A DNA stretch of 60,292 nucleotides from positions 1 to 60,292 of IMG/VR virus record IMGVR_UViG_3300023184_000002; one strand, given 5' to 3'. This document shows positions 1 to 60,292 of the stretch, piece by piece. The translations under genes and the position numbers were made by a program. Position 1 is the stretch's first letter. The number at the start of each line of letters is the position of its first letter. This DNA comes from a virus (taxonomy: Duplodnaviria > Caudoviricetes). Below the pieces are notes generated by a model. The model had not been told where the DNA came from. It searched no databases and saw only the letters and a program-made list of their open reading frames with translations.

Positions 1-127
1 AGGTGTGGCCGCTGTGGTGGTGCTTGTGCTGGATACGGAATCTTCCAACTGCACTGCACCTTTTTGTGTGGTGGTTCCGTCATTGATACCAATTGTTCCC
101 GTTGTGGTTATGGTTCCGCCAGTAATC
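1..127. repeat. Terminal 127-bp direct repeat, copy 1 (circular assembly overlap)
   Basis: 1-127 is identical to 60166-60292 and falls in mid-gene; 127 is a common assembler k-mer size. Confidence 0.95.
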
Positions 128-1041
128 GGTGAAGAAGTAGAAATAGAAGTAACGGCTGGTGGGGTAAGGATTTGTATCCAATTGGCTAATGTTGATGCTG
201 GTGATGATTGAAGAATAAAAGTTTTATTAACATCGGTGCGTACTGCTACATCCCCAACTTGGGCTGTTAAAGCCAACATTTCAGCCTGTGATGCAACAAC
301 AAAAGTATCGCTAATGGCTAGAGGTGGAAGTTGTGTAGTCGGTATTAGACCTGAACCATCTAAAGTAGCAACACCATTTGCCGCACCTTTATCTGTGGTG
401 TAAACCCCATTAGTTACTGTGCCAGCATTGCCAGAAACATTACCTGTCACATTGCCTACAAAAGTAGGGGCTGTAATGTTGCCAGCAAAATCAACTTTCA
501 TTACAGGTGTGTTATTGGCTAGAGGTAAAAGTTCAATTGCATTATTGGTCGGTGCTGTCAGACCTGCCTTGATAACGATGGCGCGGTTATCGCCAACTAA
601 ATCTGTATTAATACCAAGAGCAGTATTGGTTATTAGAGTGCCAATTCCGATTTGTCCGATTGGCCGAACGCGAGCAAGTTCAGTCGTGCCATCAGATTGA
701 ACAACACTAAGAATGTTCGCTGTTTGACTTGCGCTATTGCGTTGCAGAATCAAACCTTTAATAGCATCTGCACCTGTTTTAATTAACTGTGCGCCAGTAG
801 TGAAAGTGTTAGCAATAGTGGTGCGAACAAAACCCGTATTATCAAACGCAACAGTTTGTGTACCAGAATTGTAAGTTATTGGTGATGTTGCGGTAACAAC
901 ACCTGTAGCCCCTGTTGGACCTTGTAACCCAATGTCGGAAGCCGTGACCGCAACTGTTGAATCCGTAACCGTTACTGCTACAGCATTTTCGGTAGTTGTA
1001 ATTTCAACTATTTGCTCAGTGGTACTAATTTCACCAGCCAT
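1..1041 (-). CDS. Tail fibre protein, 5' part; the gene wraps the origin (1041 to 1, then 60165 to 59407, about 599 aa)
   Basis: ATG at 1041 (MAGEISTTEQIVEITTT...GLQGPTGATG); joined length is 1800 nt, in frame with ORF 59407..60219; fibre-type repeat QKGAVQLEDSVSSTSTTTAATPNSVK. Confidence 0.75.
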   Translation of the reverse strand, partial: MAGEISTTEQIVEITTTENAVAVTVTDSTVAVTASDIGLQGPTGATGVVTATSPITYNSGTQTVAFDNTGFVRTTIANTFTTGAQLIKTGADAIKGLILQRNSASQTANILSVVQSDGTTELARVRPIGQIGIGTLITNTALGINTDLVGDNRAIVIKAGLTAPTNNAIELLPLANNTPVMKVDFAGNITAPTFVGNVTGNVSGNAGTVTNGVYTTDKGAANGVATLDGSGLIPTTQLPPLAISDTFVVASQAEMLALTAQVGDVAVRTDVNKTFILQSSPASTLANWIQILTPPAVTSISTSSPITGGTITTTGTIGINDGTTTQKGAVQLEDSVSSTSTTTAATP

Positions 1042-1049
1042 AACAACCC

Positions 1050-1373
1050 CTACTTATTGGTTCGGTTGCTGACAGTAATTGTTCCCTGCATAACCGATGT
1101 TGGGCGACTGCTAGTATCCGTAAATTCAAAATCGTACACAAATTCGCCAATACCCATAGCGGTGGCTTGGGCACTTGTGATTGTGATAGTGAAACTGCCA
1201 TTAGCAAGAGTGATGCCATTATTTTTGGTTAATGCCAAAAGGATTGTTTTGTCATAATGGTTCCTGACAGTGAAACGGGCTGTGTAATCCGTTAAATTGT
1301 ATCCAGCCATAGTGAACTGTTGGCTCCAATAAGTGCCTGTAGGTACCTCAAAATCGTATGTGCCGTATTTCAT
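1050..1373 (-). CDS. Tail-fibre adaptor / BppU-like structural protein
   Basis: YNLTDYTARFTVR...FTITITSAQAT...VYDFEF...QGTITV pattern; directly upstream of the fibre gene. Confidence 0.55.
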   Translation of the reverse strand: MKYGTYDFEVPTGTYWSQQFTMAGYNLTDYTARFTVRNHYDKTILLALTKNNGITLANGSFTITITSAQATAMGIGEFVYDFEFTDTSSRPTSVMQGTITVSNRTNK

Positions 1374-1500
1374 TAATCATCAGCCTTTAAAGATTTTTGT
1401 GTTGTTAAACCTAGTTCTTCAAGAATTTCACCAAGATTACCCATGTGTGATTAACTCCTAAGTTTGGTGCGTTTTACTTTACCAAAAAAAAATAACGGTA

Positions 1501-3105
1501 TTAGGCAACACGCCACCCATTTGCTTGACCCAACGATACGGGAATAGCAGGAATTATGGCTCTACCCTTAGCAGGTTCATACATTGCTAAAAGGATTGCT
1601 TCACCTCTATCGGGGGAAGTCATGCCACGGCGTTTCATTTCCACTTTGGATTCGATTTGGATTCGTCCAGCAGAATCGGATTTGAATGTTGGGGTGGATA
1701 ACTGGGCTAGGGTTGCTCTATCGGTATCAAGGGTAACATCTTGCTCTTTAGCGTCATTAGGTTGTAGCAATAATCGCCCATTCCACCACATTTCGGCTCT
1801 CTGGTTACGGAACTTGTCAGGGTCATTTGCTCGCTCTGAAACATTCACACCAATAATGTTTGCGTTCCATTGCCTTTCATCACACCACTTTTTGAGCAAC
1901 GATACGACACCCCAGCCCACACCAATGGTGTCAATTTTTACATGCAATTTGTCTTGAACTCCACGCTCTTCATGGATTGCTATGCATTCTTCAATTTCAC
2001 GGGCTACTACACCTGCTACATCTACTGCGTTATGGTTTTGGATGCCAGAGGATTTGTGGGTGATTTTGATTCTGTAGCCGTCCATACGGGCTATAACGAA
2101 TTCGTCACCACCATCTGATGCCACATCTACACCTAGCCTAATACGGGGCGATTCTAGGGGCTTTTCATTCTGTGATGCTAAATCAGCCCACATGAATGGG
2201 ATTACCTTATTGGCTACTGCTTTAGGGAATCTTGCATGAACACGGGCTTCCACGAAAGGGGAATCATCACCAAATTCACCAACAACATCATCCACCCACC
2301 TTTGGTCAACTAGATGGGTTGCTACAGGATGCGGTGCAATGTGAACAGGGCAGGATTGGCACATGCCCGTTTCCTCACCCGTAAAATTAGGTGTGTCATA
2401 AGCCCCAATAGGAATCGTTGTATAGAGGTCGCTGTTGCATGCCCGTTCAAACCATGAATCTTCTTGGTCTGTAGGCGGATTACCCAAAAGTAGTAATCGG
2501 GTATTGCCACCCGTCATGAGGGCTTCTAAGGAGCGACCAACAACCTCACCAATACCACCAGCCTCATCCACAATAATAAGCAAATTGGGCATGTGAATAC
2601 CTTGGGCCGCGGATTCGTCATACGGATTGGGACTGAAACCGTAGGCAACAATGTCGCCATTCATTTTCCATGTCTGTGTCAGCACCTCACCTTTAAGTTT
2701 TGCTTTAGTGGCGGTTTTACGAATGTGAGGCCAGATAATGTTTCGTACCTGACGATGCGTTGGGGCGATAGTAACGCATAGCGTTGTTCCCTGTGGATGT
2801 GCCGATACCCACCATGCGGCCAGACGGGCTGAAAGGTGCGATTTGCCAGGTCCATGGCATGCTGGTACTGCTACACGCTGATTATTGATTAGGGCATTAG
2901 CGATTTCTCGTTGTTTTGACCACATCACCTCACCCAAGCCGTCTTGGATAAAACCAACTGGGTCTTTTTCCCATTTAGCCCACGGGTTATCTATTTCGGC
3001 ATCTAAAAGGTTTGCTAATGCCATGCGTTCATCGGGTTCTAGCCCTGCATAGATTTTCATGCGTTCTTGTGGGTCGGCATTGATTAAACGGTCAACTAAA
3101 CGCAT
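1501..3105 (-). CDS. terL: Terminase large subunit
   Basis: Walker A-like ACHGPGKS, Walker B LIIVDEA, coupling motif LGNP, nuclease motifs LGVDVASDGGD and SPDRGEA. Confidence 0.93.
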   Translation of the reverse strand: MRLVDRLINADPQERMKIYAGLEPDERMALANLLDAEIDNPWAKWEKDPVGFIQDGLGEVMWSKQREIANALINNQRVAVPACHGPGKSHLSARLAAWWVSAHPQGTTLCVTIAPTHRQVRNIIWPHIRKTATKAKLKGEVLTQTWKMNGDIVAYGFSPNPYDESAAQGIHMPNLLIIVDEAGGIGEVVGRSLEALMTGGNTRLLLLGNPPTDQEDSWFERACNSDLYTTIPIGAYDTPNFTGEETGMCQSCPVHIAPHPVATHLVDQRWVDDVVGEFGDDSPFVEARVHARFPKAVANKVIPFMWADLASQNEKPLESPRIRLGVDVASDGGDEFVIARMDGYRIKITHKSSGIQNHNAVDVAGVVAREIEECIAIHEERGVQDKLHVKIDTIGVGWGVVSLLKKWCDERQWNANIIGVNVSERANDPDKFRNQRAEMWWNGRLLLQPNDAKEQDVTLDTDRATLAQLSTPTFKSDSAGRIQIESKVEMKRRGMTSPDRGEAILLAMYEPAKGRAIIPAIPVSLGQANGWRVA

Positions 3106-3117
3106 AACCGTAGTTTA
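3106..3117 (-). promoter_or_regulatory. Candidate leaderless promoter (-10 TAAACT, 6 nt, then the terL ATG)
   Basis: Minus strand reads TAAACTacggttATG; no SD; the same 12-mer precedes the RusA-like gene. Confidence 0.5.
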
Positions 3118-3639
3118 CCCTTCAGATTCTCGCTTGCTTGCTATCTGCATGATTTTGCGTTCCAATTCGTCTGATGCAACATCTATCTTGATTGCCCCAC
3201 CATCGGCTCCCGTAACTTCGGTGTGGTCTGTTCTTCCCCACTTTTTTGGGTATGAGCGTTCTAAATACCATGCTGATGCTTGCCATGTTCCCGTACTCGC
3301 GGCCTGTTGGATTTGCATGACGGCTCGTAATTCGGATTCTGCACGAACCTTTTCTACAGCCACTAAGAATTCTAAAAACACTACCTCGGTTTCATCAGGT
3401 TTGCTGTCTGGGAATACCTCTAGCCTGTCGCGTTCTTTCTTCCCACGGGCAAGCCAATTGAATAAGGTTGCTTGGCTGATTCCTGCATAACTCGCTGAAG
3501 TATCTAGATAACAACCTGATTTTAGGGCTTCAAGGATGATTTCTGATTTTTCTAGCGTTAATTTGGTTTTGCGACCAACGGCAGGTTTTTTGGCTGTCGC
3601 TTTTTTTGCTGGTGTGGCTTTTTTAGGCGTTGCGGTCAT
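3115..3639 (-). CDS. Terminase small subunit-like HTH protein
   Basis: GRKTKLT...YAGISQATLFNW HTH, WQASAWYLERSYP, EVTGADGGAI tail; adjacent to terL. Confidence 0.75.
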   Translation of the reverse strand: MTATPKKATPAKKATAKKPAVGRKTKLTLEKSEIILEALKSGCYLDTSASYAGISQATLFNWLARGKKERDRLEVFPDSKPDETEVVFLEFLVAVEKVRAESELRAVMQIQQAASTGTWQASAWYLERSYPKKWGRTDHTEVTGADGGAIKIDVASDELERKIMQIASKRESEG

Positions 3640-3768
3640 GTTTGTGCTTCTTTCGCCTGTGGGTGGTTTTGAGGTCGTCCCATGTCATGAGGAATAGGGT
3701 GGCGATGAGCAAAAGTGCTGTGGTGGCTAAAAATACGACTACTAGCCCTTCGATGATTTGTGTGAAAC

Positions 3769-3975
3769 TCACGCTTCCTCCATTGTTTTGATTGTAGGGC
3801 AAGGGTAAATGTATTGATGATGGAAACCGTTGGTGCTTACTGTGACATTTTGCTCGCTTATTGTCCAGCAATGTTTACATACCGTTAAATCAGCGAATCG
3901 TGTGGGTGTGTGAAGGTCACGAACTGCATCTAGGCGTTTCAGGGCTTTCTCAACATAGCGTGTGGTGTATCTCAT
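3769..3975 (-). CDS. Hypothetical protein (CxxC...YPCPT)
   Basis: VRDLHTP...CKHC...YPCPT, a small Cys-containing phage protein; start overlaps the upstream stop. Confidence 0.55.
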   Translation of the reverse strand: MRYTTRYVEKALKRLDAVRDLHTPTRFADLTVCKHCWTISEQNVTVSTNGFHHQYIYPCPTIKTMEEA

Positions 3976-5159
3976 GTGTAAATTATGCCCTGCTCAGGTA
4001 TTTGTAAGCGGTAACTGATGTCTTCATGTGTTAGCCCTGCACACCACCTGTTTATGTCTGCTTTGGGCATACGGAAAGCGAATGAGCCAACTTTGCATGT
4101 CACTTTCCCTGTGGTGTCGGGTGCTGGGTTTGGTGCCCCTCCACCCAATAATTCGGATACATCGGCTGGTTCGTATCCTGTGCCTTTCCAATCGGGTAAG
4201 GAACTGATTAGGAGCCGTAAAGCGTCCCTGTCGTATGTTCCGTGGTCGCTGGTGCGGTTATCTACCAACACTATGCGTGATGCTTCATCGTCTGTGCATT
4301 GAATGTAGGTGACAGCGATTTGTTTCCAGCCGAGGGCTTTGACGGCTTGGTAGGTGTGGTTTCCTGCGAGGATTGTTCCGTCTGTCCGTGCCACGATGGG
4401 TCGGTATTGTCCGAGTTCTTGGAGGGATTGGGCGATTGCTCCGATGTCCCCTTCGCGTGGGTTTTGTGGGTATGGGCGTAGGGTGTCTACATCTGCGAGG
4501 ACGGCTTCGACTCGTTCTGGTGGGCTTAATAATGTCGCTGGGTCGTTGTACATTGGCATCGGTGGTGTGGGTAACTGGAGCCATTCCTTGATTGTGGCTA
4601 TGACTCTTGGGCGTTTCTGGTCTGAGTCTGCCAGTATCGCCTCTTCCCACGCTTCGTAGATTTGTGCATCTAGAGTCCCCCTGAACTTACCTAACACAAG
4701 TTGGTATTCGTCATCTTGTGCTTCACGCATTGGTTTGTCATCTGGAGTAAATGGGCTGTTTAGGAGTTCACTGAGGTTAGCAAGGTCATCGTCTGTGAAT
4801 CCTGTCCCTGCTAAATCGGGAAGTTCACTGAGCATGCCAAAAAGTGCATCTTCATTGTATGAACTCAAGTCGGAGGTGCGATTGTCTGCAATCATGATTT
4901 TCTTGGCTGTGGTTTCATCTACATCTACCCACACGACAGCGATTTGAGTCCACCGTAGTTTCTTGACTGCCTTGTATGTGTGATTACCTGCAAGTATGCA
5001 ATTATCACGCTTGTTCACCACTATGGGCTTGTATTGCCCATGCTTATCTAGGGACTCAGCAATCTTGTCAATGTCACCGCGTCTAGCGTTTTGTGGATGG
5101 GGCGTGATTGAGTTCACTGGCACTGTTTCAGTTTCAGTGATTCTAATGTTGTTGCCCAT
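3972..5159 (-). CDS. Protein with two tandem ParB N-terminal (ParB/Srx) domains
   Basis: Duplicated P(H/Y)PQN.R.GDI..IA.SL...GQY.PIV....ILAGNHTY.AVK.L.W...DNRTSD. Confidence 0.85.
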   Translation of the reverse strand: MGNNIRITETETVPVNSITPHPQNARRGDIDKIAESLDKHGQYKPIVVNKRDNCILAGNHTYKAVKKLRWTQIAVVWVDVDETTAKKIMIADNRTSDLSSYNEDALFGMLSELPDLAGTGFTDDDLANLSELLNSPFTPDDKPMREAQDDEYQLVLGKFRGTLDAQIYEAWEEAILADSDQKRPRVIATIKEWLQLPTPPMPMYNDPATLLSPPERVEAVLADVDTLRPYPQNPREGDIGAIAQSLQELGQYRPIVARTDGTILAGNHTYQAVKALGWKQIAVTYIQCTDDEASRIVLVDNRTSDHGTYDRDALRLLISSLPDWKGTGYEPADVSELLGGGAPNPAPDTTGKVTCKVGSFAFRMPKADINRWCAGLTHEDISYRLQIPEQGIIYT

Positions 5160-5162
5160 GAT

Positions 5163-5369
5163 TTACTCCAAATTTTTGAGTGCGTATGATGCTCTGATTA
5201 GACTTTCAGCGTCTGATTCTCGCCCTTCAGCAATTTCTAGGGTTGCACGAACTTCTAGCCAATGTGCAAACCATTGAGTTGCTACTTGTGCGACTGCTTC
5301 GTCCGTGTGGCTGGTTTCTTCATTGCAAGCAAGTGCTTTAATTAGGCTTTGAGTTGCTGTGTTGGTCAT
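5163..5369 (-). CDS. Hypothetical protein
   Basis: 68-aa ORF with SD GAGGGG, packed in the operon. Confidence 0.55.
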   Translation of the reverse strand: MTNTATQSLIKALACNEETSHTDEAVAQVATQWFAHWLEVRATLEIAEGRESDAESLIRASYALKNLE

Positions 5370-5382
5370 TTCTTATCCCCTC

Positions 5383-5661
5383 TCAAGGATTTAGTGGTGG
5401 TCTTCCAACTCTGGCTTTACCGTGTTCATCTCGCGGAATTTCGTCTTTGATGATTTTGTAAATGTTTTGGTAAGTGGTGCCCATGTACTCAGACATGGTT
5501 TTGTAGGTAATGTTTTTTTGTTTTAATTTGAGAATGAGTTCTTTACGCCGTTTCATAAGTTTTTCAACTTGGTCGTGGTGTTCTTTCATCATTCCCGATA
5601 CCAACCTGAGTTCTTCAAGTTGGCGTTCAGTTTCTTTACCTGCTTGTCGTATGAATGCCAT
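5383..5661 (-). CDS. HTH DNA-binding protein
   Basis: RRKELILKL...ITYKTMSEYMGTTYQNIYKII helix-turn-helix. Confidence 0.65.
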   Translation of the reverse strand: MAFIRQAGKETERQLEELRLVSGMMKEHHDQVEKLMKRRKELILKLKQKNITYKTMSEYMGTTYQNIYKIIKDEIPRDEHGKARVGRPPLNP

Positions 5662-6044
5662 TACAAGGTTCCTGTTCCTTTTATGTGTAGTGTTAATCCG
5701 TTTTTTGCTCTTGTGGGTTGCATGAATGTGATTGAAGTTAAAAACTTTGGGGAATCGTCTTCCATCACTCCTGCATCTACGAGTCCATCAATGGCCGCTT
5801 TGCTTGCTGGGTTGCATGCTCCGACATCTTGAAGTCGTCCTTTTTCTTGCTGTACCTCAACTGTGATTTGTACATCTGTGAGTTGGGGTATTTTTTGCTG
5901 TTTGGCTAGGTAGAAAAAGGCAGTTCGCCATGTTTTGACATTGCTTGCCCGTTCCCACCTATTTCCTGCTCTTTCTGCATTCGTTGTCCATGGTTTTTGA
6001 GCAAAATGGAGCGTGAACTCGTGGGTGTGAGTTTGGCTACACAT
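5661..6044 (-). CDS. RusA-like Holliday junction resolvase
   Basis: QDVGACNPASKAAIDGLVDAGVMEDDS resembles the RusA D..N..K...D.L......DD motif. Confidence 0.8.
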   Translation of the reverse strand: MCSQTHTHEFTLHFAQKPWTTNAERAGNRWERASNVKTWRTAFFYLAKQQKIPQLTDVQITVEVQQEKGRLQDVGACNPASKAAIDGLVDAGVMEDDSPKFLTSITFMQPTRAKNGLTLHIKGTGTL

Positions 6045-6074
6045 AAACCGTAGTTTAACAACTCTAGTTGTGTA

Positions 6075-6461
6075 TTACAAGTCATTCTGTGTGCCTTTTT
6101 CTGTCGTTTCTACCCACAACAATTTGGTTCCATCGTTCAAAATGGTGAAAACTTGTCCCTCTTTGTTTTTAAAAGGTATGAGTTCAGCGTTTTGTCCCCG
6201 TTTTACGAGCAATCCGAGTTCTGTAGCCTCTTCACGGTTGGACTCAACCCATCCATGGCATCCTGTGGTTCCTGAGCCACACAACACCAACAAATTGGCT
6301 GGCTGGTTAATCTCTTTGACTCTGGTTCCACCCATTCCCCGTGGTGTACGGTGATGGACATTCAATGAATTGTTTTTCCATCCGCAATACTCGCAAGTGA
6401 AATACGCTCTTGCTAAAACTTCACGCCTAGTATCTGGGTGAACTCCTTGTGATTTACTCAT
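6075..6461 (-). CDS. HNH endonuclease
   Basis: CEYCG...HHRTPRGMGG...NLLVLCG...GCHGWVE. Confidence 0.85.
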   Translation of the reverse strand: MSKSQGVHPDTRREVLARAYFTCEYCGWKNNSLNVHHRTPRGMGGTRVKEINQPANLLVLCGSGTTGCHGWVESNREEATELGLLVKRGQNAELIPFKNKEGQVFTILNDGTKLLWVETTEKGTQNDL

Positions 6462-6778
6462 TTTATCCTTCTGATTTTGTTTAGGGCTTCTTTAAACTCT
6501 GCTGTTGCTGGTACACCTTGCTGGGTTCTGCGTTCCAAACTTGCTTGTTGTAGGCTCTCATCACGCTTGTAAGCCCTCCACGGGACATTTAGGTGGCTAG
6601 GCATGATTCTCTCGTTGGAAACGCTGTAATGGCGTTTTAGGGCTTCTACACCGAAATCAAAAGTGAGGTCGCTATCCAAAACGAGTTCCCAAGCGTAAAC
6701 ACGGGCTTCATCCACCGAAATGCGGTCATCTATGGATTTAACCATCGTTAGCAATCTGGCGAGGTCTGAACGCTTCAA
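6458..6778 (-). CDS. Putative helicase loader/inhibitor-like replication protein (start probably TTG at 6778)
   Basis: ARLLTMVKSIDDR...AWELVL...EALKRHY...IMPSHL; follows the replication initiator. Confidence 0.5.
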   Translation of the reverse strand: MKRSDLARLLTMVKSIDDRISVDEARVYAWELVLDSDLTFDFGVEALKRHYSVSNERIMPSHLNVPWRAYKRDESLQQASLERRTQQGVPATAEFKEALNKIRRIK

Positions 6779-7505
6779 TTTCTGCCACCTGTCCTTCCTG
6801 TGCTTCAAACTGTTTGACCAAATTGAGTCCCGTATTGAGATTATCGGTACGGGCATTGGTCGTGGAACTGCGAGTCCCATTAGCGGTTATCCATGCGTAA
6901 GACGAATCCAATCGTGCGTGACCATCAGTTGCACACTTCTTAGCAGATTCTATGAGTCGGGTCGGCTCAACCCCTTGTTCAAGCAAAACACGGGCTTCAC
7001 GCGACAACTGACCAATCTGGCGAGTCAACGGTTTTTCCCCATGCAACTCAACCCAAGTATCCACATAGGCACCAACAACTTCCCTAGCCGTAATTGGTGC
7101 ATCAACCGTAGGTTGTAACTCTATTAGTAAGTCTTTTGTATTAGTTCTTTGTATAGTGCCTGATTTACCGATGACTGGAAATCCGTCTTCGGTGTTTTCG
7201 GGGTTTGCAAACTCTGGATGGTCATAAATTGTCCACTGGGTTTCCCAATGACCCAACTCGTTTTGTGATTTGGAGCGTTTTAGATAACCTGCTTCTTCCA
7301 TCTCAGTTAGACACTTACGAATCGCATCACGACCCTCAACTGCTTCTTTTGCAAGAGAAACTGAGTCCGTTCGCCAATTATCTGGCAACGACAAAATGTA
7401 AATTAAGAGTCCACGGGCACGATAGGACAAACGAGTGTCTTGAGCAACATCGTTACGAACTACCGTAAACCCTGAATGTGGACGCTGGGCACGGATAATG
7501 CTCAT
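6738..7505 (-). CDS. Replication initiator protein (N-terminal winged helix)
   Basis: FTVVRND...RLSYRARGLLIYILSLPDNW...EGRDAIRKCLTEMEEAGYL. Confidence 0.75.
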   Translation of the reverse strand: MSIIRAQRPHSGFTVVRNDVAQDTRLSYRARGLLIYILSLPDNWRTDSVSLAKEAVEGRDAIRKCLTEMEEAGYLKRSKSQNELGHWETQWTIYDHPEFANPENTEDGFPVIGKSGTIQRTNTKDLLIELQPTVDAPITAREVVGAYVDTWVELHGEKPLTRQIGQLSREARVLLEQGVEPTRLIESAKKCATDGHARLDSSYAWITANGTRSSTTNARTDNLNTGLNLVKQFEAQEGQVAEIEAFRPRQIANDG

Positions 7506-7513
7506 GACGCTTC

Positions 7514-8128
7514 CTAACTTGTGAGTTCAGTAAAGCGTTGAGTGTATACCAAGCGTAAGGATTTTTTTTCATCGGCTGTAAAGTTGTACTTACCAACTGT
7601 TTGAGCCACGGCTGTTAAATTCTCGGCTGTGTCTGCTTCCATCAAACCAGCATGAACTGAGTTGTACTCATCCTCTGTGGCTGGAGGTAGAGGCTCTGAA
7701 CGCTCGTACGACACCGAGTCTGGGTCAGGTTCATCAGTTGGTAGAGCAAGAGCCTGAAGTAATGCAGTTCGGAACGCAACAGACATAGCCTTTGACATAG
7801 CCTTGTCACCTGAGTCCATGGCTTCAGATACCACAACGGCTTCAATTGCGTCCCCAGCGATGCCTATGAACTTGTAAGACACCTTTAGGATGACATGGCT
7901 CATGGGAGTTCTGTTTTTGCCAACTTCCACGGTGCCGTATTGGTGTTCAAGCACCACAGGAACTACTACGACTTTGTGTTTACGCAATGCTGGAGCAACT
8001 GCGTTAACGACTGCATCAATGCCACGGAAACTAAATCCCTGTGAATTGTTGCGGTCTTTTTTTGCTACTGCTTGCACATCTTCCATGACGAACGCAAGCG
8101 ATTGTTGAATGGTGGGGTTCTCAGACAT
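7514..8128 (-). CDS. ERF-family single-strand annealing recombinase
   Basis: KKDRNNSQGFSFRGIDAVVNAV...EAMDSGDKAMSKAMSVAFRTAL...PTDEPDPD; likely start MSENPT at 8128. Confidence 0.85.
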   Translation of the reverse strand: MSENPTIQQSLAFVMEDVQAVAKKDRNNSQGFSFRGIDAVVNAVAPALRKHKVVVVPVVLEHQYGTVEVGKNRTPMSHVILKVSYKFIGIAGDAIEAVVVSEAMDSGDKAMSKAMSVAFRTALLQALALPTDEPDPDSVSYERSEPLPPATEDEYNSVHAGLMEADTAENLTAVAQTVGKYNFTADEKKSLRLVYTQRFTELTS

Positions 8129-8129
8129 T

Positions 8130-8672
8130 TTACTCCGATTCGATTGTGATTGAGGTTGCTTCTGGGACAACAGTTACGCCTTGTACGACTTCACCTGTTG
8201 CTCGTAGGACGACTTTATCGCCTACGATGTCAAACAGTTCCTTGAATGTGGAAACTGCTGGTTCTTCTCTTACGCGAATGAGTTCATTGGCTTCTGTGGC
8301 TTTTGCCCAACCCAAGAAAACTTCCGCATCATCTACTTTAACTTTTGGTGCTGACACGCGAGATTTAATTACGCCATGTGGCAATGTAATTGTTTTACGA
8401 TTGTCTTTCACGCGAACGCGATAAGCGTAATCGGTCAACAATCCAACAAAATAATTTTCATCTTTTTCCAGTTTGTTGTTGGCTTTTTCTAACCATTGGT
8501 TAATGCGATTTAATTCTTGCGAATAAATTTCCGTGTTTTCCATTAACTTCATTCGAATCGCTGACAACTTACGAATTGCCCAAGTCGCCCCTGAATCGTC
8601 CAAAACTTTAAATGCTTCTTTGAACTCAATTGCGTCTAATGCTGGGTCTTCAAATTCATGAATGTTTTCCAT
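8130..8672 (-). CDS. Mu Gam-like host-nuclease inhibitor / DNA end-binding protein
   Basis: A.WAIRKL coiled coil, KTITLPHGVIKSR, TGEVVQGVTV; next to ERF. Confidence 0.7.
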   Translation of the reverse strand: MENIHEFEDPALDAIEFKEAFKVLDDSGATWAIRKLSAIRMKLMENTEIYSQELNRINQWLEKANNKLEKDENYFVGLLTDYAYRVRVKDNRKTITLPHGVIKSRVSAPKVKVDDAEVFLGWAKATEANELIRVREEPAVSTFKELFDIVGDKVVLRATGEVVQGVTVVPEATSITIESE

Positions 8673-8695
8673 GATTAACTCCTTACTTTGTACCC

Positions 8696-8723
8696 ATAAT
8701 ACACCTAGGGTTTAGAAAGTCAA
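8696..8723 (-). promoter_or_regulatory. Sigma70/SigA-type promoter of the recombination/replication operon
   Basis: Minus strand TTGACT-16 nt-TATTAT with TG extension, followed by SD AAGGAG. Confidence 0.5.
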
Positions 8724-8865
8724 AACACGGCTTGAATCGTCAGCAAAAAATGGCAAAGATAAACGAAGCAAGACTTTTATGTTTACTTGCGAGAGCGACT
8801 GGTAAGGGGTTCCCAGTTGCTCGGCTGGAACTGGAGTGTTTTTCCCTTTTCACTCCAGTTTCAGT

Positions 8866-9156
8866 CTATTTACGATTACTTAAAAGAGCCTGTAAGAGTT
8901 CACGAATAATCGTGATTTCCCCCGAAATTTCGCTATTTATACGCTCATTTGAGTTCACTTTATCCATCAAACTGGAACCACCATTGGGCCATAATTGGTG
9001 TTCAACTCTACCCATACGCTCTGACACAGTTCGCCCATCCCTGTCCAAGCCTATTGAAGCATCTATGCGTTTAGTCAACTTGTAGATTTTTACAATGCCA
9101 CCAAGGACTACAATTAAAGAGCAAGTTACCGCTAAATAAGTTTGCCACTGCGTCAT
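8866..9156 (-). CDS. Membrane protein (N-terminal TM plus coiled coil), possibly lysis-associated
   Basis: TM segment YLAVTCSLIVVLGGIV; PNGGSSLMDKV motif typical of actinophage membrane proteins. Confidence 0.6.
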   Translation of the reverse strand: MTQWQTYLAVTCSLIVVLGGIVKIYKLTKRIDASIGLDRDGRTVSERMGRVEHQLWPNGGSSLMDKVNSNERINSEISGEITIIRELLQALLSNRK

Positions 9157-9210
9157 CTATCTACTCCACTAAGTTTGTTCAAGCATTAAACTCAGTTTAC
9201 ATAAAAAGTT

Positions 9211-10101
9211 TTACACCGCTTCGTAAACTCCATTAAAAATAATAGTATTTCCTGAAGTAACAGTTGCATAGTTACCGCTTGTAATGCTGGCACGAGTAAT
9301 AAAAGTTCCTGCCACATTAAAAAGTTGTGGTGCAAAAGCAGTAGTGCTGGAAGGTGCCAAAATCATAGGAATAGCACGAGATACACCTGCTAAAACTAAA
9401 GTTCCTCGTCCAATTCCTTGCCAACTTGTATCTTGAGCCGTAACAGGCAAACTTATTGTTAAAGAACCTGAACCGTTTGTAGTGGTGCTTCCTATTGTAA
9501 AAGTCCCACGGAAATTTACGGTTTTGCCAACCTGTGAATACCAACAATTTGAAAAAGCACCATTACCGATAGACCAACCAGTTCCACCTATAGTTGGTGC
9601 CCCAAGAGGTGCAGATGAATCCCAAACACGCCAAGTACCGCCAGCAACAAAATTTGAAACAGCCCAGTTAGTTGTATCCAAATTCGGAGTTGTTGTTCCA
9701 GCACCAGCAATTAAACGAATGTAAGTCAATCCAGAATAAGTAACGGCATCACCAACAGCGTAGGTTGTACCAGAAACCCAAGCCAAAGCGTTAGGTTGTT
9801 GTTGCGCTCCAATAGCCAACAAATTATTACCCACAACAACAAGCCAAACTTTTTGATAAATTGCTGGGTCAAAAGTAGTTAAGTACCTGATGCCAGTTAC
9901 AGCAGTAGTTGAACCACCAATGTAAACACCAATAGTTTGATAAGTTTCATTTTTGCTTGCAACAATTCCATTTAATAATGTGGGATAATCGCCTTTATCA
10001 AGAATTTTTGAACTAATCTCATTGAAAAAACCAGCCTGAAATTGAAAATCAGATTCAGAAGTATCAATTTCTTCAAGTTCAGTTGTATCAACATTTTCCA
10101 T
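9211..10101 (-). CDS. Minor tail protein with a CBM5/12-like module
   Basis: AWVSGTTYAVGDAVTYSGLTY...W module; C-terminal YSQVGKTVNFRG beta domain; in the tail operon. Confidence 0.65.
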   Translation of the reverse strand: MENVDTTELEEIDTSESDFQFQAGFFNEISSKILDKGDYPTLLNGIVASKNETYQTIGVYIGGSTTAVTGIRYLTTFDPAIYQKVWLVVVGNNLLAIGAQQQPNALAWVSGTTYAVGDAVTYSGLTYIRLIAGAGTTTPNLDTTNWAVSNFVAGGTWRVWDSSAPLGAPTIGGTGWSIGNGAFSNCWYSQVGKTVNFRGTFTIGSTTTNGSGSLTISLPVTAQDTSWQGIGRGTLVLAGVSRAIPMILAPSSTTAFAPQLFNVAGTFITRASITSGNYATVTSGNTIIFNGVYEAV

Positions 10102-10103
10102 AA

Positions 10104-10724
10104 TTAGTTGTATCCATAAACCTTTACAATGCCACCAGCGACAGTTGAACCCGTTATTGCAATCGTAAAACCGTCATAAACATTACTTAAAGTGTGGAAA
10201 CCTGCGTATTTTGCGCTACCACCAGATTGAGATAAATTAGGCACTTGACCATCACAAGAAAATGAAGTTTGTAAAGCCAACTGCGGATTTAAAACATCAA
10301 GAACAAGATTGCCAACACTGCCATAAACTCCACTAGACGATGTACCACCATAATTCCAAGGCAATTTAAAAGTTGTTCCTGCGGTGTTTGCTTCAGCCGT
10401 CATTGTGACCGAATTATTGACATAAAATCCAGACCATTGATAATTGGCACCAGTAGCAGTTGTTCCAGAAGCACGAAGTCCCATTGTGGCACCTGTCGAA
10501 CTACTAGCCCCAATAGTTGCTGTTAAAATAATTTTATAATTACGATAATTGCTAGTAAAAACATTATCAAGAGTGCAGGGGGAAGTGCCAAAAGTTGTTG
10601 TATTGATAAGAAACAAACCAACTTTTGTATCAACATCATTTGCAAGGTTTTGAATGTCAGCAGGAACATTTGCCGCATCTGATGACTGAGGGTATCTGAA
10701 ACCTTTGCTAGTTGTAGAAGCCAT
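10104..10724 (-). CDS. Minor tail protein
   Basis: GFRYPQSSD...IQNLANDVD N-terminus; VFTSNYRNYKII...YDGFTI...VYGY. Confidence 0.65.
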   Translation of the reverse strand: MASTTSKGFRYPQSSDAANVPADIQNLANDVDTKVGLFLINTTTFGTSPCTLDNVFTSNYRNYKIILTATIGASSSTGATMGLRASGTTATGANYQWSGFYVNNSVTMTAEANTAGTTFKLPWNYGGTSSSGVYGSVGNLVLDVLNPQLALQTSFSCDGQVPNLSQSGGSAKYAGFHTLSNVYDGFTIAITGSTVAGGIVKVYGYN

Positions 10725-10755
10725 AATGAAGTGTCCTTTCGGTTAATTTATTGTA

Positions 10756-12048
10756 TCAGGATACGGGAAGAAAACGGATAGCACGAGCCTTAGCACTCAT
10801 AGTTTCACTTGCGCCAAAAGGAATAGTTAAATTGTCCACAATTAAAGTTGTGTTAATGGCAGTTCCAGTATTGACCAATTGAACAACATCATAAACATCC
10901 ATTGCAGGATTAACAATGGAAGTCCAAGAAATTTCTTCAGCAGAACCAATGTATCTAGACAATAATCTTTGTGCTGTATTATTAGCCACAGCCTGACCAG
11001 TAATTTGATTGGAACTAATAAAAACTGGAACTTGACCAAATCCACCATAACGATAAGTTGGTGAAGAAGAATCTTCGTCCCAAGCGGTAGCAATAAAAGG
11101 TTCCAGCATGTTAGTACCAGTAGCAGTAACATGAACTCCGTTGTATGTCGAATCAGAAGAAATTTTACGATTAACATTTAATAAAACTGCTTCGTTATTT
11201 TCTAAGTATTCAATGTCAGCAACCGCACCCGAAACATCAGGAAACACATCAAGAGTACATACCCCTTCAGCATCAAAATAAAGGTCATACCCAACAGAAT
11301 TTGCTATTTCAACTGCTTTAGCCCACGGGTCATCACCAATTTGAAGCACAAAACTATTAATTAATAAATAAACAGGCGTAAGATTTAACTCAATAGATGG
11401 GTAAAAAGTTTGCAATAACGCGGTCAAAGCAACATTTAAACCAATCGTGGTAACACCAAGAGATGAAATAGTTGAGTATCCAGAAGAATAAGCAGAATCA
11501 GTAGGTTTATTCCGCATAAGTTTAATGGCACGGTCAACACCAGATACTTTAATAGTAACACCAGAGCCAGAATCATCAATTTCAACTGATGTAATAACAA
11601 AAACACCAAGAGGAACTTCTTCAATAGTATTATCTGGGTATTTAACACCGCGCCAAATCCAAATTTCATTACCGTAAGGGGTTAATGCAGAATAAGCATT
11701 TTTAGGAACATAAGGGGAATTAAAACTAACAGATTGAGTATAACTTATAACAACAAGCAATTTTGAATAACTACTTAAAGCACTGTTTAATGCACTATAA
11801 GTTGAATAAGTAGTGTTGTAATAACTGTAATTTTGATAAACAGAATTTAAAAGTATTTCTTGTTGAGTTGAATCAGCAATAGTTAAATTCATGGTACGGC
11901 GAAAAGTATTACCACCATCTATGTTTACACTTCCAGAATTAGGATACAAATCTAAAACTTTATAACCATTCGAACGAACCTCTGCACGAAAAGTGATTTC
12001 ATGCGATTGACGCACCGCACTCAAAAATTTTGAAGTTACGGGATACAT
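10756..12048 (-). CDS. Minor tail / baseplate hub protein (DUF5047-like)
   Basis: MYPVTSKFLSAVRQSH, LTPYGNEIWIWRGVKY...VPLGVFVI, SPTYRYGGFGQVP. Confidence 0.75.
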   Translation of the reverse strand: MYPVTSKFLSAVRQSHEITFRAEVRSNGYKVLDLYPNSGSVNIDGGNTFRRTMNLTIADSTQQEILLNSVYQNYSYYNTTYSTYSALNSALSSYSKLLVVISYTQSVSFNSPYVPKNAYSALTPYGNEIWIWRGVKYPDNTIEEVPLGVFVITSVEIDDSGSGVTIKVSGVDRAIKLMRNKPTDSAYSSGYSTISSLGVTTIGLNVALTALLQTFYPSIELNLTPVYLLINSFVLQIGDDPWAKAVEIANSVGYDLYFDAEGVCTLDVFPDVSGAVADIEYLENNEAVLLNVNRKISSDSTYNGVHVTATGTNMLEPFIATAWDEDSSSPTYRYGGFGQVPVFISSNQITGQAVANNTAQRLLSRYIGSAEEISWTSIVNPAMDVYDVVQLVNTGTAINTTLIVDNLTIPFGASETMSAKARAIRFLPVS

Positions 12049-13568
12049 TACGTTGACGCAACCTCAATGTAATCAACTTTAACTTCACGAAGTCTTCTCC
12101 CAGCCGTACCGCCAAGAGTTGAAGAACGTTGAACAAGTTTTACATACTTTTGAGTATTGTATGGGTCTTGAACTAAAATTAAATCTTGACTTTTAAGAAG
12201 AGCATCAAAAGCATTGTATTCAGCATCTGTAGTAAACATAATGGTGTAATTTCCATCGTCACCATAAATAGAACCGCTAACAACAATAGATGTGTTTCGA
12301 CCAATTGGTCTAAAAGTTCCATTGCTTTCAACAATTGTTTCAGAGGCACCACGCATAACTCGAACAGCACCAGCATTGTAAGAAGGATTGTTTACAGCCT
12401 TAAACCACCAATTATTATCATTACTAATAAAAGCACTTACAGAACTTGACCATGCAGAAACATAATAATTTTCTCCAACTATACCAACAGCACGGGCACG
12501 GTAATACACAGTAACATTTCTTGGAGATTCATAATCATTTATGTCTACAGCGTTTGCGGTAGGAGTTATTGAAGTTCCATTTCGAATGTCTGAATAAGTT
12601 ACTCCGCCATCATCAGAGCGTTGTAATTGAAATGTTTGATTACCAGAAGAATAATTAGAACCCGTAACGTTAATAGCAGATAAATTTAAACTAGAAGATG
12701 AACTCAAACTTACAGTAGGAACAGAAGGTATTGGGCTTAAATTAATGTTGTTGTAATTATCATCCCAAGTTGACCATAAAATGTCACCAGCAACATTTTT
12801 TCCAGATTTTACAGAATGATGCCATAATCCATTAGGAATTAAATCTGTACTTACAGCAATTGTATCTGAAGAAGCCACAACACCAGAATCCCAAGTGCTT
12901 GGAGAAGTTTCAACATCAAAACCTGTAATTGAGTATTGAGCAGAACTAAAAATTTTTGCTCTGTAATAATCTTGGTCATCACCGTCAGGGTCAGTAAAAT
13001 TCCAACTCACAGTTTGATAAGCAGAAATAGAAGTTGGAGAAACAACAGAAACAGTTGCACAAGTATTTACATCAACTTCAATGTACAATTCACGCAAAGT
13101 AACAGCACTAACAGTTCCACTGTTTTCACCATACTCGGTAATTTGCGCCCTTAACCCATTAATGCTTGTTTGATTCCAAGGATTGCCATCTGGCGAATAA
13201 GCAAACCATCCGCTAGTAAAAACTGTATTAGAAGTGTATTGTCCACGAATTGCTAAAGAAGAAGTGTAATAATTTGTTCCTTGCACTTTGGTTCCAAGTT
13301 GAATGTCCATGTGACTGGAAGAAAGTGGAGCAGTGACAGTTGCAACAATACGAACACGTCTAACTTTTTGACTGCTTGTTAAAGTTGGAGAATCAGTAAA
13401 AAGAAAACTACATTTTTTTATGCCTGTTGCTGAAGCATACTTAATAATTCCTGTACTGGTAGAACTGTCATTAATAGCAGTGTAAAGAGTTGTTCCACCA
13501 GTGAGAGTTCGAAAATTAGACGCACCAGTATCATCAAGATTAGGACGTGTAATGGTTATTGTACTCAT
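12048..13568 (-). CDS. Minor tail (distal tail-like) protein with FN3-like domains
   Basis: Directly downstream of the TMP; WNFTDPDGDDQ, FQLQRSDDGG, YYRARAV. Confidence 0.7.
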   Translation of the reverse strand: MSTITITRPNLDDTGASNFRTLTGGTTLYTAINDSSTSTGIIKYASATGIKKCSFLFTDSPTLTSSQKVRRVRIVATVTAPLSSSHMDIQLGTKVQGTNYYTSSLAIRGQYTSNTVFTSGWFAYSPDGNPWNQTSINGLRAQITEYGENSGTVSAVTLRELYIEVDVNTCATVSVVSPTSISAYQTVSWNFTDPDGDDQDYYRAKIFSSAQYSITGFDVETSPSTWDSGVVASSDTIAVSTDLIPNGLWHHSVKSGKNVAGDILWSTWDDNYNNINLSPIPSVPTVSLSSSSSLNLSAINVTGSNYSSGNQTFQLQRSDDGGVTYSDIRNGTSITPTANAVDINDYESPRNVTVYYRARAVGIVGENYYVSAWSSSVSAFISNDNNWWFKAVNNPSYNAGAVRVMRGASETIVESNGTFRPIGRNTSIVVSGSIYGDDGNYTIMFTTDAEYNAFDALLKSQDLILVQDPYNTQKYVKLVQRSSTLGGTAGRRLREVKVDYIEVAST

Positions 13569-16500
13569 TATTTCTTTTTCAAATCTTTCTGCAACTGAAC
13601 AAACGCAGAATGAATAGCCGTTTTCATTTGCTTAGTCATAACCGCTTGAGTCTTAGCATCAATACCTGCACCAAAATGGAACTGGAAAGCCCCAGAAGCA
13701 AAAGTTTGAACCGTGGTAGCCATAATGCCACGCTGTTCCATAAGACCAGTATTGGCACCGTAACGACTCTTAATTGCTTGGTCGCCAATGTAATCAGAAG
13801 CAAGAGTGATACTTCCAGTCACGCCACTAAATGAATTAACTTGACCAATTGCACTTTTGCCAGCATCAATAAGGGCTTGAGCCATTTTACCGCCAGCAAG
13901 AGGACCTGCCCCAACAATTTCTTGGAAAGAAGAATCATTCAAACCCATCTGACGCAATTTACGAAGATTTTCACCAAATTTTGTAATAGCAGTTAAACGC
14001 TGTTGAAGGTTAGCAACAATCATTTCCGCAGTAACAGGGGTTTCCTCAGAAGCACCCAAACTCATAATGCCACCAAATCTGTTGGTATCATCAATAGCAC
14101 TTTGAGCAAATTCTAAAACTTTTTGAGCCTCATTCTTCATAGCCTCTAACTGTGCTTTTCCAGCATCAGCCGCAGTTTTGGCAAGTTGCGCCGCAGTTGC
14201 TCCAACTTTTTTCAAACCTTTATCAAGTTTGTCAGCCGTAGTATCAATTTTTTTACCAAAATTGCCAGTAAGTTTATCAAGACCACCAAACATGTCACCC
14301 ATGTTGCCCATAAAACTTGTAACAGTATCAATAACTTTTCTGGTAACACCATTTGCTGTAAACTCAATAATTTTATCTCCAGTATTAGTTAGCCAATCGC
14401 CAACCGCACTTGCCCCCTTAGAAATAGAATCAACCATTGATTTAGCAATGTCACCAACGCTATTACCAAAACTTTTAGCAGTTTTTGCCCACTTGAGCAA
14501 AGTATCGCCAGCCACACCCATGGATTTTCCAAGTGTGTCAACAATTTTTGTACCAATGTTAACGTTTCCAAAATGACGAACTTTGCTTGCCCATTCACTT
14601 AAAGTGTGCGATAAAGTAATAAAAGTTTTACCAACTTTTACGCCCCAAGATTCCGTATGGTCGCCAATGGCTTGAGTTGAATCCTCAACTTCTTTATGCG
14701 CACCAAGTACACCTTTCGCCCAATTAACCATGCCATTAACAATGTCTTTACCCAAATTCCAAACTGCTTTGCCTAAACCTTTTAAAATTTGGAAAATAAA
14801 ACTGCCAAGATTTTTAGCAATTTTAAACAAACCATTCCAAACTTGAGTCCACATTTCACCAAAAGAAATCATTCCAGCAAGCCACAAACCAACACCGCGC
14901 AAAACTGTAGCGTAAGCATCCAAAATGCTAGAAATAACACCAGTTACAACTTGAAGTATCGCATTGTAATACTGCACAAGGAACTTATACAGACTGCCAT
15001 GACTAGCAAGTAATTCAGAAACACCTTTAAGCAAACGACCATAAGTTTCTAAAACAAAACCAATGTAACCACCAATTGCTTTACCAATAGCAGACCAAAT
15101 TGAAATAACAAATTTGCCTAAAACACCACTTGAACTAATTAAATGCGAATAACCCTCTACAAGTGAACCTAAAACTTTAAGAATCCAACCAATAACAAAA
15201 CCAATTGCTTTACCAATAGCATCAAAAACTTTAGTCATTGTTTTGCGGAAATTTTCAGAATGATTCCATAAATAAACAAAGGCCGCAACTAAAAGTGCAA
15301 TACCAATAATAATCATTACAAAAGGATTTACTGCAAAAGTGGTATTTAAAAGTTCCATTTCCGCGGCCGCCGCAGTTTCAGCCGCCGCAAGAATTTCCAT
15401 GTCAGCCGCACACATGACAGCCGCGGTTCCAGCCGCTTCAGCCGCAATTACTGCTTGAGCATGAGCCGCTGTAACCGCTTCGGCGGCCGCGGCCGCTTCA
15501 GCAGTTGCAATAGCGGCCGCTTCGTGAGCCGCTGTAACTCCCCAAAGACCGCCTTCCATAATTAAGGACGCAGTTGCAACCCCCTTCATTACGGCGGCCT
15601 GCGCCCCCAAAGCCAATGTCCATAATTTAGTTACAACAACTTGGGCTTTCATTGCAAGAAATCCAACGCCAAGTACGCCAAAAAAAGCAATCAAAACATT
15701 AGTATTTTTAGACAACCATCCAGTTAATTTTGCAATTTGGTCAATCAAAAAACGAACTGGAATCATTAATTTAGTTATTGCTGTCCAAACAATAGTCCCA
15801 AAAACGCGACCAACATCCATAGCAACTTTAAGCAAAGGCAACAAAGCGCGGAACAAATGAATAAGTTCTTTTTGCACTGCTGGAATCATCAAAACCATTA
15901 CAGCAAAACCAGCACCCAACGCACTTAAACCTGCAAAGAATCCACCAATAACGGGCAATGCGCCCAATAAAGAACTTCCAGCAGTCAAAGCAAAAAACGT
16001 AGTTATACCAGCGATAAACGGCAAAGCCTTAGCAATTCCTTCAGCCATGCCACGAGTTTTATCTTCAATTTCTTGCATGCCTTTAGCAGTGCTACGAGCC
16101 TTTTCCCCAAGTTCAAAGAGTTCTTGTTTTTTTTCTAAAAAATGTGCAAGAAATTGAAAAGCCCTACTCAAAGGGTCCATCATAAATTTAAAAGCACGAC
16201 CAATTGCATCAACAATTGGGGCTAACATTCCACCTTCACCAACCATTTGACTAAAAGCCTTAGTAGCGTGATAAAGATTAACAATTAATGGCCCAAAAGA
16301 TGTAGTAAAACCTTGACCAACTGCTTCTTGAATGTCATCAAAAATACGAGGAAATGAACGTAAAACTTTTGCAGGTTCATGCATCGCCGCTTCGTAAACT
16401 CCAGCAACTTTAGCACCTTCAGAAATAATCATGTTAGTGATTGCTTGTTTCTTTTGGAACTCAGTTAAAGAAGCAACCGAAACATGATTTTGAACTGCAT

Positions 16501-17053
16501 AATCATTAAATGCTTCCGAAGCAGATTTTGTAATACCAACAGAACGAAGCATTTGAGTATCTTGATTCATGATGGCGTAAGTCAAACGGGTTGCTGTTTC
16601 CGTTGAGTTAGATTGTGAAATGACAGCCAAGTCCTGTGCAACACGAGAAATTTCAGTTGCTTTAGCCACATCAAGATTTGCTTTTGCATACAACAAAACC
16701 ATTTCTTGCGCCGCATGCATTTCAATACCGTTTTTCTTAACGGCAAGTGTCGCTTCACGAAGTTTGACGTAGCCAAGACCTGTTGAAGTTCCAACTGCTC
16801 TCATAGCAATGTCAAGTTCATTTACACGAGCGGCCGCTTCAAAAGATTTGTGAGCAAAATTAATCATTGCTAGACCAGCCGCACCTGCGACAACGCCAAT
16901 TCCAGTCATTGCTTTTTGAGCAAGATTGGAACCACCTTCAACGGTGGTTTGCATTTGACGAGCAGAATTTTCTGCCATCTTCATGCCATTGACAAAATTT
17001 GTTGAATCAGCAGAAATTCGTGCCACAACATCGGTAACTATTGATTCTGCCAT
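13568..17053 (-). CDS. Tape measure protein
   Basis: 1161 aa, Ala/Gly-rich helical with periodic aromatics; follows the tail chaperones. Confidence 0.92.
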   Translation of the reverse strand: MAESIVTDVVARISADSTNFVNGMKMAENSARQMQTTVEGGSNLAQKAMTGIGVVAGAAGLAMINFAHKSFEAAARVNELDIAMRAVGTSTGLGYVKLREATLAVKKNGIEMHAAQEMVLLYAKANLDVAKATEISRVAQDLAVISQSNSTETATRLTYAIMNQDTQMLRSVGITKSASEAFNDYAVQNHVSVASLTEFQKKQAITNMIISEGAKVAGVYEAAMHEPAKVLRSFPRIFDDIQEAVGQGFTTSFGPLIVNLYHATKAFSQMVGEGGMLAPIVDAIGRAFKFMMDPLSRAFQFLAHFLEKKQELFELGEKARSTAKGMQEIEDKTRGMAEGIAKALPFIAGITTFFALTAGSSLLGALPVIGGFFAGLSALGAGFAVMVLMIPAVQKELIHLFRALLPLLKVAMDVGRVFGTIVWTAITKLMIPVRFLIDQIAKLTGWLSKNTNVLIAFFGVLGVGFLAMKAQVVVTKLWTLALGAQAAVMKGVATASLIMEGGLWGVTAAHEAAAIATAEAAAAAEAVTAAHAQAVIAAEAAGTAAVMCAADMEILAAAETAAAAEMELLNTTFAVNPFVMIIIGIALLVAAFVYLWNHSENFRKTMTKVFDAIGKAIGFVIGWILKVLGSLVEGYSHLISSSGVLGKFVISIWSAIGKAIGGYIGFVLETYGRLLKGVSELLASHGSLYKFLVQYYNAILQVVTGVISSILDAYATVLRGVGLWLAGMISFGEMWTQVWNGLFKIAKNLGSFIFQILKGLGKAVWNLGKDIVNGMVNWAKGVLGAHKEVEDSTQAIGDHTESWGVKVGKTFITLSHTLSEWASKVRHFGNVNIGTKIVDTLGKSMGVAGDTLLKWAKTAKSFGNSVGDIAKSMVDSISKGASAVGDWLTNTGDKIIEFTANGVTRKVIDTVTSFMGNMGDMFGGLDKLTGNFGKKIDTTADKLDKGLKKVGATAAQLAKTAADAGKAQLEAMKNEAQKVLEFAQSAIDDTNRFGGIMSLGASEETPVTAEMIVANLQQRLTAITKFGENLRKLRQMGLNDSSFQEIVGAGPLAGGKMAQALIDAGKSAIGQVNSFSGVTGSITLASDYIGDQAIKSRYGANTGLMEQRGIMATTVQTFASGAFQFHFGAGIDAKTQAVMTKQMKTAIHSAFVQLQKDLKKK

Positions 17054-17065
17054 TTCAACTCCTAA

Positions 17066-17272
17066 CTACATACTGGAATCTCTTGATTCCATGACTTCAA
17101 GACGGTGCAATGCTTCCCATTGCATCAACTCGTAGCCTGAAATCGGGCGATGGCTGGGGCTACCGTTTAGTAGTTCCCCAACCGTCCTACCCAATTTTTC
17201 AGCGAGCATAAAAACGAATCTAAGATTCGGTTGAAGCAGGAAACTGTTTACCTGCGTCTTCAGCCTCAGCAT
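17066..17272 (-). CDS. Tail assembly chaperone extension (T-like frame)
   Basis: RFVFMLAEKLGRTVGELL...ELMQW; overlaps the chaperone 3' end; just before the TMP. Confidence 0.7.
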   Translation of the reverse strand: MLRLKTQVNSFLLQPNLRFVFMLAEKLGRTVGELLNGSPSHRPISGYELMQWEALHRLEVMESRDSSM

Positions 17273-17591
17273 TCGTTAAACCACCTACACGCATCGCTTC
17301 TTGCGCCAAAAGGTCAAGGGCAATAGCCGATTTATTTAGCAATGCATCAGCATCTTCAGGAACAAAAATTGCTTCCCCAGTTTCAGGGTCATAACATGAA
17401 GCAATAACAATTGCTGGATACATGACCTGCAAATCAACCTGACCAGTTGCTGTATCAACTGCATTTTTCAGGATGCTAGTACGGTCAGCACCAGTCATGC
17501 CACGAACTTCAATGTCAATACCCCATTCTGGGACATGTACAATTTTCTTTAAGATGTCATCTTTAGCCAAAATTTGGTCACGAAGGGACAT
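17220..17591 (-). CDS. Tail assembly chaperone (G-like)
   Basis: LRDQIL...VHVPEWG..IEVRGMTGADR...DPETGEAIF; between tail tube and TMP. Confidence 0.85.
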   Translation of the reverse strand: MSLRDQILAKDDILKKIVHVPEWGIDIEVRGMTGADRTSILKNAVDTATGQVDLQVMYPAIVIASCYDPETGEAIFVPEDADALLNKSAIALDLLAQEAMRVGGLTNAEAEDAGKQFPASTES

Positions 17592-17640
17592 TTATTTCTC
17601 CTTTAGGGTTTGGGGCACTAAGCCACGTTGTTGTATTTAG

Positions 17641-18075
17641 TTATGATGTTGCGCGAGTTACTGCGCCAGTTACCTGAAGTTCCAAAGAAAATGAAACAAC
17701 GTCAGCAACAGATGATTTTACTTCGTAAGATTTGATAAGTGCTGAACCAGTCCACTTTGGATTGGTTGAACTTACAATCGCATTGTTTGTGCGGTATTCA
17801 AACAATAGAGAAGAAATTGTTCCAGCCTGAAGTCCACTAAGACAAGTCTGAATTTGCGAATCAAATGTTGAATCATACTTTCCAGAAACAGAAATAGTCG
17901 AATCTCCAAGACCAGTGATGTAAGTCTTAGCATTTGAACCAAATGATGTTGTTTCACCCATGTCTAGACCACGACCAATACCGACATCCTGCAAAATTGC
18001 TGACATGTCAGTAAGTGTTGCAGAGCCGTTGTCAAGAGCAAAATAAGCGGATTTACCGTGTTTAAAAGTTGGCAT
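17641..18075 (-). CDS. Major tail (tube) protein
   Basis: MPTFKHGK, ETTSFGSNAKTYITGL, SYEVKSSVADVVSFSLELQVTGAVTR; SD GGAG; start at 18075. Confidence 0.85.
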   Translation of the reverse strand: MPTFKHGKSAYFALDNGSATLTDMSAILQDVGIGRGLDMGETTSFGSNAKTYITGLGDSTISVSGKYDSTFDSQIQTCLSGLQAGTISSLLFEYRTNNAIVSSTNPKWTGSALIKSYEVKSSVADVVSFSLELQVTGAVTRATS

Positions 18076-18076
18076 G

Positions 18077-19054
18077 TTATCTCCTTGAAATAGCCATTGA
18101 ATAAGTAACGCTTCCCGTGCCCGATGCAAGAGTCGCTAGTGCCCGAACATAACGATTTACAGTTGCGGAAGTTGATACTTTCCGTTCCTGATAAATCGAA
18201 CTGGCAGGAACAACCGTAAACGTATCCAACGTGTTCCAACTGGAACCATCCGTGGAATGTTGAATAGCAAACGTTGCTGTTCCTGTCCATGTGTTTGCAG
18301 TCACATGAAGATGTGCTACATAACCTCGTGTAGTGGCACCAAGGGAAGCACCATTATCTAAAGTTGCGCCGTTGTTGGCACCAATAGTGTTAATCGTTGT
18401 TGCGCCTTGCAGAATTTTACCTGAATCCAAACCGTTATCGGCTTCACATTCAACATTTGCTTGAATAACGTCAGCAACACTTGATTTAATTTCGTAGGAC
18501 TTTACACGAGTACCTGCCAAGAAACACATAGTTCCAGCAGTTAAACCTTCTTGAGCAACAGTGGCTGTTTGAATAACAGAATTTGTTGCAGTTCCACCAG
18601 TTGAAGAAGCCGAGGCTACAACAGCGTTAGTCACTAAAGAAAAACTGGTAACAGTTGGCGCAGGACTTGAAGCAATAACTCCTGTTACATTGTGCGTAGA
18701 TTGTGATGTGCCAGCCACGGTAACAATTTGACCAGCACCAAAAGGAATCGTCATTGTTGGAACAGTAAAAGCAATAACATTTGTGCCAGTGCTTGAACCT
18801 GAAGTTATTGTCGTAAATGTATCTTGATTAAGCGCATTGTTTAAAACTGGGTCATTTTCTGAACCCTCATACAATCCACTTAAAGAAAATGTGGCTGATT
18901 CAATGCCAGTTATGTAAGTTTTAGCATCATTGCCAAAAGTTGTAGTTTCGTTAGTATCAATAGAATTTGCTACACCAACACTATTTAAATACTGAGAAAG
19001 ATTATTGGAACCAAAAAGAATTGCAGTTTTTTTACCATGACGAAAAGTTGGCAT
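18077..19054 (-). CDS. Second tail-tube paralogue with insertion and C-terminal extension
   Basis: MPTFRHGK, ETTTFGNDAKTYITGI, SYEIKSSVADV shared with the next gene. Confidence 0.75.
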   Translation of the reverse strand: MPTFRHGKKTAILFGSNNLSQYLNSVGVANSIDTNETTTFGNDAKTYITGIESATFSLSGLYEGSENDPVLNNALNQDTFTTITSGSSTGTNVIAFTVPTMTIPFGAGQIVTVAGTSQSTHNVTGVIASSPAPTVTSFSLVTNAVVASASSTGGTATNSVIQTATVAQEGLTAGTMCFLAGTRVKSYEIKSSVADVIQANVECEADNGLDSGKILQGATTINTIGANNGATLDNGASLGATTRGYVAHLHVTANTWTGTATFAIQHSTDGSSWNTLDTFTVVPASSIYQERKVSTSATVNRYVRALATLASGTGSVTYSMAISRR

Positions 19055-19290
19055 TAGTCAATTACCTCTTCTTCTGATACAGATTCAGAAACGGTTTCTG
19101 CTGTTACTTCAGGGTCAGGAATTTCAATTATTGTTTTAGAAGATTTTTTAGAATCTACAAGTTCAATAGCATTTACACTCAAAAAGTATTTAATTGATTT
19201 TTCTGATAAATCATCAATAATTTCACCAACATAAGCGTTTTTGTTTGGGGGATAACTAATCACATAGTCAAGCACTTCGTACTTAGCCAT
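19054..19290 (-). CDS. Small acidic protein, first gene of the tail operon
   Basis: SD GGAG; stop overlaps the next start. Confidence 0.6.
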   Translation of the reverse strand: MAKYEVLDYVISYPPNKNAYVGEIIDDLSEKSIKYFLSVNAIELVDSKKSSKTIIEIPDPEVTAETVSESVSEEEVID

Positions 19291-19434
19291 TTCAACTCCA
19301 TCTCTTTACGGCAAGGCGAAATCCCTACCATAAGACCTCAAGGGCACGATGGATGGGGACACCTTGGTCACGTTCGCTTAACACATAGCATACATTTTTA
19401 GCGTGACACGCCGACATCAAACACGCCGAAATAG

Positions 19435-19480
19435 AAATGCCGAGTCGTTCCGAAAGCAAGAACAGAACGACTCGGCATTT
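19435..19480. terminator. Perfect 16-bp hairpin, probable terminator
   Basis: AAATGCCGAGTCGTTC-14 nt-GAACGACTCGGCATTT, downstream of ORF 19559..20806. Confidence 0.7.
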
Positions 19481-19558
19481 GTGTTAAGGAAGGACGAGTT
19501 CTCTCAACAAGGCAATAACCTAATCAGAATCTTAACTCAATCCGTTATGCAGGTCAAC

Positions 19559-20806
19559 TTAAAAAGCCCACTCAACTTCTTTTAAGGCTTCTTTTTCAGC
19601 CTTGGTCAACTTTGGCTTAACTTCTGAGCATCGGGTCAACAAGGTTGAGTTGGCATCTTTGTAAGTATCAAAGCCCTTGACCGTTCCCTTCAAGTTGACC
19701 GTGCTACCAATTTCAGCATCAAATCCACCCGTTGAGAACCATTTGAATCGGGCACCCTCGGCGATGAAAGTGAAAATCTGAACCCAGCCATAGGCACCAT
19801 TAAAACCGTGGATACCAACAACTTTGGCTTGGTTCAACACCAACTTGGTTCCAGTTTCAGCAAACTGGGTTTGGATGGTGACTTCGCCTTCGATTTCCAA
19901 ACGCTTCTCGGCTTCAGCCTTGGCTTTAATTGCTTCCAACTCAACTTTTTTCAAAACTGGGATAATTGAAACAAGCAAGCCAATCAAAGATGGAAACGCA
20001 AACTCGCTTTCCAAAGCAACCTTCAAGTTGTCGTAGTAACCACCTGATTTGTCGGCTACAAACTTGCGACCCTCAACAATCAACGCTTCTGCTTGAGCCG
20101 TGTATTTACCTGATTCCAAAGAAGCAAGACCAGCAGTAAAAGGCTTTGGACCGTAATAACGCGAATCTGATTCTTCTTTGACTTGAAAGTCGTAGTCAAT
20201 TACGGCATCTTTGGTAGAACCCGTGTTACCAGACTTTACATAACCACCAACAATTTCATTAATAACTACAAGAGCCGTTTCCAAAATGTACACGCTAGTT
20301 TTTGGACTCTCACCGCCACTGCTGTAACCACGGAATGATTCTTCCAAATCTTTTTCCGAATCAATGAAACTTGGACTGAAAGCCCAGCCTAAGAAATCTT
20401 TGGTACAAGTAGAGCCAACAACTTTTCGTTCACCTTCAGCGTTTTCAACTACAACTTGGTAGTTACGCTTACGGTTAGTTCCACAGTGGTCACATGCGTT
20501 CTGCTTGACCAATGAACGGTCAATCTCGGCACCTTCATAGTTTGGTGAAGATTTGGTGATGAACAACTCGGTTTCTGGAACCCATTCAATGACACCAACA
20601 AAAGTCCAGCCACCAATTTCATAAGGTGTGCCAGTCACCGCAATTTCGTAATAAACCGCTTCGTTTTCAGGATTTACTTTTTTGATAAGTTCAACTGAAT
20701 AGCCACCATTCAAGCCTTTTTTGTTGGCTCGCTTGACTAATTTTTGTGCTTTTTCAAGAGATGCTTGGGCTGATAACGGGTCAACCACCCAACTGTAATT
20801 TTCCAT
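19559..20806 (-). CDS. Hypothetical protein with Zn-binding Cys motifs and a C-terminal OB-fold-like region
   Basis: CDHCGTNRKR...VGSTC; C-terminal FKWFST...LKGTVKGFDTYK...TLLTRC; has its own promoter. Confidence 0.7.
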   Translation of the reverse strand: MENYSWVVDPLSAQASLEKAQKLVKRANKKGLNGGYSVELIKKVNPENEAVYYEIAVTGTPYEIGGWTFVGVIEWVPETELFITKSSPNYEGAEIDRSLVKQNACDHCGTNRKRNYQVVVENAEGERKVVGSTCTKDFLGWAFSPSFIDSEKDLEESFRGYSSGGESPKTSVYILETALVVINEIVGGYVKSGNTGSTKDAVIDYDFQVKEESDSRYYGPKPFTAGLASLESGKYTAQAEALIVEGRKFVADKSGGYYDNLKVALESEFAFPSLIGLLVSIIPVLKKVELEAIKAKAEAEKRLEIEGEVTIQTQFAETGTKLVLNQAKVVGIHGFNGAYGWVQIFTFIAEGARFKWFSTGGFDAEIGSTVNLKGTVKGFDTYKDANSTLLTRCSEVKPKLTKAEKEALKEVEWAF

Positions 20807-20823
20807 TTATGCTCCTCGTCCTT

Positions 20824-20856
20824 ACACTTTAAGTATAACACACTTTGGGTTTAGTT
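20824..20856 (-). promoter_or_regulatory. Repeated phage promoter (AACTAAAC-N11-TAYA[AC]T)
   Basis: Minus strand AACTAAACCCAAAGTGTGTTATACTTAAAGTGT, followed by SD GAGGAG. Confidence 0.75.
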
Positions 20857-20861
20857 CCAAC

Positions 20862-21050
20862 TTAGCGATAACCAGCGTCATGAAGTGCTTTAAAAATTAA
20901 TGCCACATCTTTTTGGGCTTTTTCGTATCGGGCTGGTTCTACAACTGGGTCAAATACATAAGATTCATACGCTTGAAGCACGGAATCAAGTTTTGCTATT
21001 TGCTCTGCATTGAACTCAACGGTAATTGTGGTACCAATTTGGATTCCCAT
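20862..21050 (-). CDS. Hypothetical protein (start MGIQIG at 21050)
   Basis: SD AAGGA, downstream of a repeated promoter copy. Confidence 0.6.
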   Translation of the reverse strand: MGIQIGTTITVEFNAEQIAKLDSVLQAYESYVFDPVVEPARYEKAQKDVALIFKALHDAGYR

Positions 21051-21070
21051 AAGTGTCCTTTCTCGTCCTG

Positions 21071-21103
21071 ACACTTCAACTGTATCACACTTCTGGTTTA
21101 GTT
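21071..21103 (-). promoter_or_regulatory. Repeated phage promoter, variant copy
   Basis: Minus strand AACTAAACCAGAAGTGTGATACAGTTGAAGTGT. Confidence 0.65.
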
Positions 21104-21390
21104 TTAACCATTTCCCGTTCAGCCCGTTCTTCACGAACCATAGCCAAAGTCAAAAAATAACCAATCCCATCAATAATGGTGTCAGGTTTAGACTTGTGAA
21201 CCTCACGAGCAATCTTCACCCCAATCATGCACAAAGCAACTTGTTCAGCACTCACAGGCACACCAAGAATGGACTCCCAAATCAACCCAGCACGAGAAAA
21301 ATCGTCCAACGGATGACCGTACTCATCATTCCTATCTCCACTCACTAAACTCGCCGCATAAGACGCAATGTCAGCAGGATGTTGCATCAC
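21085..21390 (-). CDS. DUF6378-like protein (putative nucleotide diphosphohydrolase fold)
   Basis: LVSGDRNDEYGHPLDDF..AGLIW...VALCMIGVKIAR...DTIIDGIGY. Confidence 0.75.
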   Translation of the reverse strand: MMQHPADIASYAASLVSGDRNDEYGHPLDDFSRAGLIWESILGVPVSAEQVALCMIGVKIAREVHKSKPDTIIDGIGYFLTLAMVREERAEREMVKTKPEV

Positions 21391-22583
21391 AAAACCTCCA
21401 AATCTGCTACCCGTTTATCAGGATAAACCGCAAAAGTCAGAATACCAGCCTGAGAATGTTCACCCGACACCAAACGCCACCACTCCGAACCCGAATCTAA
21501 AGCAGGAGCCTGTAACCACATGCACCCACCCCAATCAGCCTGACGCAAATGATGATAATGACCCGTGACAAGAATGTCAGAATTGCCAATGTTATGTTTA
21601 CCGCCAGCCATTTTGTTAAACCAGCCATGCAACTTGGCTTCAGCCGTACCACCAGAACGAGCCACATGTCCATGAGTCAAACCAAGAATCCAACCAGCAA
21701 TCTCAACCGTGATAGTTAAATGGTCTTTAGGCAAAACGAACTCAACATGCCCATAAGCCTCTTTATTGGAAGCAAGAATTTCAGCAACTTGTTCCACAAC
21801 AGCCAAATCATCATTATCGCCAAAAGTCGTGTAAGCCTTACCTGAACCGCCACGATTTTCCCCATGATTACCGCCAACAGCAACCACAACAACTTTGTCA
21901 AAAATTTTTGACCATCTAATAATTGAATCACGCAACAAACGGCGAGTTAATTTAACTTGGTCACGCCTGTCTAACTCAACACCAAAAGTTTGCATTGCAT
22001 AAAACCCAACACAACCCTCAACGCTATCCCCAGGCCAGAGAATAAAAAGAGTTCCAAGCGAGCGACCAATTTTACGCAATTCCCGAACTCGCGTTTCAAC
22101 ATCGTCAATGCCTTTTAAAACTCTTTTGACAGTTCCATCAGTACCTTCTTTGCCAATTTGCCAATCAGCCAACACCACACAAAAAGCACCGTCCCCAACA
22201 GGAACTTTTTTAGATGGCTTATGTTTTTTAATTTCATCAACTAATTCGCTAACATCTAATTGCTCAGAACCCTGAACACGGCGAATAATTTTGGCTTTCC
22301 ACTGTCTAAATAATTGAGGTCCATCAGCCGTAGCCCCATGCCAAGCGTTAAAAAGAACAGGTTCAACAACTTGGTATTCATCAGGATTCAACTCAAACAC
22401 AGACAGCACAGCAGACCACTCAGGAGGGTCGGTACCAGCAATGGCATCTGTAGTTACAGTTCCGCTATTACCGTCCCAGACTGCCCCTGAACGCCATTCA
22501 GCATCCTTTTTACGAGTAGGCTCCATTGTTTTACCAGCCTCAACTGGTTCCAACAATTGCTGAATTTCATCATCAAGGTTCAC
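21387..22583 (-). CDS. Calcineurin-like metallophosphoesterase (Mre11/SbcD-like)
   Basis: ADWQIG, GDSVEG, GNHGE, THGH and TGHYHH motifs. Confidence 0.85.
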   Translation of the reverse strand: MNLDDEIQQLLEPVEAGKTMEPTRKKDAEWRSGAVWDGNSGTVTTDAIAGTDPPEWSAVLSVFELNPDEYQVVEPVLFNAWHGATADGPQLFRQWKAKIIRRVQGSEQLDVSELVDEIKKHKPSKKVPVGDGAFCVVLADWQIGKEGTDGTVKRVLKGIDDVETRVRELRKIGRSLGTLFILWPGDSVEGCVGFYAMQTFGVELDRRDQVKLTRRLLRDSIIRWSKIFDKVVVVAVGGNHGENRGGSGKAYTTFGDNDDLAVVEQVAEILASNKEAYGHVEFVLPKDHLTITVEIAGWILGLTHGHVARSGGTAEAKLHGWFNKMAGGKHNIGNSDILVTGHYHHLRQADWGGCMWLQAPALDSGSEWWRLVSGEHSQAGILTFAVYPDKRVADLEVL

Positions 22584-22957
22584 TTAGGGCACCTGCACCC
22601 CGACCCAAAAAGTCGTTTTCTATGACGCAAAATGCTGGAATAACTAATGGCAAAACCATGGCGATTTAATAAATCAGCAATTTTAGTTGCTTGCACAGAT
22701 GGATTATCAAAAACTTTTTTTAATTGTGAGATTTGAGCATCATCAACTTGACTGAGAATCCACTCAACTTTGCATTGACTAGCACCACGAGCATTTTCAT
22801 CAAGTGAACTCAAATCGTCATTACTGAGCGTTATTTTCTGCTTTGCATCTTGAACATCTGATGCTCCAAGGACGGGTGACTTTGAGGGCAATGATTCTAT
22901 TACATCTCCAGCACCTTGGGACTTTATCTGTTTTGGCGTTCCTGCCATAAGGGTCAA
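22580..22957 (-). CDS. Hypothetical protein with a C-terminal HTH and CxC
   Basis: IADLLNRHGFAISYSSILRHRKR...CRC; coupled to the phosphoesterase. Confidence 0.6.
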   Translation of the reverse strand: MTLMAGTPKQIKSQGAGDVIESLPSKSPVLGASDVQDAKQKITLSNDDLSSLDENARGASQCKVEWILSQVDDAQISQLKKVFDNPSVQATKIADLLNRHGFAISYSSILRHRKRLFGSGCRCPK

Positions 22958-22962
22958 CTCCT

Positions 22963-23199
22963 TCAGTCATTTTGTGCGCTCCATTGCTCACCGCAATCTA
23001 GACACATGGATAATTTCCCTTCCCCCATAGTGGCAAGATTAGTGATAGAACTGTGGGAACATCCGTCAATTGGCGTGTCGTTATTAACAACCGAAGGATT
23101 GTTTTCCACAATCGAACTCACAAGAGCAAGCCTAACAGCCTGAAGTTGCATAATTGCTGAATCAAGGGATTGAATACAAGCCAATTGTTCGGAAGTCAT
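22963..23199 (-). CDS. Hypothetical protein with a C-terminal Zn ribbon
   Basis: CSH...CLDCG; ATGA overlap with the upstream gene. Confidence 0.55.
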   Translation of the reverse strand: MTSEQLACIQSLDSAIMQLQAVRLALVSSIVENNPSVVNNDTPIDGCSHSSITNLATMGEGKLSMCLDCGEQWSAQND

Positions 23200-23591
23200 A
23201 GTTGCAACATACACCTAAAATTGGCACTTACATGAGGTCGGTCATTTGTATCCCCACCCATAGGTAACAAAGAACTTACTGGAGCAATTCTAAGAACAGT
23301 AATGCCAGACAAAGTGGCATTAGACACCTGACTCAGCAAAAGACGAATAGATTGCGCTGTATCCCGTGCAGTGGGGTAATCCTCTGGTGCAGACCGAACA
23401 ATAATTTGAATAGAAGGATTATCAAAAAGAACATTTCCCATTGTAAAATCAGGAGTACCGCCCTCATTTTCATAAACACCAATACAAACATCAGGTTTAT
23501 CGGGCATCAAACCAAGAAAAATGTCAGTCCCAAGCGTTCCATAACCTTGAGCAACCAAATAATTACCAACAGCCTCAAGAATTGTACTCAT
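23196..23591 (-). CDS. Tail terminator / tail completion protein
   Basis: GTDIFLGLMPDKPD...PSIQIIVRS...GDTNDRP.VSANF; start MSTILE. Confidence 0.8.
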   Translation of the reverse strand: MSTILEAVGNYLVAQGYGTLGTDIFLGLMPDKPDVCIGVYENEGGTPDFTMGNVLFDNPSIQIIVRSAPEDYPTARDTAQSIRLLLSQVSNATLSGITVLRIAPVSSLLPMGGDTNDRPHVSANFRCMLQL

Positions 23592-23998
23592 ACACTGCCT
23601 CCAGTCCATAACCTGCGTAACATGTCATTCATCCTAATGGCAATGTTTTTTTGCAAATACCTAGAACGTTCGTTGACAGGACGTTCCAAAAATTTACGTT
23701 GCGTAGGCCTGCGGTGTTTTGAATACGATTCATGAACCCACATTGCATAACTACTAGCAGGTCCACCATAACCAATTTCAGAATAAGTAATTTTTCCTTC
23801 AGTTTTAGGAGGATTTACATAGCCTGAACCTTTTAAAGCACCAGTAGCCACAGGAACAAGCAATTGAGAACGAGCAAAAATAACTTGAGCCTCTTCATTC
23901 AAAGCCTGAGTAAATAATGGGTCAAGACTACGAGGAGCCGTATTTAAGGCATACTGCAACTCTTTAAGACCAGACCATTCGATTTTTGTAGAAGCCAC
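23588..23998 (-). CDS. HK97 gp10-like neck protein
   Basis: LVPVATGALKGSG...YAMWVHE...KFLERP. Confidence 0.8.
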   Translation of the reverse strand: MASTKIEWSGLKELQYALNTAPRSLDPLFTQALNEEAQVIFARSQLLVPVATGALKGSGYVNPPKTEGKITYSEIGYGGPASSYAMWVHESYSKHRRPTQRKFLERPVNERSRYLQKNIAIRMNDMLRRLWTGGSV

Positions 23999-24000
23999 AA

Positions 24001-24330
24001 TTACCTACCAAATTTAATAACAGCATGATGATACATCGCAGTTTCATCAGAAATTACTGACACAGAAACGATTGGAGGAGTAGAACCATCAGGCAACAAC
24101 AACTTAGAATTCACAGTTACCGTAGACACATCATCAGCCGTGATAATGCGACCAGAAGATAAAACATCACGCCCATCATTATCTTTATTCAACTGCGTAT
24201 CAAAGATAAGACGGCATTTAAATTTTTTACCTGAACCCTTAGAACGCTTACCGTAAGAATCCGTAGTCGTATAAGGATAAATGGTCACAGAATCAACCAT
24301 CAATTCAACAAGTTCAGCATCAATAGCCAT
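24001..24330 (-). CDS. Head closure (stopper) protein
   Basis: VTIYP...DSYGK...LLLPDG; position after the adaptor. Confidence 0.7.
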   Translation of the reverse strand: MAIDAELVELMVDSVTIYPYTTTDSYGKRSKGSGKKFKCRLIFDTQLNKDNDGRDVLSSGRIITADDVSTVTVNSKLLLPDGSTPPIVSVSVISDETAMYHHAVIKFGR

Positions 24331-24752
24331 TAAAACGACCTGTTATCAGTCATGCCTTCAAAGAAATCAGTCCTACGAGGTGAACTAAAATCACGGTCAG
24401 AAGTGGCAAGCAAATTATTACGAGCAACAACAGGAGTAGCAGGAAACAACCTAGCCCTCTGCTCCGCCAACTCATCAGACAATTTAGTGTATTCATCAGC
24501 CTTAGCAGTGTAAGACTTAGAAATTGTTAAATCGCCAACAGTACGAGTGATGTGGTCAGCCTGACGAGTGAACTTGGCCGCTATACGCTCCGCACAAGCC
24601 CTACCAGCCTCATACACATTACCCCAAGTAGTCAGCATGTAAGTGTACTCTTCATCTGACATAAGCACATCAGTGCTGTCAGTATCCCAAAGCAAAAAGC
24701 GAATCAAATCCAAATCAGAATTTGCTGGGTCGCCAGTATAAGTAAAAGACAT
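24330..24752 (-). CDS. Head-tail adaptor protein
   Basis: FTYTGDP...IRFLLWDTD...LMSDEE...VGDLTIS. Confidence 0.8.
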   Translation of the reverse strand: MSFTYTGDPANSDLDLIRFLLWDTDSTDVLMSDEEYTYMLTTWGNVYEAGRACAERIAAKFTRQADHITRTVGDLTISKSYTAKADEYTKLSDELAEQRARLFPATPVVARNNLLATSDRDFSSPRRTDFFEGMTDNRSF

Positions 24753-24773
24753 AAAGACTCCTTAAAGTAAAAG

Positions 24774-24793
24774 AGCGACCCTTTCAGGTCGCT
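24774..24793 (-). terminator. Intrinsic terminator after the capsid genes
   Basis: AGCGACC/GGTCGCT stem followed by CTTTTACTTT on the minus strand. Confidence 0.6.
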
Positions 24794-24797
24794 ACTT

Positions 24798-25037
24798 CTA
24801 CTCTACATCTGTAGTAGGTTTAGCAACTTTTTTTGTTGCCGTAGTTTTTTTAGGCTCTTCAGCCTTGGCTTCTTGAGGTTCATTCTGCCCCTGTTTGACG
24901 AGGAAGGAACTCAAGTACCTAGTAGCCACTAATTTGTGAACATGTTTCCATGTTGACACCTCAACGATGTCGCCACTTTGGTAACGAGTTCCGTTCCCGT
25001 CAAACGGACGCAGTACCTCGCGGTACTGCTTAGTCAT
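24798..25037 (-). CDS. Small post-capsid protein
   Basis: VLRPFDGNG..YQSGDIV with a Lys/Glu-rich tail; follows the MCP. Confidence 0.65.
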   Translation of the reverse strand: MTKQYREVLRPFDGNGTRYQSGDIVEVSTWKHVHKLVATRYLSSFLVKQGQNEPQEAKAEEPKKTTATKKVAKPTTDVE

Positions 25038-25038
25038 G

Positions 25039-26016
25039 TTATGCAACCACCGAAGCGAGGTAAACGCCTAGGTCAGTGCCGATAATCTTGTTATCGAACG
25101 CCATTTCAGCCTCAACACGAGTAGCCTTGATGCTTTCCATGCGGAACTGTGAAGTACCGATGCTCTGACCAAGACCGCCTGAAACACCATTCCAAGCGAA
25201 GGTGTAACCAGCAGAAGGAGTCAAGAGGCCTGGGTTTGGAGCAACATGGCAAAGAAGAGCAGACTTTCCAACATTAAACGAGTAAGCACCAGTAGCACCT
25301 TCGTTGTTGGTTGCCTTTACTGACTTAGCAACAAGCACACGGTCAACACCGAACATACGAGCAATCATGTCTTCGGTAATAACATTTGAAGAGGTGTACT
25401 TGATACGGTCAACCAAATCAGGGTGATTCTTCAACTTGCGGAATACCGAGTAACCAAGGACAAGGGTATTAGCCTCAAAACCTGTGGTTGAAAGAATTGT
25501 TTCTTTTGCAAGTTCAATGTCTTCCAATGGGTCAGAGTTAGCAAAATCGCTCCACTGCTTGAATTCATTGGTAGAAGGTGTGCCAGAAACACCAGTTAGG
25601 TCAGTACCCCAAACACCAGTCTTAATGAAGTCAGAAACAAACTGAATTTCCTTACGAAGAAGCATACGGTTTGTTACAAACTCGGCCGCTTCACGAAGCG
25701 GTGACAAAGGTGCATCAGAGTTAGCAAGTGTCTGGTCGCCAACATCCTTGTGGAATGCGAATACTTCTGCACTGTAAGTATCAGTGTTAAGGCTGTAGCC
25801 CGAACCTGCTGACTCAGTAGCATCTGCACGGCGTTGTGCCTCATCGCGGAACCAATCGTTCTTGGTGTAGGTGAAGAACTTGTTGCTCTTCTTATCTACA
25901 GGAACAACAGGAAAAACCTTGTCGGCAATGTAGTTCTCAGCCTTTTGCATGTAAGCAACTGAGATGTTAGTGAGAATAGCGTCAATGTGAACGCTATTAA
26001 TGGATGGCTGTGGCAT
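25039..26016 (-). CDS. Major capsid protein
   Basis: HIDAILTNISVAY...IADKVFPVVPVDK, WSDFANSDPLEDI, LKNHPDLVDRIKYT; follows scaffold and decoration genes. Confidence 0.9.
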   Translation of the reverse strand: MPQPSINSVHIDAILTNISVAYMQKAENYIADKVFPVVPVDKKSNKFFTYTKNDWFRDEAQRRADATESAGSGYSLNTDTYSAEVFAFHKDVGDQTLANSDAPLSPLREAAEFVTNRMLLRKEIQFVSDFIKTGVWGTDLTGVSGTPSTNEFKQWSDFANSDPLEDIELAKETILSTTGFEANTLVLGYSVFRKLKNHPDLVDRIKYTSSNVITEDMIARMFGVDRVLVAKSVKATNNEGATGAYSFNVGKSALLCHVAPNPGLLTPSAGYTFAWNGVSGGLGQSIGTSQFRMESIKATRVEAEMAFDNKIIGTDLGVYLASVVA

Positions 26017-26029
26017 TAGTTAACTCCTC

Positions 26030-26422
26030 TTAGTTAGCCCGTGTAGCGTTGGCACAATTGACAACGGCTGTAACAACATTTCCGTCTGCTCCAGAAGCAG
26101 AAATCAATGAACCGACAACATACTTTGTGGTATCTGTAGTTGCAAGAGCAACTGCTTTACCTGTAGAACCAGTGCCAATTGCACTTGGTAGAGTAATCGC
26201 CGCACCAGCAACAATTTTGGTTCCACCAACAATTAGAACTTCTGCTTCTTGACCTGAAAGCGGAGCATTCTGAAGAACGCCAACAGGTACATCTGTAGCG
26301 GCCGCAATAGCAATTGCCTGACCACTGGAGTTCAACTTAACAAAGTTGTACTGTAAAGCGGAAAGGTCTGCACCTGCAACAAGTGTTATCTTTACGCTGT
26401 AATTACTGAATTCGTATGCCAT
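26030..26422 (-). CDS. Capsid decoration/cement protein (DUF2190-like)
   Basis: AGADLSALQYNFVK...PVGVLQNAP...G.TKIVAGAAI. Confidence 0.8.
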   Translation of the reverse strand: MAYEFSNYSVKITLVAGADLSALQYNFVKLNSSGQAIAIAAATDVPVGVLQNAPLSGQEAEVLIVGGTKIVAGAAITLPSAIGTGSTGKAVALATTDTTKYVVGSLISASGADGNVVTAVVNCANATRAN

Positions 26423-26428
26423 GGTTAA

Positions 26429-27199
26429 TTAAGCACCTTTCTCGTTTAGGTATTGTGCGTACAATGACGGCTCGGCTGATGCAATGTCAGCAAAAGCCTG
26501 TTCAAATGTGTTTGCTTCACCAGCAGAAACCATGGACTTAGCCATTGATTCCATCTGTGAGAAAGCATTTCCCGTATTGGCTGAAGTGCGACCAATTTCG
26601 GCAAAAATGTTTGCTGATTCAGCCTGAGCGTTAACACTCTCAAGAACTGCTTCAACAGATTTTGCTAGAACTTCATCGGTTTCTGCCAACTTACGAAGGG
26701 CAGGTCCAACATTTTCTGCATCTAGTGAAAGGTGTGACCATGAGCGAGCCTTAGCAACTGCCTCTGCATCTGCACGGGCATCACGCTCTGACTTTAAAAC
26801 GGCTTCAACTTCTGTAGCCTTAGCAACTGCTTCTTCTGCTTGCTTACGCAAAACTTCAAAAGCCTTCTGCACAGGCTCTGGGGCTGATTTGATTACTTCT
26901 TCATCGGTTTCATCAGCAGGAGCCTCAACTTCTGCGTCAACCTCTGTTGCTTCCTCAAGTTCAGCAATTCTTTCTTCTGCCTTTTGAAGCAAATTCATTG
27001 CTTCTTCAAGACGGGTTTCAATGGTTTCCGACATTGATTCCTCCTGTTTGATAACGGATGATTCAAGGAGTTCGTTAACAGATTCAGTAGAAGCAGATTT
27101 CATAACCAACCAACCATCATGCAAATGTGCAGGACGGTCAACGCCACTGGTTTCCTCAATGTCGAGATTAACCATTTTGCGAGTTGTTGTACGAGCCAT
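26429..27199 (-). CDS. Capsid scaffolding protein
   Basis: EETSGVDRPAH N-terminus, acidic coiled coil, C-terminal PSLYAQY; many hydrophobic-x-K-[SA] sites. Confidence 0.75.
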   Translation of the reverse strand: MARTTTRKMVNLDIEETSGVDRPAHLHDGWLVMKSASTESVNELLESSVIKQEESMSETIETRLEEAMNLLQKAEERIAELEEATEVDAEVEAPADETDEEVIKSAPEPVQKAFEVLRKQAEEAVAKATEVEAVLKSERDARADAEAVAKARSWSHLSLDAENVGPALRKLAETDEVLAKSVEAVLESVNAQAESANIFAEIGRTSANTGNAFSQMESMAKSMVSAGEANTFEQAFADIASAEPSLYAQYLNEKGA

Positions 27200-27302
27200 A
27201 ACATCCTCTGTTCTGAACATGCAGAATTAACTGCAAATCTTGACTTGCTCAAAATTAACACAAATCAATTACACTGAGGGTTTGACTTTGGGCGTGTCGG
27301 AT

Positions 27303-27497
27303 TTAACGACTCTGATAAAAACCAGTAGATGAACCGTGTTTAGAAACTTTGGTTGCACCCGTAATTACTCTTTTAGTTGCACCATTACCAATACGCAAAT
27401 CTAAAGTAGTTTGATTAGTTACACCAGTAACAATGGCATGATACACACGACCAGATTCACGATAACGAACTGAAGTGCCAACTTTAAAAATTTGCAT
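27303..27497 (-). CDS. Small SH3-like hypothetical protein (start MQIFKVG)
   Basis: Start overlaps the dps stop; FKVGTSVRY...AIVTGV. Confidence 0.55.
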   Translation of the reverse strand: MQIFKVGTSVRYRESGRVYHAIVTGVTNQTTLDLRIGNGATKRVITGATKVSKHGSSTGFYQSR

Positions 27498-27994
27498 TAC
27501 ATTCCCAAACTTGAACGAAGTTGCCAATCCCATTTTTTGTGCATGTCAATGCGTTCAGCAAGAAAATTAGCAATACCCTGCTCATTAGACGAGTTTGCAG
27601 AAGTGAAAGCCATGTTTAATGTATTAATCAGTTGAAGGTTTGCCTTCTGCAAATCTGATGCCATAGAACGGGGGTCATCAGCAGAACCAATAGTGGTTTC
27701 AGGCAAAGTTCGGTAAGCAATAAAATCAGACAACTTAAAAGGTGCATCCACCCCAAGTTTCAACATGTTTTCAGCCATAGGGTCAATTGAACTGTAAACA
27801 TCTTCATAAATTTCTTGAAAAAGTTCATGGTACTGCTGGAAATTAATGCCTTTAACATTCCAATGAAATCCGTGGGCACGGTGATAAAAAGTCACCACAT
27901 CAGCCAAAGTTGTACGCAAAAGCGAAGCAACATCAGCAACTGATTTATTCATAGCCCCAAAAGGAACATAATCATTATCGTTAGTCAGAAACAT
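27497..27994 (-). CDS. dps: Dps / ferritin-like DNA-protection protein
   Basis: HGFHWNVKG..FQQYHELFQEIY....D.MAE...HKKWDWQLRS Dps signature. Confidence 0.9.
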   Translation of the reverse strand: MFLTNDNDYVPFGAMNKSVADVASLLRTTLADVVTFYHRAHGFHWNVKGINFQQYHELFQEIYEDVYSSIDPMAENMLKLGVDAPFKLSDFIAYRTLPETTIGSADDPRSMASDLQKANLQLINTLNMAFTSANSSNEQGIANFLAERIDMHKKWDWQLRSSLGM

Positions 27995-28760
27995 CTTCGT
28001 CAGACACCTTCAAATCTTTTTTGGGCTTCTTTTTTTGCCCACCCATAACAGTATCCACATGAACAGTGTTCACTGTCGGACCCGACACGGTAGAAGTTCC
28101 ATCTTCTTTAGCAACTGGTAAATCAACTTCAAGACGCTGGGCACGACCACCAATTGAATAACCCATCAACTTGCCAGCCTTAACCATTTCCCAAGCCCAT
28201 GGTTCCCAAACAACACCAAGAAAAACAGTGTCTTTAGGAAAAGTAACATCTTCCATGGTTCCATCAGATTTTTGCATAGGAACTGAAACTTCGTAAGGCC
28301 ACGCCATGACTTCAACCCATTCACCAGCCACAACATCTTTATTGTGCTGAAGTCGGATTCGGCGGTCATCTTTACGCACATAATCCCAAACCGATTTTTG
28401 CAACTCTTCAGAACTTGTCCATTCACCATGAGCATCAACACGGTCAGGAACATACATTGGGCCTAAAGTGTATCGGTCTTCATTAACAGCCTTTGAAACT
28501 AAAGACATTTTTTGTACAGATTCTTCAGCATACTTGTCAAAAAATCCTTCATCATAAAGAGTTGAAACATCGTAATCAGCATTGTCCCATTCGGCAGGAA
28601 TAGCCATAACAATGTTTGAATTTTTTAAACTCTGATAAGTAGATTCTAAACTTTTCCATGCTTGCAAAGATTCGGCATCGGTAATGTATTGACTATCATT
28701 TTCCTTTATACCAGCCTGAACTTCCTGTGACATTAGTTCAAGAGTGCGACTATCAAGCAT
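27981..28760 (-). CDS. XkdF-like prohead serine protease
   Basis: YVPDRVDAHGEW...RLQH...FLGVVW...WEMVKAGKLMGYSIGG. Confidence 0.85.
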   Translation of the reverse strand: MLDSRTLELMSQEVQAGIKENDSQYITDAESLQAWKSLESTYQSLKNSNIVMAIPAEWDNADYDVSTLYDEGFFDKYAEESVQKMSLVSKAVNEDRYTLGPMYVPDRVDAHGEWTSSEELQKSVWDYVRKDDRRIRLQHNKDVVAGEWVEVMAWPYEVSVPMQKSDGTMEDVTFPKDTVFLGVVWEPWAWEMVKAGKLMGYSIGGRAQRLEVDLPVAKEDGTSTVSGPTVNTVHVDTVMGGQKKKPKKDLKVSDEDVSD

Positions 28761-30793
28761 TACTTACCTCCATTCTGTTTTAAAAATTCAGCATACCGAG
28801 AATCCAAATCCTCAACGCTAGTTTTATCACTTGCTTTGTTTACAAATGTTTTCCACAAATCATTATTAACAATTCTAATTGTACCACCACGGGAAGCAGT
28901 TGCAATCAATTCAGCAGGGGCACCTTCGGGACGAGTATTGTGATTAGTATCAAATAACACAAAATTATCAAACTGAGTAGCCATCTGAGGAATAATCGCT
29001 GAAACAGATTTATGATTATTCAAAAAATTGGGTGCAGGAACAAGACCACGATTAGGGTCATCTACAGACCTTTGCATGTTTTGTTTCCAAGCCAAATCAA
29101 TACTTGCACTTACATAACAACCATTAACTTTGTAACCAGCGTTACGGGCTTGTAGAATTTTTTTATTCAAACTGCTTGCACTTGAATTTCCAGTACCATC
29201 CAAGAAAACATCTTTACCAGAAGCAATAGCGGCCGCTTGAATTGATTTGCCAAGAATTGAAGATTCTTCATGTGTCCAACCAGCCACATCTGCTTTTCTA
29301 CCAGCATCTAAAAACACTTTAAAATCTGGCAATTTTGCTTTAATTTCGTCAGCATCAATTTTTACAGCCATGCCTTCTGCTGGCAAAGAAACTCCAGAAC
29401 TTTTAGCCTGTTCTAATGTTGCGGTTTTCTTTTGAATAGTTCCTTTACCAGAACCACCACCGCCACCCATCATAGTAAAAGTAGGGTCAGAAGATTTAGG
29501 AACACCTTGCAATGCTTCTGCAATAAGTTTATCATGCAACTCTTGGCGTTCAGGAGTTAACTTGTAACCACCGTGACCATCATCCATTAAATAATGCCAT
29601 AAACCAGAAGTCGAAGCAGTAATAGTTTCGCCACCAACTTCAATTGATTGCGGTTTACTTAAAACTTCAGGACGGTTACTGCCATAACCCCAATCATGAG
29701 TAGATAAATTTCCTTTAGCCCAAGCCCCATGCGAACTCTGGTCATGCTGACCAGCAAGATGTTTCATTAAAGGAATTCCATTTACCCAAGGAAGTGGGTC
29801 AACTAGAAGACGGCGGAACTGACGTTTATTTCCATTTAAACCATCAAAAAAACCTGCATCATTAACGATGGCTTCAGAAACATGTAAATTAAATAATTCA
29901 TCAGTGCTTGTTTTAAATTCAGTCAAAGTTGTGTGCAAAGCATTATGACGAGCCAAAACTTCTGGCAATTTTTGAGCATCAGGATTAGTGCGTATTAACT
30001 CGGCACCAGCATCATAACCTTCATTGTAATTCAAACGAATAGTGCGTTTATTCATAAATGAACCAATTTTTTTAAAATCAGATTCACTAACAGAAGAGGT
30101 TGTATGCGACCAAAGACCGTGGCTACGCTGGTCATGCTGACCTTGCAAATGTTTAGACATGCCATTTAATAAATCTTCAGGAATTACCCAAAACTTGCAC
30201 AAAGCCATGTGGTCAATTTGACCTTCAACAATCTCACAACCGCCACCGCCTTCATAAAAAATGCAATTGGCACACATCAAACCCTCATCAACAAACGGGT
30301 TATCCTCCATGTAATGTGCCCCGTTAGCACCGCAACCTTTATTAAACTTGCCAACGGTTTCGGTTAAAGATTCCAAAAATTCATAAATTGCAGATTGGGT
30401 TTCATTTAGTGCATCTTCAGGTTCAGGGTCGTTCATGTTCATTGGGGCATCTTTAGCCACCGCATCAAACTTTAAGGTGTAACCATCAACAGTCAAAATA
30501 GTGCTTTTAGAAACAGATTCAGGATAACCCAACTCGACATTGACCGTATCAATTACATCAGAAGGAATGCCATCAAACGCTTTACTTACAGCAACATTGT
30601 TTTCAACGCCAATTTCAATAACAGCCCGATTCCACTCATCGCCATTATGCCCATGGTCTAAACCACGAACCAACAACTCCGTTGTAACAAGATGGTGGGC
30701 TTGAACTTTTACAGAGTCAGAAACATCAGCATGCAACGACTTATGCAATGCTTCCAAATCAACATTACTTAAATTAGTTAAATCAAATGACAT
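28760..30793 (-). CDS. Tagged polyprotein F: HiPIP-like Cys4 domain, short tagged module, tagged zeta-toxin-family P-loop kinase
   Basis: CANCIFY...CEIVEGQI...CKFW; 2 tags; MGGGGGSGKGT, IDADEIK, HEESS, LDGTG; start MSFDL after SD GGAGGAG. Confidence 0.8.
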   Translation of the reverse strand: MSFDLTNLSNVDLEALHKSLHADVSDSVKVQAHHLVTTELLVRGLDHGHNGDEWNRAVIEIGVENNVAVSKAFDGIPSDVIDTVNVELGYPESVSKSTILTVDGYTLKFDAVAKDAPMNMNDPEPEDALNETQSAIYEFLESLTETVGKFNKGCGANGAHYMEDNPFVDEGLMCANCIFYEGGGGCEIVEGQIDHMALCKFWVIPEDLLNGMSKHLQGQHDQRSHGLWSHTTSSVSESDFKKIGSFMNKRTIRLNYNEGYDAGAELIRTNPDAQKLPEVLARHNALHTTLTEFKTSTDELFNLHVSEAIVNDAGFFDGLNGNKRQFRRLLVDPLPWVNGIPLMKHLAGQHDQSSHGAWAKGNLSTHDWGYGSNRPEVLSKPQSIEVGGETITASTSGLWHYLMDDGHGGYKLTPERQELHDKLIAEALQGVPKSSDPTFTMMGGGGGSGKGTIQKKTATLEQAKSSGVSLPAEGMAVKIDADEIKAKLPDFKVFLDAGRKADVAGWTHEESSILGKSIQAAAIASGKDVFLDGTGNSSASSLNKKILQARNAGYKVNGCYVSASIDLAWKQNMQRSVDDPNRGLVPAPNFLNNHKSVSAIIPQMATQFDNFVLFDTNHNTRPEGAPAELIATASRGGTIRIVNNDLWKTFVNKASDKTSVEDLDSRYAEFLKQNGGK

Positions 30794-30830
30794 TTGAACT
30801 CCTCCCCGAAAGAATAGCAAAAAAAATCAA

Positions 30831-30935
30831 CTATTCAGGTTTTGTCGGCTCAAGCAATTCTCTGGGTTTCATTCGTTCAGGAATACAATCAGGGTCAATA
30901 GGGTCAATGTTTTCAACTATTAAATAATCATCCAT
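30831..30935 (-). CDS. 34-aa acidic micro-ORF (MDDYLIVENIDPIDPDCIPERMKPRELLEPTKPE)
   Basis: Translated by hand; overlaps the stop of 30928..31770 and fills the gap; weak SD GAAGGTG. Confidence 0.4.
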   Translation of the reverse strand: MDDYLIVENIDPIDPDCIPERMKPRELLEPTKPE

Positions 30936-31770
30936 TTAAAACACCTTCTTGTACATAGAAATCACGCAAACCAGCACCTAACTCTGAACCCCAATAATGG
31001 TCAGCAAGCGTAACAAAATTTTGAGCAAACTCAACACCGTGGGCCGCATGAGGATTTTCTTCACTAATAGCCGTAGCGTAATGAGCAATTTCATGCAAAA
31101 GAGTGCTTTCGCTAAAACTGTAATGTGAATCTATTTTGAACTCGCTTGTGGTTTTTTCACGACCAGTACCGCGATTAATAATAACGCCAAACGCATAAGA
31201 ACCAGATAAAGTCATTGAATTAGAAGTTTTAATTTCTAAAGTTTTTCTTAACAAATTTCCACTACCAAAATTTTCAACAAACCAAGGGTCATCAATGACA
31301 GTAGTAATGTACTTTTTAACTCCAGATAAAGTGCCATTTAAATTTTTTTTACCCAAATCAGAAACAATAAATTTATGTGATTCTCTAGCCCAAACAGTGT
31401 GGGCTTTTCTGTAATCTTTAAACGCTCTCACATAATCATCTCGTGATTCAAAATCACTGCTTTTTGGTGCTTGTGGTTGATTTTTTCGCATTTCTTCGTA
31501 ATGGTCTTTACCCATTACGCTTTCTTTAAACAAGGCTTCAGCACCATAAATTTTATTTTGCAAAGGGTCGTATTTTTGTTTTCGCAAATCTAACATTTCT
31601 CTGGTCGTCAAACTGTGACCACCTTTAACAGCATTTAAATGTGTGCCCTGTGCCCAACTGCCATGGCTAGATTGGTCATGCTTGCCTTGCAAATGTTTTT
31701 CAACTTTAACACCATGTTTAACGCCCAAATCGGGGTAAACCACATCAAAAGTTACATCATCTAAAATCAT
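30928..31770 (-). CDS. Tagged protein E: HExxH zinc metallopeptidase-like
   Basis: KHLQGKHDQSSHGSW tag; LLHEIAHY...AAHGVEF. Confidence 0.75.
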   Translation of the reverse strand: MILDDVTFDVVYPDLGVKHGVKVEKHLQGKHDQSSHGSWAQGTHLNAVKGGHSLTTREMLDLRKQKYDPLQNKIYGAEALFKESVMGKDHYEEMRKNQPQAPKSSDFESRDDYVRAFKDYRKAHTVWARESHKFIVSDLGKKNLNGTLSGVKKYITTVIDDPWFVENFGSGNLLRKTLEIKTSNSMTLSGSYAFGVIINRGTGREKTTSEFKIDSHYSFSESTLLHEIAHYATAISEENPHAAHGVEFAQNFVTLADHYWGSELGAGLRDFYVQEGVLNG

Positions 31771-34754
31771 GCAACAGACACCTCAAACACCCCATTGCCA
31801 CCATCTTGATAAGTAAACAAATCCAAAACATTAGCCTGTTTCTCTAAACCTTCGTAGCGTAACAAGTATTTCCAAGTTGCCAAAAATGGCAAATTATGAC
31901 CACCATCACCTGCACCGCGTAGCGACCAATTTCCTTCAAGAATGTGCGAAACCTCATGCAACAAAACAAACTGGCTAATACCTGTAGGTTTGTAAAGTAG
32001 TACGGGAATGTTTCCGCCATGTAAAGGATGACCTTCTGCAACATCACCAGCCGTAATTCCAGCCTCAATACCGTCAACTAAGTATTCATTGTTTGTATCA
32101 GGAACCGCTTTCCAAACTCTTTTACCGTAACCGTATTTTTCAAAAACATGGTCAACATAAGCCACAATTTCTTGTTTATCAGTAAAAATGTGTCCTTGCC
32201 CAACTGCTTTTAAAGGTGCTGAATCAAGGCATAAACCCGAAGCAAACTCAATTTGTTTATCATCAGGGGCACCCGTTGGAACAACATCGCTCCAATCCGT
32301 ACTGTCTTTCCAAGGTATAGCGACTCCACCCAAATTTTTTGGTTTGTGAACAACGCCACCAGTTTTCGCCCAAGAACCATGGGAACTCTGGTCGTGCTGA
32401 CCTTGAAGGTGTTTAATTACATCATTTACACCAATAACTTGAACTCGCATTAATTTAACACTCTTGGTCACAAAATCTGTAGATTTAACACCCTGCCAAC
32501 CACCACTTAGAATTTGTTCCCCAAGCGTGTAATCTTTCCATCTTCCTTCTTGAAAAGGGTCGGTGGTATTGCTAGTAGTTGTATCAGATACAACATTTAA
32601 CACTTCATAAGGTTTTGGATAATTAGCAACAACATCACCTTCAAATCTGTCAGATAAATTTTGCAGTGCTTGAACATTTTCTGGCTTAATCAATGCTGGA
32701 TGGCTATAAGTGTAGATTTGGTTTCCCACTTGAACTTTTGCTGGATTATTTGTTGGCGTAACTTCATAACTAACCCTTGGTGGGCGTAACAAAACTTTTA
32801 TTTGGCGTTTTAAATGGTCCATAGAATCACGAAAATCGGGGTGACTAACATCCCAATCAAATCCAAAACTTTGCGAAGCCCAAGCAGAAGAACCATCAGA
32901 AACAGCAAACACACGAATGTTATTTAAACCCAACTCACGGGCAATTTGTTCAGATTGTTTATGAAATTCTTTACCCAAACCGTTACGCCGAAGTGCATCA
33001 CCAGCACCGTATTGTGTTGTGTCACCTTGCCAATTACCAAGAGTAAATCCAACTAAATCCATGGTTTTAGTTTTTGTATCAATGTCCCGTTGCCACTCAC
33101 CAGCAGGATTGCCTTGAGCATCAGTAACAGTACCTTTAACGGAAATTAGTGAACCATTTTTTTCAATAGAGCCAACATGAACTGACATTGATTTGCCATT
33201 AGAAGTTAATGTTTTTTCAAATAAAGATTTAATGTGTTCATCAGAATGTGCCCATGAACCGTGTGAACTCTGGTCGTGCTGACCTGCAAGATGTTTAAAA
33301 AAATCAGAATCAACAGGAACCTGAACAATTACTGAGGCTTCGGCAACTTCCCGTAAATCTTTTCCGCCCAAGCCATAATTTCCTCGTCCGTCATCTGATT
33401 CAACGGTTTCGGGGATGAGGCTATGTTTATAATTTCCTTTTTCGACTGTTCCACCAGTACCTCCTGTTTGAATCTCGTCAAAGTTTACGACATCCCAAAT
33501 ACTAATTTGGTTACGCCTTCTACCCAACGACATTGCTTGCTTCTTACTAACAATTTTGTCCGTAACATCCAAATGAACTTGTTGCTGGTCTTTTGGTATT
33601 TCAACCGTTACACCATTAACCGTTTTGGTTGTTTCGTGCCACACACCAAGATAAGCCCTACCAGAACCCAACTCTGATTTGTTCTTAATCAAAAACGCAC
33701 CGAGAATTTTGGCTCCCTTTTTCTCGTTAAAGAAATCTGATGCCGTGACTACAGTGCCAAACTTGTCACTGTTTCGAGATACCATGTAGCCATCTGGAGG
33801 CAGTGAGCCGTCTGTTAACTTGATTGATAAACCACCGTTTTCGGCTACTTGCGACAGCACATCATGAACGACTTCTGGTGCAACTTCGCTGTTAAACCTG
33901 CGTCCATGAGTTGATTGGTCGTGTTGACCTGAAAGATGTTTCTCAACTTCGGTTGATTTAATCTTAGCCTTTAACACCGCAATGTCAAATGCCAACATTT
34001 TTTTCATAGATTGTTTTACATCAGCACCCAAAGGAATGGAAGAAATACCAACAGCCTTATTCCAAGCCAAAACCACATCCACCAACTGCTCTTGTGGCAT
34101 GTCAACACGCAAAGCCTTTAATTTAATGCCTTTATGCTTAGGGGAAAGCCCAAGAAAAAGACCAGCGGCCCAACGATGATGACCATCAATAACATAATCA
34201 TCACTAGAAATAGTAATAGGAGTATCGTCAACCCCTTCTTTTTTCATCTTACGAAAAATTTTGCCAGATTTAGTAGCAGAAATTTCAGCCTGAATAGGGT
34301 GCAAACCAAAAGGCGTAACATCAACCAAATCAACTCGAACACCACGGGCTTGCATAGCCTTAATAAAAGCCTCTTGAGTATCGGGGGGAATCTGAGGCAT
34401 GTGGTCGCGCATAATGCCCAAATTGTCTTTAGTAAAATACTGCGTACCAAGGATTTCCAAATTAGTTAAATCAGGATTATCGGTACGGTCAGCCATAGCA
34501 TCCAACCATGCAGGAGCATCAATAGGGCTAACAATTCCCTCTTTACCAGCCACTACATTGTCATAAGCGGTTTGAATGGGATGTGGATAAGGATTACCTT
34601 CAGCAGTATTTTTACGGTCAACTGCTTGCCCATGATGACCAGACCAATTGCCGTGCGTTGCTTGGTCATGTTTGCCTTGCAAATGTTTAATCAAGACAGC
34701 ATCAGAAGATTCAACCACCCCAATAAATTTGGCGAGCCGTGCAATGCGTGACAC
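31767..34754 (-). CDS. Tagged polyprotein D: ParB/Srx-like, unknown domain, GNAT-like, HExxH peptidase
   Basis: 4 tags; VIDGHHRWAA; YLGVW...VHLDV...NQISIWD; LRRNGLGKEF; LLHEVSH...GHNLPF; GTG start with GGAGG. Confidence 0.8.
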   Translation of the reverse strand: MSRIARLAKFIGVVESSDAVLIKHLQGKHDQATHGNWSGHHGQAVDRKNTAEGNPYPHPIQTAYDNVVAGKEGIVSPIDAPAWLDAMADRTDNPDLTNLEILGTQYFTKDNLGIMRDHMPQIPPDTQEAFIKAMQARGVRVDLVDVTPFGLHPIQAEISATKSGKIFRKMKKEGVDDTPITISSDDYVIDGHHRWAAGLFLGLSPKHKGIKLKALRVDMPQEQLVDVVLAWNKAVGISSIPLGADVKQSMKKMLAFDIAVLKAKIKSTEVEKHLSGQHDQSTHGRRFNSEVAPEVVHDVLSQVAENGGLSIKLTDGSLPPDGYMVSRNSDKFGTVVTASDFFNEKKGAKILGAFLIKNKSELGSGRAYLGVWHETTKTVNGVTVEIPKDQQQVHLDVTDKIVSKKQAMSLGRRRNQISIWDVVNFDEIQTGGTGGTVEKGNYKHSLIPETVESDDGRGNYGLGGKDLREVAEASVIVQVPVDSDFFKHLAGQHDQSSHGSWAHSDEHIKSLFEKTLTSNGKSMSVHVGSIEKNGSLISVKGTVTDAQGNPAGEWQRDIDTKTKTMDLVGFTLGNWQGDTTQYGAGDALRRNGLGKEFHKQSEQIARELGLNNIRVFAVSDGSSAWASQSFGFDWDVSHPDFRDSMDHLKRQIKVLLRPPRVSYEVTPTNNPAKVQVGNQIYTYSHPALIKPENVQALQNLSDRFEGDVVANYPKPYEVLNVVSDTTTSNTTDPFQEGRWKDYTLGEQILSGGWQGVKSTDFVTKSVKLMRVQVIGVNDVIKHLQGQHDQSSHGSWAKTGGVVHKPKNLGGVAIPWKDSTDWSDVVPTGAPDDKQIEFASGLCLDSAPLKAVGQGHIFTDKQEIVAYVDHVFEKYGYGKRVWKAVPDTNNEYLVDGIEAGITAGDVAEGHPLHGGNIPVLLYKPTGISQFVLLHEVSHILEGNWSLRGAGDGGHNLPFLATWKYLLRYEGLEKQANVLDLFTYQDGGNGVFEVSVA

Positions 34755-34816
34755 AAAACCTCCTGAAATACTAGATAAGAATACCTCAGAAGCATTACCT
34801 CAAAAGGTCAACTCGC

Positions 34817-35053
34817 TTAATTATCGGCAGGGTCAATGCTGTAAAAAGGTAATTTCATAAGATTATCCATAAGTTCAGGTGAATAAGCAGTAAGTTTTTT
34901 GCCACCAATTGCTTCAGAATACATTTTATCAAAATCTAAAGATTGTTCAGGGGTAGGATTTTCGGGATAAAAGCCAGCAACATTTTTATACTTTAAAACC
35001 CAAGCATCATAAACGGAACTCATAGTTGCCATTTTTGTATCTCTATTCATCAT
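34817..35053 (-). CDS. Small untagged protein inside the effector block
   Basis: 78-aa ORF overlapping the stop of polyprotein C. Confidence 0.55.
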   Translation of the reverse strand: MMNRDTKMATMSSVYDAWVLKYKNVAGFYPENPTPEQSLDFDKMYSEAIGGKKLTAYSPELMDNLMKLPFYSIDPADN

Positions 35054-38000
35054 AAATCCCTTTACTTATAATCTGCCTAGGTGCAACATTTAATTTCTTT
35101 TTATAATGGTATCTTTGATTTGATAAAATGCTTTTTCCAAGCCACATGGTCAAAGCATTTCCCTGCCCATCTGTGCCATCGCCGTAACCAACCATTGCAA
35201 CATCATAAGGAGTTGGGAAATCTGAAGCCAAAGAATCCCCATTTAACCGAGTAATCATAGTTTCAATGTCGTCCCTAACTGGTTTATTTTTTGGTTCATT
35301 TGGAATAACAAATAAACGGTCAGTTAAATCTTTTCTTACATTTCGCCAATCTTCTGGATGGCTTCCCGACCAATCGTAGCCCATCTTTGCCCATGTATAG
35401 GCACCATTCCAAGCCGTATCTAAAGTAATGGCATTGAACCCGTGGCTGATGTAATAATTTTCTGATTGATTAATAAAAGCGTTTCCAAAACCAGTATTTT
35501 GGTATTGAGATTCCCAAATTTGTAAAACATCATGTGAAACAACTCCAGTGCTTGTGTTTAAAGTTCTTTCAAATTCACCAATTTGGTCGTCAAGTTGATT
35601 AAACAAACTACCTTCTACTTTAATTAAACCATCATTTAAATCAACTTCAACATTCAAAATCCTGCTTTTAATAGTGTCATCATGTCCTGTTTTATCTGTG
35701 TACTCGTAATTCATGTTATAAATTTCTTTAAGGCCTGGTTTTATTCTGGTTGCTATGTCGTCACCAGCATCCAATAAAATTCTTCCAGCGTGTCTTTGAT
35801 AAAAATCATCTGTCAACTGTTCGGTAAGAAGCGAATCCCCTTGATGTTGAACATCACGAGCGTCCAAATAATTTTGTAACTCTTGTCGCCAATAAGCATT
35901 GCCTTTAGTATCAGCCCAAGCCCTAGCCCTATCTGCTATCTCAACAGAAGCATCTGATAACCCTTGAATCCAAGTCAACCAAGCCACGCTTGGGCCTTTA
36001 TCTTTCATACTCAAAATCATTTGTTGGCGTTCGGCACCCCATTGACCATACTTACCCTCAGCAACAGGTCCACCGTTTGCCCAATTACCATGCGAACTTT
36101 GGTCGTGCTGACCAGCAAGATGCTTAATTAAATTTAAAGGTGGTACAACAAAAATTGTTTTAGCAACAGGTTTATCTAAGCCTTCACCAAAATCACAAAT
36201 GTCTTCAACCGTGTAAACAGTATTGTCCTCATCAGTTTTGCTTTTCAATACAGGATTTTGCCCGTATTCGGATTGTCTATCAAAACTCCATTGACAATCA
36301 TAAGCATAAGTTTGAGTTGCCTGATTGCCACTTTTGCCTTCACTCAAAAACCAATCAGCAAACGCTTCAGCAAAACCTTCCTTGGAATTTGTTTGCCCGT
36401 ATTTACTTAAACCCAACTTCCCGTCAACAGCCCTATTCCAAAGGCTTTGAGTTGAAGCGGAACTTGCATCATTATTTATTTGATTAATTTGCATTTGACG
36501 AGCATGTCCCCATTCATGAGCCAACCAGTATTGCCCTTGATGATTTACATTTTGGTAAGATTGAGTAAAACGCCCAAATTTTCTTTTGTTTGGTTTATCA
36601 AAAAATCCAGTTGAAGCAACATAAATTTGTACACCCATTTTTTCAGCAACTTTATCCCAACCACCAAGATGTAATCCTTTTACACCTTCTGGAACAGGAT
36701 TGCCACTTGCAGTATCAGCATTCAATAAGGCTTCATCCCCAAAAAACATTCTAACAACAGTATTTTTAGGCAAAGGAGCATGTTGACCCAACTTATTTAA
36801 TTGAAATAAAACAGTTTCAACTTGTTTTTGAATTTCTGGAGTGTATTTTGTATTTTGACTGGGGTCGCTACTTGATGTTCCCTTTAAAGATTGCCAATAA
36901 GAATTAAAATTAGCAACAATTCTGACATCATGGATAGTAGTTTCAAACGCCCATGGCAAAGATTTATCATCTACTGGTTTCCAGCCAGCAATCGGTTTAA
37001 ATTTTTTAGACCATTCATGGTTAGCCCATGAGCCGTGAGTTGACTGGTCGTGCTGACCTGCAAGATGCTTTTGTAAACCACCAAACTCAATAACAATTGG
37101 AGGAACATTAGAATCAATAGATTCTATAACATGAAAACCTGCAATAGATTTGTTCATCAAATTTTTTGCCAAATTAGCAAAATCTAAATGATAAAAAATC
37201 TTTTTATAATTGGGATTATCTTTATCTAACTCCCAAGCAGTAAACATTTCAGCAAAAAATTCACGATGATTAGTTTTACCGTATTTTGAAACTATAGGGC
37301 TAGAACTAAGTTGTTCAAAATCTGCTGTTGCTTGAAAATAATACCTTTGGTCAACAGCATGACCAAACTCGTGAATAATTGTTGCTTGTAAACCGTTATA
37401 GTCATTGCCAACATACTCGTTACCAGAAAAACTTGAAGTAGAAACAAACTCGTCATGAATTACTTCTTTCCAAGTTTTTGCTGTTCCGCTACCTAAACGG
37501 GAAAAAACTGCTGGATTTAAAACAATTACACTGCCTTTTGGTGTGTCATGCCAATTCACATCAGGAATCCACTTTTCAAACAAAGAAGTGATTTCATCTG
37601 CTGTGGGAGCAAATAATTTTTCTTCATTAAATTGTGATGCCCTGTATTTTCTTCGTGCATTACCCTGACTACCAATTGAAGTTACAGTTTCACCACCAAC
37701 GCCCACCCGATTTTCAAGGTCAATAATAAAAGAAACATCGTGCATTGGATACTTTGAAAGCAACTCATTCATGTAACCAATTGCTTCATTTTTTCTTGCA
37801 ACAATGTCTTTGGCGTATTTAATGTTTTGTAACCCTGAGTCATCAAAGCGTGGAACATAAAATTTGCTCCCACTTGGATGTTCGTAACAATCGTATCGCC
37901 CAACAACTTTGGTTAATTCAAAAGTCCCGTGTGCCCAATTACCGTGTGAACTCTGGTCATGTTGCCCTGACATGTGTTTGGTAAAAGCGTCAACAACTGT

Positions 38001-38165
38001 CCAAGTGCCAACTTTTTGCCATTTATCAAATAAACCAACAGTGCTGGTTCTGCCATTAGTTTGGCGTAAATACCCGTATGGATAACCGTCAGCGTCAACG
38101 GAATCAAAAATTAACTCGGCTCCGTCAGCCCTTACAGCGTAAACACTACCTTTGGTTAGTTCCAT
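35043..38165 (-). CDS. Tagged polyprotein C: two zincin (HExxH) peptidase-like modules and a GNAT-like module
   Basis: 3 tags; HEFGH...SKYGKTNHREFFAE; HEWGH...SKYGQTNSKEGFAE; YQNTGFG...GAYTWAKMGYDW. Confidence 0.8.
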   Translation of the reverse strand: MELTKGSVYAVRADGAELIFDSVDADGYPYGYLRQTNGRTSTVGLFDKWQKVGTWTVVDAFTKHMSGQHDQSSHGNWAHGTFELTKVVGRYDCYEHPSGSKFYVPRFDDSGLQNIKYAKDIVARKNEAIGYMNELLSKYPMHDVSFIIDLENRVGVGGETVTSIGSQGNARRKYRASQFNEEKLFAPTADEITSLFEKWIPDVNWHDTPKGSVIVLNPAVFSRLGSGTAKTWKEVIHDEFVSTSSFSGNEYVGNDYNGLQATIIHEFGHAVDQRYYFQATADFEQLSSSPIVSKYGKTNHREFFAEMFTAWELDKDNPNYKKIFYHLDFANLAKNLMNKSIAGFHVIESIDSNVPPIVIEFGGLQKHLAGQHDQSTHGSWANHEWSKKFKPIAGWKPVDDKSLPWAFETTIHDVRIVANFNSYWQSLKGTSSSDPSQNTKYTPEIQKQVETVLFQLNKLGQHAPLPKNTVVRMFFGDEALLNADTASGNPVPEGVKGLHLGGWDKVAEKMGVQIYVASTGFFDKPNKRKFGRFTQSYQNVNHQGQYWLAHEWGHARQMQINQINNDASSASTQSLWNRAVDGKLGLSKYGQTNSKEGFAEAFADWFLSEGKSGNQATQTYAYDCQWSFDRQSEYGQNPVLKSKTDEDNTVYTVEDICDFGEGLDKPVAKTIFVVPPLNLIKHLAGQHDQSSHGNWANGGPVAEGKYGQWGAERQQMILSMKDKGPSVAWLTWIQGLSDASVEIADRARAWADTKGNAYWRQELQNYLDARDVQHQGDSLLTEQLTDDFYQRHAGRILLDAGDDIATRIKPGLKEIYNMNYEYTDKTGHDDTIKSRILNVEVDLNDGLIKVEGSLFNQLDDQIGEFERTLNTSTGVVSHDVLQIWESQYQNTGFGNAFINQSENYYISHGFNAITLDTAWNGAYTWAKMGYDWSGSHPEDWRNVRKDLTDRLFVIPNEPKNKPVRDDIETMITRLNGDSLASDFPTPYDVAMVGYGDGTDGQGNALTMWLGKSILSNQRYHYKKKLNVAPRQIISKGIYDE

Positions 38166-38167
38166 AA

Positions 38168-39352
38168 TTAATACTCTACCACCTTAATTCCCTTGGGAAC
38201 AAGGGGACTAATGTCATCAAAACTATCTGATGGAATGTAAATAGATTCAACATCACTCAACTTAACACCATCATGAATCTGGGCTTCAAAATAAGAACCT
38301 TCATTGAGATACCCAATTTCATAAGTATCATTATTCCAACCCTCATCTTTAGCAATGTTGTACAAAATCCTGTCAGATGCTCGCCAAGCATCAAAAGGAG
38401 TTATTTCTTTTTGAGTCATAGAAATAGGTACGCAACCAGTTGACAACGAATCCCCAACCGACATAGTTGTCCGAGATTTAACATTATCTTTAAACACAAC
38501 CCGAATAGCCCCATACTGCTCAGGTCCATTAATCAAAATGCTTTCATGAAAATCATCTTCAGCCACATAGCCATAAATAGGTCTTTTAGAAACAGGCTCC
38601 GACAAAGGCATACTTTGAGAACGCAACTCACCAGCGATACGACCAATTTTGCTGTACGCACCATTGCTTGTACCTGTTTCAAATTGTGTTTTAAACCTTG
38701 GGTCATCACTTTTCAATAATGTAATAAATGACTTTTCATCCATAGCCTGACAAACTTTTCCATGTTCTTGCAAAGATTTTAAATCATCAGCAATAAGACT
38801 TTGATAATCCAACTCAGAAGAATCAAAACTAGCAAAAAGGGCTTGTTTAACAACTTCATCAGATACCCTACGAAGCAATGCTTCATACATCACAATTGGA
38901 TAATCTTTTCCAGTTACAAAACTAGGATTGATAACTCCTTTAAAAGTGTTATCAAAAACTCCACCAGTTTTGAGAAAAACAGCATCACGAGGATAAGCAT
39001 CTTTAACTTGCTGTTGCAACTCTTTTCCAAGAGCAGACCTAGCAAAAGTATCACCATGAAGAATTTTAACTAAAAAATCTTCTGAACGACTACCACCAAA
39101 ACCACCTGCACCGCTATCTATTTTGTCAGCATAAGTTTTAGCCAATTTTTTAACAGCATTTTTAAAAGTTGTTGTTTCGGCAAAATCGTTAACTGAACCA
39201 TGTGCCCAATTGCCGTGCGTGGATTGGTCATGCTGACCCAAATAATGTTTTAATAAAAGGGAACGCCCAAGAATTTGTTCTGCTCGTAAACGATGACGCA
39301 AAGCCTCAGCACTATCAACTTCAGACAAGAAAGAATCAGTAAACCTATCCAT
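38168..39352 (-). CDS. Tagged protein B: DUF3626-like, probable ADP-ribosyltransferase fold
   Basis: KHYLGQHDQSTHGNW tag; RFKTQFETGTS, RPIYGY, QYG, RTTMSVGDS, YFEAQIHDGV. Confidence 0.7.
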   Translation of the reverse strand: MDRFTDSFLSEVDSAEALRHRLRAEQILGRSLLLKHYLGQHDQSTHGNWAHGSVNDFAETTTFKNAVKKLAKTYADKIDSGAGGFGGSRSEDFLVKILHGDTFARSALGKELQQQVKDAYPRDAVFLKTGGVFDNTFKGVINPSFVTGKDYPIVMYEALLRRVSDEVVKQALFASFDSSELDYQSLIADDLKSLQEHGKVCQAMDEKSFITLLKSDDPRFKTQFETGTSNGAYSKIGRIAGELRSQSMPLSEPVSKRPIYGYVAEDDFHESILINGPEQYGAIRVVFKDNVKSRTTMSVGDSLSTGCVPISMTQKEITPFDAWRASDRILYNIAKDEGWNNDTYEIGYLNEGSYFEAQIHDGVKLSDVESIYIPSDSFDDISPLVPKGIKVVEY

Positions 39353-42314
39353 TTTCCTGTCCCGTCACTAAAAGGTCTAACACAATCCTAGTTTTATCCA
39401 ACCTTTTTGCTCCCATAACCACAAAAGTAGTATTCGGGGCAATAACGAACTCACCTTCTTCATCATTACCCATCGTTGCACCATGAGTACCTGCTGGCAT
39501 GTGAATGTTTGAAAAAACTGTTGCAGATGCTTTAAAAGAATCATTAACACTTTGATGCACGCTATTAGGAGCAGAAGTTGATGTAAAACCTTTTGCTTCA
39601 AAAGTTTTTCCAACCAACCCATTAATGTCTTCCTCAGACATTGTAGAAACTTGTTGTCTAAAAAGGCTTGCCCCTGAACTCCACCTAGTAACCGTCAAAT
39701 CTTGTGTTGTTTCTGTTTCATACAAAGCATTTTTCAAAGAATCAATTTGAGCAATTCCTTGTTCTTTAGGAATTTGTTCATTGTAAATAATTCTAACTGT
39801 GTCATCAATGTTGCCACTACGAAGGTAATCATTCATCCATGAGTACCCAAAGCCAACATAATTATTTCTAGCATCCATTGTTGTTGAATCAAGTCTTGAA
39901 AGGTCTAAGGCTGGAAGGTCATTCAACGAAGCAGATTTAAAACTTTCAGCACCTGCCCAATTGCCGTGCGTAGATTGGTCATGTTGACCTTGCAAGTGTT
40001 TAGACACTGCATCAGGGTTTTGAACAATTAAAGCACCAGCATTTAAAACAACCATTTCTCGGTCAGGCAAACTTCTATCGGCTGGGTCATAAAGCATTGG
40101 ACTGTCATTAATTGCGTCATAGCCCATTGCCAAAGCCATAAGATTTCTAGTTGTTAATTTATCAGTAAAAAACCAACTTGTTGAAAAATCTGTTAAAGCC
40201 GTATGACGAAGTAAACTAATTTGAGATTCTAGTAATCCACTATTTGCCAATACCCAGTTTGCTTCAGAAGAAGGAATAGTTAAAATTTTTGCATTAGGTT
40301 TAAAAGCCATTTTAACTATTTGTTTTTCATCACCTTTATAACCCCAAATTTCAGCCTCTTTTTTCGTATGCGCACCATAAAGACCAATTCCATTTCTACC
40401 CATAGAAATGTAAGGCAATTTTGAAGCCATAAATTGTTTGATTTTATCTTTAGCAGATAATCTAATGTTGTCTGAAGTTTCCAAATCAAAAGCAGAACCT
40501 TGCTGAAAAGTTCGCCAAAATTCCATACCCTGTGAAGTATCACCAAAAGTAGGTTTACCAGTTTTGCCTGTGGCTTTTAAAACATCTTGCAAAGTTTTAC
40601 GCCAAACATCAAGGCTGTCGTATGGTTTATTTGCGTTAATTATTGACGCAAGTTGCTGAATGCTAATTTCATTTGACCCATCACCATCAGCCCAGTTGCC
40701 ATGCGAACTTTGGTCATGTTGCCCTGCGAGATGTTTAACAACACCAGCCCAACCCTCGGCATCTCTTGTCAAAGAAAAAGAATGCTCAATTTTAATTCCA
40801 TTTGGAGCATAACTTCGAGCCAAATTAAGCATTGCCGTGGCAACTCCTTGGCGTTGAAATTTTGGCTCAACAAAAACATTTTCAATTGAAGCATCTGGAA
40901 AGTTTGTATTATGAGAAGCGTTTAAATAACCTATTTGTCTTTTTCCACCAGAAAAAGCAACATAAGCCTGAGTTTCCATGTCAATACCGCCATCGGAAGA
41001 CCGAAAATAATTATCTTGCATTAAATAAATTGTTTGTCCAGATGGGCTGGAGTATTCTGCTGTTACTGAATTTATGAAATCATTTGTTTCATTTTTATTT
41101 GGAAGAATAACTTTTACATTTGAAATTCTTTGTTGTATTTCCTGTTCTTTAGGGGAACGGTCATTACTGTGTGCCCAATCGCCGTGTGAACTCTGGTCAT
41201 GCTGACCTGCAAGATGTTTTTGAACTAAATTTTCTTGAATAAACGGACGGTCATTAAACAACCAATAAAACTTGTTGCCCAAATCTTGACTTTTAGATTT
41301 AGCAATTTCATCTGAAACAACATGAGGTTCAATCATTTTGACTTCAACCACGGTAAATTCTTTGTCTGGTTGTTTAGCCCATAAAGTTACATTGTAATCG
41401 CCCCATCTGTCTTGCCCAGCACCTCGGTCAAATACAAATTTAACATCAGGTGATTCAAATGAACTCAAATCACCCGAAACCAAACTTTCATAAAATGTTT
41501 TTGCTTTTGCTTGGTATTGTTCTTTAGGAACACCTTCAATAACATTTGCACCATAATCCCACATTTGATACCAAGTTTCATCAACATTTCCATTTGCATC
41601 AACATGCTGACGCATTCTTGCACCTGCTGGAAATCTAGCCCAAAAAGGATGTTTAACTTTAGTTACACCAACAACTTCAAATTTTCCACTTGTAATAACT
41701 TCAGCATCTTGTTGAAACATTGCATCTTTAAATGCCCAGCCTTTAGCACCAGCCTGAATTTTTATTAAAACTGAATTATTTCCATTACCCCTACCAGTTG
41801 CATACCACTCGGCCGCACCTTGAGAACGAGTAGTAGATACTAAAGGCATGTCAATAACATCGCCAGCCTCAAGTTGAGTAAAATCTTGTTTTAACCCAGT
41901 TGTATCATCAGATTGTAAACCACGCCACAAAACAGGTTGGGGCTTACTATTTGCAATAGCCTTTAATAGTCCTTTAACTTCATTACGATTAGGGGCACCC
42001 CAACCACGCTCAAGCATGTATTCCAAATAACCACCTTTGTCGTAAGGAGTTTCTGGAACGGGCAAACCTAAAATTTGACATGCGTATTTGCGAAATAATT
42101 CAACAAATTGAGTTCCATCAGGGCCATGTTCCCAAGCGTATTGTGCCCTAGCAGTAAACCCACCACCATTGCGAGGACTAGGAGGAATTGGGTCTAAAGG
42201 ATTCCACGCACTTATTTCATGTGTAATGTTATCAGCCCAAGAACCATGAGTTGATTGGTCATGCTGACCAGCAAGGTGTTTATTTACGGGAACTACAACA
42301 TAAACAGATTTCAT
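39345..42314 (-). CDS. Tagged polyprotein A: ART, GNAT, ART-like and VIP2-type ART modules
   Basis: 4 tags; LWRG/VSTT/QDAEVI; VEPKFQRQGVATAML; GIGLY...GYDAI...VVLN; VTR/FTSTS/EGEFVI. Confidence 0.85.
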   Translation of the reverse strand: MKSVYVVVPVNKHLAGQHDQSTHGSWADNITHEISAWNPLDPIPPSPRNGGGFTARAQYAWEHGPDGTQFVELFRKYACQILGLPVPETPYDKGGYLEYMLERGWGAPNRNEVKGLLKAIANSKPQPVLWRGLQSDDTTGLKQDFTQLEAGDVIDMPLVSTTRSQGAAEWYATGRGNGNNSVLIKIQAGAKGWAFKDAMFQQDAEVITSGKFEVVGVTKVKHPFWARFPAGARMRQHVDANGNVDETWYQMWDYGANVIEGVPKEQYQAKAKTFYESLVSGDLSSFESPDVKFVFDRGAGQDRWGDYNVTLWAKQPDKEFTVVEVKMIEPHVVSDEIAKSKSQDLGNKFYWLFNDRPFIQENLVQKHLAGQHDQSSHGDWAHSNDRSPKEQEIQQRISNVKVILPNKNETNDFINSVTAEYSSPSGQTIYLMQDNYFRSSDGGIDMETQAYVAFSGGKRQIGYLNASHNTNFPDASIENVFVEPKFQRQGVATAMLNLARSYAPNGIKIEHSFSLTRDAEGWAGVVKHLAGQHDQSSHGNWADGDGSNEISIQQLASIINANKPYDSLDVWRKTLQDVLKATGKTGKPTFGDTSQGMEFWRTFQQGSAFDLETSDNIRLSAKDKIKQFMASKLPYISMGRNGIGLYGAHTKKEAEIWGYKGDEKQIVKMAFKPNAKILTIPSSEANWVLANSGLLESQISLLRHTALTDFSTSWFFTDKLTTRNLMALAMGYDAINDSPMLYDPADRSLPDREMVVLNAGALIVQNPDAVSKHLQGQHDQSTHGNWAGAESFKSASLNDLPALDLSRLDSTTMDARNNYVGFGYSWMNDYLRSGNIDDTVRIIYNEQIPKEQGIAQIDSLKNALYETETTQDLTVTRWSSGASLFRQQVSTMSEEDINGLVGKTFEAKGFTSTSAPNSVHQSVNDSFKASATVFSNIHMPAGTHGATMGNDEEGEFVIAPNTTFVVMGAKRLDKTRIVLDLLVTGQENG

Positions 42315-43318
42315 GCCTGTTCCCCCGAATACCTCATTTGACCAGTTTTAATCCACTCAGCATCATTCAAACCACGGTCAGGAGGCACCAGAAACGCTGT
42401 ACAGCGACAATGAGGATGAGCAGGTGGCATAAGTAGCCCATTGTCAAAAGCCATGTCCCAACGCACCTGAACTCCATTTAAAGGGGCACATTTATCGCAA
42501 GGGGGTCCACCTAAATTGTTTTTGTAAACTGTTTGCCATTGCTTCATTGAATCACCAGCAACCCAACCACCATCAACAGCCTGTTGCCAAGCCAATTGAC
42601 GACCCATGTTTTGAGCAATTTGAATTTCGGTACGGGCAATCATTGTGGCACGGGCACGAATCAATTTTTGACGGTACCTATCAGTCAATAAATCAGTTTT
42701 TTCAATTGCTTTTTCGTGTTTCAAACCTTGTTTTAACAAATTTTTGTAAGTGCGGTCATAAAATTTGTCAACTGCCTGTGCCCAACGAGGATGCAAGCCA
42801 ATAACTTGACGCAATTTTTTAGCCGTGTAAGGGACGGAAATTTCTTTACTAAAAGAATCGCTAATAATCTGACGAATTGCCAAACGCATTGAATCGTTAA
42901 TGGCTGTAACTAAACGCCCAGCCTGACGCTCTGCATACAAATCCGCTACAGGATTATGGATGTTAAAATTGAACTCACCATTGGTTCTACCCGTTAAAGT
43001 TTGTTCATTACCCCAATCGGATGTTGCTTGAATAATTGGCTGTATTTCTTGACCAGCAATAACACCAGCATGATTAATAACAGCCGTAATTGATTCTCTA
43101 ATAATCTGTTGAATTGCGTCAACATTAATTGTTAATAACGCTTGCTCCAGCAAATCGGGTTGCAGATTAATAATTGCTGAAGCCAACGCATCAGCATCAG
43201 CAACTCGCCCAGCCCGATACAAAGCATTACGGATAATGTTGTATAACTGCTCTTCAGTTACATTAAAAACTGGAGGTGCAGGTACCGAAGATTTGGCTTT
43301 CCTGACTAATGGCATCAA
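42311..43318 (-). CDS. MuF / SPP1 gp7-like minor head protein
   Basis: RATMIARTE, KQW, CDKCAPLNG, PPAHPHCRC; directly after the portal. Confidence 0.9.
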   Translation of the reverse strand: MMPLVRKAKSSVPAPPVFNVTEEQLYNIIRNALYRAGRVADADALASAIINLQPDLLEQALLTINVDAIQQIIRESITAVINHAGVIAGQEIQPIIQATSDWGNEQTLTGRTNGEFNFNIHNPVADLYAERQAGRLVTAINDSMRLAIRQIISDSFSKEISVPYTAKKLRQVIGLHPRWAQAVDKFYDRTYKNLLKQGLKHEKAIEKTDLLTDRYRQKLIRARATMIARTEIQIAQNMGRQLAWQQAVDGGWVAGDSMKQWQTVYKNNLGGPPCDKCAPLNGVQVRWDMAFDNGLLMPPAHPHCRCTAFLVPPDRGLNDAEWIKTGQMRYSGEQA

Positions 43319-43323
43319 AACCC

Positions 43324-44817
43324 CTAGAAAGCATTATCGGATTGTCCAGCATCCTGTTTGCTAGGTGCAGGTTTTTTAGCATTTGGTTTTTGTGCAGGAG
43401 GTTGAACTGGTTTGCCTTGTTGAGGCTGTTGTTTACCAGCAGGAACTGGCAATCCTGTAGCAGGGTCAATTGCAGGAACCACAGGTAATCCTGTAGCAGG
43501 GTCAATTGCGCCCGTAGTATCACCATTATGTTCAGCAGGTGGAAGTGAACCCAATTCACGCAAATAATCTTCAAGATTCGGGTCAGAAACAATAATTCCA
43601 GCATTAGCCAACTTGGTCACATAATCTGCAACTTCAGTCAAATCAACATGAGCAATGTCACCATAATTCAACTTAGGAAGACGAGAAGTATCCATTCCAT
43701 TGAAACGCATCAAACGGCTAATAGCATGCTGGTTAATAACTTCAGCAATGGATTTAGCAATAGCGTCAACTGCCATAGACCACAAATCCATTTTTGCGGT
43801 ACCCAAAGCAAATGACCCAACATTGTCATGACCCAACAAAATAAAGTCCGACAAAACAGACATAGCAATTCGTTGGTCATAGCGAGAAATAATTTTGTCC
43901 GTATCGAACTGACGGGAACCACCAGCCGACAAAAGGGTCAAATCAAACAGTTTTTTACCAGATTCGTCATACTGGGCAGGAAAAACTACACCTTCTTGTT
44001 CATTGCGTTTAATGTTTTGAACAATTTCAACAATGCTATTTAGTACCGCTTTTTGTGCATCTGTAGCCGTAGATGAAAGGAACTCAGGTGGAACATAAGC
44101 GACAGGAAGACCAGCCAAATCACGCTCAATACCAATTGCTTCAATTTCTTCCATACGCTTTTTAAAGAAATAAGGACGGTAAGCGTTCCGAAGCATGGAA
44201 CGACCTTCAGGATTATTTTTTTGGTTTGTGGTACGGAAAAGTAATGCTTTTTCAATTGGGACATAATGGGTTCCACCGCCTGAAGGGTCATTTTGAATCA
44301 TGCAGTTAACACCGCCATCGTCATCAAATTCCCAACGCATTAAAGAATCTTGACTACGGATAGCAAATTTACGCCAACCAATTTTGCCGTCCGTGTATTG
44401 TGAACGCTTTGTTGGGTCATTTTCGTCAGGTCCAACTCGGCGTTTGTAAACAATTTCGTGGTATGACCAACCAAAAGTAAGCATTGAAAGAATACTTGCT
44501 AAAGTTGCGTCCCAAGAATCAGACATGTCAAAAAGGCAAGATTCAATAAAATCTGCAACTTCAACATCTTTTTCTTTAGGTTGACCTTCAGCATTTGGCT
44601 CAATGTAAGGGTCAACTCGCCATTCAAGGCGAACAATAACTTTTTCAATCGCGTAAAGAATAGAACCAATAACAGGGTCATTGTCAGCCATTTCACGGTA
44701 AGCACGGATACCGTTTTTGTTTCGTAACGCTGTAATGAACTCTTCAAAGACTGTGCCACCAGCACGATGAAGCCCTGTGGAGCCTAACTCAGAAAAATCT
44801 GGTTTTGGTGTAGCCAT
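43324..44817 (-). CDS. Portal protein (DUF935-like)
   Basis: YREM..NDP, LTFGWSYHEIVY, NNPEGRSMLR, IGIERDLAGLP, GSFALG; start MATPKP. Confidence 0.9.
   Translation of the reverse strand: MATPKPDFSELGSTGLHRAGGTVFEEFITALRNKNGIRAYREMADNDPVIGSILYAIEKVIVRLEWRVDPYIEPNAEGQPKEKDVEVADFIESCLFDMSDSWDATLASILSMLTFGWSYHEIVYKRRVGPDENDPTKRSQYTDGKIGWRKFAIRSQDSLMRWEFDDDGGVNCMIQNDPSGGGTHYVPIEKALLFRTTNQKNNPEGRSMLRNAYRPYFFKKRMEEIEAIGIERDLAGLPVAYVPPEFLSSTATDAQKAVLNSIVEIVQNIKRNEQEGVVFPAQYDESGKKLFDLTLLSAGGSRQFDTDKIISRYDQRIAMSVLSDFILLGHDNVGSFALGTAKMDLWSMAVDAIAKSIAEVINQHAISRLMRFNGMDTSRLPKLNYGDIAHVDLTEVADYVTKLANAGIIVSDPNLEDYLRELGSLPPAEHNGDTTGAIDPATGLPVVPAIDPATGLPVPAGKQQPQQGKPVQPPAQKPNAKKPAPSKQDAGQSDNAF
43445..43510 (-). 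repeat. Tandem coding repeat AIDPATGLPV x2 in the portal C-terminal tail
   Basis: aatcctgtagcagggtcaattgc occurs twice, 36 nt apart. Confidence 0.8.
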
Positions 44818-44889
44818 GTTCACATCCTTACAAAAAAATAAACCTTCTTGCATAATACATTGCAAAAAGCACTATCTTGAGGTGGCTCG

Positions 44890-45525
44890 CTACTTAATGT
44901 AAAGCCATGCTTCAAAATTTAATGATTTCCAAATCAACTCACCTTGCTCAAATCCAGCATCTTTAGCCATTTGTTGATTCTTTGCAGATGTGTTAGGTCG
45001 CATTAGTTTACGCAAATCTGCGTCTTTATCCAAAATTTCCATTGCATCAAAATAAGGTCTTTTATGTTGGTGCAAAGTAGATGTCAGCATTTCTTGAATT
45101 TTGCCTGATTCTGCATAAACTTTTTCAGCCCAAATAAAAGCCCCATTTGGTCGTAGCCCGTCATAAATTCTGTTTAACAATTCTTGGCGTTTAGTACTGT
45201 CAATGAACTGCAAAGTAAAAATTGAGGTAATTAGTGAACAATCTTCAAACCCAAAATACTCGGTTATGTCGTAACTAAAATACTCAACAGGGGTTGGGTT
45301 GAATCTTGGTAGCAAATTTCTTGATTTATCAATCCCAATTTTGACACCATCGTGCCGAACCGTTTCTAGCAATTTGCCTGTACTGCAACCAATGTCAATA
45401 AAAGTTGTATCAGGTAATAAAAAGAAATCACTCAAAGTTACTACCGTGTCAAACAAAGCATCGTAAGCAGGAATTGAACTCGCTATGTGGTCATCAAAAT
45501 TATTGACCGTATCAAAAGAAAACAT
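44890..45525 (-). CDS. CmoA-like carboxy-SAM synthase / class I SAM methyltransferase
   Basis: FSFD...FDDHIASSIPAY, DIGCSTG, SIFTLQF, AEK, WKSLNF parallel the CmoA motifs. Confidence 0.8.
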   Translation of the reverse strand: MFSFDTVNNFDDHIASSIPAYDALFDTVVTLSDFFLLPDTTFIDIGCSTGKLLETVRHDGVKIGIDKSRNLLPRFNPTPVEYFSYDITEYFGFEDCSLITSIFTLQFIDSTKRQELLNRIYDGLRPNGAFIWAEKVYAESGKIQEMLTSTLHQHKRPYFDAMEILDKDADLRKLMRPNTSAKNQQMAKDAGFEQGELIWKSLNFEAWLYIK

Positions 45526-46507
45526 TTAACCCTTTACCTATTGCTTCAACAACTGGGATTGTTATTGTTCTGCCCAATCGTTCGTATCTGACATTATCGG
45601 AAACCAATGAACCGTCTTCGTAATACTTAGTGAACTCATCTGGTAAACCCTGTAACCGTTCACATTCCAACGGGGTAAGCCTACGAATGACTACAGTTTT
45701 GCCGTCATCAATAGCAACTCCATGCCTATCCTGAGCCGTTAAAGTAAACGCTGGTTCATTATGTTCCTTGAACCTGCGACCATTTTGACGCTTCTCGGCA
45801 CGGTTAACTGTCAGCACAGGTTTAACGGTAACAAACGGAACATTGCCACCACCTGTTCCCATTTGGGCTAAAAGAGTTGGGGCTGTTGCTCCAAAGTATC
45901 GAAATCCGTTATCTCTTCTACTCCATTGGGCAATTCCGTTTTCTGATTCAACTTCGACAACATTTGTTGAACCTGTTCTTCCGATAGGAAATACTTTGGG
46001 TCGGGGTTTTCCTCTAAGATTTGCGACAAGGAAAATGCGTTCTCTGTGTTGTGGGACTCCAAAATTTTGGCTGTCAAGCAATTCCCATTGGCAGTCATAC
46101 CCCATCTCATCCAAGACTCCGAGGATAACTGCGAAAGTTGTTCCATTGTCGTGGTTGAGGAGTCCTTTAACATTCTCAAAAACGATGTACGGTATTCGCT
46201 TATCTCTGGCAAGTCTGAACATTTCAAAAGCCAAAGTACCTCTTGTGTCTTCCAAAGAGAATCCAGTTCGCTTTCCTGCAACTGAAAAAGTTGCACAAGG
46301 AAATCCTCCAACGATGAGGTCGGCTTCAGGGAGGTCGCTGGCGGAAATAGTCCGAACATCTCGTCCATCTGGTTGTTCTCCGAATTGTCGTTCATAAATC
46401 CTCCGTGGTGCTTTTTCCCATTCGTTTGCCCAAACACAGGTATGACCAGTGCGTTCCAGACCTAGCCGAAACGCACCGATACCTGCAAAAAGTTCAATAA
46501 ATTTCAT
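45512..46507 (-). CDS. C5-cytosine DNA methyltransferase family (candidate carboxymethyltransferase)
   Basis: ELFAGIG, GFPC, ENV, QHRERIF, RRLTPLECERLQG; motif X reads LGRTITIPVV. Confidence 0.92.
   Translation of the reverse strand: MKFIELFAGIGAFRLGLERTGHTCVWANEWEKAPRRIYERQFGEQPDGRDVRTISASDLPEADLIVGGFPCATFSVAGKRTGFSLEDTRGTLAFEMFRLARDKRIPYIVFENVKGLLNHDNGTTFAVILGVLDEMGYDCQWELLDSQNFGVPQHRERIFLVANLRGKPRPKVFPIGRTGSTNVVEVESENGIAQWSRRDNGFRYFGATAPTLLAQMGTGGGNVPFVTVKPVLTVNRAEKRQNGRRFKEHNEPAFTLTAQDRHGVAIDDGKTVVIRRLTPLECERLQGLPDEFTKYYEDGSLVSDNVRYERLGRTITIPVVEAIGKGLNVFF
45868..46437 (-). CDS. Out-of-frame nested ORF, EcoHK31I beta-polypeptide-like
   Basis: 189 codons open in an alternative frame; WGM...GNCLT....ESHN...SLSQILEENPDPKYFLS. 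Confidence 0.55.
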   Translation of the reverse strand: MFGQTNGKKHHGGFMNDNSENNQMDEMFGLFPPATSLKPTSSLEDFLVQLFQLQESELDSLWKTQEVLWLLKCSDLPEISEYRTSFLRMLKDSSTTTMEQLSQLSSESWMRWGMTANGNCLTAKILESHNTENAFSLSQILEENPDPKYFLSEEQVQQMLSKLNQKTELPNGVEEITDFDTLEQQPQLF

Positions 46508-46683
46508 TGACCAATTTGTTCAATTTTTGTTGCTTGAACTGGTGGCGACCATGTTGACCAAGCATCAGAACGAAACGCAATTCGCCCAATGTCGGTGCCC
46601 CAAGTTGTTACAAGGATTTGTGAACCGTCAACCATGTCAAAAATGTAGTTCCGTCCAACTGCTGTTTCTTCTTGTTCGCTCAT
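46504..46683 (-). CDS. Hypothetical 59-aa protein (MSEQEETAVGRNYIFDM...)
   Basis: Translated by hand; ATGA overlaps at both ends. Confidence 0.55.
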   Translation of the reverse strand: MSEQEETAVGRNYIFDMVDGSQILVTTWGTDIGRIAFRSDAWSTWSPPVQATKIEQIGQ

Positions 46684-46850
46684 GCCGTTACAAGCCCTTC
46701 ATCAATAAGTGCTTGTGCGGTGCGTCCGTAATGTCCTTGAAGTGACCATGCTTTACCAGTGTTAACAAGTTCTTGAAAGAAATCAATAACTTCCTGCCCA
46801 AACAATTCGCCTTGTTCATACGCAATAATTTGATTAATAAGTTTTTCCAT
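46680..46850 (-). CDS. Small 56-aa phage protein (MEKLINQIIAYEQGEL...AWSLQGHYGRTA)
   Basis: Translated by hand; TAATG coupling to an upstream short ORF; familiar phage motif. Confidence 0.65.
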   Translation of the reverse strand: MEKLINQIIAYEQGELFGQEVIDFFQELVNTGKAWSLQGHYGRTAQALIDEGLVTA

Positions 46851-46999
46851 TATTTACCTGCCTTATGATTTTTGCGTTCCATCTCAATAAGTGAAACTGC
46901 TTCTTCCATGGTTATTAAATCTTCTTGTTGAGATTTAATAATGTCTATGACTAATTGAATTAAATTTGAACTCAATTTTCCGTCCTTCCTTTTTTGCCT

Positions 47000-47031
47000 A
47001 CACTTGATTGTAACACACTTTTAGTTTAGTT
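47000..47031 (-). promoter_or_regulatory. Repeated phage promoter upstream of the DNA-modification operon
   Basis: Minus strand AACTAAACTAAAAGTGTGTTACAATCAAGTGT, then SD GGAAGGA. Confidence 0.75.
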
Positions 47032-47284
47032 ATGACTCTTTGGGTTTCGTGTCATCTTTAGCCTGACATTTGCAATTATCACTTTCGCAACCGCCAACAA
47101 CATCCCAATCAAACCTGTCCCACTCAACAACTTTAGGCTCACGCTTAGGGAGGCTATTGCGAATCCAACTCAAAGCCGTCATTACTAACGCAATCCAGCC
47201 AAGAATTTGCACCGTGTATTCATGCCAATAAAAAGCCAAACCAACAATTGTGCCATTAACGGCAAACTTAAAATAGCCGTACAT
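47030..47284 (-). CDS. Small membrane protein (2 TM)
   Basis: Two hydrophobic segments; coupled to the ssb stop. Confidence 0.55.
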   Translation of the reverse strand: MYGYFKFAVNGTIVGLAFYWHEYTVQILGWIALVMTALSWIRNSLPKREPKVVEWDRFDWDVVGGCESDNCKCQAKDDTKPKES

Positions 47285-47703
47285 TAGAACGGAAATTCTT
47301 CAGACGGAGCAGGTGTAGCCCAAGGGTCAACTTCTTTAGAACGATTAGAACCCGAACCTTTGTTAATGCTTACAGGGTCACGCTTCAAATCAACTGCAAC
47401 ATTGTAAGCCTGAATTTGCATAGCCCCACCTTTGTTGCCTTCTTTGTTTTCCCATTCTTTCCAAGATGCCTTGCCGTAAACAACAACAGGGGAACCCTTG
47501 GTCAAAGATTCAGCAACATTCTCGCCTAACTTGTCCCAAGCAGAAACACGCCAAGCCGTTACATCGGTTGATTCCCAACCCGAATCTGTTTTCTTAGATG
47601 TTGAAGTTAAAACTGTAAAAGTTGCTACAGCCTTACCTTCTTTAGTAAATCGCAACTCAGGGTCGCCAGCAAGATTGCCAATTACCGTTACATTTGCACT
47701 CAT
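47284..47703 (-). CDS. ssb: Single-stranded DNA-binding protein
   Basis: VTVIGNLAGDPELRFT..GKAVATFTV, LGENVAESLTKG, DPW...EEFPF (actinobacterial type). Confidence 0.95.
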   Translation of the reverse strand: MSANVTVIGNLAGDPELRFTKEGKAVATFTVLTSTSKKTDSGWESTDVTAWRVSAWDKLGENVAESLTKGSPVVVYGKASWKEWENKEGNKGGAMQIQAYNVAVDLKRDPVSINKGSGSNRSKEVDPWATPAPSEEFPF

Positions 47704-48032
47704 TCGTTTTCCTTTTCTTTTTGGAGTTCTTTAATTAAAGCCCTTTTTTCACGGGCTTTAATTGCTTGAGGTGTTGTTGACAAAAACTCAAAAATTGGTT
47801 TTGCAACAATTCCCCTAGTCTTTCTTATCACTTTTCGTTGCGGATAGGTAGTACCGCCCCAAATTCCTTGAACATCAGTTTGTACAGCGTACTCCAAGCA
47901 TTCCTCAAGGAAGTGACATTTTTTACAAATTTCCATAGCGTCACGGTTTGCTCGTATAAGCGAACCATCTGGAAACCACATCTCTGGGTCAACTTGGGCA
48001 CAAAGTTGCGACCCATCAAACTTTGGGTACAA
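47700..48032 (-). CDS. whiB: WhiB-family Fe-S transcription factor
   Basis: CAQVDPEMWFP...CKKC....CLEYA...GIWGG. Confidence 0.93.
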   Translation of the reverse strand: MYPKFDGSQLCAQVDPEMWFPDGSLIRANRDAMEICKKCHFLEECLEYAVQTDVQGIWGGTTYPQRKVIRKTRGIVAKPIFEFLSTTPQAIKAREKRALIKELQKEKENE

Positions 48033-48296
48033 CTAATCTTCCTCTTCTTCCGAAGATAAGATTTCGTCCAACTCAGATTGTGATTTTGCCAAAATCCCAA
48101 CATGATGCCACGGTGGTGCTTTGTCATCGGTTAAAGTAACGGTGTAATACTCACCATTAATTGCAACCCATTCTGTTGCCAAAACCCACGCTGTTGAAAG
48201 TGCCCCTTCAGGAAACATTTCTTTTTGGATTTCGTACAGCATGTTGTCCACGGGGGACTTTTCTGACGCTTCAACAGCATCATCATCTTTTGGCAT
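48033..48296 (-). CDS. Hypothetical acidic protein (candidate leaderless gene)
   Basis: WVLATEW...PPWHHVGIL; TAGAAT-6 nt-ATG upstream. Confidence 0.6.
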   Translation of the reverse strand: MPKDDDAVEASEKSPVDNMLYEIQKEMFPEGALSTAWVLATEWVAINGEYYTVTLTDDKAPPWHHVGILAKSQSELDEILSSEEEED

Positions 48297-48305
48297 GCAC
48301 CTATT

Positions 48306-48434
48306 CTATTGTTTGTCCTTAAAGTTCTTGAGCAACTCGCAAGTGAAGCATTTTCCCAACTTCAACATGGGTTCCCAAACACGATGCCCACAATCGGGAC
48401 AATCAACAATTTTGGTGTCTGGCAATTCCGACAT
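48306..48434 (-). CDS. 42-aa Zn-ribbon protein
   Basis: Translated by hand: CPDCG...CFTC; fills the gap. Confidence 0.5.
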   Translation of the reverse strand: MSELPDTKIVDCPDCGHRVWEPMLKLGKCFTCELLKNFKDKQ

Positions 48435-48436
48435 GA

Positions 48437-48916
48437 TTAATACCAGCCCTGCCGATTATGAAAATCTAACGCTGAACATGGTGTGCCGTAACGATTTTGG
48501 ATGTAACCAATTCCCCAACGGATTTGGGTTTTGCCGTTCGTAAGGTAATCGGCACCAGCAGAACGCATTTTTGATGCAGGTAACGCTTGTGGAATTCCGT
48601 GGGCACCAGAACTGAAATTGTGTGCTTTTGGATTCCAGCCCGATTCCTCATTCCATAGTTTTACCAAACATGAATGTTGGTTTGAACTCCAACCCCGTTT
48701 AATGCCCTGTGAACGGGCATAGGAGCGTAAAGAAACCTTTACTGGTGGCTTTGTGTGGACAATTACTGAAACTGCCTGAGATTTGTTTTTAGCATCGTAT
48801 TTGGCTAGGGCAACTGCATCCGAGTATTCCAATGAGCCACAAAACCCAATTGCCAAAAATACTAAAAATGCGTAAAAGGTATTTACAACCGCTTTTCCTC
48901 GTTTGGTTAATTTCAT
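48437..48916 (-). CDS. Membrane-anchored lytic transglycosylase (SLT-like)
   Basis: N-terminal TM; LWNEESGWNPKA..SSGAHGIPQ...TQIRWGIGYI..RYGTPC.A......GWY. Confidence 0.85.
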   Translation of the reverse strand: MKLTKRGKAVVNTFYAFLVFLAIGFCGSLEYSDAVALAKYDAKNKSQAVSVIVHTKPPVKVSLRSYARSQGIKRGWSSNQHSCLVKLWNEESGWNPKAHNFSSGAHGIPQALPASKMRSAGADYLTNGKTQIRWGIGYIQNRYGTPCSALDFHNRQGWY

Positions 48917-49473
48917 GATTCCTCCGTGTGTCCACAGTTGCTACATGTGTGAATGCGTTTCTTACGCCCGTGAGGGCTTGTCTGACGCTCGTTGACGAAC
49001 TCAGGTAACACATACACCGCAGAACGACTGCGTTTTTCTACTAGGCGATTTATTCGGTTTTCTAGGTGCAGAACCGACAACACACTTGTTGCTTGACCAT
49101 GATGCCAGCCAAAGTGGGAAGCCAACTCTTTCCAAGTTAAGCCCAGAATACCAGCACCAGCCAACGCCTTAATTGTGTCTTTTTGTCGTTTACTGGTTGT
49201 ACCATCGGAATCTTCAGCAATGGCACGGGCTTTAGAAGTTTCAGAACCTGACCAGCCCGAAGTGTCGGCGTATGGCAAAAGTGGAAAATCTGCATTGAAA
49301 TTATTTGCGACCCAATCTGTTTGTGGGGTTAACGCATTGACGAACTGCTCTAGTGCTTCAAAGCGTCCACAATCGGAACAGATACGGGTTTTGTTATCTG
49401 TCCGAGATAGGGCTGGTGGAATTTTGCTGATGTCGCCACATCGGGGACATTTGAATGGGGTTTGCTGGGTCAT
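48913..49473 (-). CDS. Hypothetical protein with Zn-finger motifs and a central HTH
   Basis: CPRCG...ALSRTDN..ICSDCG; GLTWKELA...HHGQATSVLS; CSNCG. Confidence 0.65.
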   Translation of the reverse strand: MTQQTPFKCPRCGDISKIPPALSRTDNKTRICSDCGRFEALEQFVNALTPQTDWVANNFNADFPLLPYADTSGWSGSETSKARAIAEDSDGTTSKRQKDTIKALAGAGILGLTWKELASHFGWHHGQATSVLSVLHLENRINRLVEKRSRSAVYVLPEFVNERQTSPHGRKKRIHTCSNCGHTEES

Positions 49474-49647
49474 GTTAATTACCTACCGTTCGTAGTTCGT
49501 AACCTTCATACTTAAAAGCCCAATCAGCCGAGTATGAATGATTTTTGTGAATGTATGCAAGAACGCCTAACCAATCGTCAAATTCTTGAACAGGTTCGCC
49601 GTCACGGAATAATTGAAGTTTTGTTTGCTTTGTCATGTTTTTCCTTC

Positions 49648-50019
49648 CTAGTTAACTTCTACTGGTTTTGACCATTCGCCAAATTCGGGATGTGAACGGA
49701 AACAACTTGCGTAATAAGCCACTTCACCAACTTGGTCACAATACACACCTTCAACTGTCCCCTTGATGTTTTCGCTAATTCCCTTTTTGGTGTTTTTTAC
49801 GATAACTCGTTGAACGGTGTAGGTGTCGTCCCATGCAAGACGGATGCGAACTCGGTACCCGTAGGCTACTGGCAATTCGACTTGCTGGGTTTGTCCATCT
49901 TCAAATAATGTGGCACCGTCAATGTAAAAGCGTCCACCTGAAATGGCATAAATGTTAAACATTCCAAGTTGTGCTTTAAGCACCTGTGGGTCAAATGGTC
50001 GGGATTCTTGCTTTATCAT
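49648..50019 (-). CDS. Hypothetical protein (start MIKQES)
   Basis: SD AAGGA; AISGGR...L.WDDTYTVQR...GVYCDQV. Confidence 0.65.
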   Translation of the reverse strand: MIKQESRPFDPQVLKAQLGMFNIYAISGGRFYIDGATLFEDGQTQQVELPVAYGYRVRIRLAWDDTYTVQRVIVKNTKKGISENIKGTVEGVYCDQVGEVAYYASCFRSHPEFGEWSKPVEVN

Positions 50020-50033
50020 TTTTTCCTTCTTTC

Positions 50034-50363
50034 CTAGTAGGTTCCAACTGGGCTTTGTCCAAGACTTTCTTGTCCCGTCCACTTATTGAATGACCAGATG
50101 TAATCGCTAATTTTTACAATCCAGTTGTTTTGACCTTTGCCATTTATTTTGACTCGGCGAGTAATCGCATCCCCAACAAATTCGTTTGCAATCGGTGATA
50201 CATAATCGGAGTAATTTCCGTATTCTTTTTTTACTGCTACTTGACGCACCTTGACGCTCTTAGCGGTTTCACCAACTACTTGGTAGAAATTGTAAAATGT
50301 TGCATCGTAACCGTAGCAAGCATAAATAATGTCGCCTACTGCAAGTGGTTTTTGGTTTTCCAT
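50034..50363 (-). CDS. Hypothetical phage protein
   Basis: VGDII...GYDAT..NFYQVV; own promoter and SD. Confidence 0.7.
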   Translation of the reverse strand: MENQKPLAVGDIIYACYGYDATFYNFYQVVGETAKSVKVRQVAVKKEYGNYSDYVSPIANEFVGDAITRRVKINGKGQNNWIVKISDYIWSFNKWTGQESLGQSPVGTY

Positions 50364-50383
50364 TTTTCGTCCTTCCGTTGCTT

Positions 50384-50415
50384 ACACTTAATTGTAACAC
50401 ACTTTTGGTTTAGTT
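50384..50415 (-). promoter_or_regulatory. Repeated phage promoter
   Basis: Minus strand AACTAAACCAAAAGTGTGTTACAATTAAGTGT. Confidence 0.8.
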
Positions 50416-50423
50416 ATTACCAC

Positions 50424-50822
50424 TTAATCCATGCGACTATTTGATGACGCATCAATTCCGTTATCACGCAACACCTGAGCAAAAGCACGGGCATACGCTT
50501 GCTTGATTTCCATGGATTGACCATAGTCGCTAACCCAGACATAAAGACCGCCGTAATAATTCTTACTGGCTAATCCTGCGTTTTTTGCCCACCGACCAAA
50601 ACTGGTATTACCAGCAAAATTGATTTCGGCAAACCCACACACACCACCAGCGACAAAGTATGTTTTCTTGGTGTAGTCAATGTCGCTACCAAGTGGAGTA
50701 GTCGGAGTGCCAACTATCATTGGGGTCGGTATTGCTTTTTCTGCTGATGCTTTACCAGCCTTATCTGCTTCATCCCAAATTGCTTGGAACTTGGATTCAC
50801 GAACTTGTTTTGCTGTTGTCAT
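50424..50822 (-). CDS. Hypothetical phage protein
   Basis: GVCGFA...QSMEIKQAYARAFAQVL...SRMD. Confidence 0.7.
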   Translation of the reverse strand: MTTAKQVRESKFQAIWDEADKAGKASAEKAIPTPMIVGTPTTPLGSDIDYTKKTYFVAGGVCGFAEINFAGNTSFGRWAKNAGLASKNYYGGLYVWVSDYGQSMEIKQAYARAFAQVLRDNGIDASSNSRMD

Positions 50823-50851
50823 TTTTTGTCCTTCCCGACATTTTTATTTAT

Positions 50852-51118
50852 TTAAAAGTTGTAACTGAAAACTGCTTCATTGTGCTTGAACTTCCGAACA
50901 AACGCTTGCCCGTCAATGTTGGTAACTGGGAAATTTTTTGCATCTTCCCACTTGCCTTCGGCTCGCAAAAATTCCCAAGCCTCACAATCGGTTTCCAAAT
51001 AGATGACGCTATTTTCCTCGTCTATGTACCCGTAGCCCGTTCCGAAATTTTTTGCGTGTGGGTAATCATAAGTTGAAACTGCCAACCACCCGTGACTATC
51101 GTCTGTGATGAACTTCAT
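50852..51118 (-). CDS. Hypothetical phage protein
   Basis: D.SHGWLAV...YLETDCEA; SD GAGGA. Confidence 0.7.
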   Translation of the reverse strand: MKFITDDSHGWLAVSTYDYPHAKNFGTGYGYIDEENSVIYLETDCEAWEFLRAEGKWEDAKNFPVTNIDGQAFVRKFKHNEAVFSYNF

Positions 51119-51139
51119 TTTGTTCCTCTCTTTTGCCCT

Positions 51140-51171
51140 ACACTTAATTATAACACACTTTTGGTTTAGTT
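51140..51171 (-). promoter_or_regulatory. Repeated phage promoter
   Basis: Minus strand AACTAAACCAAAAGTGTGTTATAATTAAGTGT. Confidence 0.8.
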
Positions 51172-51178
51172 ATTACCA

Positions 51179-52114
51179 CTAAATTTCCCCACGCAAACGC
51201 TTCCAAGATTCACGGGCTTCCAAAGTTTCCTTAACTCGCTTGGCAACCTTTTTATCCAAGTCGGCACGAACCGCGTCAACTGATACACCATGTTTACCAG
51301 CAAGGGCTGACAAAATGTTTTCCAAAGATTCTTGGATAACCGCAACCTCATCTTCAGGCTTGTTGCCTTTCCAAAGAGCCAACGATTCAGATTTGTCAAC
51401 ATACCAAATCCGAGCCGTCCGTTCGGTTTTCAACTCTTCCACCACAAACTTGTCATTTCGCTTGTAGCCATCCGAAACCAAAAGTTCCGAACCGTCAACC
51501 GTTGGAGCCGATGCAATTCGTTTTGCTTCACGAACTTTTTTGGCTTCAGCCCGTTCAGCCTTCCGTGCTTCCTTTTCCAACTTTTCCTCAGTGACAATTA
51601 CTGATGGACGGTTAAGAACTTCGGCAGGAGCCGATGGGTAACACACGGTACAAGCATCTTGACCAGCATCCGACACAATGTCTTCTTCAGGTGAGCCACT
51701 GTATTGAACCAACCACTGATAATGAGTTGACGGAAAACATGTTGAACAGTTTTGGTTTTTGTGAACATGTCCGTTGGTGTTGGTGACAAGATAAGCCCGT
51801 GTCCATTTGTGCTGAAGATAAATTGCGTTCAAGTTTGCGATGTTGATTCGAATTTCATTTGCTTCGGTTCGTGCCTGTCGGTACTTTGCGATGATTTCTT
51901 GAACGCGAGTGTTATCTGGACTCACGCTATCAATTACGCTTCCGATTGATTCGCTGTAAACCCGTTCAAATTTAATAATTTCGTATTTGGCATTAGCAGA
52001 CCAATAAATTTCTGAGGTGTATCGTTCGACCTGAGATTCTGCACCAGCAAGTTTAAATAGGTATTCTGCAATTGCTGTATCGGTAGCAACTGCGAGGGTT
52101 TTTATGTCGGTCAT
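51179..52114 (-). CDS. Hypothetical protein with His/Cys metal-binding motifs
   Basis: WTRAYLV...GHVH...CSTC...ACTVCYPSAP. Confidence 0.7.
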   Translation of the reverse strand: MTDIKTLAVATDTAIAEYLFKLAGAESQVERYTSEIYWSANAKYEIIKFERVYSESIGSVIDSVSPDNTRVQEIIAKYRQARTEANEIRINIANLNAIYLQHKWTRAYLVTNTNGHVHKNQNCSTCFPSTHYQWLVQYSGSPEEDIVSDAGQDACTVCYPSAPAEVLNRPSVIVTEEKLEKEARKAERAEAKKVREAKRIASAPTVDGSELLVSDGYKRNDKFVVEELKTERTARIWYVDKSESLALWKGNKPEDEVAVIQESLENILSALAGKHGVSVDAVRADLDKKVAKRVKETLEARESWKRLRGEI

Positions 52115-52132
52115 GATTTGTCCTTCCTGTTG

Positions 52133-52165
52133 ACACTTTCAGTGTAACACACTTTTGGTTTAGTT
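52133..52165 (-). promoter_or_regulatory. Repeated phage promoter
   Basis: Minus strand AACTAAACCAAAAGTGTGTTACACTGAAAGTGT. Confidence 0.8.
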
Positions 52166-52172
52166 TTGACCA

Positions 52173-52397
52173 TTACGCAAGATTGACCCTGCGTAACGAT
52201 GCACATGGATACGGTTGCCTTGATTCGACATCGCCGATTACTTGCTTGCACTGGATACAAAACCCGTCAACATTTTTGTGTCGCTCTAAATGGCTTTGTT
52301 GAACTTCTGCATAAGTCGGCAGTTTTTCTTTTGGCTTTCGCTTTTGAACGCCGTACTGCTTGAGAAGTTCTTCCCTAGACAATTTGGTTTTTGTCAT
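52173..52397 (-). CDS. Hypothetical protein (CxxC...YPC)
   Basis: SD GGAGG; promoter copy upstream. Confidence 0.6.
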   Translation of the reverse strand: MTKTKLSREELLKQYGVQKRKPKEKLPTYAEVQQSHLERHKNVDGFCIQCKQVIGDVESRQPYPCASLRRVNLA

Positions 52398-52414
52398 TCC
52401 TACCTCCTACTACC

Positions 52415-52439
52415 ATTGTACCACAACTTTGGTTTAGTT
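52415..52439 (-). promoter_or_regulatory. Repeated phage promoter in the divergent region
   Basis: Minus strand AACTAAACCAAAGTTGTGGTACAAT; a rightward TGCTATAAT lies at 52511-52519. Confidence 0.7.
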
Positions 52440-52537
52440 ATAACCATTGGTATTAAAGGGTTTTTGGCATACTTAAACTAAACCCCCGATTTCATAATTG
52501 TCAGTGGACCTGCTATAATGGTTATGTGGGAGGAAAC

Positions 52538-53329
52538 ATGACAAAGCAAGTTAGATGGAAATGTCCATCGTGTGACAGTGGTGTTTTGAACTCTTCACGC
52601 CCACGCATGAATGATGTCAAACGATACTGTTTGCCGTGTTCTGCAAAATCTGGAGTGTTGGTTCAGCGAACTGCACCTGCACTTGAGAAACAGCGTGAAG
52701 CATCAAAAACTAAACAAGTAGCAAAGCAAACTGCCAAGCGAAAAAAAGAATCTGCAATTAAAAAACGGAAGGATGAACGAACCAAAGCCCAACAAGCAAT
52801 TTGGCGTGAGCAACGATTAACGGCTGAACGGCAAAAGAAAATTGCTAAAGCGGAATTGAACTGGGTTGGCGATTTGAACATTCCTAAAGAAGCCGTGAGG
52901 CTTTGGAAATTGTTGGAACCGTATCACCGTGGTCGGGCGTTACCGCCGATTGAGATTCGGGACAACAACTACAGGGGCAACTCAGGTTGGGCACATGTTG
53001 GTCAATCGTGGCGTGGCATCGTGGTCAAAAAGCAAAGCAATGAATCTGCGACTTGGATGTTGTTGCTACACGAATTGACGCACATGGCTGTTGGCGTTCG
53101 ATACCCGAATGGTCGCAATGGTCGTTGTTCGGCACACGATGAAACTTTTTACAAAGCGATGAAAGATGTGACGGAACGCCGATGGAAAACTAGAATCTCG
53201 TTTTATGAAGTTACCAAGTATGGCTACATTGTGGATGGAATAATTGGAAGCCAACTGTCCAAACAAGGCGTGGTGAAATTCCCACCACGCTACAAGACCA
53301 AGAAGCAAATAATGGAAGAGGTTGCATGA
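52538..53329 (+). CDS. Zn-ribbon plus SprT/WLM-like HExxH metalloprotease
   Basis: CPSC...CLPC; LLHELTH...AHDETFY; SD GGAGG. Confidence 0.7.
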   Translation: MTKQVRWKCPSCDSGVLNSSRPRMNDVKRYCLPCSAKSGVLVQRTAPALEKQREASKTKQVAKQTAKRKKESAIKKRKDERTKAQQAIWREQRLTAERQKKIAKAELNWVGDLNIPKEAVRLWKLLEPYHRGRALPPIEIRDNNYRGNSGWAHVGQSWRGIVVKKQSNESATWMLLLHELTHMAVGVRYPNGRNGRCSAHDETFYKAMKDVTERRWKTRISFYEVTKYGYIVDGIIGSQLSKQGVVKFPPRYKTKKQIMEEVA

Positions 53330-53544
53330 GGCTTTATTACGGTGACGACATGAATCGAACTCCCCGACAATACGAAGCAAAACCTATCGGTTACAACTTT
53401 ATGTGCCGATACAATCCCCGAACAAAAACTTGGGCATGCTGGAAAGTTGACGGAATGGGTAATCCTGTTCCGCAACTCAATGGCGAAATTGAAAAAGTGT
53501 TTAGTACCAAGAGCGAAATGGTTAATTTTGTTTTTGGCATGTAG
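53326..53544 (+). CDS. Hypothetical protein
   Basis: ATGA overlap with the upstream gene. Confidence 0.5.
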   Translation: MRLYYGDDMNRTPRQYEAKPIGYNFMCRYNPRTKTWACWKVDGMGNPVPQLNGEIEKVFSTKSEMVNFVFGM

Positions 53545-53578
53545 CCGTGGTAGCGTATAGACAACAGGAAGGACGAAC

Positions 53579-54508
53579 ATGTTATTAGTACACGATGAAG
53601 ATTTTAATAATTGGGTGTTTAGCAAATTGCATCCAACTCAAGGTCGCAGATTTATTAACGGACGAAACGCCATTATTGAATCAGCAAAATACGCTGGTAT
53701 CGAAGTTGAAGAAATAAAACCTTTTGACATTGACCCACAAGTTTTAACAAATGTGCATGACCCACTTTATGTTGCTGAAGTTTTAAAAAGTCATCAAAGC
53801 AATGAATGGCACGGTCAGCGACCAGACTTGTCAGCGTTAGCATTAAAGTTTGTTGCGTCAACACTTACAGCATTAGATGAACTCCGTAGGGGTAATCATT
53901 TAACAGCCGTAAATTTGACGGGTGCAAAACATCATGCCCAATTTGATTCCTCTTCAGGATTCTGTGTGTTTAATGATTTTGCTATTGCATCAAAGTTGCT
54001 AACTGATGATGGGCACAGGGTCGCTATTTTGGACATTGATGCACATCACGGTGACGGAACAGAAAACCTAACGGCTGATAATCCAAATGTTTTAACGCAT
54101 TCAATTCACGAGGCTGGCATTTTTCCTAACACTGGTTTTTACAACAATGTTTCAAAAAATGTTTACAACAGCCCGTTGCTACCAAACTCTGATGGTCGTG
54201 CATTGATTAAATGTGTTGAAGATTTTATTGACAGGGTTTTAAAATTTAATCCTGATTACATTTTTGTTGCTGGTGGTGCTGACGGTCATGCACTTGACCC
54301 GTTATCAGATTTGCAGTATCAACTCAATGATTACGAATCTGTTGGTTGGATGCTCCGAAAGAATTTTCCAAATACGCCGATGCTTGTTGGTGGTGCTGGT
54401 GGATACCGTCCCGATGATGCAACTCCGTTTGCTTGGGCATCGTTGGTAATGGGAATTGAAGAATGTCAATCAAATCAAAACAAGAAGGAAAAGCATGGAA
54501 AAGTTTAA
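53579..54508 (+). CDS. Zn-dependent histone deacetylase family protein (AcuC/AphA-like)
   Basis: GAKHHA, SGFCVFND, LDIDAHHGDGT, SIHE...FP.TG, GADGHALDPL, GGAGGY. Confidence 0.93.
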   Translation: MLLVHDEDFNNWVFSKLHPTQGRRFINGRNAIIESAKYAGIEVEEIKPFDIDPQVLTNVHDPLYVAEVLKSHQSNEWHGQRPDLSALALKFVASTLTALDELRRGNHLTAVNLTGAKHHAQFDSSSGFCVFNDFAIASKLLTDDGHRVAILDIDAHHGDGTENLTADNPNVLTHSIHEAGIFPNTGFYNNVSKNVYNSPLLPNSDGRALIKCVEDFIDRVLKFNPDYIFVAGGADGHALDPLSDLQYQLNDYESVGWMLRKNFPNTPMLVGGAGGYRPDDATPFAWASLVMGIEECQSNQNKKEKHGKV

Positions 54509-54701
54509 TGTCAAAATTGGTGACAAGATTGAATACCGAACTTCATCGGGGGAACTTCGTTCAATTGAAGTTACCAGTATTGAAATCGAAAACAGTCAAG
54601 GTGTATTCCTTGGCGAAACATTACCCGAACACCACAATGGAAAAGTTGAACTTGTTTGGGGCTGGGCTGACCAAATTGTAAAAGTCTTAAAGGAGGACTA
54701 A
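54495..54701 (+). CDS. Hypothetical protein (start MEKFNV)
   Basis: SD AAGGA; SH3-like pattern. Confidence 0.55.
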   Translation: MEKFNVKIGDKIEYRTSSGELRSIEVTSIEIENSQGVFLGETLPEHHNGKVELVWGWADQIVKVLKED

Positions 54702-54889
54702 TGAACTCTGATGAATGGAAGGGTTCGGGTGTGTTGTCTTACGATGTAGCAATTAAAGTTTCATGCCCAAATGAGAAATGTGATTTTGATGAAGTCACAG
54801 ATGTTCGCGTGGATGATTGGAAAAACTATTGGTTCGATTGTCCCAAGTGTGATTTTGATGACCAACTCAAAAGCGACACGCCGTTTTAG
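54701..54889 (+). CDS. Small Zn-ribbon protein
   Basis: CPNEKC...CPKC; SD GGAGG. Confidence 0.6.
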   Translation: MNSDEWKGSGVLSYDVAIKVSCPNEKCDFDEVTDVRVDDWKNYWFDCPKCDFDDQLKSDTPF

Positions 54890-54949
54890 GTTGTTGCTTA
54901 AAACTAACGCCAATACTAAATTGGCACTAAACCCCTACGAGAGGAAACC

Positions 54950-55354
54950 ATGAAGAAACCCCTAATAGCCGTAATTGGCTCTGCACTGCTGGTGCTGTCA
55001 CTAACCGCTTGCGGTGGTGGGTCAACATCAGCCACGGATACAACAGACACCACAGACACCACTGTTGTTGATACTCCAGTTGATAGTGGATACACAAACG
55101 CTGAAGACGAATTTTTGTACGATGTGCATAGTGTTGATAACCCAGTTATTGAAAAAAACACAGATAAACAAATTTTGGAAACTGGTCACATTGTTTGCGA
55201 CACATTAAATTCTGGTGAAACCGTTACCACAATTTCTAATTACTTAACCTCAACAGGTGATTATGAAGGTGATACCGCAATTGAATTTGTGGCAACCATG
55301 GTTGCTGGTGCAGTAATCAATTTGTGTCCCGAATACGAATACCAGTTGCCGTAA
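54950..55354 (+). CDS. Lipoprotein (DUF732-like)
   Basis: Signal peptide with lipobox LTAC; Thr/Asp linker; ETGHIVCDTLNSG...AVINLCPEY. Confidence 0.8.
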   Translation: MKKPLIAVIGSALLVLSLTACGGGSTSATDTTDTTDTTVVDTPVDSGYTNAEDEFLYDVHSVDNPVIEKNTDKQILETGHIVCDTLNSGETVTTISNYLTSTGDYEGDTAIEFVATMVAGAVINLCPEYEYQLP

Positions 55355-55495
55355 TGGTGACAAATCAATTTGGTACAGAGTGTCCACACTTTGTAATCAA
55401 AACTGCAAATGATGTAATCCTCACAAAAGTGATAGGTTCCATTATTTGTACAGAATGCAAGAACCCTGAAACCTCAAATGGAAGGAACTCCAAAC

Positions 55496-55723
55496 ATGGC
55501 AAAAAGTAAAAAACTAACTGGCATGAAGTGGCTACGCACCGAAATGGAACGCAACGGTTACAAATCGCTAGAAGCAGTCGCAAGTGAAATGAGCATTAAT
55601 CGTGGAAACCTTTATCGGTATTTCACTTTTGAAAATCGTCCAAGTGTTGACATGCTTCCAGTAATGGCAACTGCTCTAGATACCACAATTGACAATGTGT
55701 TGATTGCTTTAGAAGTGGTTTAA
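55496..55723 (+). CDS. XRE/Cro-like HTH regulator
   Basis: SLEAVASEMSINRGNLYRYFTFENRPSV. Confidence 0.8.
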   Translation: MAKSKKLTGMKWLRTEMERNGYKSLEAVASEMSINRGNLYRYFTFENRPSVDMLPVMATALDTTIDNVLIALEVV

Positions 55724-55844
55724 CCCCATAAATTTGCAGTCTTAGGTTTTGATGTTGTTGTCCTAAGATTTTGGAGGTGGGTTGCTCCGCCACTGCAAAC
55801 ACGGAGCCTTTAAACTTTTAATAAGAATCTAAAAAAGGAACTCA

Positions 55845-56219
55845 ATGGCTGAAATTGTTGTATTTGGCAAAGAAGATGTTGGTCGTATTATTGACGCAAC
55901 ACAACCATCAGAACAGTGGTGGCGAATTATTAGTGGTGCAATTCGATTAGCGGTAACTGTTGGGTATCAAATTACACCATCAGAAGCAATCGCTGTTGAA
56001 GCATTTGAAAATGAATTTACTAAATACACGGATGCATTTGGAATAGTTCGAGAAACTTTTCCAACGCTTCTTGATAGGGATGGGTTGGCTAATCGTGCAA
56101 TTACTTGGCTTAATAAAGAAAAGGCTCCAGAGGGTTGCATTTTTCATTTTCATGAGAATGCTTTTTATTTGTCTGAGTTGGAGGAAGAAAATTTTGGGGA
56201 GGAATCTGATGGCGAGTGA
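55845..56219 (+). CDS. Hypothetical protein
   Basis: SD AAGGA; 124 aa. Confidence 0.6.
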   Translation: MAEIVVFGKEDVGRIIDATQPSEQWWRIISGAIRLAVTVGYQITPSEAIAVEAFENEFTKYTDAFGIVRETFPTLLDRDGLANRAITWLNKEKAPEGCIFHFHENAFYLSELEEENFGEESDGE

Positions 56220-56370
56220 AGAAGAATTAAACAAAATTTTTGGTGAAGCACATAATTCTTTAGTACAAGGTGCCATTGCGATGCACGAATTGTTTTTGTC
56301 TTTTACTAAGGCTGGGTTTACTGAGGCTCAAGCGTTAACTCTTGTTGTTGAAGCGATGAAAAAAGATTAA
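56209..56370 (+). CDS. Small phage protein (MASEEEL...HELFLSFTKAGFTEAQAL)
   Basis: SD GGAGG; familiar actinophage motif. Confidence 0.6.
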   Translation: MASEEELNKIFGEAHNSLVQGAIAMHELFLSFTKAGFTEAQALTLVVEAMKKD

Positions 56371-56574
56371 TCATGGGTTGGGCTTTTATTGGGGTCATGG
56401 TTTGGCTTTTAGGAATTGTGTTATGGGTCAATCGTGGAAATCGGTAACGAGGTTTCTGTCAGATGTTCGTGGTGTAATAAATCAACTGATGAACCTCAAG
56501 TTTTTATGGGTTGGAACATTTTGTGCCCAAAGTGTTTAAAATACGCTTTTTCTGAGTGGTTTGAAAATGGTAAA

Positions 56575-56606
56575 AACTAAACTCAAAGTGTGTTACAATG
56601 AGGTGT
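56575..56606 (+). promoter_or_regulatory. Repeated phage promoter
   Basis: AACTAAACTCAAAGTGTGTTACAATGAGGTGT. Confidence 0.8.
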
Positions 56607-56628
56607 AGGCAAAAGAAAGGAAAACCTC

Positions 56629-56889
56629 ATGACACAAACATCAGCCCAAATTCTATTTAAGTTAACTCCAAAACAAGCAATGGCTCTTGTGGCTAACATT
56701 GCAAGTTCAGCAAATAAGCATGAAGATGTTGTAATTGCCGTTTCTTCGGACGGCAGGGATGTTGACAGCAATAAGCCTGTTGCTGAAATTAATGTTTTTA
56801 ACAGTGGTTACATTACGGGTTACTTGCTAAGTACGACCACCTCAACTGATGGCACTGCAACTTATCATTATCTTCACACCTCAGAATAA
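56629..56889 (+). CDS. Hypothetical protein
   Basis: Promoter and SD upstream. Confidence 0.6.
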   Translation: MTQTSAQILFKLTPKQAMALVANIASSANKHEDVVIAVSSDGRDVDSNKPVAEINVFNSGYITGYLLSTTTSTDGTATYHYLHTSE

Positions 56890-56898
56890 AGTGGTAAA

Positions 56899-56931
56899 AA
56901 CTAAACCATAGTTGTGGTACAATTAAAGTGT
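56899..56931 (+). promoter_or_regulatory. Repeated phage promoter
   Basis: AACTAAACCATAGTTGTGGTACAATTAAAGTGT. Confidence 0.75.
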
Positions 56932-57042
56932 AGGGACGAGGAAGGACGAAAAAATGGAAAGCAAAATTCTAATCATGGTTTGCCCCGACTGTAGAGGCAT
57001 CATGGTTCCAGAAATTCACCCATGTAAGGAAGGACAATAAAC

Positions 57043-57249
57043 ATGACAAAATACATTGTTGATGTGTATGTAGATGGAAAAGAAGTCAGGGTCTATGACC
57101 AAACCGCAAGCGATGTTGCAGTGTGGATTCTTCAAGAAAAACCATTTACAAAAATCGTAAAGCAAAGTCGTTATTACGCAGTAAAAAGCAGTGAACACCG
57201 TGATGGCGAAGAAGCCAAATGGATTGTGTTCGCAGAAGGGGGTTCATAA
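57043..57249 (+). CDS. Hypothetical protein
   Basis: SD AGGA; coupled operon. Confidence 0.55.
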   Translation: MTKYIVDVYVDGKEVRVYDQTASDVAVWILQEKPFTKIVKQSRYYAVKSSEHRDGEEAKWIVFAEGGS

Positions 57250-57407
57250 TGGAATTTAAAATAATTGGTGTTGGTTTTGATAAACCAATTGAACTAAAAG
57301 CAAAATGTGGTCACGAAGACGCATTGGGTTATTTTGCAAATACCGTATGCGGTGAATGTGCAAAAGTAGGACACAAAAAAGCAATGAAAGGTAAGGTCGG
57401 TTCATAA
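57249..57407 (+). CDS. Small Cys-containing protein (start MEFKII)
   Basis: TAATG coupling; CGH...CGEC. Confidence 0.5.
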   Translation: MEFKIIGVGFDKPIELKAKCGHEDALGYFANTVCGECAKVGHKKAMKGKVGS

Positions 57408-57664
57408 TGGGAACTGTTACTAAGAAGCAAGCAGAAAAAGCATTTGCCCAAATTAAAAACAAATACAAAGGCTATTGGGGCGAAGGGCTTGAGGAACCAA
57501 AACTTGTAAAAGATTGGAACTGGTCAGGAACTAATGCACCATACGCAATCCTTTGGGAATCAGGTCCATACGATTGGGCAATCGAATCATCATTTACTGT
57601 TCAAGTGGAAGGTGTCTTTGCAGAACCTTACACAGGTTGGGCACTAGGAATCTTTAAGGATTAA
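57407..57664 (+). CDS. Hypothetical protein
   Basis: TAATG coupling; WESGPYDWA...FAEPY. Confidence 0.6.
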   Translation: MGTVTKKQAEKAFAQIKNKYKGYWGEGLEEPKLVKDWNWSGTNAPYAILWESGPYDWAIESSFTVQVEGVFAEPYTGWALGIFKD

Positions 57665-57666
57665 TC

Positions 57667-57885
57667 ATGAACTGCCAGATTTGTGAACCACTATTAGGAA
57701 TCGTTCCCATGCAACGAGTTGAGCATAAACGCCGACAAGTCGTAGGGGCACAATCTCGAAAAGGTGGCGGATGGTCATACAAACGCAAAACCATTGGCGT
57801 GACAATCAACTGGTATTGTCCAAATAGTTTTGGTCACACAATCAAGGAAGAAAAAAATGATGAAACGGATAAAAGCGACACCTGA
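57667..57885 (+). CDS. Hypothetical protein
   Basis: CQIC...YCP; continues the operon. Confidence 0.5.
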   Translation: MNCQICEPLLGIVPMQRVEHKRRQVVGAQSRKGGGWSYKRKTIGVTINWYCPNSFGHTIKEEKNDETDKSDT

Positions 57886-58013
57886 GCAACTCAAGGCTCG
57901 GCTGGAACTTAGGCGTTCATCAGCGTCTGGTGCCCACACATCAAAAAAGGTTTACAAGCGTAAACCAAAACATGTTTGCAATTCTGACGATTAAAACCTA
58001 GAATCAGACACAG

Positions 58014-58052
58014 AAAACCCCCAAAGAAACGGGAAGCATCTTTGGGGGTTTT
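58014..58052. terminator. Bidirectional intrinsic terminator
   Basis: AAAACCCCCAAAGA-11 nt-TCTTTGGGGGTTTT plus T tract, between convergent gene blocks. Confidence 0.85.
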
Positions 58053-58063
58053 TGTTTTTAAAT

Positions 58064-58597
58064 TTAAACAGGGCAAACTGTTAGACGGGCACGAGAAACC
58101 GTGACAGCGTTTGTTGCACCAAGGTTGGCTACAAAAAGTTGCACTTCTTCATCGGCCGCTAAACTGACAAGGCAACGGGTCGTAAGGTCAGCCGAAACAT
58201 GACTTGTAAGGTATGTGCGTGATACGGCTGAAGCAGGAATTACTGTTCCAGCCTTCCCAATAGCAAGACCAATAACATTGCTACTGGTTGTGGTTGCAAT
58301 AATTTGGGCTGAAACATCCACAATACGGGTTAAACCGCTAGTGTTTTTTAGCGAAAATGTTGAAGCCGTACCATTTGTCATGTTTAAAACAATGTCGCTG
58401 TCCAATGTACCTGACACGGGTAAAACAATGTAAGTGTTTGATACTAGCGTTCCTGTACCTGTGCTGGTAGCGGTTGAAGTTTGACCATAAATACCACGGG
58501 TATCAATTGTTGTATTGTCAGCAAAAGTTACACCTGCTCTTGTAAATAGTCTTCCAATGAAACCTTCACCTTTAGTGATTGATGTACCCGATGCCAT
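58064..58597 (-). CDS. Hypothetical beta-rich (C1q/TNF-like) protein
   Basis: Thr/Ser-rich; CLVSLAADEEVQLFVAN pattern; SD GGAG. Confidence 0.55.
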   Translation of the reverse strand: MASGTSITKGEGFIGRLFTRAGVTFADNTTIDTRGIYGQTSTATSTGTGTLVSNTYIVLPVSGTLDSDIVLNMTNGTASTFSLKNTSGLTRIVDVSAQIIATTTSSNVIGLAIGKAGTVIPASAVSRTYLTSHVSADLTTRCLVSLAADEEVQLFVANLGATNAVTVSRARLTVCPV

Positions 58598-58606
58598 TAT
58601 TGCTCC

Positions 58607-59032
58607 TTATTTGATTTTACCTTTGTAAGAAAAAATCCATTTAGGGTTAACGCCTTTACCGACCTGCCAAAATGGTGTTGGTTGTGCTTCAAAATGTAGA
58701 TGCGAACCTGATTTAGCGTTGCCTTCAATACCAACATCTGCAATGTGTTGACCGATTTTTACAATGTCGCCAGCCTTTACATAAGACTTTTTAACATGTG
58801 CATAGGTGCAGTAATAGGTTTTGAAACGGAATTTGTGTTTGATTGTTGGTGAAAATTTTCCTAGGGCTGAACCTTGGGCACCAACTGATGTAACAACACC
58901 GTCAGCCACTGCATAGACGGGTGTTCCTAGTGGGGCACCAAAATCTACGCCTTGGTGCCATCCACTCATCCATTGATTCCCATGAACTCCGTATTCACAT
59001 GTCACATGAGGGTTTTTTACTGGGTATGCCAT
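58607..59032 (-). CDS. Endolysin, M23 peptidase
   Basis: HQGVDFG, YAH, HLHFE. Confidence 0.9.
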   Translation of the reverse strand: MAYPVKNPHVTCEYGVHGNQWMSGWHQGVDFGAPLGTPVYAVADGVVTSVGAQGSALGKFSPTIKHKFRFKTYYCTYAHVKKSYVKAGDIVKIGQHIADVGIEGNAKSGSHLHFEAQPTPFWQVGKGVNPKWIFSYKGKIK

Positions 59033-59253
59033 TATTCTGAACTTCCTTTACCGTATCGGGAATCTTGTGGATTCAAATAATTAATAGCAACTGTTAAAAC
59101 TGCAATTATTAAGGCTGATAAGGCTGGTGACAAATTGAAAGAACCCAAATTGTCTAATAGCCATACGGCACTAGCACCAAAACCAATTTTGAGGGCTGTC
59201 CCAACTGGGCTGGTTGCAACCATGTTTAAAAACTTTTGCCAATACTTTTTCAT
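59032..59253 (-). CDS. Holin
   Basis: Two TM segments ending LNPQDSRYG; coupled to the endolysin. Confidence 0.75.
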   Translation of the reverse strand: MKKYWQKFLNMVATSPVGTALKIGFGASAVWLLDNLGSFNLSPALSALIIAVLTVAINYLNPQDSRYGKGSSE

Positions 59254-59290
59254 GGTTTGATGGTACCTCTTGTTTTTGACGATTTAAGTT

Positions 59291-59407
59291 TTAGGCACGG
59301 GATTTGCGTAAACTTGCAAGATTGAATTGAATTCCTTGACAGCAATCTGCGTATGATTCATGGTCTTGTGTTGGGCATCCTTCTCTACAATTTGGGTTTC
59401 TATCCAT
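59291..59407 (-). CDS. 38-aa Cys/His peptide (MDRNPNCREGCPTQDHESYADCC...)
   Basis: Translated by hand; TAATG coupling to the fibre gene. Confidence 0.5.
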   Translation of the reverse strand: MDRNPNCREGCPTQDHESYADCCQGIQFNLASLRKSRA

Positions 59408-60165
59408 TATGCCCAAGTTCCGTTGCTCGTAGTATTCGGTAGCGGTGTGAACTGGACATACGAACCTCGGCGTACATTAAAAGTATCACCAAGTGCGTTC
59501 CATTGAAATGTAGGTATTAGTTTAGAAGCAGTATTTACAGTAACAATACCTTTAGCCCGAATTACGGACTCATAACCAACATTGGAACTTCTAGATAATT
59601 CAATAGGGCTAATTCCGATAGCATTTATACTTTGATGATAAACAGTATCCGTAAGCGTTGTTGATTTTCTGTTATGTGTTACATCGTATCCGATAGATGT
59701 TAAAGTTCCTGAACCTAAACGAAAACCGAACGATAAAGTTCTAGAATTTACTGCGATGTCGCTATAATCAAAAATCAGTTCAATGTTTATTTCATAGGCA
59801 GTTGAGGCCGCTAAAGAAACACCAAAAGTTGCTGTAGATGATAGCGGTGAAAAATCTGTTGTAGCCCTATTTTCAGTAGTGATAAATGTTGCTGGTGCAT
59901 AATACAAAGGAGCAGAAGCCCTACTTGTATCAGTCGGATGTATGTGGTCAGCACGAGCGTATCGCGTAGATGTTCCAATAGTTGCCGTGCCATCAACAAT
60001 AGGTGTTGTTGCAGTGTTAGCCTGACCCAAAACAAATGCGGTAGAAGCAATTTGCGTAGTGTTTGTGTCCACTGTGGCAGTTGTAGTAGTTGGTGTGCCA
60101 GTCAATGCTGGTGATGCTAATGGTGCTTTTAATGCATCAGAATCAGCAACAGTTTTAACACTGTT
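59407..60165 (-). CDS. Tail fibre protein, 3' part (continues from 1041 to 1)
   Basis: KAPLASPALTGTPT...NTTQIASTAFV and YARADHIHPTDTSRA fibre motifs. Confidence 0.8.
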   Translation of the reverse strand, partial: NSVKTVADSDALKAPLASPALTGTPTTTTATVDTNTTQIASTAFVLGQANTATTPIVDGTATIGTSTRYARADHIHPTDTSRASAPLYYAPATFITTENRATTDFSPLSSTATFGVSLAASTAYEINIELIFDYSDIAVNSRTLSFGFRLGSGTLTSIGYDVTHNRKSTTLTDTVYHQSINAIGISPIELSRSSNVGYESVIRAKGIVTVNTASKLIPTFQWNALGDTFNVRRGSYVQFTPLPNTTSNGTWA

Positions 60166-60292
60166 AGGTGTGGCCGCTGTGGTGGTGCTTGTGCTGGATA
60201 CGGAATCTTCCAACTGCACTGCACCTTTTTGTGTGGTGGTTCCGTCATTGATACCAATTGTTCCCGTTGTGGTTATGGTTCCGCCAGTAATC
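60166..60292. repeat. Terminal 127-bp direct repeat, copy 2
   Basis: Identical to 1-127. Confidence 0.95.

What the first reader, a model, noticed from the sequence alone, without database searches (positions are those of the whole stretch)
26429..42314. Shared hydrophobic-x-Lys sites suggest the XkdF-like protease cuts the polyproteins into single effectors
Seen: the tag Lys usually has a hydrophobic residue two positions before it (VNK, VQK, VVK, VSK, LLK, FTK, LQK, LIK, VEK, FFK, VIK, MSK, LMK). Modules often end with a similar site before a short linker (IAK-S, MNK-S, VLK-S, VTK-S, VEK-G, ISK-G). The scaffold is full of them (VMK-S, LQK-A, VIK-S, VQK-A, VAK-A, VLK-S, LAK-S, MAK-S), as are the protease (VSK-A), Dps (MNK-S) and MuF (VRK-A) N-termini. 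Inference: maturation cleavage after this Lys frees effectors that all begin with the same His-rich N-terminus, H-L-x-G-x-H-D-Q-x-x-H, which may bind metal or the ejection channel.
Basis: inference. Interest (0 to 1): 0.8.

Follow-up and report, generated by a model that had tools for sequence, protein, structure and literature searches.

The report
Cut-and-tag joints in phage cargo
An uncultured 60-kb phage strings 15 enzyme modules into six proteins, each module headed by the same short peptide placed right after what looks like the cutting site of the phage's own head protease, so the enzymes are probably cut apart inside the capsid and injected with the DNA, although no cut has been measured.

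Summary
Exactly 15 copies of K-H-[LYM]-x-G-[QK]-H-D-Q-x-[ST]-H-G-x-W lie in six ORFs between MuF and an XkdF-type prohead protease. All 15 have V/L/F/M two residues before the Lys. The scaffold carries 9 hydrophobic-x-K-[SAG] sites against 0.9 expected (0 of 2000 shuffles). That excess recurs in 45 of 48 scaffold homologues.

The tag is widespread: 1061 representative proteins, with up to 20 copies in one protein. I found no description of it in print.

The strongest support for cleavage is covariation. A separate phage lineage keeps the same tag but writes hydrophobic-x-E before it (6 of 6). Its protease has a T4-gp21-like fold, and its scaffold part is enriched in hydrophobic-x-E-[SAG], not the K version.

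Relatives with tags lack zincin modules, which argues against zincin self-processing.

Three sub-claims are weaker:
- Second sites at module ends are not general.
- The protease's own site lies inside its Pfam domain.
- Metal or channel binding by the tag is untested.

Nothing shows cleavage directly. Earlier notes of this scan report the same cut-site-plus-tag grammar, with other tags, on other DNA. Verdict: a new variant of a known kind.

The parts
43324..44865 (-). Portal protein (513 aa)
   Evidence: PF06074 Portal_Mu, E 4e-39
42311..43318 (-). MuF-like minor head protein (335 aa). It has no tag. Its N-terminus reads MMPLVRK-A.
   Evidence: PF04233, E 7e-9. A hydrophobic-x-K-[AG] at residues 5-8 is present in 21 of 24 homologues.
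39345..42314 (-). Polyprotein A (989 aa). Layout: 12-aa leader MKSVYVVVPVNK, then 4 tagged modules: 13-366 unknown, 367-527 GNAT, 528-772 unknown, 773-989 ADP-ribosyltransferase.
   Evidence: Its start overlaps the MuF stop by 4 nt. AlphaFold2 of residues 750-989 gives a confident ART domain, while the pre-tag and tag stretch has pLDDT 36-43.
38168..39352 (-). p394: 35-aa leader plus one tagged module (weak DUF3626 match)
35043..38165 (-). Polyprotein B (1040 aa). Layout: 63-aa leader and 3 tagged modules. Two modules are zincin-like (HEFGH, HEWGH; weak ATLF match); one is unknown.
31767..34754 (-). Polyprotein C (995 aa). Layout: 23-aa leader and 4 tagged modules. The first resembles ParB (tblastn matches and phrog_2859); the last carries HEVSH.
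30928..31770 (-). p280: 25-aa leader plus one tagged SprT-like zincin module
28760..30820 (-). p686. Layout: untagged Cys-rich N-terminal module 1-223, tagged module 224-353, and tagged zeta-toxin-type P-loop kinase 354-686.
   Evidence: PF06414, E 1e-19. Hydrophobic-x-K-[SAG] count is 7 vs 2.8 expected, p 0.017. The N-terminal module matches phrog_2859 positions 7-116 and is kept in relatives directly upstream of, or fused to, the protease.
27981..28760 (-). Prohead protease, XkdF type (259 aa). This is the proposed cutter.
   Evidence: PF14550, 47.2 bits against a cut-off of 24, residues 86-211. H111, H139 and S202 are invariant in 22 homologues. The domain is 59-66% identical to proteases of Arthrobacter phages.
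27497..27994 (-). Dps/ferritin-like protein (165 aa) with the N-terminal site AMNK-S. Possibly a further cargo.
   Evidence: PF00210, E 2e-15. The site is kept only in 4 close relatives.
26429..27220 (-). Scaffolding protein (263 aa) with 9 hydrophobic-x-K-[SA] sites
   Evidence: 9 vs 0.9 expected, 0 of 2000 shuffles. 45 of 48 homologues are enriched at p<=0.01. Sites are positionally conserved, with turnover in distant homologues.
26030..26422 (-). Small head protein (130 aa)
   Evidence: phrog_673; weak PF23982 match
25039..26016 (-). Major capsid protein (325 aa), not enriched in the sites
   Evidence: phrog_1005, E 3e-101. 54-61% identical to the MCPs of Arthrobacter and Microbacterium phages. 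Sites 3 vs 1.3, p 0.14.
42231..42287 (-). Junction 1: VNK + HLAGQHDQSTHGSWA (polyA residues 10-28)
41169..41225 (-). Junction 2: VQK + HLAGQHDQSSHGDWA
40686..40742 (-). Junction 3: VVK + HLAGQHDQSSHGNWA
39951..40007 (-). Junction 4: VSK + HLQGQHDQSTHGNWA (before the ART module)
39200..39256 (-). Junction 5: LLK + HYLGQHDQSTHGNWA (p394)
37929..37985 (-). Junction 6: FTK + HMSGQHDQSSHGNWA (polyB)
37020..37076 (-). Junction 7: LQK + HLAGQHDQSTHGSWA
36075..36131 (-). Junction 8: LIK + HLAGQHDQSSHGNWA
34638..34694 (-). Junction 9: LIK + HLQGKHDQATHGNWS (polyC)
33891..33947 (-). Junction 10: VEK + HLSGQHDQSTHGRRF (Trp replaced by Arg)
33246..33302 (-). Junction 11: FFK + HLAGQHDQSSHGSWA
32364..32420 (-). 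Junction 12: VIK + HLQGQHDQSSHGSWA
31648..31704 (-). Junction 13: VEK + HLQGKHDQSSHGSWA (p280)
30104..30160 (-). Junction 14: MSK + HLQGQHDQRSHGLWS (p686)
29714..29770 (-). Junction 15: LMK + HLAGQHDQSSHGAWA (before the zeta-toxin-type module)

Best explanation
The six ORFs between MuF and the prohead protease encode head-packaged cargo: 15 enzyme modules plus one untagged module. They are built as cassettes, each a junction followed by a module. The junction has two parts with different jobs.

(a) The last residues of the upstream piece end in hydrophobic-x-Lys. I read this as P3-P2-P1 of the phage's own XkdF-type prohead serine protease. The same kind of site (hydrophobic-x-K followed by Ser or Ala) riddles the scaffold, which the protease must remove.

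(b) Directly after the Lys comes a conserved, intrinsically disordered tag of about 16 residues: H-x2-4-[H/G]-D-Q-x-x-H-G-x-W-A. It does not depend on which protease family the phage uses.

Proposed course of events (inferred, not shown). The polyproteins are built into the procapsid. The protease cuts after each junction Lys and at the scaffold sites. Single modules stay inside, each with the tag as its new N-terminus, and are injected with the DNA, much as T4 Alt and the internal proteins are.

What is shown here: the motif, its statistics, its spread, the lineage-matched P1, and the predicted disorder of the tag.

What is inferred: packaging, cleavage, the identity of the cutter, and any role of the tag after cleavage.
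For: - Junction pattern. 15 of 15 window junctions read hydrophobic-x-K|H. In 284 unconstrained contexts from other contigs, P1 is K in 274, P3 is VILMF in 91% and P2 is variable. In 149 representative proteins, 314 of 326 tags have K at P1.
- Selection acts on the protein. Synonymous codons vary freely among the 15 copies, including AGT versus TCN for Ser.
- Scaffold. 9 sites against 0.9 expected. 45 of 48 homologues are enriched at p<=0.01, against 1 of 48 for the Glu version. Across 978 scaffold Lys, P3 is hydrophobic in 54% against a 23% background, and Ser at P1' is enriched 3.3-fold. The tagless cultured Arthrobacter phage Edmundo shows the same excess in its scaffold (8 vs 1.4) and protease (5 vs 0.9).
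- Covariation. One unrelated high-GC lineage, with a different portal, has 6 of 6 tags preceded by hydrophobic-x-E. Its head gene is a protease-scaffold-MCP fusion. Parts 1-230 and 231-430 of that fusion carry 7 vs 1.5 (p 0.0005) and 4 vs 1.7 hydrophobic-x-E-[SAG] sites, with no excess of the K version.
- Covariation in the fusion family. 16 of 18 homologous fusions are enriched at p<=0.001, and 0 of 18 are enriched for the K version. A conserved R-L-T-E|S sits just before the MCP domain.
- Protease fold. The model of the fusion's N-terminal domain matches T4 gp21 best (5jbl, E 2e-4, probability 1.0). SPN3US gp245, a prohead protease compared with T4's in the cited paper, cuts after A-x-E (PMC10052503, passages).
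- Other P1 residues. They are uniform within a protein: P0027 has six L and P0076 has four Y.
- K-type tags also occur in a phage with an HK97-type S78 protease. HK97 itself cuts at K103/S104 (PMC10275583, passage).
- The junction lies exactly at the tag. The same ART module follows different upstream modules, or only the 12-aa leader.
- The tag is predicted disordered, with pLDDT 36-43.
- PF14550 lies next to the tags in 6 of 10 further tagged records tested, several of them fragments.
- The tagged ORFs of four related phages carry 29 tags and no zincin HExxH.
- There is no excess of sites within 30 or 60 aa after the tags.
Against: - No experiment exists: no proteomics, no isolate. tblastn of the tag against 50,697 phage records found nothing relevant.
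- P1' is invariably His at tags but Ser or Ala in scaffolds, so the two site classes are not identical.
- The covariation rests on one E lineage, namely three contigs of one phage type. For the 18 fusion homologues I could not see whether their phages carry E-type tags.
- The L-type and Y-type lineages gave no genomic context.
- A hydrophobic P3 is not universal: 76% in the wide set, with S in 41. In the S78 phage the junctions read GTK and SFK.
- The protease's own V-S-K-A lies inside the Pfam domain match, so it may be structural.
- Within the window, only the scaffold's excess survives correction for 76 ORFs.
- Sites at module ends are not general.
- A Lys kept as part of a binding motif that co-evolves with some other partner would also give lineage-uniform residues.
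Confidence: 0.62

Rival explanations
1. The whole junction, Lys included, is only a capsid-loading or docking signal. On this view each cassette brings its own address, for example for MuF, portal or scaffold, and the polyproteins are packaged and injected uncut or are cut elsewhere.
For: The tag is conserved across phages with three different head-protease types: PF14550, PF04586 and a gp21-like fold. Its conservation therefore cannot be explained by protease recognition alone. It always precedes a module and never ends a protein. The tagged ORFs always follow MuF. N4 virion RNA polymerase is packaged unprocessed (PMC5512222, passage).
Against: One address per polypeptide would suffice, yet every module has one. 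Radical lineage-wide changes of the preceding residue (K, E, L, Y) are hard to reconcile with a fixed binding motif whose other 16 residues stay the same. The E lineage's scaffold part switches motif in step.
Confidence: 0.15
2. The zincin-like metallopeptidase modules inside the polyproteins (p280, two in polyB, one in polyC) cut the chains at the tags. This is what Iyer et al. 2017 proposed for polyvalent proteins in general.
For: The window carries four HExxH modules. Processing by zincin-like metallopeptidases is the published proposal (PMC5512222, abstract and passages). A His-rich tag could sit near a metal site.
Against: Four related phages carry 29 tags, and the only HExxH strings in their tagged ORFs are HER[LI]H in the untagged N-terminal module. 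L145-type phages have tagged ART and other modules without any HExxH that I saw on reading. A zincin would not explain the matching motif in scaffolds, nor the switch to E in step with a gp21-like protease.
Confidence: 0.07
3. Cutting happens only after injection. The cutter would be a host protease or a self-cleaving activity of the tag, and the junction Lys serves that step.
For: A disordered linker with an exposed Lys is a plausible substrate for many proteases. Iyer et al. also consider processing after injection (PMC5512222, passage).
Against: A host-directed site would not be expected to follow the phage's scaffold motif. No residue pattern of a known self-cleaving module was recognised, and the middle His is dispensable.
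Confidence: 0.06
4. The hydrophobic-x-K-[SA] excess in scaffolds is a by-product of amphipathic helical repeats (such as EAVAKA), not a set of cut sites. Its likeness to the tag junction is coincidence.
For: The scaffold contains repeated EAV-x-K-[AS] strings and is helical in character. Shuffling destroys any periodic pattern, so a helix repeat would also beat shuffles.
Against: Glu is more abundant than Lys in these scaffolds, yet hydrophobic-x-E-[SAG] is enriched in only 1 of 48. The unrelated E-lineage scaffolds show the reverse. Sites turn over in position while their density is kept. Multiple copies of the protease motif in propeptides are known from SPN3US (PMC10052503, passage).
Confidence: 0.07

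Closest known systems
T4 internal proteins IPI-III and Alt, with their capsid targeting sequence (CTS), processed by prohead protease gp21
   Same: Enzymes, including an ADP-ribosyltransferase, are loaded into the prohead and trimmed by the head protease at a P3-hydrophobic, P1-charged site ('LIE' logo). They are then injected with the DNA. A short N-terminal leader ends in the cut site (PMC9026906, passages).
   Different: In T4 the roughly 10-aa CTS lies before the cut and is discarded, and each cargo is a separate small gene. Here a conserved 16-residue tag lies after the cut and would be kept, cargo is chained into polyproteins, P1 is Lys, and the protease is XkdF-type. I saw no sequence similarity to the T4 CTS, but this was not formally tested.
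Ejection-protein processing in giant phages (SPN3US gp245)
   Same: The prohead protease cuts many packaged proteins at a three-residue motif (A-x-E, with Ser preferred at P1'). Several motif copies occur in propeptides (PMC10052503, passages).
   Different: Those cuts remove N-terminal propeptides from single proteins. No shared tag follows the site, P1 is Glu, and the capsids belong to giant phages.
Phage-type polyvalent proteins (Iyer, Burroughs, Anand, de Souza, Aravind 2017, PMC5512222)
   Same: Chains of 2-15 unrelated conflict domains (GNAT, ART, zincin, ParB-like and others) are encoded beside or fused to MuF and portal. They are predicted to be packaged and injected (abstract and passages).
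   Different: The paper proposes zincin metallopeptidases as processors. My term searches of its text ('linker', 'interdomain', 'conserved motif', 'capsid targeting': 0 occurrences each; 'prohead protease' occurs only in a reference) found no mention of a conserved junction tag. Its supplements were not examined.
HK97 gp4 protease and the gp5 delta domain
   Same: A head serine protease of the same fold class cuts after Lys (K103/S104) in an unstructured stretch (PMC10275583, passage). A tagged phage with an S78 protease and an HK97-type MCP exists.
   Different: In HK97 the substrate is the capsid protein's own scaffold domain. No cargo polyproteins or tags are described there.

Membership tests
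XkdF-type prohead serine protease (Pfam PF14550, Peptidase_S78_2) | Match to the family model above its curated cut-off | tested here: met
   47.2 bits against a cut-off of 24, E 2.8e-12, residues 86-211 matching profile positions 3-126 of 126.
XkdF-type prohead serine protease (Pfam PF14550, Peptidase_S78_2) | Conserved His and Ser candidates for the catalytic pair | tested here: met
   H111 (DAHGEW), H139 and S202 (GYSIGG) are invariant in 22 homologues. Which His is catalytic was not determined. No solved relative was found by sequence.
XkdF-type prohead serine protease (Pfam PF14550, Peptidase_S78_2) | Gene placed in the head module between portal/MuF and scaffold/MCP | tested here: met
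   Gene order is portal, MuF, cargo, protease, Dps, scaffold, small head protein, MCP. The same order holds in relatives.
XkdF-type prohead serine protease (Pfam PF14550, Peptidase_S78_2) | Proteolytic activity and cleavage after Lys | not testable with these tools
   Only motif statistics are available. I found no published specificity for this family (search listing).
Phage-type polyvalent proteins (Iyer et al. 2017) | Several unrelated effector domains in one polypeptide | tested here: met
   GNAT plus ART in polyA, two zincin-like modules in polyB, a zeta-toxin-type kinase in p686, and a ParB-like module in polyC.
Phage-type polyvalent proteins (Iyer et al. 2017) | Linkage to virion head genes (MuF, portal) | tested here: met
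   The polyA start overlaps the MuF stop, and all six ORFs lie between MuF and the protease.
Phage-type polyvalent proteins (Iyer et al. 2017) | Zincin-like metallopeptidase as the processing domain | tested here: inconclusive
   The window has four HExxH modules. Four tagged relatives have none in their tagged modules.
T4-type capsid-targeted internal proteins | Short N-terminal leader ending in the head protease's site | tested here: met
   Leaders of 12, 35, 63, 23 and 25 aa end in hydrophobic-x-K. The leader MKSV[FY]V.PP..K recurs on stand-alone homologues.
T4-type capsid-targeted internal proteins | Demonstrated packaging, processing and injection | not testable with these tools
   No isolate carries the tag in the phage collection searched.
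T4-type capsid-targeted internal proteins | Homology to the T4 CTS or to the gp21 protease | tested here: not met
   The window's protease belongs to a different family, PF14550. Only the separate E lineage has a domain with a gp21-like fold. The resemblance is therefore in how the system works, not in membership.

The most novel reading that the evidence does not exclude
The tag H-x2-4-[H/G]-D-Q-x-x-H-G-x-W-A is a portable address that does not depend on the protease. It is written after a cut site matched to whichever head protease the resident phage uses. It stays on the N-terminus of every released enzyme and is what holds cargo in the procapsid or guides it out through the portal and tail, for instance by docking on MuF, the one head protein shared by the K and E lineages seen here. 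If so, cut site plus tag would be a general, transferable code for loading arbitrary proteins into capsids of unrelated phages.
Probability: 0.3. Interest if true: 0.8.

Novelty: new variant of a known kind. Interest (0 to 1): 0.66.

Why it matters
If the reading is right, this phage and about a thousand protein clusters like its cargo use a simple two-part grammar to turn any enzyme into injected cargo. The first part is a cut site matched to the resident head protease. The second is a shared 16-residue tag.

This would explain how polyvalent proteins are taken apart, a question the 2017 survey left to zincin domains.

It also re-reads the ADP-ribosyltransferases of such phages as Alt-like injected effectors. 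The published reading is toxins aimed at eukaryotic grazers (PMC6802176, passages).

It further gives a testable recipe for packaging foreign proteins into phage heads.

Finally, the lineage-matched P1 residue offers a way to read the specificity of a head protease from sequence alone.

Tried and rejected
- Complex prediction (protease alignment A1 with junction peptide alignment A2). No job ran, so no docking result exists.
- Megablast of 26000-46000 against phages: no match.
- tblastn of p280 against phages: no match.
- tblastn of the tag peptide, long and short forms, against 50,697 phage records at E<=10: nothing relevant.
- The search for homologous proteins restricted to the p280 tag region returned only 3 candidates.
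- E-lineage contigs in IMG/VR end before the head genes. The metagenome scan solved this.
- Genomic context for the L-type (P0027) and Y-type (P0076) proteins: none found.
- Genome-contig scan for the long K-form: one match, in a Phaeobacter contig. On reading it is an out-of-frame chance hit, so no credible prophage copy was found among the species representatives.
- Recent gene conversion, or a DNA-level role for the repeat: rejected, because synonymous sites differ.
- The idea that the protease's conserved V-S-K-A proves autoprocessing: set aside, because it lies inside the Pfam domain.
- The idea that the tag is removed by a second cut: no site excess after the tags.
- Literal motif strings in the paper library: 0 papers.
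- Searches for XkdF specificity and for junction tags: nothing pertinent in the listings.
- One paper reading failed on a term that was too short and was not repeated.

Full report
**What is there.** The window is a whole 60,292-base virus record. On the minus strand it carries a head module in this order:
- portal (43324-44865, Portal_Mu)
- MuF (42311-43318)
- six cargo ORFs (28760-42314)
- an XkdF-type prohead protease (27981-28760; PF14550, 47 bits against a cut-off of 24)
- a Dps-like protein
- a scaffold (26429-27220)
- a small head protein
- a lambda-E-like major capsid protein (25039-26016)

The nearest isolates are Arthrobacter and Microbacterium phages. Their MCPs are 54-61% identical and their protease domains 52-66%. 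An actinobacterial host is therefore a reasonable inference, not a result. The cargo ORFs hold recognisable GNAT, ADP-ribosyltransferase, zeta-toxin-type kinase, SprT-like and other zincin-like modules, a ParB-like module, and several modules with no family match.

**The observation.** The regex H..G.HDQ..HG finds exactly 15 copies, all in these six ORFs and nowhere else in six frames.
- Every copy is preceded by Lys, and the residue two before the Lys is V, L, F or M in 15 of 15.
- The tag always precedes a module and never ends a protein.
- Five ORFs start with a leader of 12-63 residues that ends in hydrophobic-x-K. p686 starts with an untagged 223-residue module.
- Codons at synonymous sites differ freely among the copies, including both Ser codon families. 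Selection therefore acts on the peptide, not on a DNA repeat.

**Is it more than chance?**
- With 2000 composition-preserving shuffles per ORF over 76 ORFs, the scaffold has 9 hydrophobic-x-K-[SAG] sites against 0.9 expected (none of the shuffles reached 9). Twelve of its 14 Lys have a hydrophobic P3.
- Protease (4 vs 1.0), p686 (7 vs 2.8), the tape measure and one small ORF reach nominal p<=0.05. They would not survive correction for 76 tests.
- The polyproteins as wholes are not enriched.
They are over-represented within 50 residues upstream of internal tags in the window (6 of 11 vs 2.6, p 0.018) but not in relatives (18 of 76 vs 19.7).
- The MuF N-terminal site recurs in 21 of 24 homologues. 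The Dps site recurs only in close relatives.
- The protease's V-S-K-A is kept in 35 of 35 homologues but lies inside the Pfam match, so I do not count it as evidence.

**Spread of the tag.** A degenerate DNA pattern for G-Q-H-D-Q-x-x-H-G-x-W found 117 stretches in the viral collection, some with 7-10 copies. Together with loci around protease homologues, these give 284 unique contexts.
- P1 is K in 274, E in 8 and Y in 1. P3 is VILMF in 91%. P2 is variable. P4 is Pro in 27%.
- A shorter form, K-H-x-x-H-D-Q, makes up 83 of them.
- A profile of the junction finds 1061 representative proteins at E<=0.001 among 1.84 billion. One of them, 7059 residues long, has 20 tags, most with Gly in place of the middle His. 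One high-scoring hit, P0029, is a false positive.
- No tag was found in 50,697 phage records.
- No credible copy was found among species-representative genomes.
- No paper in the library holds the motif strings.
- PHROGs family phrog_2859, of unknown function, covers the tag at profile positions about 270-295.

**What kind of thing is the tag?** AlphaFold2 of polyA residues 750-989, using 17 aligned sequences, models the ART domain confidently. It leaves residues 1-40, the pre-tag and tag, without secondary structure at pLDDT 36-43. This is the behaviour of a linear motif.

Homologues of that ART module occur behind different upstream modules, or behind only the 12-residue leader, and similarity begins exactly at the tag. 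The unit of exchange is therefore tag plus module. Each upstream piece supplies its own hydrophobic-x-K end.

**Who cuts?** Three lines point to the head protease.
1. *The scaffold motif belongs to this head module.* 45 of 48 scaffold homologues are enriched at p<=0.01, against 1 of 48 for the Glu version. Sites are partly conserved in position and partly turned over. The cultured tagless phage Edmundo shows the same excess.
2. *The residue before the tag is uniform within a lineage and differs between lineages*.
3. *The one non-K lineage I could complete switches both features together.* A metagenome scan recovered a circularly permuted 43-kb contig (L203, L204).
   - All 6 of its tags follow hydrophobic-x-E.
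   - Its 731-residue head protein joins an N-terminal domain with invariant His and Ser, a helical Ala/Glu-rich part, and a Mu-gpT-like capsid domain.
   - The non-capsid part is enriched in hydrophobic-x-E-[SAG] (7 vs 1.5 and 4 vs 1.7) and not in the K version.
   - 16 of 18 homologous fusions repeat this at p<=0.001, and none is enriched in the K version.
   - A conserved R-L-T-E|S lies just before the capsid domain.
   - The model of the N-terminal domain (pLDDT 63 overall, 70-87 in the domain core) matches T4 gp21 best, followed by herpesvirus proteases.
   - Head proteases of that type cut after Glu with a defined P3 (PMC10052503 and PMC9026906, passages).

A further tagged phage uses an HK97-type S78 protease and K-type junctions. 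HK97 itself cuts at K103/S104 (PMC10275583, passage).

**The published alternative.** Iyer et al. proposed zincin self-processing (PMC5512222, abstract and passages). That fits the window, which has four HExxH modules. It does not fit four related phages whose 29 tags sit in ORFs without zincin motifs.

**What remains open.**
- Nothing here shows packaging or a cut.
- P1' is His at junctions but Ser or Ala in scaffolds.
- The covariation rests on one E lineage.
- I could not obtain context for the L-type and Y-type proteins.
- The docking job never entered the queue.
The dispensable middle His speaks mildly against a fixed three-His site.
- The tag persists across three protease types. Its role is therefore something other than protease recognition, most simply loading, retention or exit of cargo.
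- No excess of sites follows the tags, so the tag would remain on the mature N-terminus.

**Comparison and novelty.** In working principle this is closest to T4's internal proteins and Alt, with their capsid targeting sequence, and to the processed ejection proteins of giant phages. In architecture it is a phage-type polyvalent protein set. Three things are new:
- a widespread, apparently undescribed junction tag placed after the cut site
- chaining of many cargo modules with one tag each
- a P1 residue that follows the resident protease

Earlier notes of this scan describe the same cut-site-plus-tag grammar with other tags in other uncultured phages. They are unchecked AI notes and I did not test them. 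I therefore rate this as a new variant of a known kind.

Noticed in passing
window 27497-27994 (-); L128:2807-5827; L133:7310-9706; L206:12464-12994: A Dps/ferritin-like gene sits inside the head module. In two relatives the best Dps match lies inside 1006-aa and 798-aa ORFs upstream of the protease. An unrelated S78-type tagged phage also has one beside its capsid gene. Dps may be packaged cargo.
   Followed up: partly
window 30152-30820 (-), p686 residues 1-223: This untagged, Cys-rich N-terminal module is conserved in all relatives directly upstream of the protease. In one relative it is fused to the protease (L202:1651-3615). It matches the N-terminal part of phrog_2859. Its function is unknown.
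   Followed up: partly
window 27095-27178 (-), scaffold residues about 15-42: The scaffold N-terminus K-M-V-N-L-x-I-E-E-T-S-G-V-D-x-P-A-H-L-H-[DE]-G-W-L-V-M-K-[SA] is nearly invariant in 19 aligned homologues. It resembles the I-E-S-V-D-V-V-V-N-P-A-A-G-G strand that ends the E-lineage protease domain. It may be a relic of a protease-scaffold fusion.
   Followed up: no
L001:14669-15781 (Arthrobacter phage Edmundo gene 18): The protease carries a 240-residue N-terminal domain with two H-x-T-x motifs (HVTL, HITV), which look like those of a 2H phosphoesterase (recalled). Sister records annotate it as RNA ligase. It is joined to the protease domain by L-T-K|A. This looks like cargo fused directly to the protease.
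   Followed up: no
window 53579-54508 (+): A histone-deacetylase-family gene (PF00850, E 5e-51) is present in the phage genome, on the opposite strand from the structural genes.
   Followed up: no
window 39348-39998 (-), ART module: ADP-ribosyltransferases of uncultured phages have been read as toxins against eukaryotic grazers (PMC6802176, passages). Here the ART is a tagged module of a head-cargo polyprotein, a setting like that of T4 Alt.
   Followed up: partly
P0015 (7059 aa), P0017, P0018: These are giant proteins with 20, 8 and 8 tags, spaced about 150-430 residues apart. P0018 writes T-K-S-L-K before every tag, so the hydrophobic residue sits at P2 rather than P3.
   Followed up: partly
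window 44890-46507 (-): A SAM methyltransferase and a C5 cytosine DNA methylase (PF00145, E 9e-71) lie directly upstream of the portal.
   Followed up: no
window 34755-35042 and 27221-27496: Two gaps of about 280 nt interrupt the otherwise tightly packed head module. Each holds only a short ORF (34817-35053, 78 aa; 27303-27533, 76 aa).
   Followed up: no

Follow-up and report, generated by a model that had tools for sequence, protein, structure and literature searches.

A repeated 16-residue peptide tag in the effector polyproteins of a phage head module: a possible loading and processing signal

Head genes and tagged ORFs of the window

The window, i.e. the whole stretch of DNA analyzed, is a complete virus record of 60,292 bp with direct terminal repeats. 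The uncultured phage is probably an actinophage, since the record carries a WhiB gene. Six consecutive ORFs, all on the (-) strand and flanked by genes for MuF and an XkdF-type prohead protease, contain copies of a peptide tag; they span 28760-42314, or 13,555 of the 60,292 bp (22.5% of the record). The start of the first overlaps the MuF stop by 4 nt, and the last overlaps the XkdF gene by 1 nt. In gene order the region reads:

43324..44865, (-), portal protein (Portal_Mu, E 4.1e-39)
42311..43318, (-), MuF-family head protein (Phage_Mu_F, E 6.8e-9), directly upstream of tagged ORF 1
39345..42314, (-), tagged ORF 1, 989 aa, tags at aa 12, 366, 527 and 772; GNAT (aa 443-510), ADP-ribosyltransferase (ADPrib_exo_Tox, aa 814-966) and two family-less modules
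38168..39352, (-), tagged ORF 2, 394 aa, tag at aa 35; a single 360-aa module (phrog_8314), with a weak DUF3626 match of 19.6 bits, under the cut-off
35043..38165, (-), tagged ORF 3, 1040 aa, tags at aa 63, 366 and 681; two HExxH modules, one of the ATLF peptidase family (E 1.3e-7), and one family-less module
31767..34754, (-), tagged ORF 4, 995 aa, tags at aa 23, 272, 487 and 781; a ParB/Srx-like module, two modules of no known kind and an HExxH module
30928..31770, (-), tagged ORF 5, 280 aa, tag at aa 25; SprT-like/TIGR04338-like HExxH metallopeptidase, scoring under the curated cut-offs
28760..30820, (-), tagged ORF 6, 686 aa, tags at aa 223 and 353; an untagged N-terminal module (aa 1-222, 222 aa) with a Cys4 HiPIP-like motif at its end, and a Zeta-toxin-like kinase (aa 435-624)
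27981..28760, (-), XkdF-type prohead serine protease (Peptidase_S78_2, E 2.8e-12), directly downstream of tagged ORF 6
27497..27994, (-), Ferritin/Dps-like protein of the head module, without a tag
26429-27220, (-), scaffold-like gene (phrog_13547), without a tag
26030-26422, (-), decoration-like gene, without a tag
25039-26016, (-), major capsid protein (MCP), without a tag

In the XkdF-type protease the protease core and a basic C-terminal tail are conserved, and the N-terminus varies.

The tag comprises 16 residues, which can be written as [VIL]-x-K-H-(x-x)-G-x-H-D-Q-x-[ST]-H-G-x-W-A, in most cases with a Gly-rich stretch behind it; in the window copies, three invariant His and an Asp fall within 11 residues. 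The initial annotation had counted 15 copies, distributed 4+1+3+4+1+2 over the six ORFs; a regular-expression search of the translations gives exactly these counts for copies of KH..G.HDQ..HG.WA, and all 15 of the positions it gave agree with ours within about 20 nt. They are:

Tag 1, 42234..42281, (-), KHLAGQHDQSTHGSWA
Tag 2, 41172..41219, (-), KHLAGQHDQSSHGDWA
Tag 3, 40689..40736, (-), KHLAGQHDQSSHGNWA
Tag 4, 39954..40001, (-), KHLQGQHDQSTHGNWA
Tag 5, 39203..39250, (-), KHYLGQHDQSTHGNWA
Tag 6, 37932..37979, (-), KHMSGQHDQSSHGNWA
Tag 7, 37023..37070, (-), KHLAGQHDQSTHGSWA
Tag 8, 36078..36125, (-), KHLAGQHDQSSHGNWA
Tag 9, 34641..34688, (-), KHLQGKHDQATHGNWS
Tag 10, 33894..33941, (-), KHLSGQHDQSTHGRRF, the most divergent copy, without Trp
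Tag 11, 33249..33296, (-), KHLAGQHDQSSHGSWA
Tag 12, 32367..32414, (-), KHLQGQHDQSSHGSWA
Tag 13, 31651..31698, (-), KHLQGKHDQSSHGSWA
Tag 14, 30107..30154, (-), KHLQGQHDQRSHGLWS
Tag 15, 29717..29764, (-), KHLAGQHDQSSHGAWA

A back-translated 45-nt pattern had 12 matches in the window and none in each of 100 dinucleotide-preserving shuffles; the remaining three copies depart from it at one position each (KHM, KHY, and RR replacing xW). A tag HMM, run on all window ORFs of at least 70 aa in six frames, returned the 15 copies at 33.4-51.5 bits and a runner-up at only 1.8 bits; the motif is therefore confined to these copies within the window, as had been claimed from the translations. No tag-like sequence was found by this HMM in the MCP, scaffold, portal or MuF proteins of the window, and PDB sequences gave no match to the tag profile at E<=10.

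Each copy does head a module, as first described, and the modules are alike only in the tag: in pairwise BLASTP of the 15 modules and leaders, the common sequence was the 16-20 residue tag alone, except for weak similarity in two pairs (two HExxH modules, and M8 with M11). Modules measure 130-360 aa, the first tag lies at most 63 aa from the ORF start in 5 of the 6 ORFs, and none of the six ends in a tag. The cargo list of the initial annotation stands only in part: ADPrib_exo_Tox (E 8.9e-12), GNAT (E 1.6e-6), Zeta_toxin (E 1.4e-19), the ATLF-like peptidase and HExxH motifs in 4 modules were recovered, the ParB/Srx-like fold in tagged ORF 4 is weakly supported, and its counts of four ART and three GNAT modules were not confirmed. 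Pfam at E<=1 gave no family for six modules, and nothing for the untagged module but the HiPIP match (E 0.1).

The tag in related phages

Tags were found in 91 IMG/VR contigs and in 1,037 representative proteins, with at most 19 copies in one (P0006), where the central His is replaced by Gly in 16 of the 19 (KHGTGDQSPHGNWA). Among 185,579 species genomes searched, the tag occurred in 3 MAG contigs only. The order MuF, tagged ORF, XkdF is seen in a MAG contig of 67% GC. No match was obtained among 50,697 deposited phage records by tblastn with 29-aa and 30-aa tag queries; as positive control, a 37-aa query from a deposited phage recovered its own record. Tag-bearing phages range from 40% to 69% GC. 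There are two spacing variants, differing by a 2-residue indel between KH and G and found together in 61 contig pieces. A sister motif, KYSxDQxRDxxGRF, occupies the same position as the tag and is often without His. Our literature search found no description of the tag, in keeping with the earlier statement that no characterized system using it was known. The kind of cargo is already known; ART-PolyVal and InPase, Pfam families named after polyvalent proteins, occur in tag-bearing relatives.

The proposed tie to head modules held up: in the 16 loci with both genes, 153 of 163 tags lie between MuF and XkdF, and 80 of 97 tag-bearing DNA pieces hold at least one homologue of the window head genes or of its two methyltransferases. 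The tag is common to two unrelated head-gene sets: (i) Portal_Mu, MuF, XkdF and an E-like MCP; and (ii) Phage_portal, S78 and an HK97 MCP, without MuF. In phmmer comparisons, the tagged proteins and the ferritin gene were the sole items common to the two phage groups, and the prohead serine protease is the single head function adjoining tags in both. No separate scaffold gene was found in the Phage_portal/S78 group, whose MCP capsid domain begins at residue 159. A 96.8-kb contig is an exception, with tagged ORFs amid glycosyltransferase genes and no recognizable head genes adjoining; this speaks against the proposal made below.

Natural fusions place the tag directly behind a MuF, XkdF or S78 protease domain. 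The distance from the S78 domain end to the tag is about 11 aa in three loci (L030, L056 and L003) and in roughly 30 database proteins; in P0036 the tag lies immediately behind XkdF; and among the 150 best representative proteins, four are MuF-tag fusions with the tag about 20 aa past the MuF domain end. A Pfam scan of 66 representatives gave one fusion each to XkdF, S78 and MuF. Relatives also have a ferritin domain joined to the S78 prohead protease, in one case (P0179) behind three tags. Three relatives (L094, L060 and L077) carry cargo on the XkdF N-terminus with a tagless junction, which likewise speaks against the proposal.

That the tag is portable, as suggested at the outset, is borne out: it heads unrelated modules, and module families have different neighbors across phages. 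The ParB-like module, for example, has the untagged module before it 26 times and some other module 9 times, and opens an ORF 6 times. Of the window cargo, the ParB/Srx-like and untagged modules are in all 16 complete arsenals, a family-less module of tagged ORF 3 and another of tagged ORF 4 are each in 14, and homologues of tagged ORF 2 are in 10; the untagged module had an upstream tag in 0 of 45 matches. In the tagged representative proteins the first tag lies at or before aa 70 in 68%, and for the stretch between last tag and C-terminus the 10th percentile is 159 aa. The tag is therefore kept with the downstream module upon gene fission, which a pure separator does not need.

At the eight invariant residues, tag pairs share the same codon at a frequency of 0.58, against 0.57 expected from codon usage, and mean DNA identity over the 48 nt is 72%. 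Synonymous sites are thus randomized, so the copies are old and conserved at the protein level. The Asp codon of low-GC tags is GAC in 378 of 395, because GATC is wholly avoided. In two AlphaFold2 models, 4 of 4 tags (three in window ORF 4, one past an S78 domain) were modeled at pLDDT below 50 between confident folded domains and with no compact fold, which suits a short linear motif in flexible linkers. The tag past the S78 domain was not docked onto that domain, a point against the proposal made below. This linker location, the second spacing variant, the second head-gene set and the untagged module of tagged ORF 6 had no place in the initial annotation.

Comparison with known systems

Several short peptides are known that load cargo into protein shells. 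The T4 capsid targeting sequence (CTS) of IPI-III and Alt is an N-terminal peptide, present once per protein and portable to foreign cargo, whose bearers enter the prohead, are cleaved by gp21 (a different prohead protease, with a short L/I-x-E site) and are ejected with the DNA. The tag is likewise portable and N-terminal to cargo, its loading, cutting and ejection being only proposed; unlike the CTS, to which it has no sequence similarity, it recurs inside polyproteins, in up to 19 copies, and is common to phages whose head-gene sets differ. Encapsulin cargo-loading peptides and the C-terminal tail of the HK97 protease, also portable, are short, disordered, C-terminal, single and specific to one shell, and act at the interior of HK97-fold shells; in HK97 gp4 the targeting tail lies behind the protease domain. 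Encapsulins typically hold ferritin-like cargo, and the window head module includes a ferritin-like gene, but its product is untagged, and the tag is repeated, not C-terminal and without sequence similarity to these peptides. MuF toxins were reportedly treated by Jamet et al. in 2017.

The closest match in cargo is the polyvalent proteins (Iyer, Burroughs, Anand, de Souza and Aravind 2017, PMC5512222). The available part of that account describes large phage proteins with 2-15 unrelated conflict domains each (ART, GNAT, zincin peptidases, ParB-like and others), encoded among late or head genes and often adjoining or fused to MuF; they are predicted to be packaged in the head, injected and processed, with MPTase domains proposed for the processing. 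The tagged ORFs are similarly strings of unrelated domains in the head region; relative to that account they differ in the conserved peptide before modules and in that arsenals without any HExxH exist. The available text contains none of the terms 'HDQ', 'GRW', 'GRF', 'linker', 'conserved motif', 'sequence motif', 'short motif' or 'disordered'. The available part of PMC9503650 takes toxin and effector domains that are joined to MuF, to portal or to the capsid-processing serine peptidase as riding into the capsid. The tagged proteins share their cargo kinds (ART, Nudix, GNAT), but the window MuF and protease are separate genes, most cargo is carrier-free, and, unlike in the fusions as described there, a tag lies at the fusion junctions.

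Possible functions of the tag

Our preferred reading, to which we give a little less than an even chance, is that the tag signals the head loading and processing of injected polyvalent effector proteins, with the prohead protease as its probable reader. During prohead assembly the tag would be recognized by the head-maturation machinery, and there most probably by the prohead serine protease; recognition would draw untethered tagged proteins into the prohead. Cutting at the tag would also release single modules from polyproteins and from carrier fusions (MuF-tag-cargo, protease-tag-cargo), and these modules may be small enough for ejection with the DNA. It would be a functional counterpart of the T4 CTS, in internal repeats. 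The computed basis is the motif, its exclusivity, protein-level selection, linker location, head-gene context, head-protein fusions and shuffling. Packaging, cleavage, reader identity and injection, and with them the initial suggestion that about 22% of the genome may be an injected payload, we infer from the gene context and from parts of PMC5512222 and PMC9503650, where polyvalent or carrier-fused effectors are read as head-packaged and injected, with processing expected.

Some arsenals lack HExxH, which excludes a cassette-borne metallopeptidase as the general processing enzyme. The MCP, scaffold, portal and MuF lack the tag, and the protease, if it is the tag reader, must therefore read something else in its structural substrates. 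Two points go against the protease: S78 and XkdF are separate Pfam families, and an invariant 16-residue motif exceeds the requirements of known prohead-protease sites (L/I-x-E in T4, S/A/G-x-E in phiKZ-like phages). The 2-residue indel, tolerated within one phage, is more easily reconciled with a bipartite docking motif than with a rigid active-site register.

An unlikely alternative is a pure loading or retention peptide that binds scaffold, capsid inner surface, portal or packaged DNA and holds no cleavage site, the polyproteins staying intact or being cut elsewhere. Such a peptide would be expected N-terminal to every module, retained upon gene fission and in head-module context, as observed; loading peptides are portable elsewhere, and the clade 2 tag, following the S78 domain, has the position of the HK97 gp4 tail. 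Yet one tag per polypeptide would be enough, and almost all modules are tagged; the tag is near-identical despite different portal and MCP families in the two phage groups, only one of which has a recognized separate scaffold-like gene; and tags also lie behind carriers that are themselves incorporated into heads, where targeting would be redundant.

Polyproteins might instead be packaged whole and cut at the tag in the host by a co-delivered HExxH metallopeptidase or a host protease, which we consider quite unlikely. This would match the proposal for MPTase domains in the available part of Iyer et al. 2017 (PMC5512222) and the four HExxH modules of the window, and a cassette-borne peptidase would account for tag conservation over different head types. 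At least one HExxH is present in 15 of the 16 complete clade-1 arsenals, but none is in the tagged ORFs of the remaining one (L100) or of 3 of 5 clade-2 loci, the clade-2 loci being possibly incomplete; no HExxH family is universal, the commonest being in 9 of 16; a host protease would have to be conserved over the hosts of phages spanning the whole GC range; and tags at ORF starts would be purposeless.

Perhaps the His/Asp-rich tag binds metal and so mediates self-cleavage or the self-association of cargo into a compact internal body. The invariant His and Asp residues, together with the ferritin-like gene and Cys4 HiPIP-like module in the same gene block, would suit this, and such a function would be independent of head lineage; we hold it to be very improbable, given the loss of the central His in P0006, the often His-free sister motif, and the absence of a compact AlphaFold2 fold or PDB match. 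It is scarcely plausible that the motif is kept mainly as a shared module-border sequence for effector cassette swaps, like the conserved pre-toxin motifs of polymorphic toxins: mosaicism is extensive, with module families behind differing modules or ORF starts, but synonymous codon choice in the tag is no less random than background, so selection is on the peptide and not on DNA identity, and module shuffling more likely follows from the tag than accounts for it.

About a fifth of this phage genome is thus given to six giant proteins of unrelated tagged enzyme modules, and the same tag is found in over a thousand protein clusters of related uncultured phages.

Tagged effector ORFs of the window

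The observation of a peptide tag repeated through a series of effector ORFs is confirmed and considerably broadened. The pattern KH..G.HDQ..HG recovers all 15 tag copies in six consecutive ORFs (4+1+3+4+1+2), each within about 20 nt of the position given in the initial annotation. When a tag HMM was run on all window ORFs of at least 70 aa in six frames, these copies scored 33.4-51.5 bits and the next best match 1.8 bits, in agreement with the earlier statement that the tag occurs nowhere else in the window. Its 45-nt back-translated pattern matches the window 12 times and has no match in any of 100 dinucleotide-preserving shuffles; given this and the HMM score gap, the copy number is far above chance. 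The record is a complete virus of 60,292 bp with direct terminal repeats, and the six ORFs make up 22.5% of it, which reproduces, as coverage only, the earlier figure of about 22%.

Tagged ORFs (ORF calling and tag pattern) and the single untagged module of the window
39345-42314, minus strand: ORF 1, four tags
38168-39352, minus strand: ORF 2, one tag
35043-38165, minus strand: ORF 3, three tags
31767-34754, minus strand: ORF 4, four tags
30928-31770, minus strand: ORF 5, one tag
28760-30820, minus strand: ORF 6, two tags
30155-30820, minus strand: residues 1-222 of ORF 6, the only window module without a tag

Pfam and PHROGs back a gene order of C5 DNA methylase, SAM methyltransferase, Portal_Mu, Phage_Mu_F, the six tagged ORFs, Peptidase_S78_2 (the XkdF prohead protease), Ferritin-like, scaffold-like (phrog_13547), decoration-like and major capsid protein, so that the six ORFs do lie between MuF and the prohead protease as first described. 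The MuF ORF (42311-43318) is separate from ORF 1, with a 4-nt overlap between them, and in five of the six tagged ORFs the first tag lies at most 63 aa from the start. The initial list of cargo domains stood only in part: GNAT and ADPrib_exo_Tox (both in ORF 1), an ATLF-like peptidase with a second HExxH module (ORF 3), a ParB-like module with an HExxH module (ORF 4) and a SprT-like module were matched.

Two features at the downstream end of the array can be recorded here. The untagged module that opens ORF 6, always found at an ORF start and with no tag upstream in 45 of 45 matches, has at its end a Cys4 motif that gives weak HiPIP-like signals (Pfam E 0.1; Atlas score 0.85); homology links this Cys4 part to the C-terminal end of a protein from Actinomycetia phage DSL-LC01 that bears the annotation 'capsid maturation protease'. 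In XkdF (27981-28760, minus strand), the C-terminal 45 aa following the protease core carry a conserved tail, DGPxVNxVHVDTxM then NPKKKKPK, that is common to its homologues; the N-terminal 80 aa vary, and in some relatives cargo, e.g. ParB-like or RelA/SpoT-like, takes their place.

Distribution and genomic context

In IMG/VR the tag pattern was found at 106 loci on 91 contigs, with 448 core matches, and the copies are clustered on one strand in the 30 richest pieces listed. There are two spacing variants, KHxxGxHDQ (299 copies) and KHGxHDQ (166 copies), which occur together in 61 contig pieces. Homologues of the window MuF, portal and XkdF are present in 66, 58 and 30 of 97 pieces (window included), and 17 of the 97 lack all of the window's head and methylase genes; most of the pieces belong to the window's own phage group. 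The proposed tie between tag and head module held up: in the 16 pieces with both genes, 153 of 163 tags lie between MuF and XkdF, and in the two outlying cases inspected (pieces c1705 and L072) the stray tag is carried by a small ORF lying between the XkdF and scaffold genes. One exception is a 96.8-kb contig (L071 307-2628, L041 2689-4401), where glycosyltransferase and aminotransferase genes surround the tagged ORFs, one of which has a DRAT-like ART, and no recognisable head genes adjoin.

The arsenals, i.e. the sets of effector modules of single phages, share a small core: the ParB-like module and the untagged ORF 6 module are each present in 16 of 16 complete arsenals and two more modules each in 14, most other window modules being present in only 1-5. 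Neighbours are variable; the ParB-like module is preceded by the untagged module (26 cases), another window module (6), a module absent from the window (3) or the ORF start (6), and the SprT-like module is found at the ORF start in 16 cases and after assorted modules in 20. Single-linkage clustering of the modules merged them into a single cluster of 388, and diversity counts do not rest on it.

A search of phage and metagenome proteins with a tag profile, proposed in the initial annotation as a check, yielded 1,037 representatives at E<=0.001, 321 of them at E<=1e-10 and 29 at E<=1e-30. This full HMMER scan (a 32-column profile from 110 tags, against 1.84 billion cluster representatives) was used in place of a word-indexed homologue search with the ORF 5 tag region, which gave 3 candidates and was too insensitive for a short motif. 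The first tag lies at most 70 aa from the start in 68% of the tagged representatives. The largest arrays include a protein of 7,059 aa with 19 tags (P0006), one of 2,201 aa with 9 tags and 9 ADP-ribosyltransferase domains (P0008), and one of 1,880 aa with 8 tags, 6 ART domains and one GNAT (P0009); most tags of P0006 read KHGTGDQSPHGNWA, so the central His is not universal. Pfam applied to 66 representatives gave 14 ADPrib_exo_Tox, 8 GNAT, 3 SprT-like, 2 ATLF and 2 DUF3626, and one each of InPase, ART-PolyVal, PARP, DRAT, Peptidase_S78, Peptidase_S78_2 and Phage_Mu_F. The tag also occupies profile positions 270-295 of PHROG family 2859 ('unknown function'), and is thus present, unannotated, in a public family.

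Among genomes of 185,579 prokaryotic species (one genome each), the long variant had no match and the short variant three, all on Actinomycetota MAG contigs; this near-absence argues against a motif of prophages or of cellular genomes. One of the MAG contigs, of 67% GC, has the order MuF, tagged ORF, XkdF. The 50,697 deposited phage records gave no match to the whole region (megablast) or to either tag variant (tblastn), in a search whose 37-aa positive control was found, and ORF 4 as query retrieved ParB-like domains only, in 449 records; no cultured relative was found among these records. The window encodes one gene that bears on the host:

47832-48008, minus strand: WhiB-family gene (PF02467, 55.9 bits, cut-off 23.6)

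Together with the Actinomycetota MAG matches, this gene points to actinophages, and the window's host would be an actinobacterium of low GC. The GC content of tag-bearing contigs runs from 40% to 69%, with the window at 41%.

A second group (L030, L056, L092, L033, L003; 48-58% GC) has a different head set, of TerL, Phage_portal (PF04860), Peptidase_S78 and HK97-type Phage_capsid, with no MuF. By phmmer it has only the tagged proteins and the ferritin gene in common with the window. Here the prohead protease itself is fused to tags (S78 at residues 17-166, tags from about 177, 329 and 586), and further tagged ART/GNAT proteins follow the ferritin gene. Searched against the database, the S78 part retrieved 57 proteins (405-1290 aa), and most of those with a full S78 match have a tag at residue 164-168. 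The best 150 of the 1,037 representatives include four with S78 then a tag and four with MuF then a tag about 20 residues later; in these MuF fusions the tag always follows MuF. In P0036 XkdF is directly followed by a tag.

Several side observations concern these fusions: (i) In the S78-tag fusion of L030 (3620-5830), one module matches DUF7249 (PF23907, E 2.6e-11). (ii) A ferritin/Dps-like gene lies within the window's head module between the protease and scaffold genes (27497-27994, minus strand) and recurs in the second group (L030 8051-8593); P0179, P0185 and P0188-P0193 are fusions of a ferritin domain with the S78 prohead protease, and in P0179 three tags precede the ferritin domain. The ferritin/Dps-like protein is probably head cargo itself, and recalls the ferritin cargo of encapsulins. 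(iii) A sister motif, K[YF]xxDQxRDxxGR[FW] then a Gly-rich stretch, was seen in P0185, P0186, P0187, P0191, P0193, P0042 and L003 (1050-3725). In S78-ferritin fusions it begins at residue 173, close to where the tag starts (164-168) in related fusions, and P0042 carries sister motif and tags together. It had no tblastn match among the deposited phages, and nothing relevant was found in the literature for RDxxGRW-type strings. Judged by these sequences, the tag may belong to a broader family of linker motifs.

Candidate roles of the tag

BLASTP among all window modules found only the first 16-20 residues in common, apart from two weakly similar pairs, so the tag does not belong to a repeated domain. 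An AlphaFold2 model of ORF 4 (residues 1-520, 21-row alignment) has confident folds at 58-238 and 321-436, and all three tags fall in the segments with pLDDT <50 (residues 1-57, 239-320 and 437-520). The tag of a natural S78 protease-tag fusion is likewise modelled in a low-confidence stretch (166-197). In these models the tag behaves as a short linear motif within linkers of roughly 80 residues. The tag profile had no match among PDB sequences at E<=10.

Codon use indicates how the copies have been maintained. The same codon is used at the eight invariant tag residues in 0.58 of pairs, with 0.57 expected from codon usage of the tagged ORFs, and mean DNA identity between tags is 72% over 48 nt; with synonymous choice random and identity at this level, the copies are old and have been conserved as peptide, not through recent duplication or gene conversion. 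A candidate nucleotide-level signal was rejected: the tag Asp is GAC in 378 of 395 tags of low-GC contigs, compared with 33% GAC elsewhere in the same ORFs, a bias explained by avoidance of the GATC that GAT-CAR would create. Avoidance of 4-base palindromes is extreme in the window (observed versus about expected: GATC 0 vs 160, AGCT 0 vs 215, CCGG 0 vs 98, ATAT 0 vs 135, ACGT 20 vs 186), suggesting strong restriction-site avoidance; the phage also encodes its own C5 cytosine methylase (45512-46507) and SAM methyltransferase (44890-45525).

Three constraints bear on the role of the tag: (i) The ORFs open shortly ahead of a tag, and none has a tag at its end, so the tag belongs to the downstream module, and therefore acts for each module and not only between modules. 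(ii) Tags occur at junctions after head-protein carriers (S78, XkdF, MuF), where addressing would be redundant and release useful. (iii) The tag is nearly identical in phages that differ in portal, MCP, scaffolding arrangement and protease families, and a prohead serine protease is the one head function found next to tags in each of the two groups, and in the MAG contig too. A docking and cutting signal fits all three. The head-maturation protease would dock on the tag and cut there; the tag would recruit free cargo into the prohead, and polyproteins would be dissected at tags into modules of 130-360 aa (the window range) able to leave with the DNA. The tag would then act as a functional counterpart of the T4 capsid-targeting sequence, repeated within proteins. 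We place this combined role, in docking, cutting, recruitment and dissection, at slightly under an even chance. Several points count against it: no tag-like sequence was found by HMM in the MCP, scaffold, portal or MuF of the window; S78 and XkdF are different families; single phages tolerate a two-residue indel in the tag; cargo at the XkdF N-terminus is in some cases attached with no tag; and in the S78 fusion model the tag is an unconfident loop undocked on the protease, which says nothing on binding either way. A complex prediction of XkdF residues 75-259 (28-row alignment) with a 32-aa tag alignment (score 0.01, mark 0.32) likewise speaks neither for nor against binding.

The foremost rival is a loading peptide that acts without cleavage. 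Cutting at the tag after injection, by the HExxH peptidases borne in the cassettes themselves, is weakened by the 1 of 16 and 3 of 5 arsenals that have no HExxH module. Metal-dependent chemistry of the tag is made less likely by its GDQ variant and by the frequent lack of His in the sister motif; one form of it, nickel-type (S/T)-x-H hydrolysis, was dismissed because of incompatible K-T-H and S-P-H variants. That the tag marks a recombination junction sits poorly with its random synonymous sites.

More broadly stated, the tag would serve to load injected polyvalent effectors into the head and/or to process them, which we consider reasonably probable; the initial interpretation, of a portable address for capsid loading, processing or ejection, is plausible and partly supported by context. 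A far-reaching version seems doubtful to us: the tag would be a universal, lineage-independent address label that on its own directs any protein into the assembling head, where the prohead protease releases that protein, and that works with XkdF-type and HK97-type machineries alike. It would organise a very large, fast-shuffling injected repertoire of uncultured actinophages (1,037 or more protein clusters, with as many as 19 modules in a protein), form with KYSxDQxRDxxGRF part of a wider, undescribed class of cargo signals, and be directly usable as a cargo-loading tag.

Relation to known systems and meaning

The T4-type prohead protease site is L/I-x-E. The T4 capsid targeting sequence is an N-terminal peptide ahead of mature cargo that suffices, and is needed, for encapsidation and is cut off by the prohead protease; the tag is likewise N-terminal to cargo and never C-terminal, but its consensus has no L/I-x-E core and the protease is Peptidase_S78_2 (S78 in the second group). 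The recognition motif of a prohead-protease substrate would be expected at MCP or scaffold cleavage sites too, whereas the window tag scores at most 1.8 bits in MCP, scaffold, portal, MuF and protease. In MuF-fused polymorphic toxins an N-terminal MuF and a C-terminal toxin form one polypeptide, while the window MuF is a separate ORF.

As described in the accessible parts of Iyer et al. 2017 (PMC5512222), polyvalent proteins combine at least two unrelated effector or enzymatic domains per polypeptide, as do window ORFs 1, 3 and 4, and are encoded by phages or conjugative elements in a late or head context, often with MuF, and are predicted to travel in the virion into the host; the window ORFs lie between MuF and the prohead protease, as in the 16 loci with both genes. 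The window proteins match no Pfam model of the polyvalent signatures (ART-PolyVal, InPase, MPTase, DdrB-ParB, LPD), having ADPrib_exo_Tox, ATLF and SprT-like instead, and ART-PolyVal and InPase are each found in 1 of 66 tag-bearing relatives. ART and Nudix effectors fused to head proteins appear in the available passages of Iyer et al. 2022 (PMC9503650). The cargo fits both descriptions, so this kind of arsenal is, as far as those texts go, already known. Tag-like strings (HDQ, GRW, GRF) and motif or linker wording were not found in the accessible text of PMC5512222, and the available passages of PMC9503650 do not contain the tag either. The initial statement that no characterised system is known to use this tag remains in place, as neither 'GQHDQ' nor a description of the tag was found in the literature searched, although supplementary alignments could still show the motif.

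How phages choose the proteins that are loaded into the head and injected is, to our knowledge, known in detail for only a few model phages, and for polyvalent effector proteins we know of nothing beyond conjecture on either loading or processing. The tag, as a sharply defined peptide ahead of the modules, offers a concrete handle on this question. Module borders can be predicted from it in proteins whose domains mostly lack a family, and it yields a catalogue of putative injected effectors that can be searched, with 1,037 cluster representatives, arrays of 9 ADP-ribosyltransferases among them. If sufficient for loading, the tag would give a compact means of packing phage capsids with cargo. 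For the phages themselves, which probably infect Actinomycetota, the share of tagged ORFs, 22% of a 60-kb genome, points to a heavy investment in weaponry prepared in advance.

Follow-up and report, generated by a model that had tools for sequence, protein, structure and literature searches.

Does a pair of overlapping phage genes, one encoding a C5-cytosine methyltransferase homologue and the other a CmoA-like protein, mark DNA with 5-carboxymethylcytosine (5cxmC)? The question is raised by the window, the complete 60-kb phage genome (60,292 nucleotides) that we analysed as a whole. An initial annotation had predicted 5cxmC-containing DNA from the two genes, and homology, covariation and synteny lend support to that prediction. 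On this basis, which is drawn from sequence, we consider it quite probable that the pair is a phage module for marking DNA with 5cxmC. The annotation had also warned that natural phage versions of such enzymes might already have been reported, as indeed they were by Yang et al. in December 2025. In that study, CmoA, CmoX and CmoY of Synechococcus phage S-B43 were found experimentally to make 5cxmC and its glycine amide (PMC12783734). The phage chemistry itself is already published, and the novelty of the locus described here lies in the scaffold on which it appears to have been built.

An overlapping gene pair on the minus strand

The CmoX-like gene, a candidate cytosine-5 carboxymethyltransferase of 331 aa (45512..46507, minus strand), encodes a C5-methyltransferase homologue with a HhaI-like 'GFPC' scaffold. 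Downstream of it lies the gene for a candidate carboxy-SAM (Cx-SAM) synthase of 211 aa (44890..45525, minus strand), recognized by its matches to TIGR00740, phrog_4752 and the Escherichia coli CmoA structures. As the initial annotation had stated, the two genes overlap: the open reading frame list and our reading of the minus strand agree on 14 shared nucleotides (45512..45525), with the CmoA-like ATG lying within the final codons of the methyltransferase gene. This arrangement suggests translational coupling. A tblastn offset of −10 between methyltransferase and CmoA is common to the eight loci nearest to the window's, and the gap between the two genes is 5–11 nt in other related loci and 31 nt in one (L025).

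A 59-aa ORF (46504..46683, minus strand) has a stop codon that overlaps the methyltransferase start (ATGA) and is probably co-transcribed with that gene. It is kept upstream of the methyltransferase in 7 of 80 related loci, and a Pfam search assigned it no family. Scanning positions 44000–48500 for promoters and terminators returned no minus-strand promoter-like site and nothing exceeding shuffled expectation. No tRNA gene was found in a search of the genome, and megablast of positions 44000–48000 against isolated phages gave no match.

A CmoA-like protein related to a proven Cx-SAM synthase

Profile searches confirm the earlier identification of the 211-aa protein as CmoA-like, with scores that lie under the equivalog cut-offs. 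The match to TIGR00740 (E-value 3.4e-33) covers profile positions 21–235 of 239 at 115.3 bits, against a cut-off of 193.3, and the match to NF011995 reaches 98.8 bits against a cut-off of 285. The E-values for phrog_4752 and for the E. coli CmoA structures are 2e-55 and ∼1e-27, respectively. SpCmoA is the nearest relative and gives the best tblastn matches; the window's protein is 39% identical to this biochemically proven enzyme, and 39–40% identical when the S-CRM01 homologue is included. SpCmoA forms Cx-SAM from SAM and prephenate with a kcat of 2.33 per s (PMC12783734).

The SAM-contact residues of E. coli CmoA are largely present. Residues Y21, D44, G46 and S48 of the window's protein match Tyr39, Asp62, Gly64 and Ser66, and D66, D86, I87 and F107 match Asp89, Asp117, Ile118 and Phe137; in the clade, position 87 varies between Leu and Ile, and each of the others is kept in 68–73 of the 73 CmoAs. 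Asn90 and Asn132 of the E. coli enzyme are not kept and are replaced by Lys67 and Ile102. The column of Arg199, the residue that in E. coli is salt-bridged to the carboxylate of Cx-SAM, holds Asp168 in the window's protein and Glu in SpCmoA. Both proteins have an Arg four residues, or one helical turn, past this column (R172 in the window's CmoA), as do 72 of the 73 clade members. A search of the genome for CmoB found none, and the acceptor of the carboxymethyl group is therefore predicted to be DNA rather than tRNA.

Predicted changes in the cofactor pocket of the methyltransferase homologue

PF00145 matches the 331-aa protein and nothing else in the genome (E-value 8.9e-71; 239 bits, cut-off 22; profile positions 1–321 of 324), and the protein also scores above the cut-off of TIGR00675 (257 bits, cut-off 100.65). 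Its closest solved relative is M.HhaI, with an E-value of 1.2e-48; the corresponding value for SpCmoX (8YF3) is 2.5e-11. Residues 1–162 align to M.HhaI almost without gaps (E-value 3e-45). The catalytic motifs FAGIG (motif I), GFPC (motif IV, with Cys71), ENV (motif VI, with Glu111) and QHRER (motif VIII, with Arg155 and Arg157) are all in place; across all 81 clade sequences, the only departures are an Ile/Val exchange at position 10 and a single Asp at position 156.

The two motifs that form the methyl pocket are altered, and both changes singled out by the initial annotation hold. In motif IV, the codons for the catalytic Cys71 and for Ala72 (46292..46297, minus strand) give PCA in the context GGFPCATFS, where the family has PCQ. 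In motif X, which reads RYERLGRTITIPVV, the codons for E309-R310-L311-G312-R313 occupy 45569..45583 on the minus strand, and Arg313 (45569–45571) replaces the cofactor-pocket Asn. Translating the minus strand directly (GAT AAT GTC AGA TAC GAA CGA TTG GGC AGA ACA ATA) gives D N V R Y E R L G R T I. The enzyme therefore lacks the motif IV Gln and the motif X G-N-[AS]-V and has PCA and G-R-T-I instead, and we regard it as a homologue of the C5-methyltransferase family that is probably not a methyl-transferring member.

The equivalence of these residues, on which the earlier prediction turned, is seen in sequence alignments. With HMMER, Arg313 falls on the conserved cofactor-pocket Asn of M.HhaI ('fgNsv', Asn304), of M.HaeIII ('igNav') and of the Dcm-like enzyme 3lx6/3me5 ('fgNsv'), and Cys71-Ala72 are aligned with C81-Q82 of M.HhaI. 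With MAFFT, Arg313 falls on Arg350 of SpCmoX, in which the residue numbers C98 and R350 were verified. In the SpCmoX crystal structure (8YF3), Arg350 contacts the carboxymethyl group, and the wild-type enzyme accepts Cx-SAM only (PMC12783734). For M.HhaI, the available excerpt of PMC3526304 describes a modelled complex with DNA and cofactor in which Gln82 and Asn304 lie near the extended transferable group, with a possible steric clash, and reports slower methylation by the Q82A variant. By these alignments, Arg313 and Ala72 would both be placed in the cofactor pocket.

Covariation and conservation across relatives

We compared the enzyme with the 150 nearest representatives of its relatives, clustered at 50% identity. 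PCQ and G-N occur together in 121 of the 150; PCQ is never found with the Arg, and G-N is never found with an Ala after the Cys. All six full-length PCA sequences have G-R. Outside these six are three fragments of the PCA/G-R type, two N-terminal (P0003 and P0109, with PCAT) and one C-terminal (P0050, with ERCGRA). Because neither PCA nor G-R is found without the other, the combination of Ala72 and Arg313 is unlikely to be due to chance. Among the best 120 relatives of SpCmoX, SPPCS is present in 120 and ERxGRM in 116, the other four not being aligned there; all of those listed are at least 61% identical, and there is no Asn-type enzyme among them.

The same combination recurs in IMG/VR, where we found 123 distinct related genes, each of them found through, or having, FPCA; Ala72 is kept in all 123, and the Arg is kept in all 121 whose motif X falls inside the fetched DNA. 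In 117 of the 123, a CmoA gene on that strand follows no more than 1.2 kb downstream. For the six in which none was seen, four have no remaining DNA and two have room but no match. In prokaryote genomes the PCAT type was found only in one MAG contig (L092) and in one 1.7-kb fragment (L108). Among the 80 best loci of that scan, the one locus that is complete and of the PCAT type likewise has a CmoA-like gene downstream. The scan identified no host for the phage.

End product, accessory protein and target sites

The initial annotation had noted no obvious hypermodifying ligase, and our searches agree. The genome contains no match to the PF00733 profile, which in a control matched 14 of 14 named genomes and exceeded its cut-off in 10, and none to SpCmoY; tblastn with four ligase queries gave a best E-value of 1.0. 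Among the 52 ORFs scanned against Pfam, 16 of which have no family, there is no ATP-dependent ligase, ATP-grasp enzyme or amidotransferase. Because this complete genome lacks, by homology, a CmoY-type amide ligase, 5cxmC is probably the end product in this phage. A deacetylase/amidohydrolase-like ORF is present at 53579–54508.

A CmoY-like ligase, which resembles Asn synthetase and is related to SpCmoY and to the PaBG ligase, does occur in 7 of the 123 related loci, including loci whose methyltransferase is 79–83% identical to the window's; no ligase was found in the fetched flanks of the other 116. Since a ligase of this type requires a carboxyl group to act on, its presence in close relatives supports carboxymethyl transfer by this group of enzymes. 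A further probable accessory of the module is a 395-aa protein in which two ParB N-terminal domains stand in tandem (3972..5159, minus strand) and which matches PF02195, phrog_8071 and Noc/Spo0J. A ParB-domain homologue directly follows CmoA in 49 of 80 related loci, and the available text of the report by Yang et al. counts ParBc proteins in 1660 CmoX contigs (PMC12783734).

The genome as a whole bears the marks of a phage under extreme restriction pressure. It is wholly purged of AGCT, CCGG, GATC and GCWGC, and GGCC, GCGC and ACGT are depleted. Whatever mark the enzyme makes, the phage thus still avoids many sites that contain C. GCGC is avoided in the window and in L003–L005, but not in L006–L010, all of them close relatives with the same recognition module. 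Because avoidance differs between relatives that share this module, it seems to be tied to the hosts rather than to the enzyme. The target-recognition region of the 331-aa protein aligns with no solved enzyme. Given that GC-containing sites have been purged, a bare GC target is unlikely, as is any other bare or broad GC or CG specificity. The predicted target is instead a specific site of at least 4 bp, for which the C-containing palindromes that have escaped purging, CATG, CTAG, TGCA, GTAC and CGCG, are candidates.

Proposed mechanism

In ordinary C5-methyltransferases, the target cytosine is flipped out and a Cys attacks C6. We propose that the C5-methyltransferase homologue encoded here would likewise flip out its target cytosine, with Cys71 attacking C6. 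The CmoA-like enzyme would supply the cofactor by forming carboxy-SAM from SAM and from prephenate of the host shikimate pathway, and the carboxymethyl group would then move from carboxy-SAM to C5 of the cytosine. Arg313, in the position of the motif X Asn, is predicted to pair with the carboxylate of the cofactor, and Ala72, in the position of the motif IV Gln, may leave space for the bigger group. The resulting 5cxmC would presumably protect the enzyme's target sites from host nucleases, and may in this way have an anti-restriction role.

Origin of the Arg-type enzymes and alternative explanations

The window's enzyme lies outside the SPPC-type CmoX lineage, and its HhaI-like 'FPC' line gained the changes independently. 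It has two of the traits of CmoX, the Arg350 equivalent and the association with CmoA, and lacks two others, the SPPC motif and common descent with SpCmoX. In a tree that included 10 proteins from named phage records (a 701-aa Erwinia protein with a long insert was left out), the branch that splits the SPPC from the FPC lineages has 100% SH-aLRT support, and the window's Arg clade sits within the Asn-type FPCQ enzymes. We consider it quite unlikely that the Arg-type enzymes had a single origin, with the window's gene a diverged or recombinant descendant of SpCmoX. The two lineages do have a signature in common, loss of the Gln after the catalytic Cys together with E-R-x-G-R in motif X, phage genes recombine freely, and the long branch between the lineages makes the deep placement uncertain. 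However, forcing the 15 Arg-type sequences into one clade costs 166 lnL units and is rejected by the AU test (p-AU 0.0002), which is conservative because the trait columns that favour grouping were kept in the alignment. Asn-type enzymes also lie between the Arg clades on either side of the long branch, with P0020, P0045 and P0139 on one side and AphaCL131 on the other. Nor is there any sign of a swapped motif X cassette, since the C-terminal segment that bears the motif is itself FPC-like, scoring about 100–185 against FPCQ enzymes and 53 against SpCmoX, and the N-terminal 162 residues match M.HhaI as described above.

Two other explanations concern the product rather than the ancestry of the enzyme. 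5cxmC could be an intermediate only, which a phage or host enzyme other than CmoY converts in turn, for instance into an amide or ester, to yield a hypermodified cytosine. S-B43 offers a precedent, because its virion DNA contains 5gcxmC and no 5cxmC (PMC12783734), and the ligases in seven FPC-lineage relatives, the 16 ORFs without a family and the unexplained deacetylase/amidohydrolase-like ORF leave room for such a step. We nevertheless judge this unlikely given the negative ligase searches of the genome with PF00733, SpCmoY, the tblastn queries and the Pfam scan, and the lack of a ligase in the flanks of 116 of 123 relatives; the available text of the census by Yang et al., moreover, gives just 2251 ligases for 5615 CmoX contigs (PMC12783734). 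It is highly improbable that the enzyme is an ordinary 5-methylcytosine methyltransferase with an odd motif X, accompanied by a CmoA that serves tRNA cmo5U or drains SAM to counter SAM-dependent defences. The motif X Asn is not universal, being Met, Leu, Gly, Asp or Glu in some phage C5-methyltransferase homologues, the CmoA scores fall under the equivalog cut-offs, and CmoA-driven SAM depletion was left as an open question by Yang et al. (PMC12783734). An ordinary enzyme is nonetheless difficult to reconcile with the strict pairing of PCA with G-R, with the Arg in 121 of 121 readable relatives and with the position of CmoA, which follows the methyltransferase gene in 117 of 123. SpCmoX has this Arg too and uses Cx-SAM only (PMC12783734), and the equivalent of the Ala72 change, Q82A, reduces methyl transfer in M.HhaI (PMC3526304, available excerpt). 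In addition, the genome has no CmoB, and the CmoY-like ligases of close relatives require a carboxyl group.

Implications and comparison with known systems

The available text of Yang et al. states that their CmoX census required the SPPC motif (PMC12783734). By that stated filter, the census would miss a second, independently derived lineage with more than 120 environmental members. We lean slightly towards a joint reading in which carboxymethyltransferases arose at least twice with a signature that is independent of the scaffold, the SPPC-based census is an undercount, the target-recognition region can be swapped, plain 5cxmC is the mark and a ParB protein is a component. If this joint reading is true, a small residue in place of the Gln after the Cys, combined with E-R-x-G-R, would be a general predictor of carboxymethyl transfer, 5cxmC would be written site-specifically, and the double ParB protein may be a third component. 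The convergent four-position signature indicates which residues convert a methyltransferase to carboxymethyl transfer, and it could guide engineering of HhaI-type enzymes to provide new targets for 5cxmC-based sequencing and labelling. The complete, ligase-less genome is likewise a test case for 5cxmC alone as a functional end product.

Laboratory enzymes have been given one or both of the altered pocket positions. In M.MpeI N374K and M.MedI N377K, the motif X Asn is replaced by a basic residue for which a salt bridge to the carboxy-SAM carboxylate has been proposed (PMC12015181, PMC12783734; available text), and in the available text of PMC12015181 both mutants still methylate with SAM. These are single mutants that carry Lys, whereas the window's enzyme occurs in nature and has Arg, together with three more linked changes, all fixed in its lineage: Gln to Ala in motif IV, and Lys to Glu at −4 and an Arg at −3 relative to the motif X position. 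In M.HhaI, according to the available excerpt of PMC3526304, Gln82 and Asn304 were engineered for the passage of larger groups, and the Q82A/Y254S/N304A variant is therefore altered at both of the positions that differ in the window's enzyme. That variant has Ala at position 304, whereas the Arg found here fits charge pairing rather than mere space; in addition, M.HhaI methylates GCGC, the target-recognition regions of the two enzymes do not align, and we identified no Tyr254 equivalent. The CmoA-like protein has the fold and SAM-contact residues of E. coli CmoA (4GEK, 4IWN), but has Asp168 in place of Arg199, scores below the equivalog cut-off and, unlike the E. coli enzyme, has no CmoB partner.

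The closest functional parallel is the S-B43 module. In both phages CmoA adjoins a C5-methyltransferase homologue in which the motif X Arg sits within E-R-x-G-R and the catalytic Cys is no longer followed by Gln. The module is accompanied by a ParB-domain protein, and its chemistry is expected to run from Cx-SAM synthesis to carboxymethylation at C5. The two methyltransferases are only 29% identical, however, and by the tree and the AU test they have separate origins; motif IV is SPPCS in S-B43 CmoX (S95, P96, P97 and C98) and GFPCA in the window. Gene order also differs, being CmoA-CmoY-CmoX in S-B43 and CmoX followed by CmoA, with the 14-nt overlap, in the window. S-B43 has CmoY, whereas the window does not, so that no glycine amide is expected, and a bare GC dinucleotide target is unlikely in the window. 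Finally, the phages themselves differ, S-B43 being a T4-like cyanophage and the window an actinophage-like siphovirus of 60 kb.

A CmoA-like gene overlapping a variant C5-methyltransferase gene

Two overlapping minus-strand ORFs are flanked by early genes (WhiB, SSB) on one side and the portal gene on the other. One (45512–46507) encodes the only C5 cytosine methyltransferase (C5-MTase) homologue of the window genome, a 331-residue protein matching PF00145 over its full length (E 8.9e-71) and TIGR00675 with 257 bits. The stop of an upstream 59-residue ORF overlaps its start (ATGA), and a 14-nt overlap joins it to the ORF of a 211-residue CmoA-like protein (44890–45525), which matches TIGR00740 along its whole length (E 3.4e-33), the E. 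coli CmoA structures (E about 1e-27) and phrog_4752 (E 2e-55), and falls below the NCBI equivalog cut-offs. No CmoB was found in the window genome. The methyltransferase contains the motifs FAGIG, GGFPCATFS, ENV and QHRER, and its motif X reads RYERLGRTITIPVV, where residue 313, after Gly, is Arg. Direct reading of the minus strand places this codon at 45569–45571; ORFs, profiles and strand reading thus confirm every detail of the initial annotation, which had described an overlapping pair with a motif X Arg and PCA in motif IV.

In HMMER alignments, Arg313 falls on the motif X Asn of three solved enzymes, M.HhaI (Asn304), M.HaeIII and the Dcm-like enzyme 3lx6/3me5, and Ala72 lies opposite Gln82 of M.HhaI. 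In a MAFFT alignment with SpCmoX, the homologue in Synechococcus phage S-B43, Arg313 pairs with Arg350 and Cys71 with Cys98, a numbering that we checked against the paper of Yang et al. The equivalence of Arg313 to the cofactor-pocket Asn of C5-MTases, as initially proposed, is supported at the level of sequence. Lukinavicius et al. (2012, PMC3526304) describe a modelled M.HhaI–DNA–cofactor complex in which an extended transferable group lies near Gln82, Tyr254 and Asn304, with a possible clash, and report a slower methylation rate for the Q82A mutant. The two deviations in the window's enzyme thus fall on two positions, Gln82 and Asn304, already picked for pocket engineering.

Passages of Yang et al. 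(Nat Commun, December 2025, PMC12783734) report that SpCmoA produces carboxy-SAM (Cx-SAM), that SpCmoX, which accepts Cx-SAM as its sole cofactor, adds a carboxymethyl group to C5 of cytosine at GC sites, and that Arg350, in place of HhaI Asn304, contacts the carboxymethyl group in the 8YF3 crystal structure. SpCmoY ligates glycine to the resulting 5-carboxymethylcytosine (5cxmC), and the glycine amide is present in S-B43 virion DNA. The census in that paper, which requires an 'SPPC' motif and Arg350, gave 5,615 candidate CmoX sequences, and its contigs also gave 4,257 CmoA, 2,251 ligase and 1,660 ParBc-domain sequences. No further description of such a natural enzyme turned up in the literature searched. 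The mechanism initially suggested for the pair is therefore a published one, as the accompanying remark that natural phage versions might already be known had anticipated.

Homology, covariation and synteny support carboxymethyl transfer

Among isolated phages, the CmoA-like protein has its best tblastn matches in the S-B43 group and S-CRM01 (36–37% identity; 39–40% to the S-B43 and S-CRM01 homologues in a MAFFT alignment). Eight of the residues that contact SAM in E. coli CmoA are conserved in it. At the column of E. coli Arg199 it has Asp168, where the biochemically proven SpCmoA has Glu; both have an Arg four residues further on, which is kept in 72 of 73 CmoA proteins of the clade.

Motifs IV and X covary in the methyltransferase's 150 nearest representatives at 50% identity: PCQ occurs with G-N in 121, PCA with G-R in six full-length rows (E-R-x-G-R in five), and no row mixes these two states. 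The others comprise 11 PCQ rows with motif X unaligned, two PCP rows with G-N, three PCA/Arg-type fragments (two N-terminal with PCAT, one C-terminal with ERCGRA), one fragment without either motif, and six rows in which the Asn column has Leu (2), Met, Asp, Glu or Trp, including two low-score alignments (a PCQ row scored Leu and the Trp row) that may be spurious. Codons for GGFPCATF occur in at least 120 IMG/VR stretches, and the fetched loci, once duplicates were removed, contain 123 distinct related genes. Ala72 is present in all 123, and Arg in all 121 whose motif X lies inside the fetched DNA. In 117, a CmoA homologue follows in the same orientation no more than 1.2 kb downstream; four of the remaining six have no DNA left to examine, and two have room but give no hit.

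Seven of the 123 loci also encode an Asn-synthetase-like ligase akin to SpCmoY and the ligase of Pseudomonas phage PaBG. It lies directly upstream of the methyltransferase in two loci, L009 and L010, whose enzymes are 83% and 79% identical to that of the window, and the gene order in the ERCGRA-motif subgroup is methyltransferase, ligase, CmoA. Because an amide ligase is sensible only where a carboxyl has been installed, these loci offer independent contextual evidence for carboxymethyl transfer in the window's lineage. Homology, covariation and synteny together support the initial reading of the pair as a putative CmoA plus CmoX-like carboxymethylation system.

A 395-residue protein (3972–5159, minus strand) that carries a tandem pair of ParB N-terminal domains, with G-N-H-T in place of the ParB G-E-R-R, may be a third component of the module. 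Its homologue directly follows CmoA in 49 of 80 related loci; in the window it is encoded elsewhere in the genome.

Related arrangements occur in other phages. In the Staphylococcus phages vB-SscS-F1 and SPbeta-like (L172:4485-5492, L173:3669-4667), CmoA adjoins a PCQ-keeping C5-MTase homologue in which, judged by eye ('..VVGGVINQL..'), Gly seems to replace the motif X Asn; this may represent a third way of accepting carboxy-SAM. The two genes of vB-SscS-F1 are separated by one for a PP-loop ligase. Among phage C5-MTase homologues of the SPPC lineage, those of LoVEphage, tooticki6-1, BMBtp14 and Cellulophaga phi18:3 have G-M-S for G-N at motif X and that of Methylophilales phage Melnitz has G-L-M; these five (L087, L089, L090, L091, L084) lack Gln after Cys. 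Full SPPC-type modules are found in Streptomyces phage TurkishDelight (L086: ParB, ParB, methyltransferase with ERIGRA, glutamine-amidotransferase ligase, CmoA) and PaBG (L174: ParB, methyltransferase with ERLGRS, CmoA, a 150-residue ORF, asparagine synthase). Both phages are isolated and culturable, and could be of use for comparison experiments.

Evidence for a separate origin of the FPC Arg-type lineage

We built a tree (59 rows, 309 columns, IQ-TREE quick search) whose groups were named beforehand: seven Arg-type FPC, 35 Asn-type FPCQ and three FPC rows whose Asn column is Met, Leu or Asp, together with eight Arg-type SPPC rows and six from the SPPC lineage that have Asn, Met or Leu. A branch of length about 2.6 with 100% support separates SPPC from FPC. 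The window's Arg clade, with one Met-type sister row (97% support), is placed among Asn-type enzymes, and Asn-type rows branch off between the long branch and each Arg clade. A single origin of the Arg type would put all 15 such rows in one clade; forcing this costs 166 log-likelihood units (p-AU 0.0002), a conservative result because the trait columns, which favour grouping, were kept in the alignment. A swapped motif X cassette is also unlikely, since the C-terminal segment bearing motif X is itself FPC-like. In both lineages the residue after Cys changes from the Gln of Asn-type kin to Ala or Ser, and motif X changes from Y-K-x-x-G-N-A to Y-E-R-x-G-R-T in FPC and from A-R-I-G-N-C to E-R-x-G-R-M in SPPC. 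Within the overall explanation, these shared changes very probably reflect convergence.

Genome, host and predicted end product

The window is an entire IMG/VR record with 100% CheckV completeness and a 127-nt exact terminal repeat. One minus-strand tail-fibre ORF spans the record ends (1–1041 and 59407–60291), which together with the repeat indicates a circular assembly cut within a gene. A WhiB gene, an actinophage indicator according to a passage in PMC10202952, a DUF732 protein and a portal 55–58% identical to Arthrobacter phage portals indicate an actinobacterial host, and the G+C content of about 41% suggests a low-GC actinobacterium.

None of the 52 window ORFs scanned against Pfam is an ATP-dependent ligase, an ATP-grasp enzyme or an amidotransferase; PF00733 and SpCmoY had no match in six-frame searches, and four ligases used as tblastn queries reached an E-value of 1.0 at best. 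This agrees with the initial failure to see a downstream hypermodifying ligase, and 5cxmC itself would then be the expected end product, a reading that we modestly favour. The genome also encodes a histone-deacetylase/acetylpolyamine-amidohydrolase family protein (53579–54508, plus strand, opposite to the pair; PF00850 E 5e-51) and, among the head genes, a ferritin/Dps-like protein (27497–27994, minus). A run of very large minus-strand ORFs (28760–42314), bounded by the portal/MuF genes and the capsid protease, encodes proteins of 989 (ADP-ribosyltransferase and GNAT domains), 394, 1040 (weak lethal-factor-like metalloprotease match), 995, 280 and 686 residues (zeta-toxin-type kinase domain), which look like virion-borne effectors.

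Site avoidance and target sequence

AGCT, ATAT, CCGG, GATC and GCWGC are absent from the window, against Markov expectations of about 218, 139, 97, 164 and 98. CCWGG (4 observed versus 84 expected), ACGT (20 versus 186), GGCC (33 versus 137), GCGC (27 versus 91) and TCGA are all strongly depleted; CATG, CTAG, TGCA, GTAC and CGCG are unpurged or just mildly depleted. AGCT is also missing from all 531 kb of 80 related loci (L003–L082), and purging of ATAT and GCGC is confined to the nearest relatives. We know of no restriction enzyme linked to ATAT. Since bare GC or CG specificity would protect most avoided sites, the enzyme probably recognises a longer site.

The target-recognition region aligns with none of the solved enzymes. 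Among relatives (alignment A4: window, L005–L073, P0001–P0013; residues about 163–270 of the window protein) it is modular, with one or two 'PT[LI]xA...GG..VP' modules per protein, an arrangement resembling that of multispecific Bacillus phage methyltransferases. One relative, L005 (85% identity), is missing most of the module.

Comparison with known systems

M.HhaI (E 1.2e-48) resembles the window's enzyme much more closely than does SpCmoX (E 2.5e-11; 29% identity). The published census demands S-P-P-C, whereas the window has G-F-P-C, and SpCmoX has bare GC specificity, whereas the window's enzyme probably has a longer site. The ParBc association reported by Yang et al. is echoed by the ParB homologues beside CmoA in the window's relatives. 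The locus is new as a ligase-less representative of a second, separately derived lineage of candidate carboxymethyltransferases.
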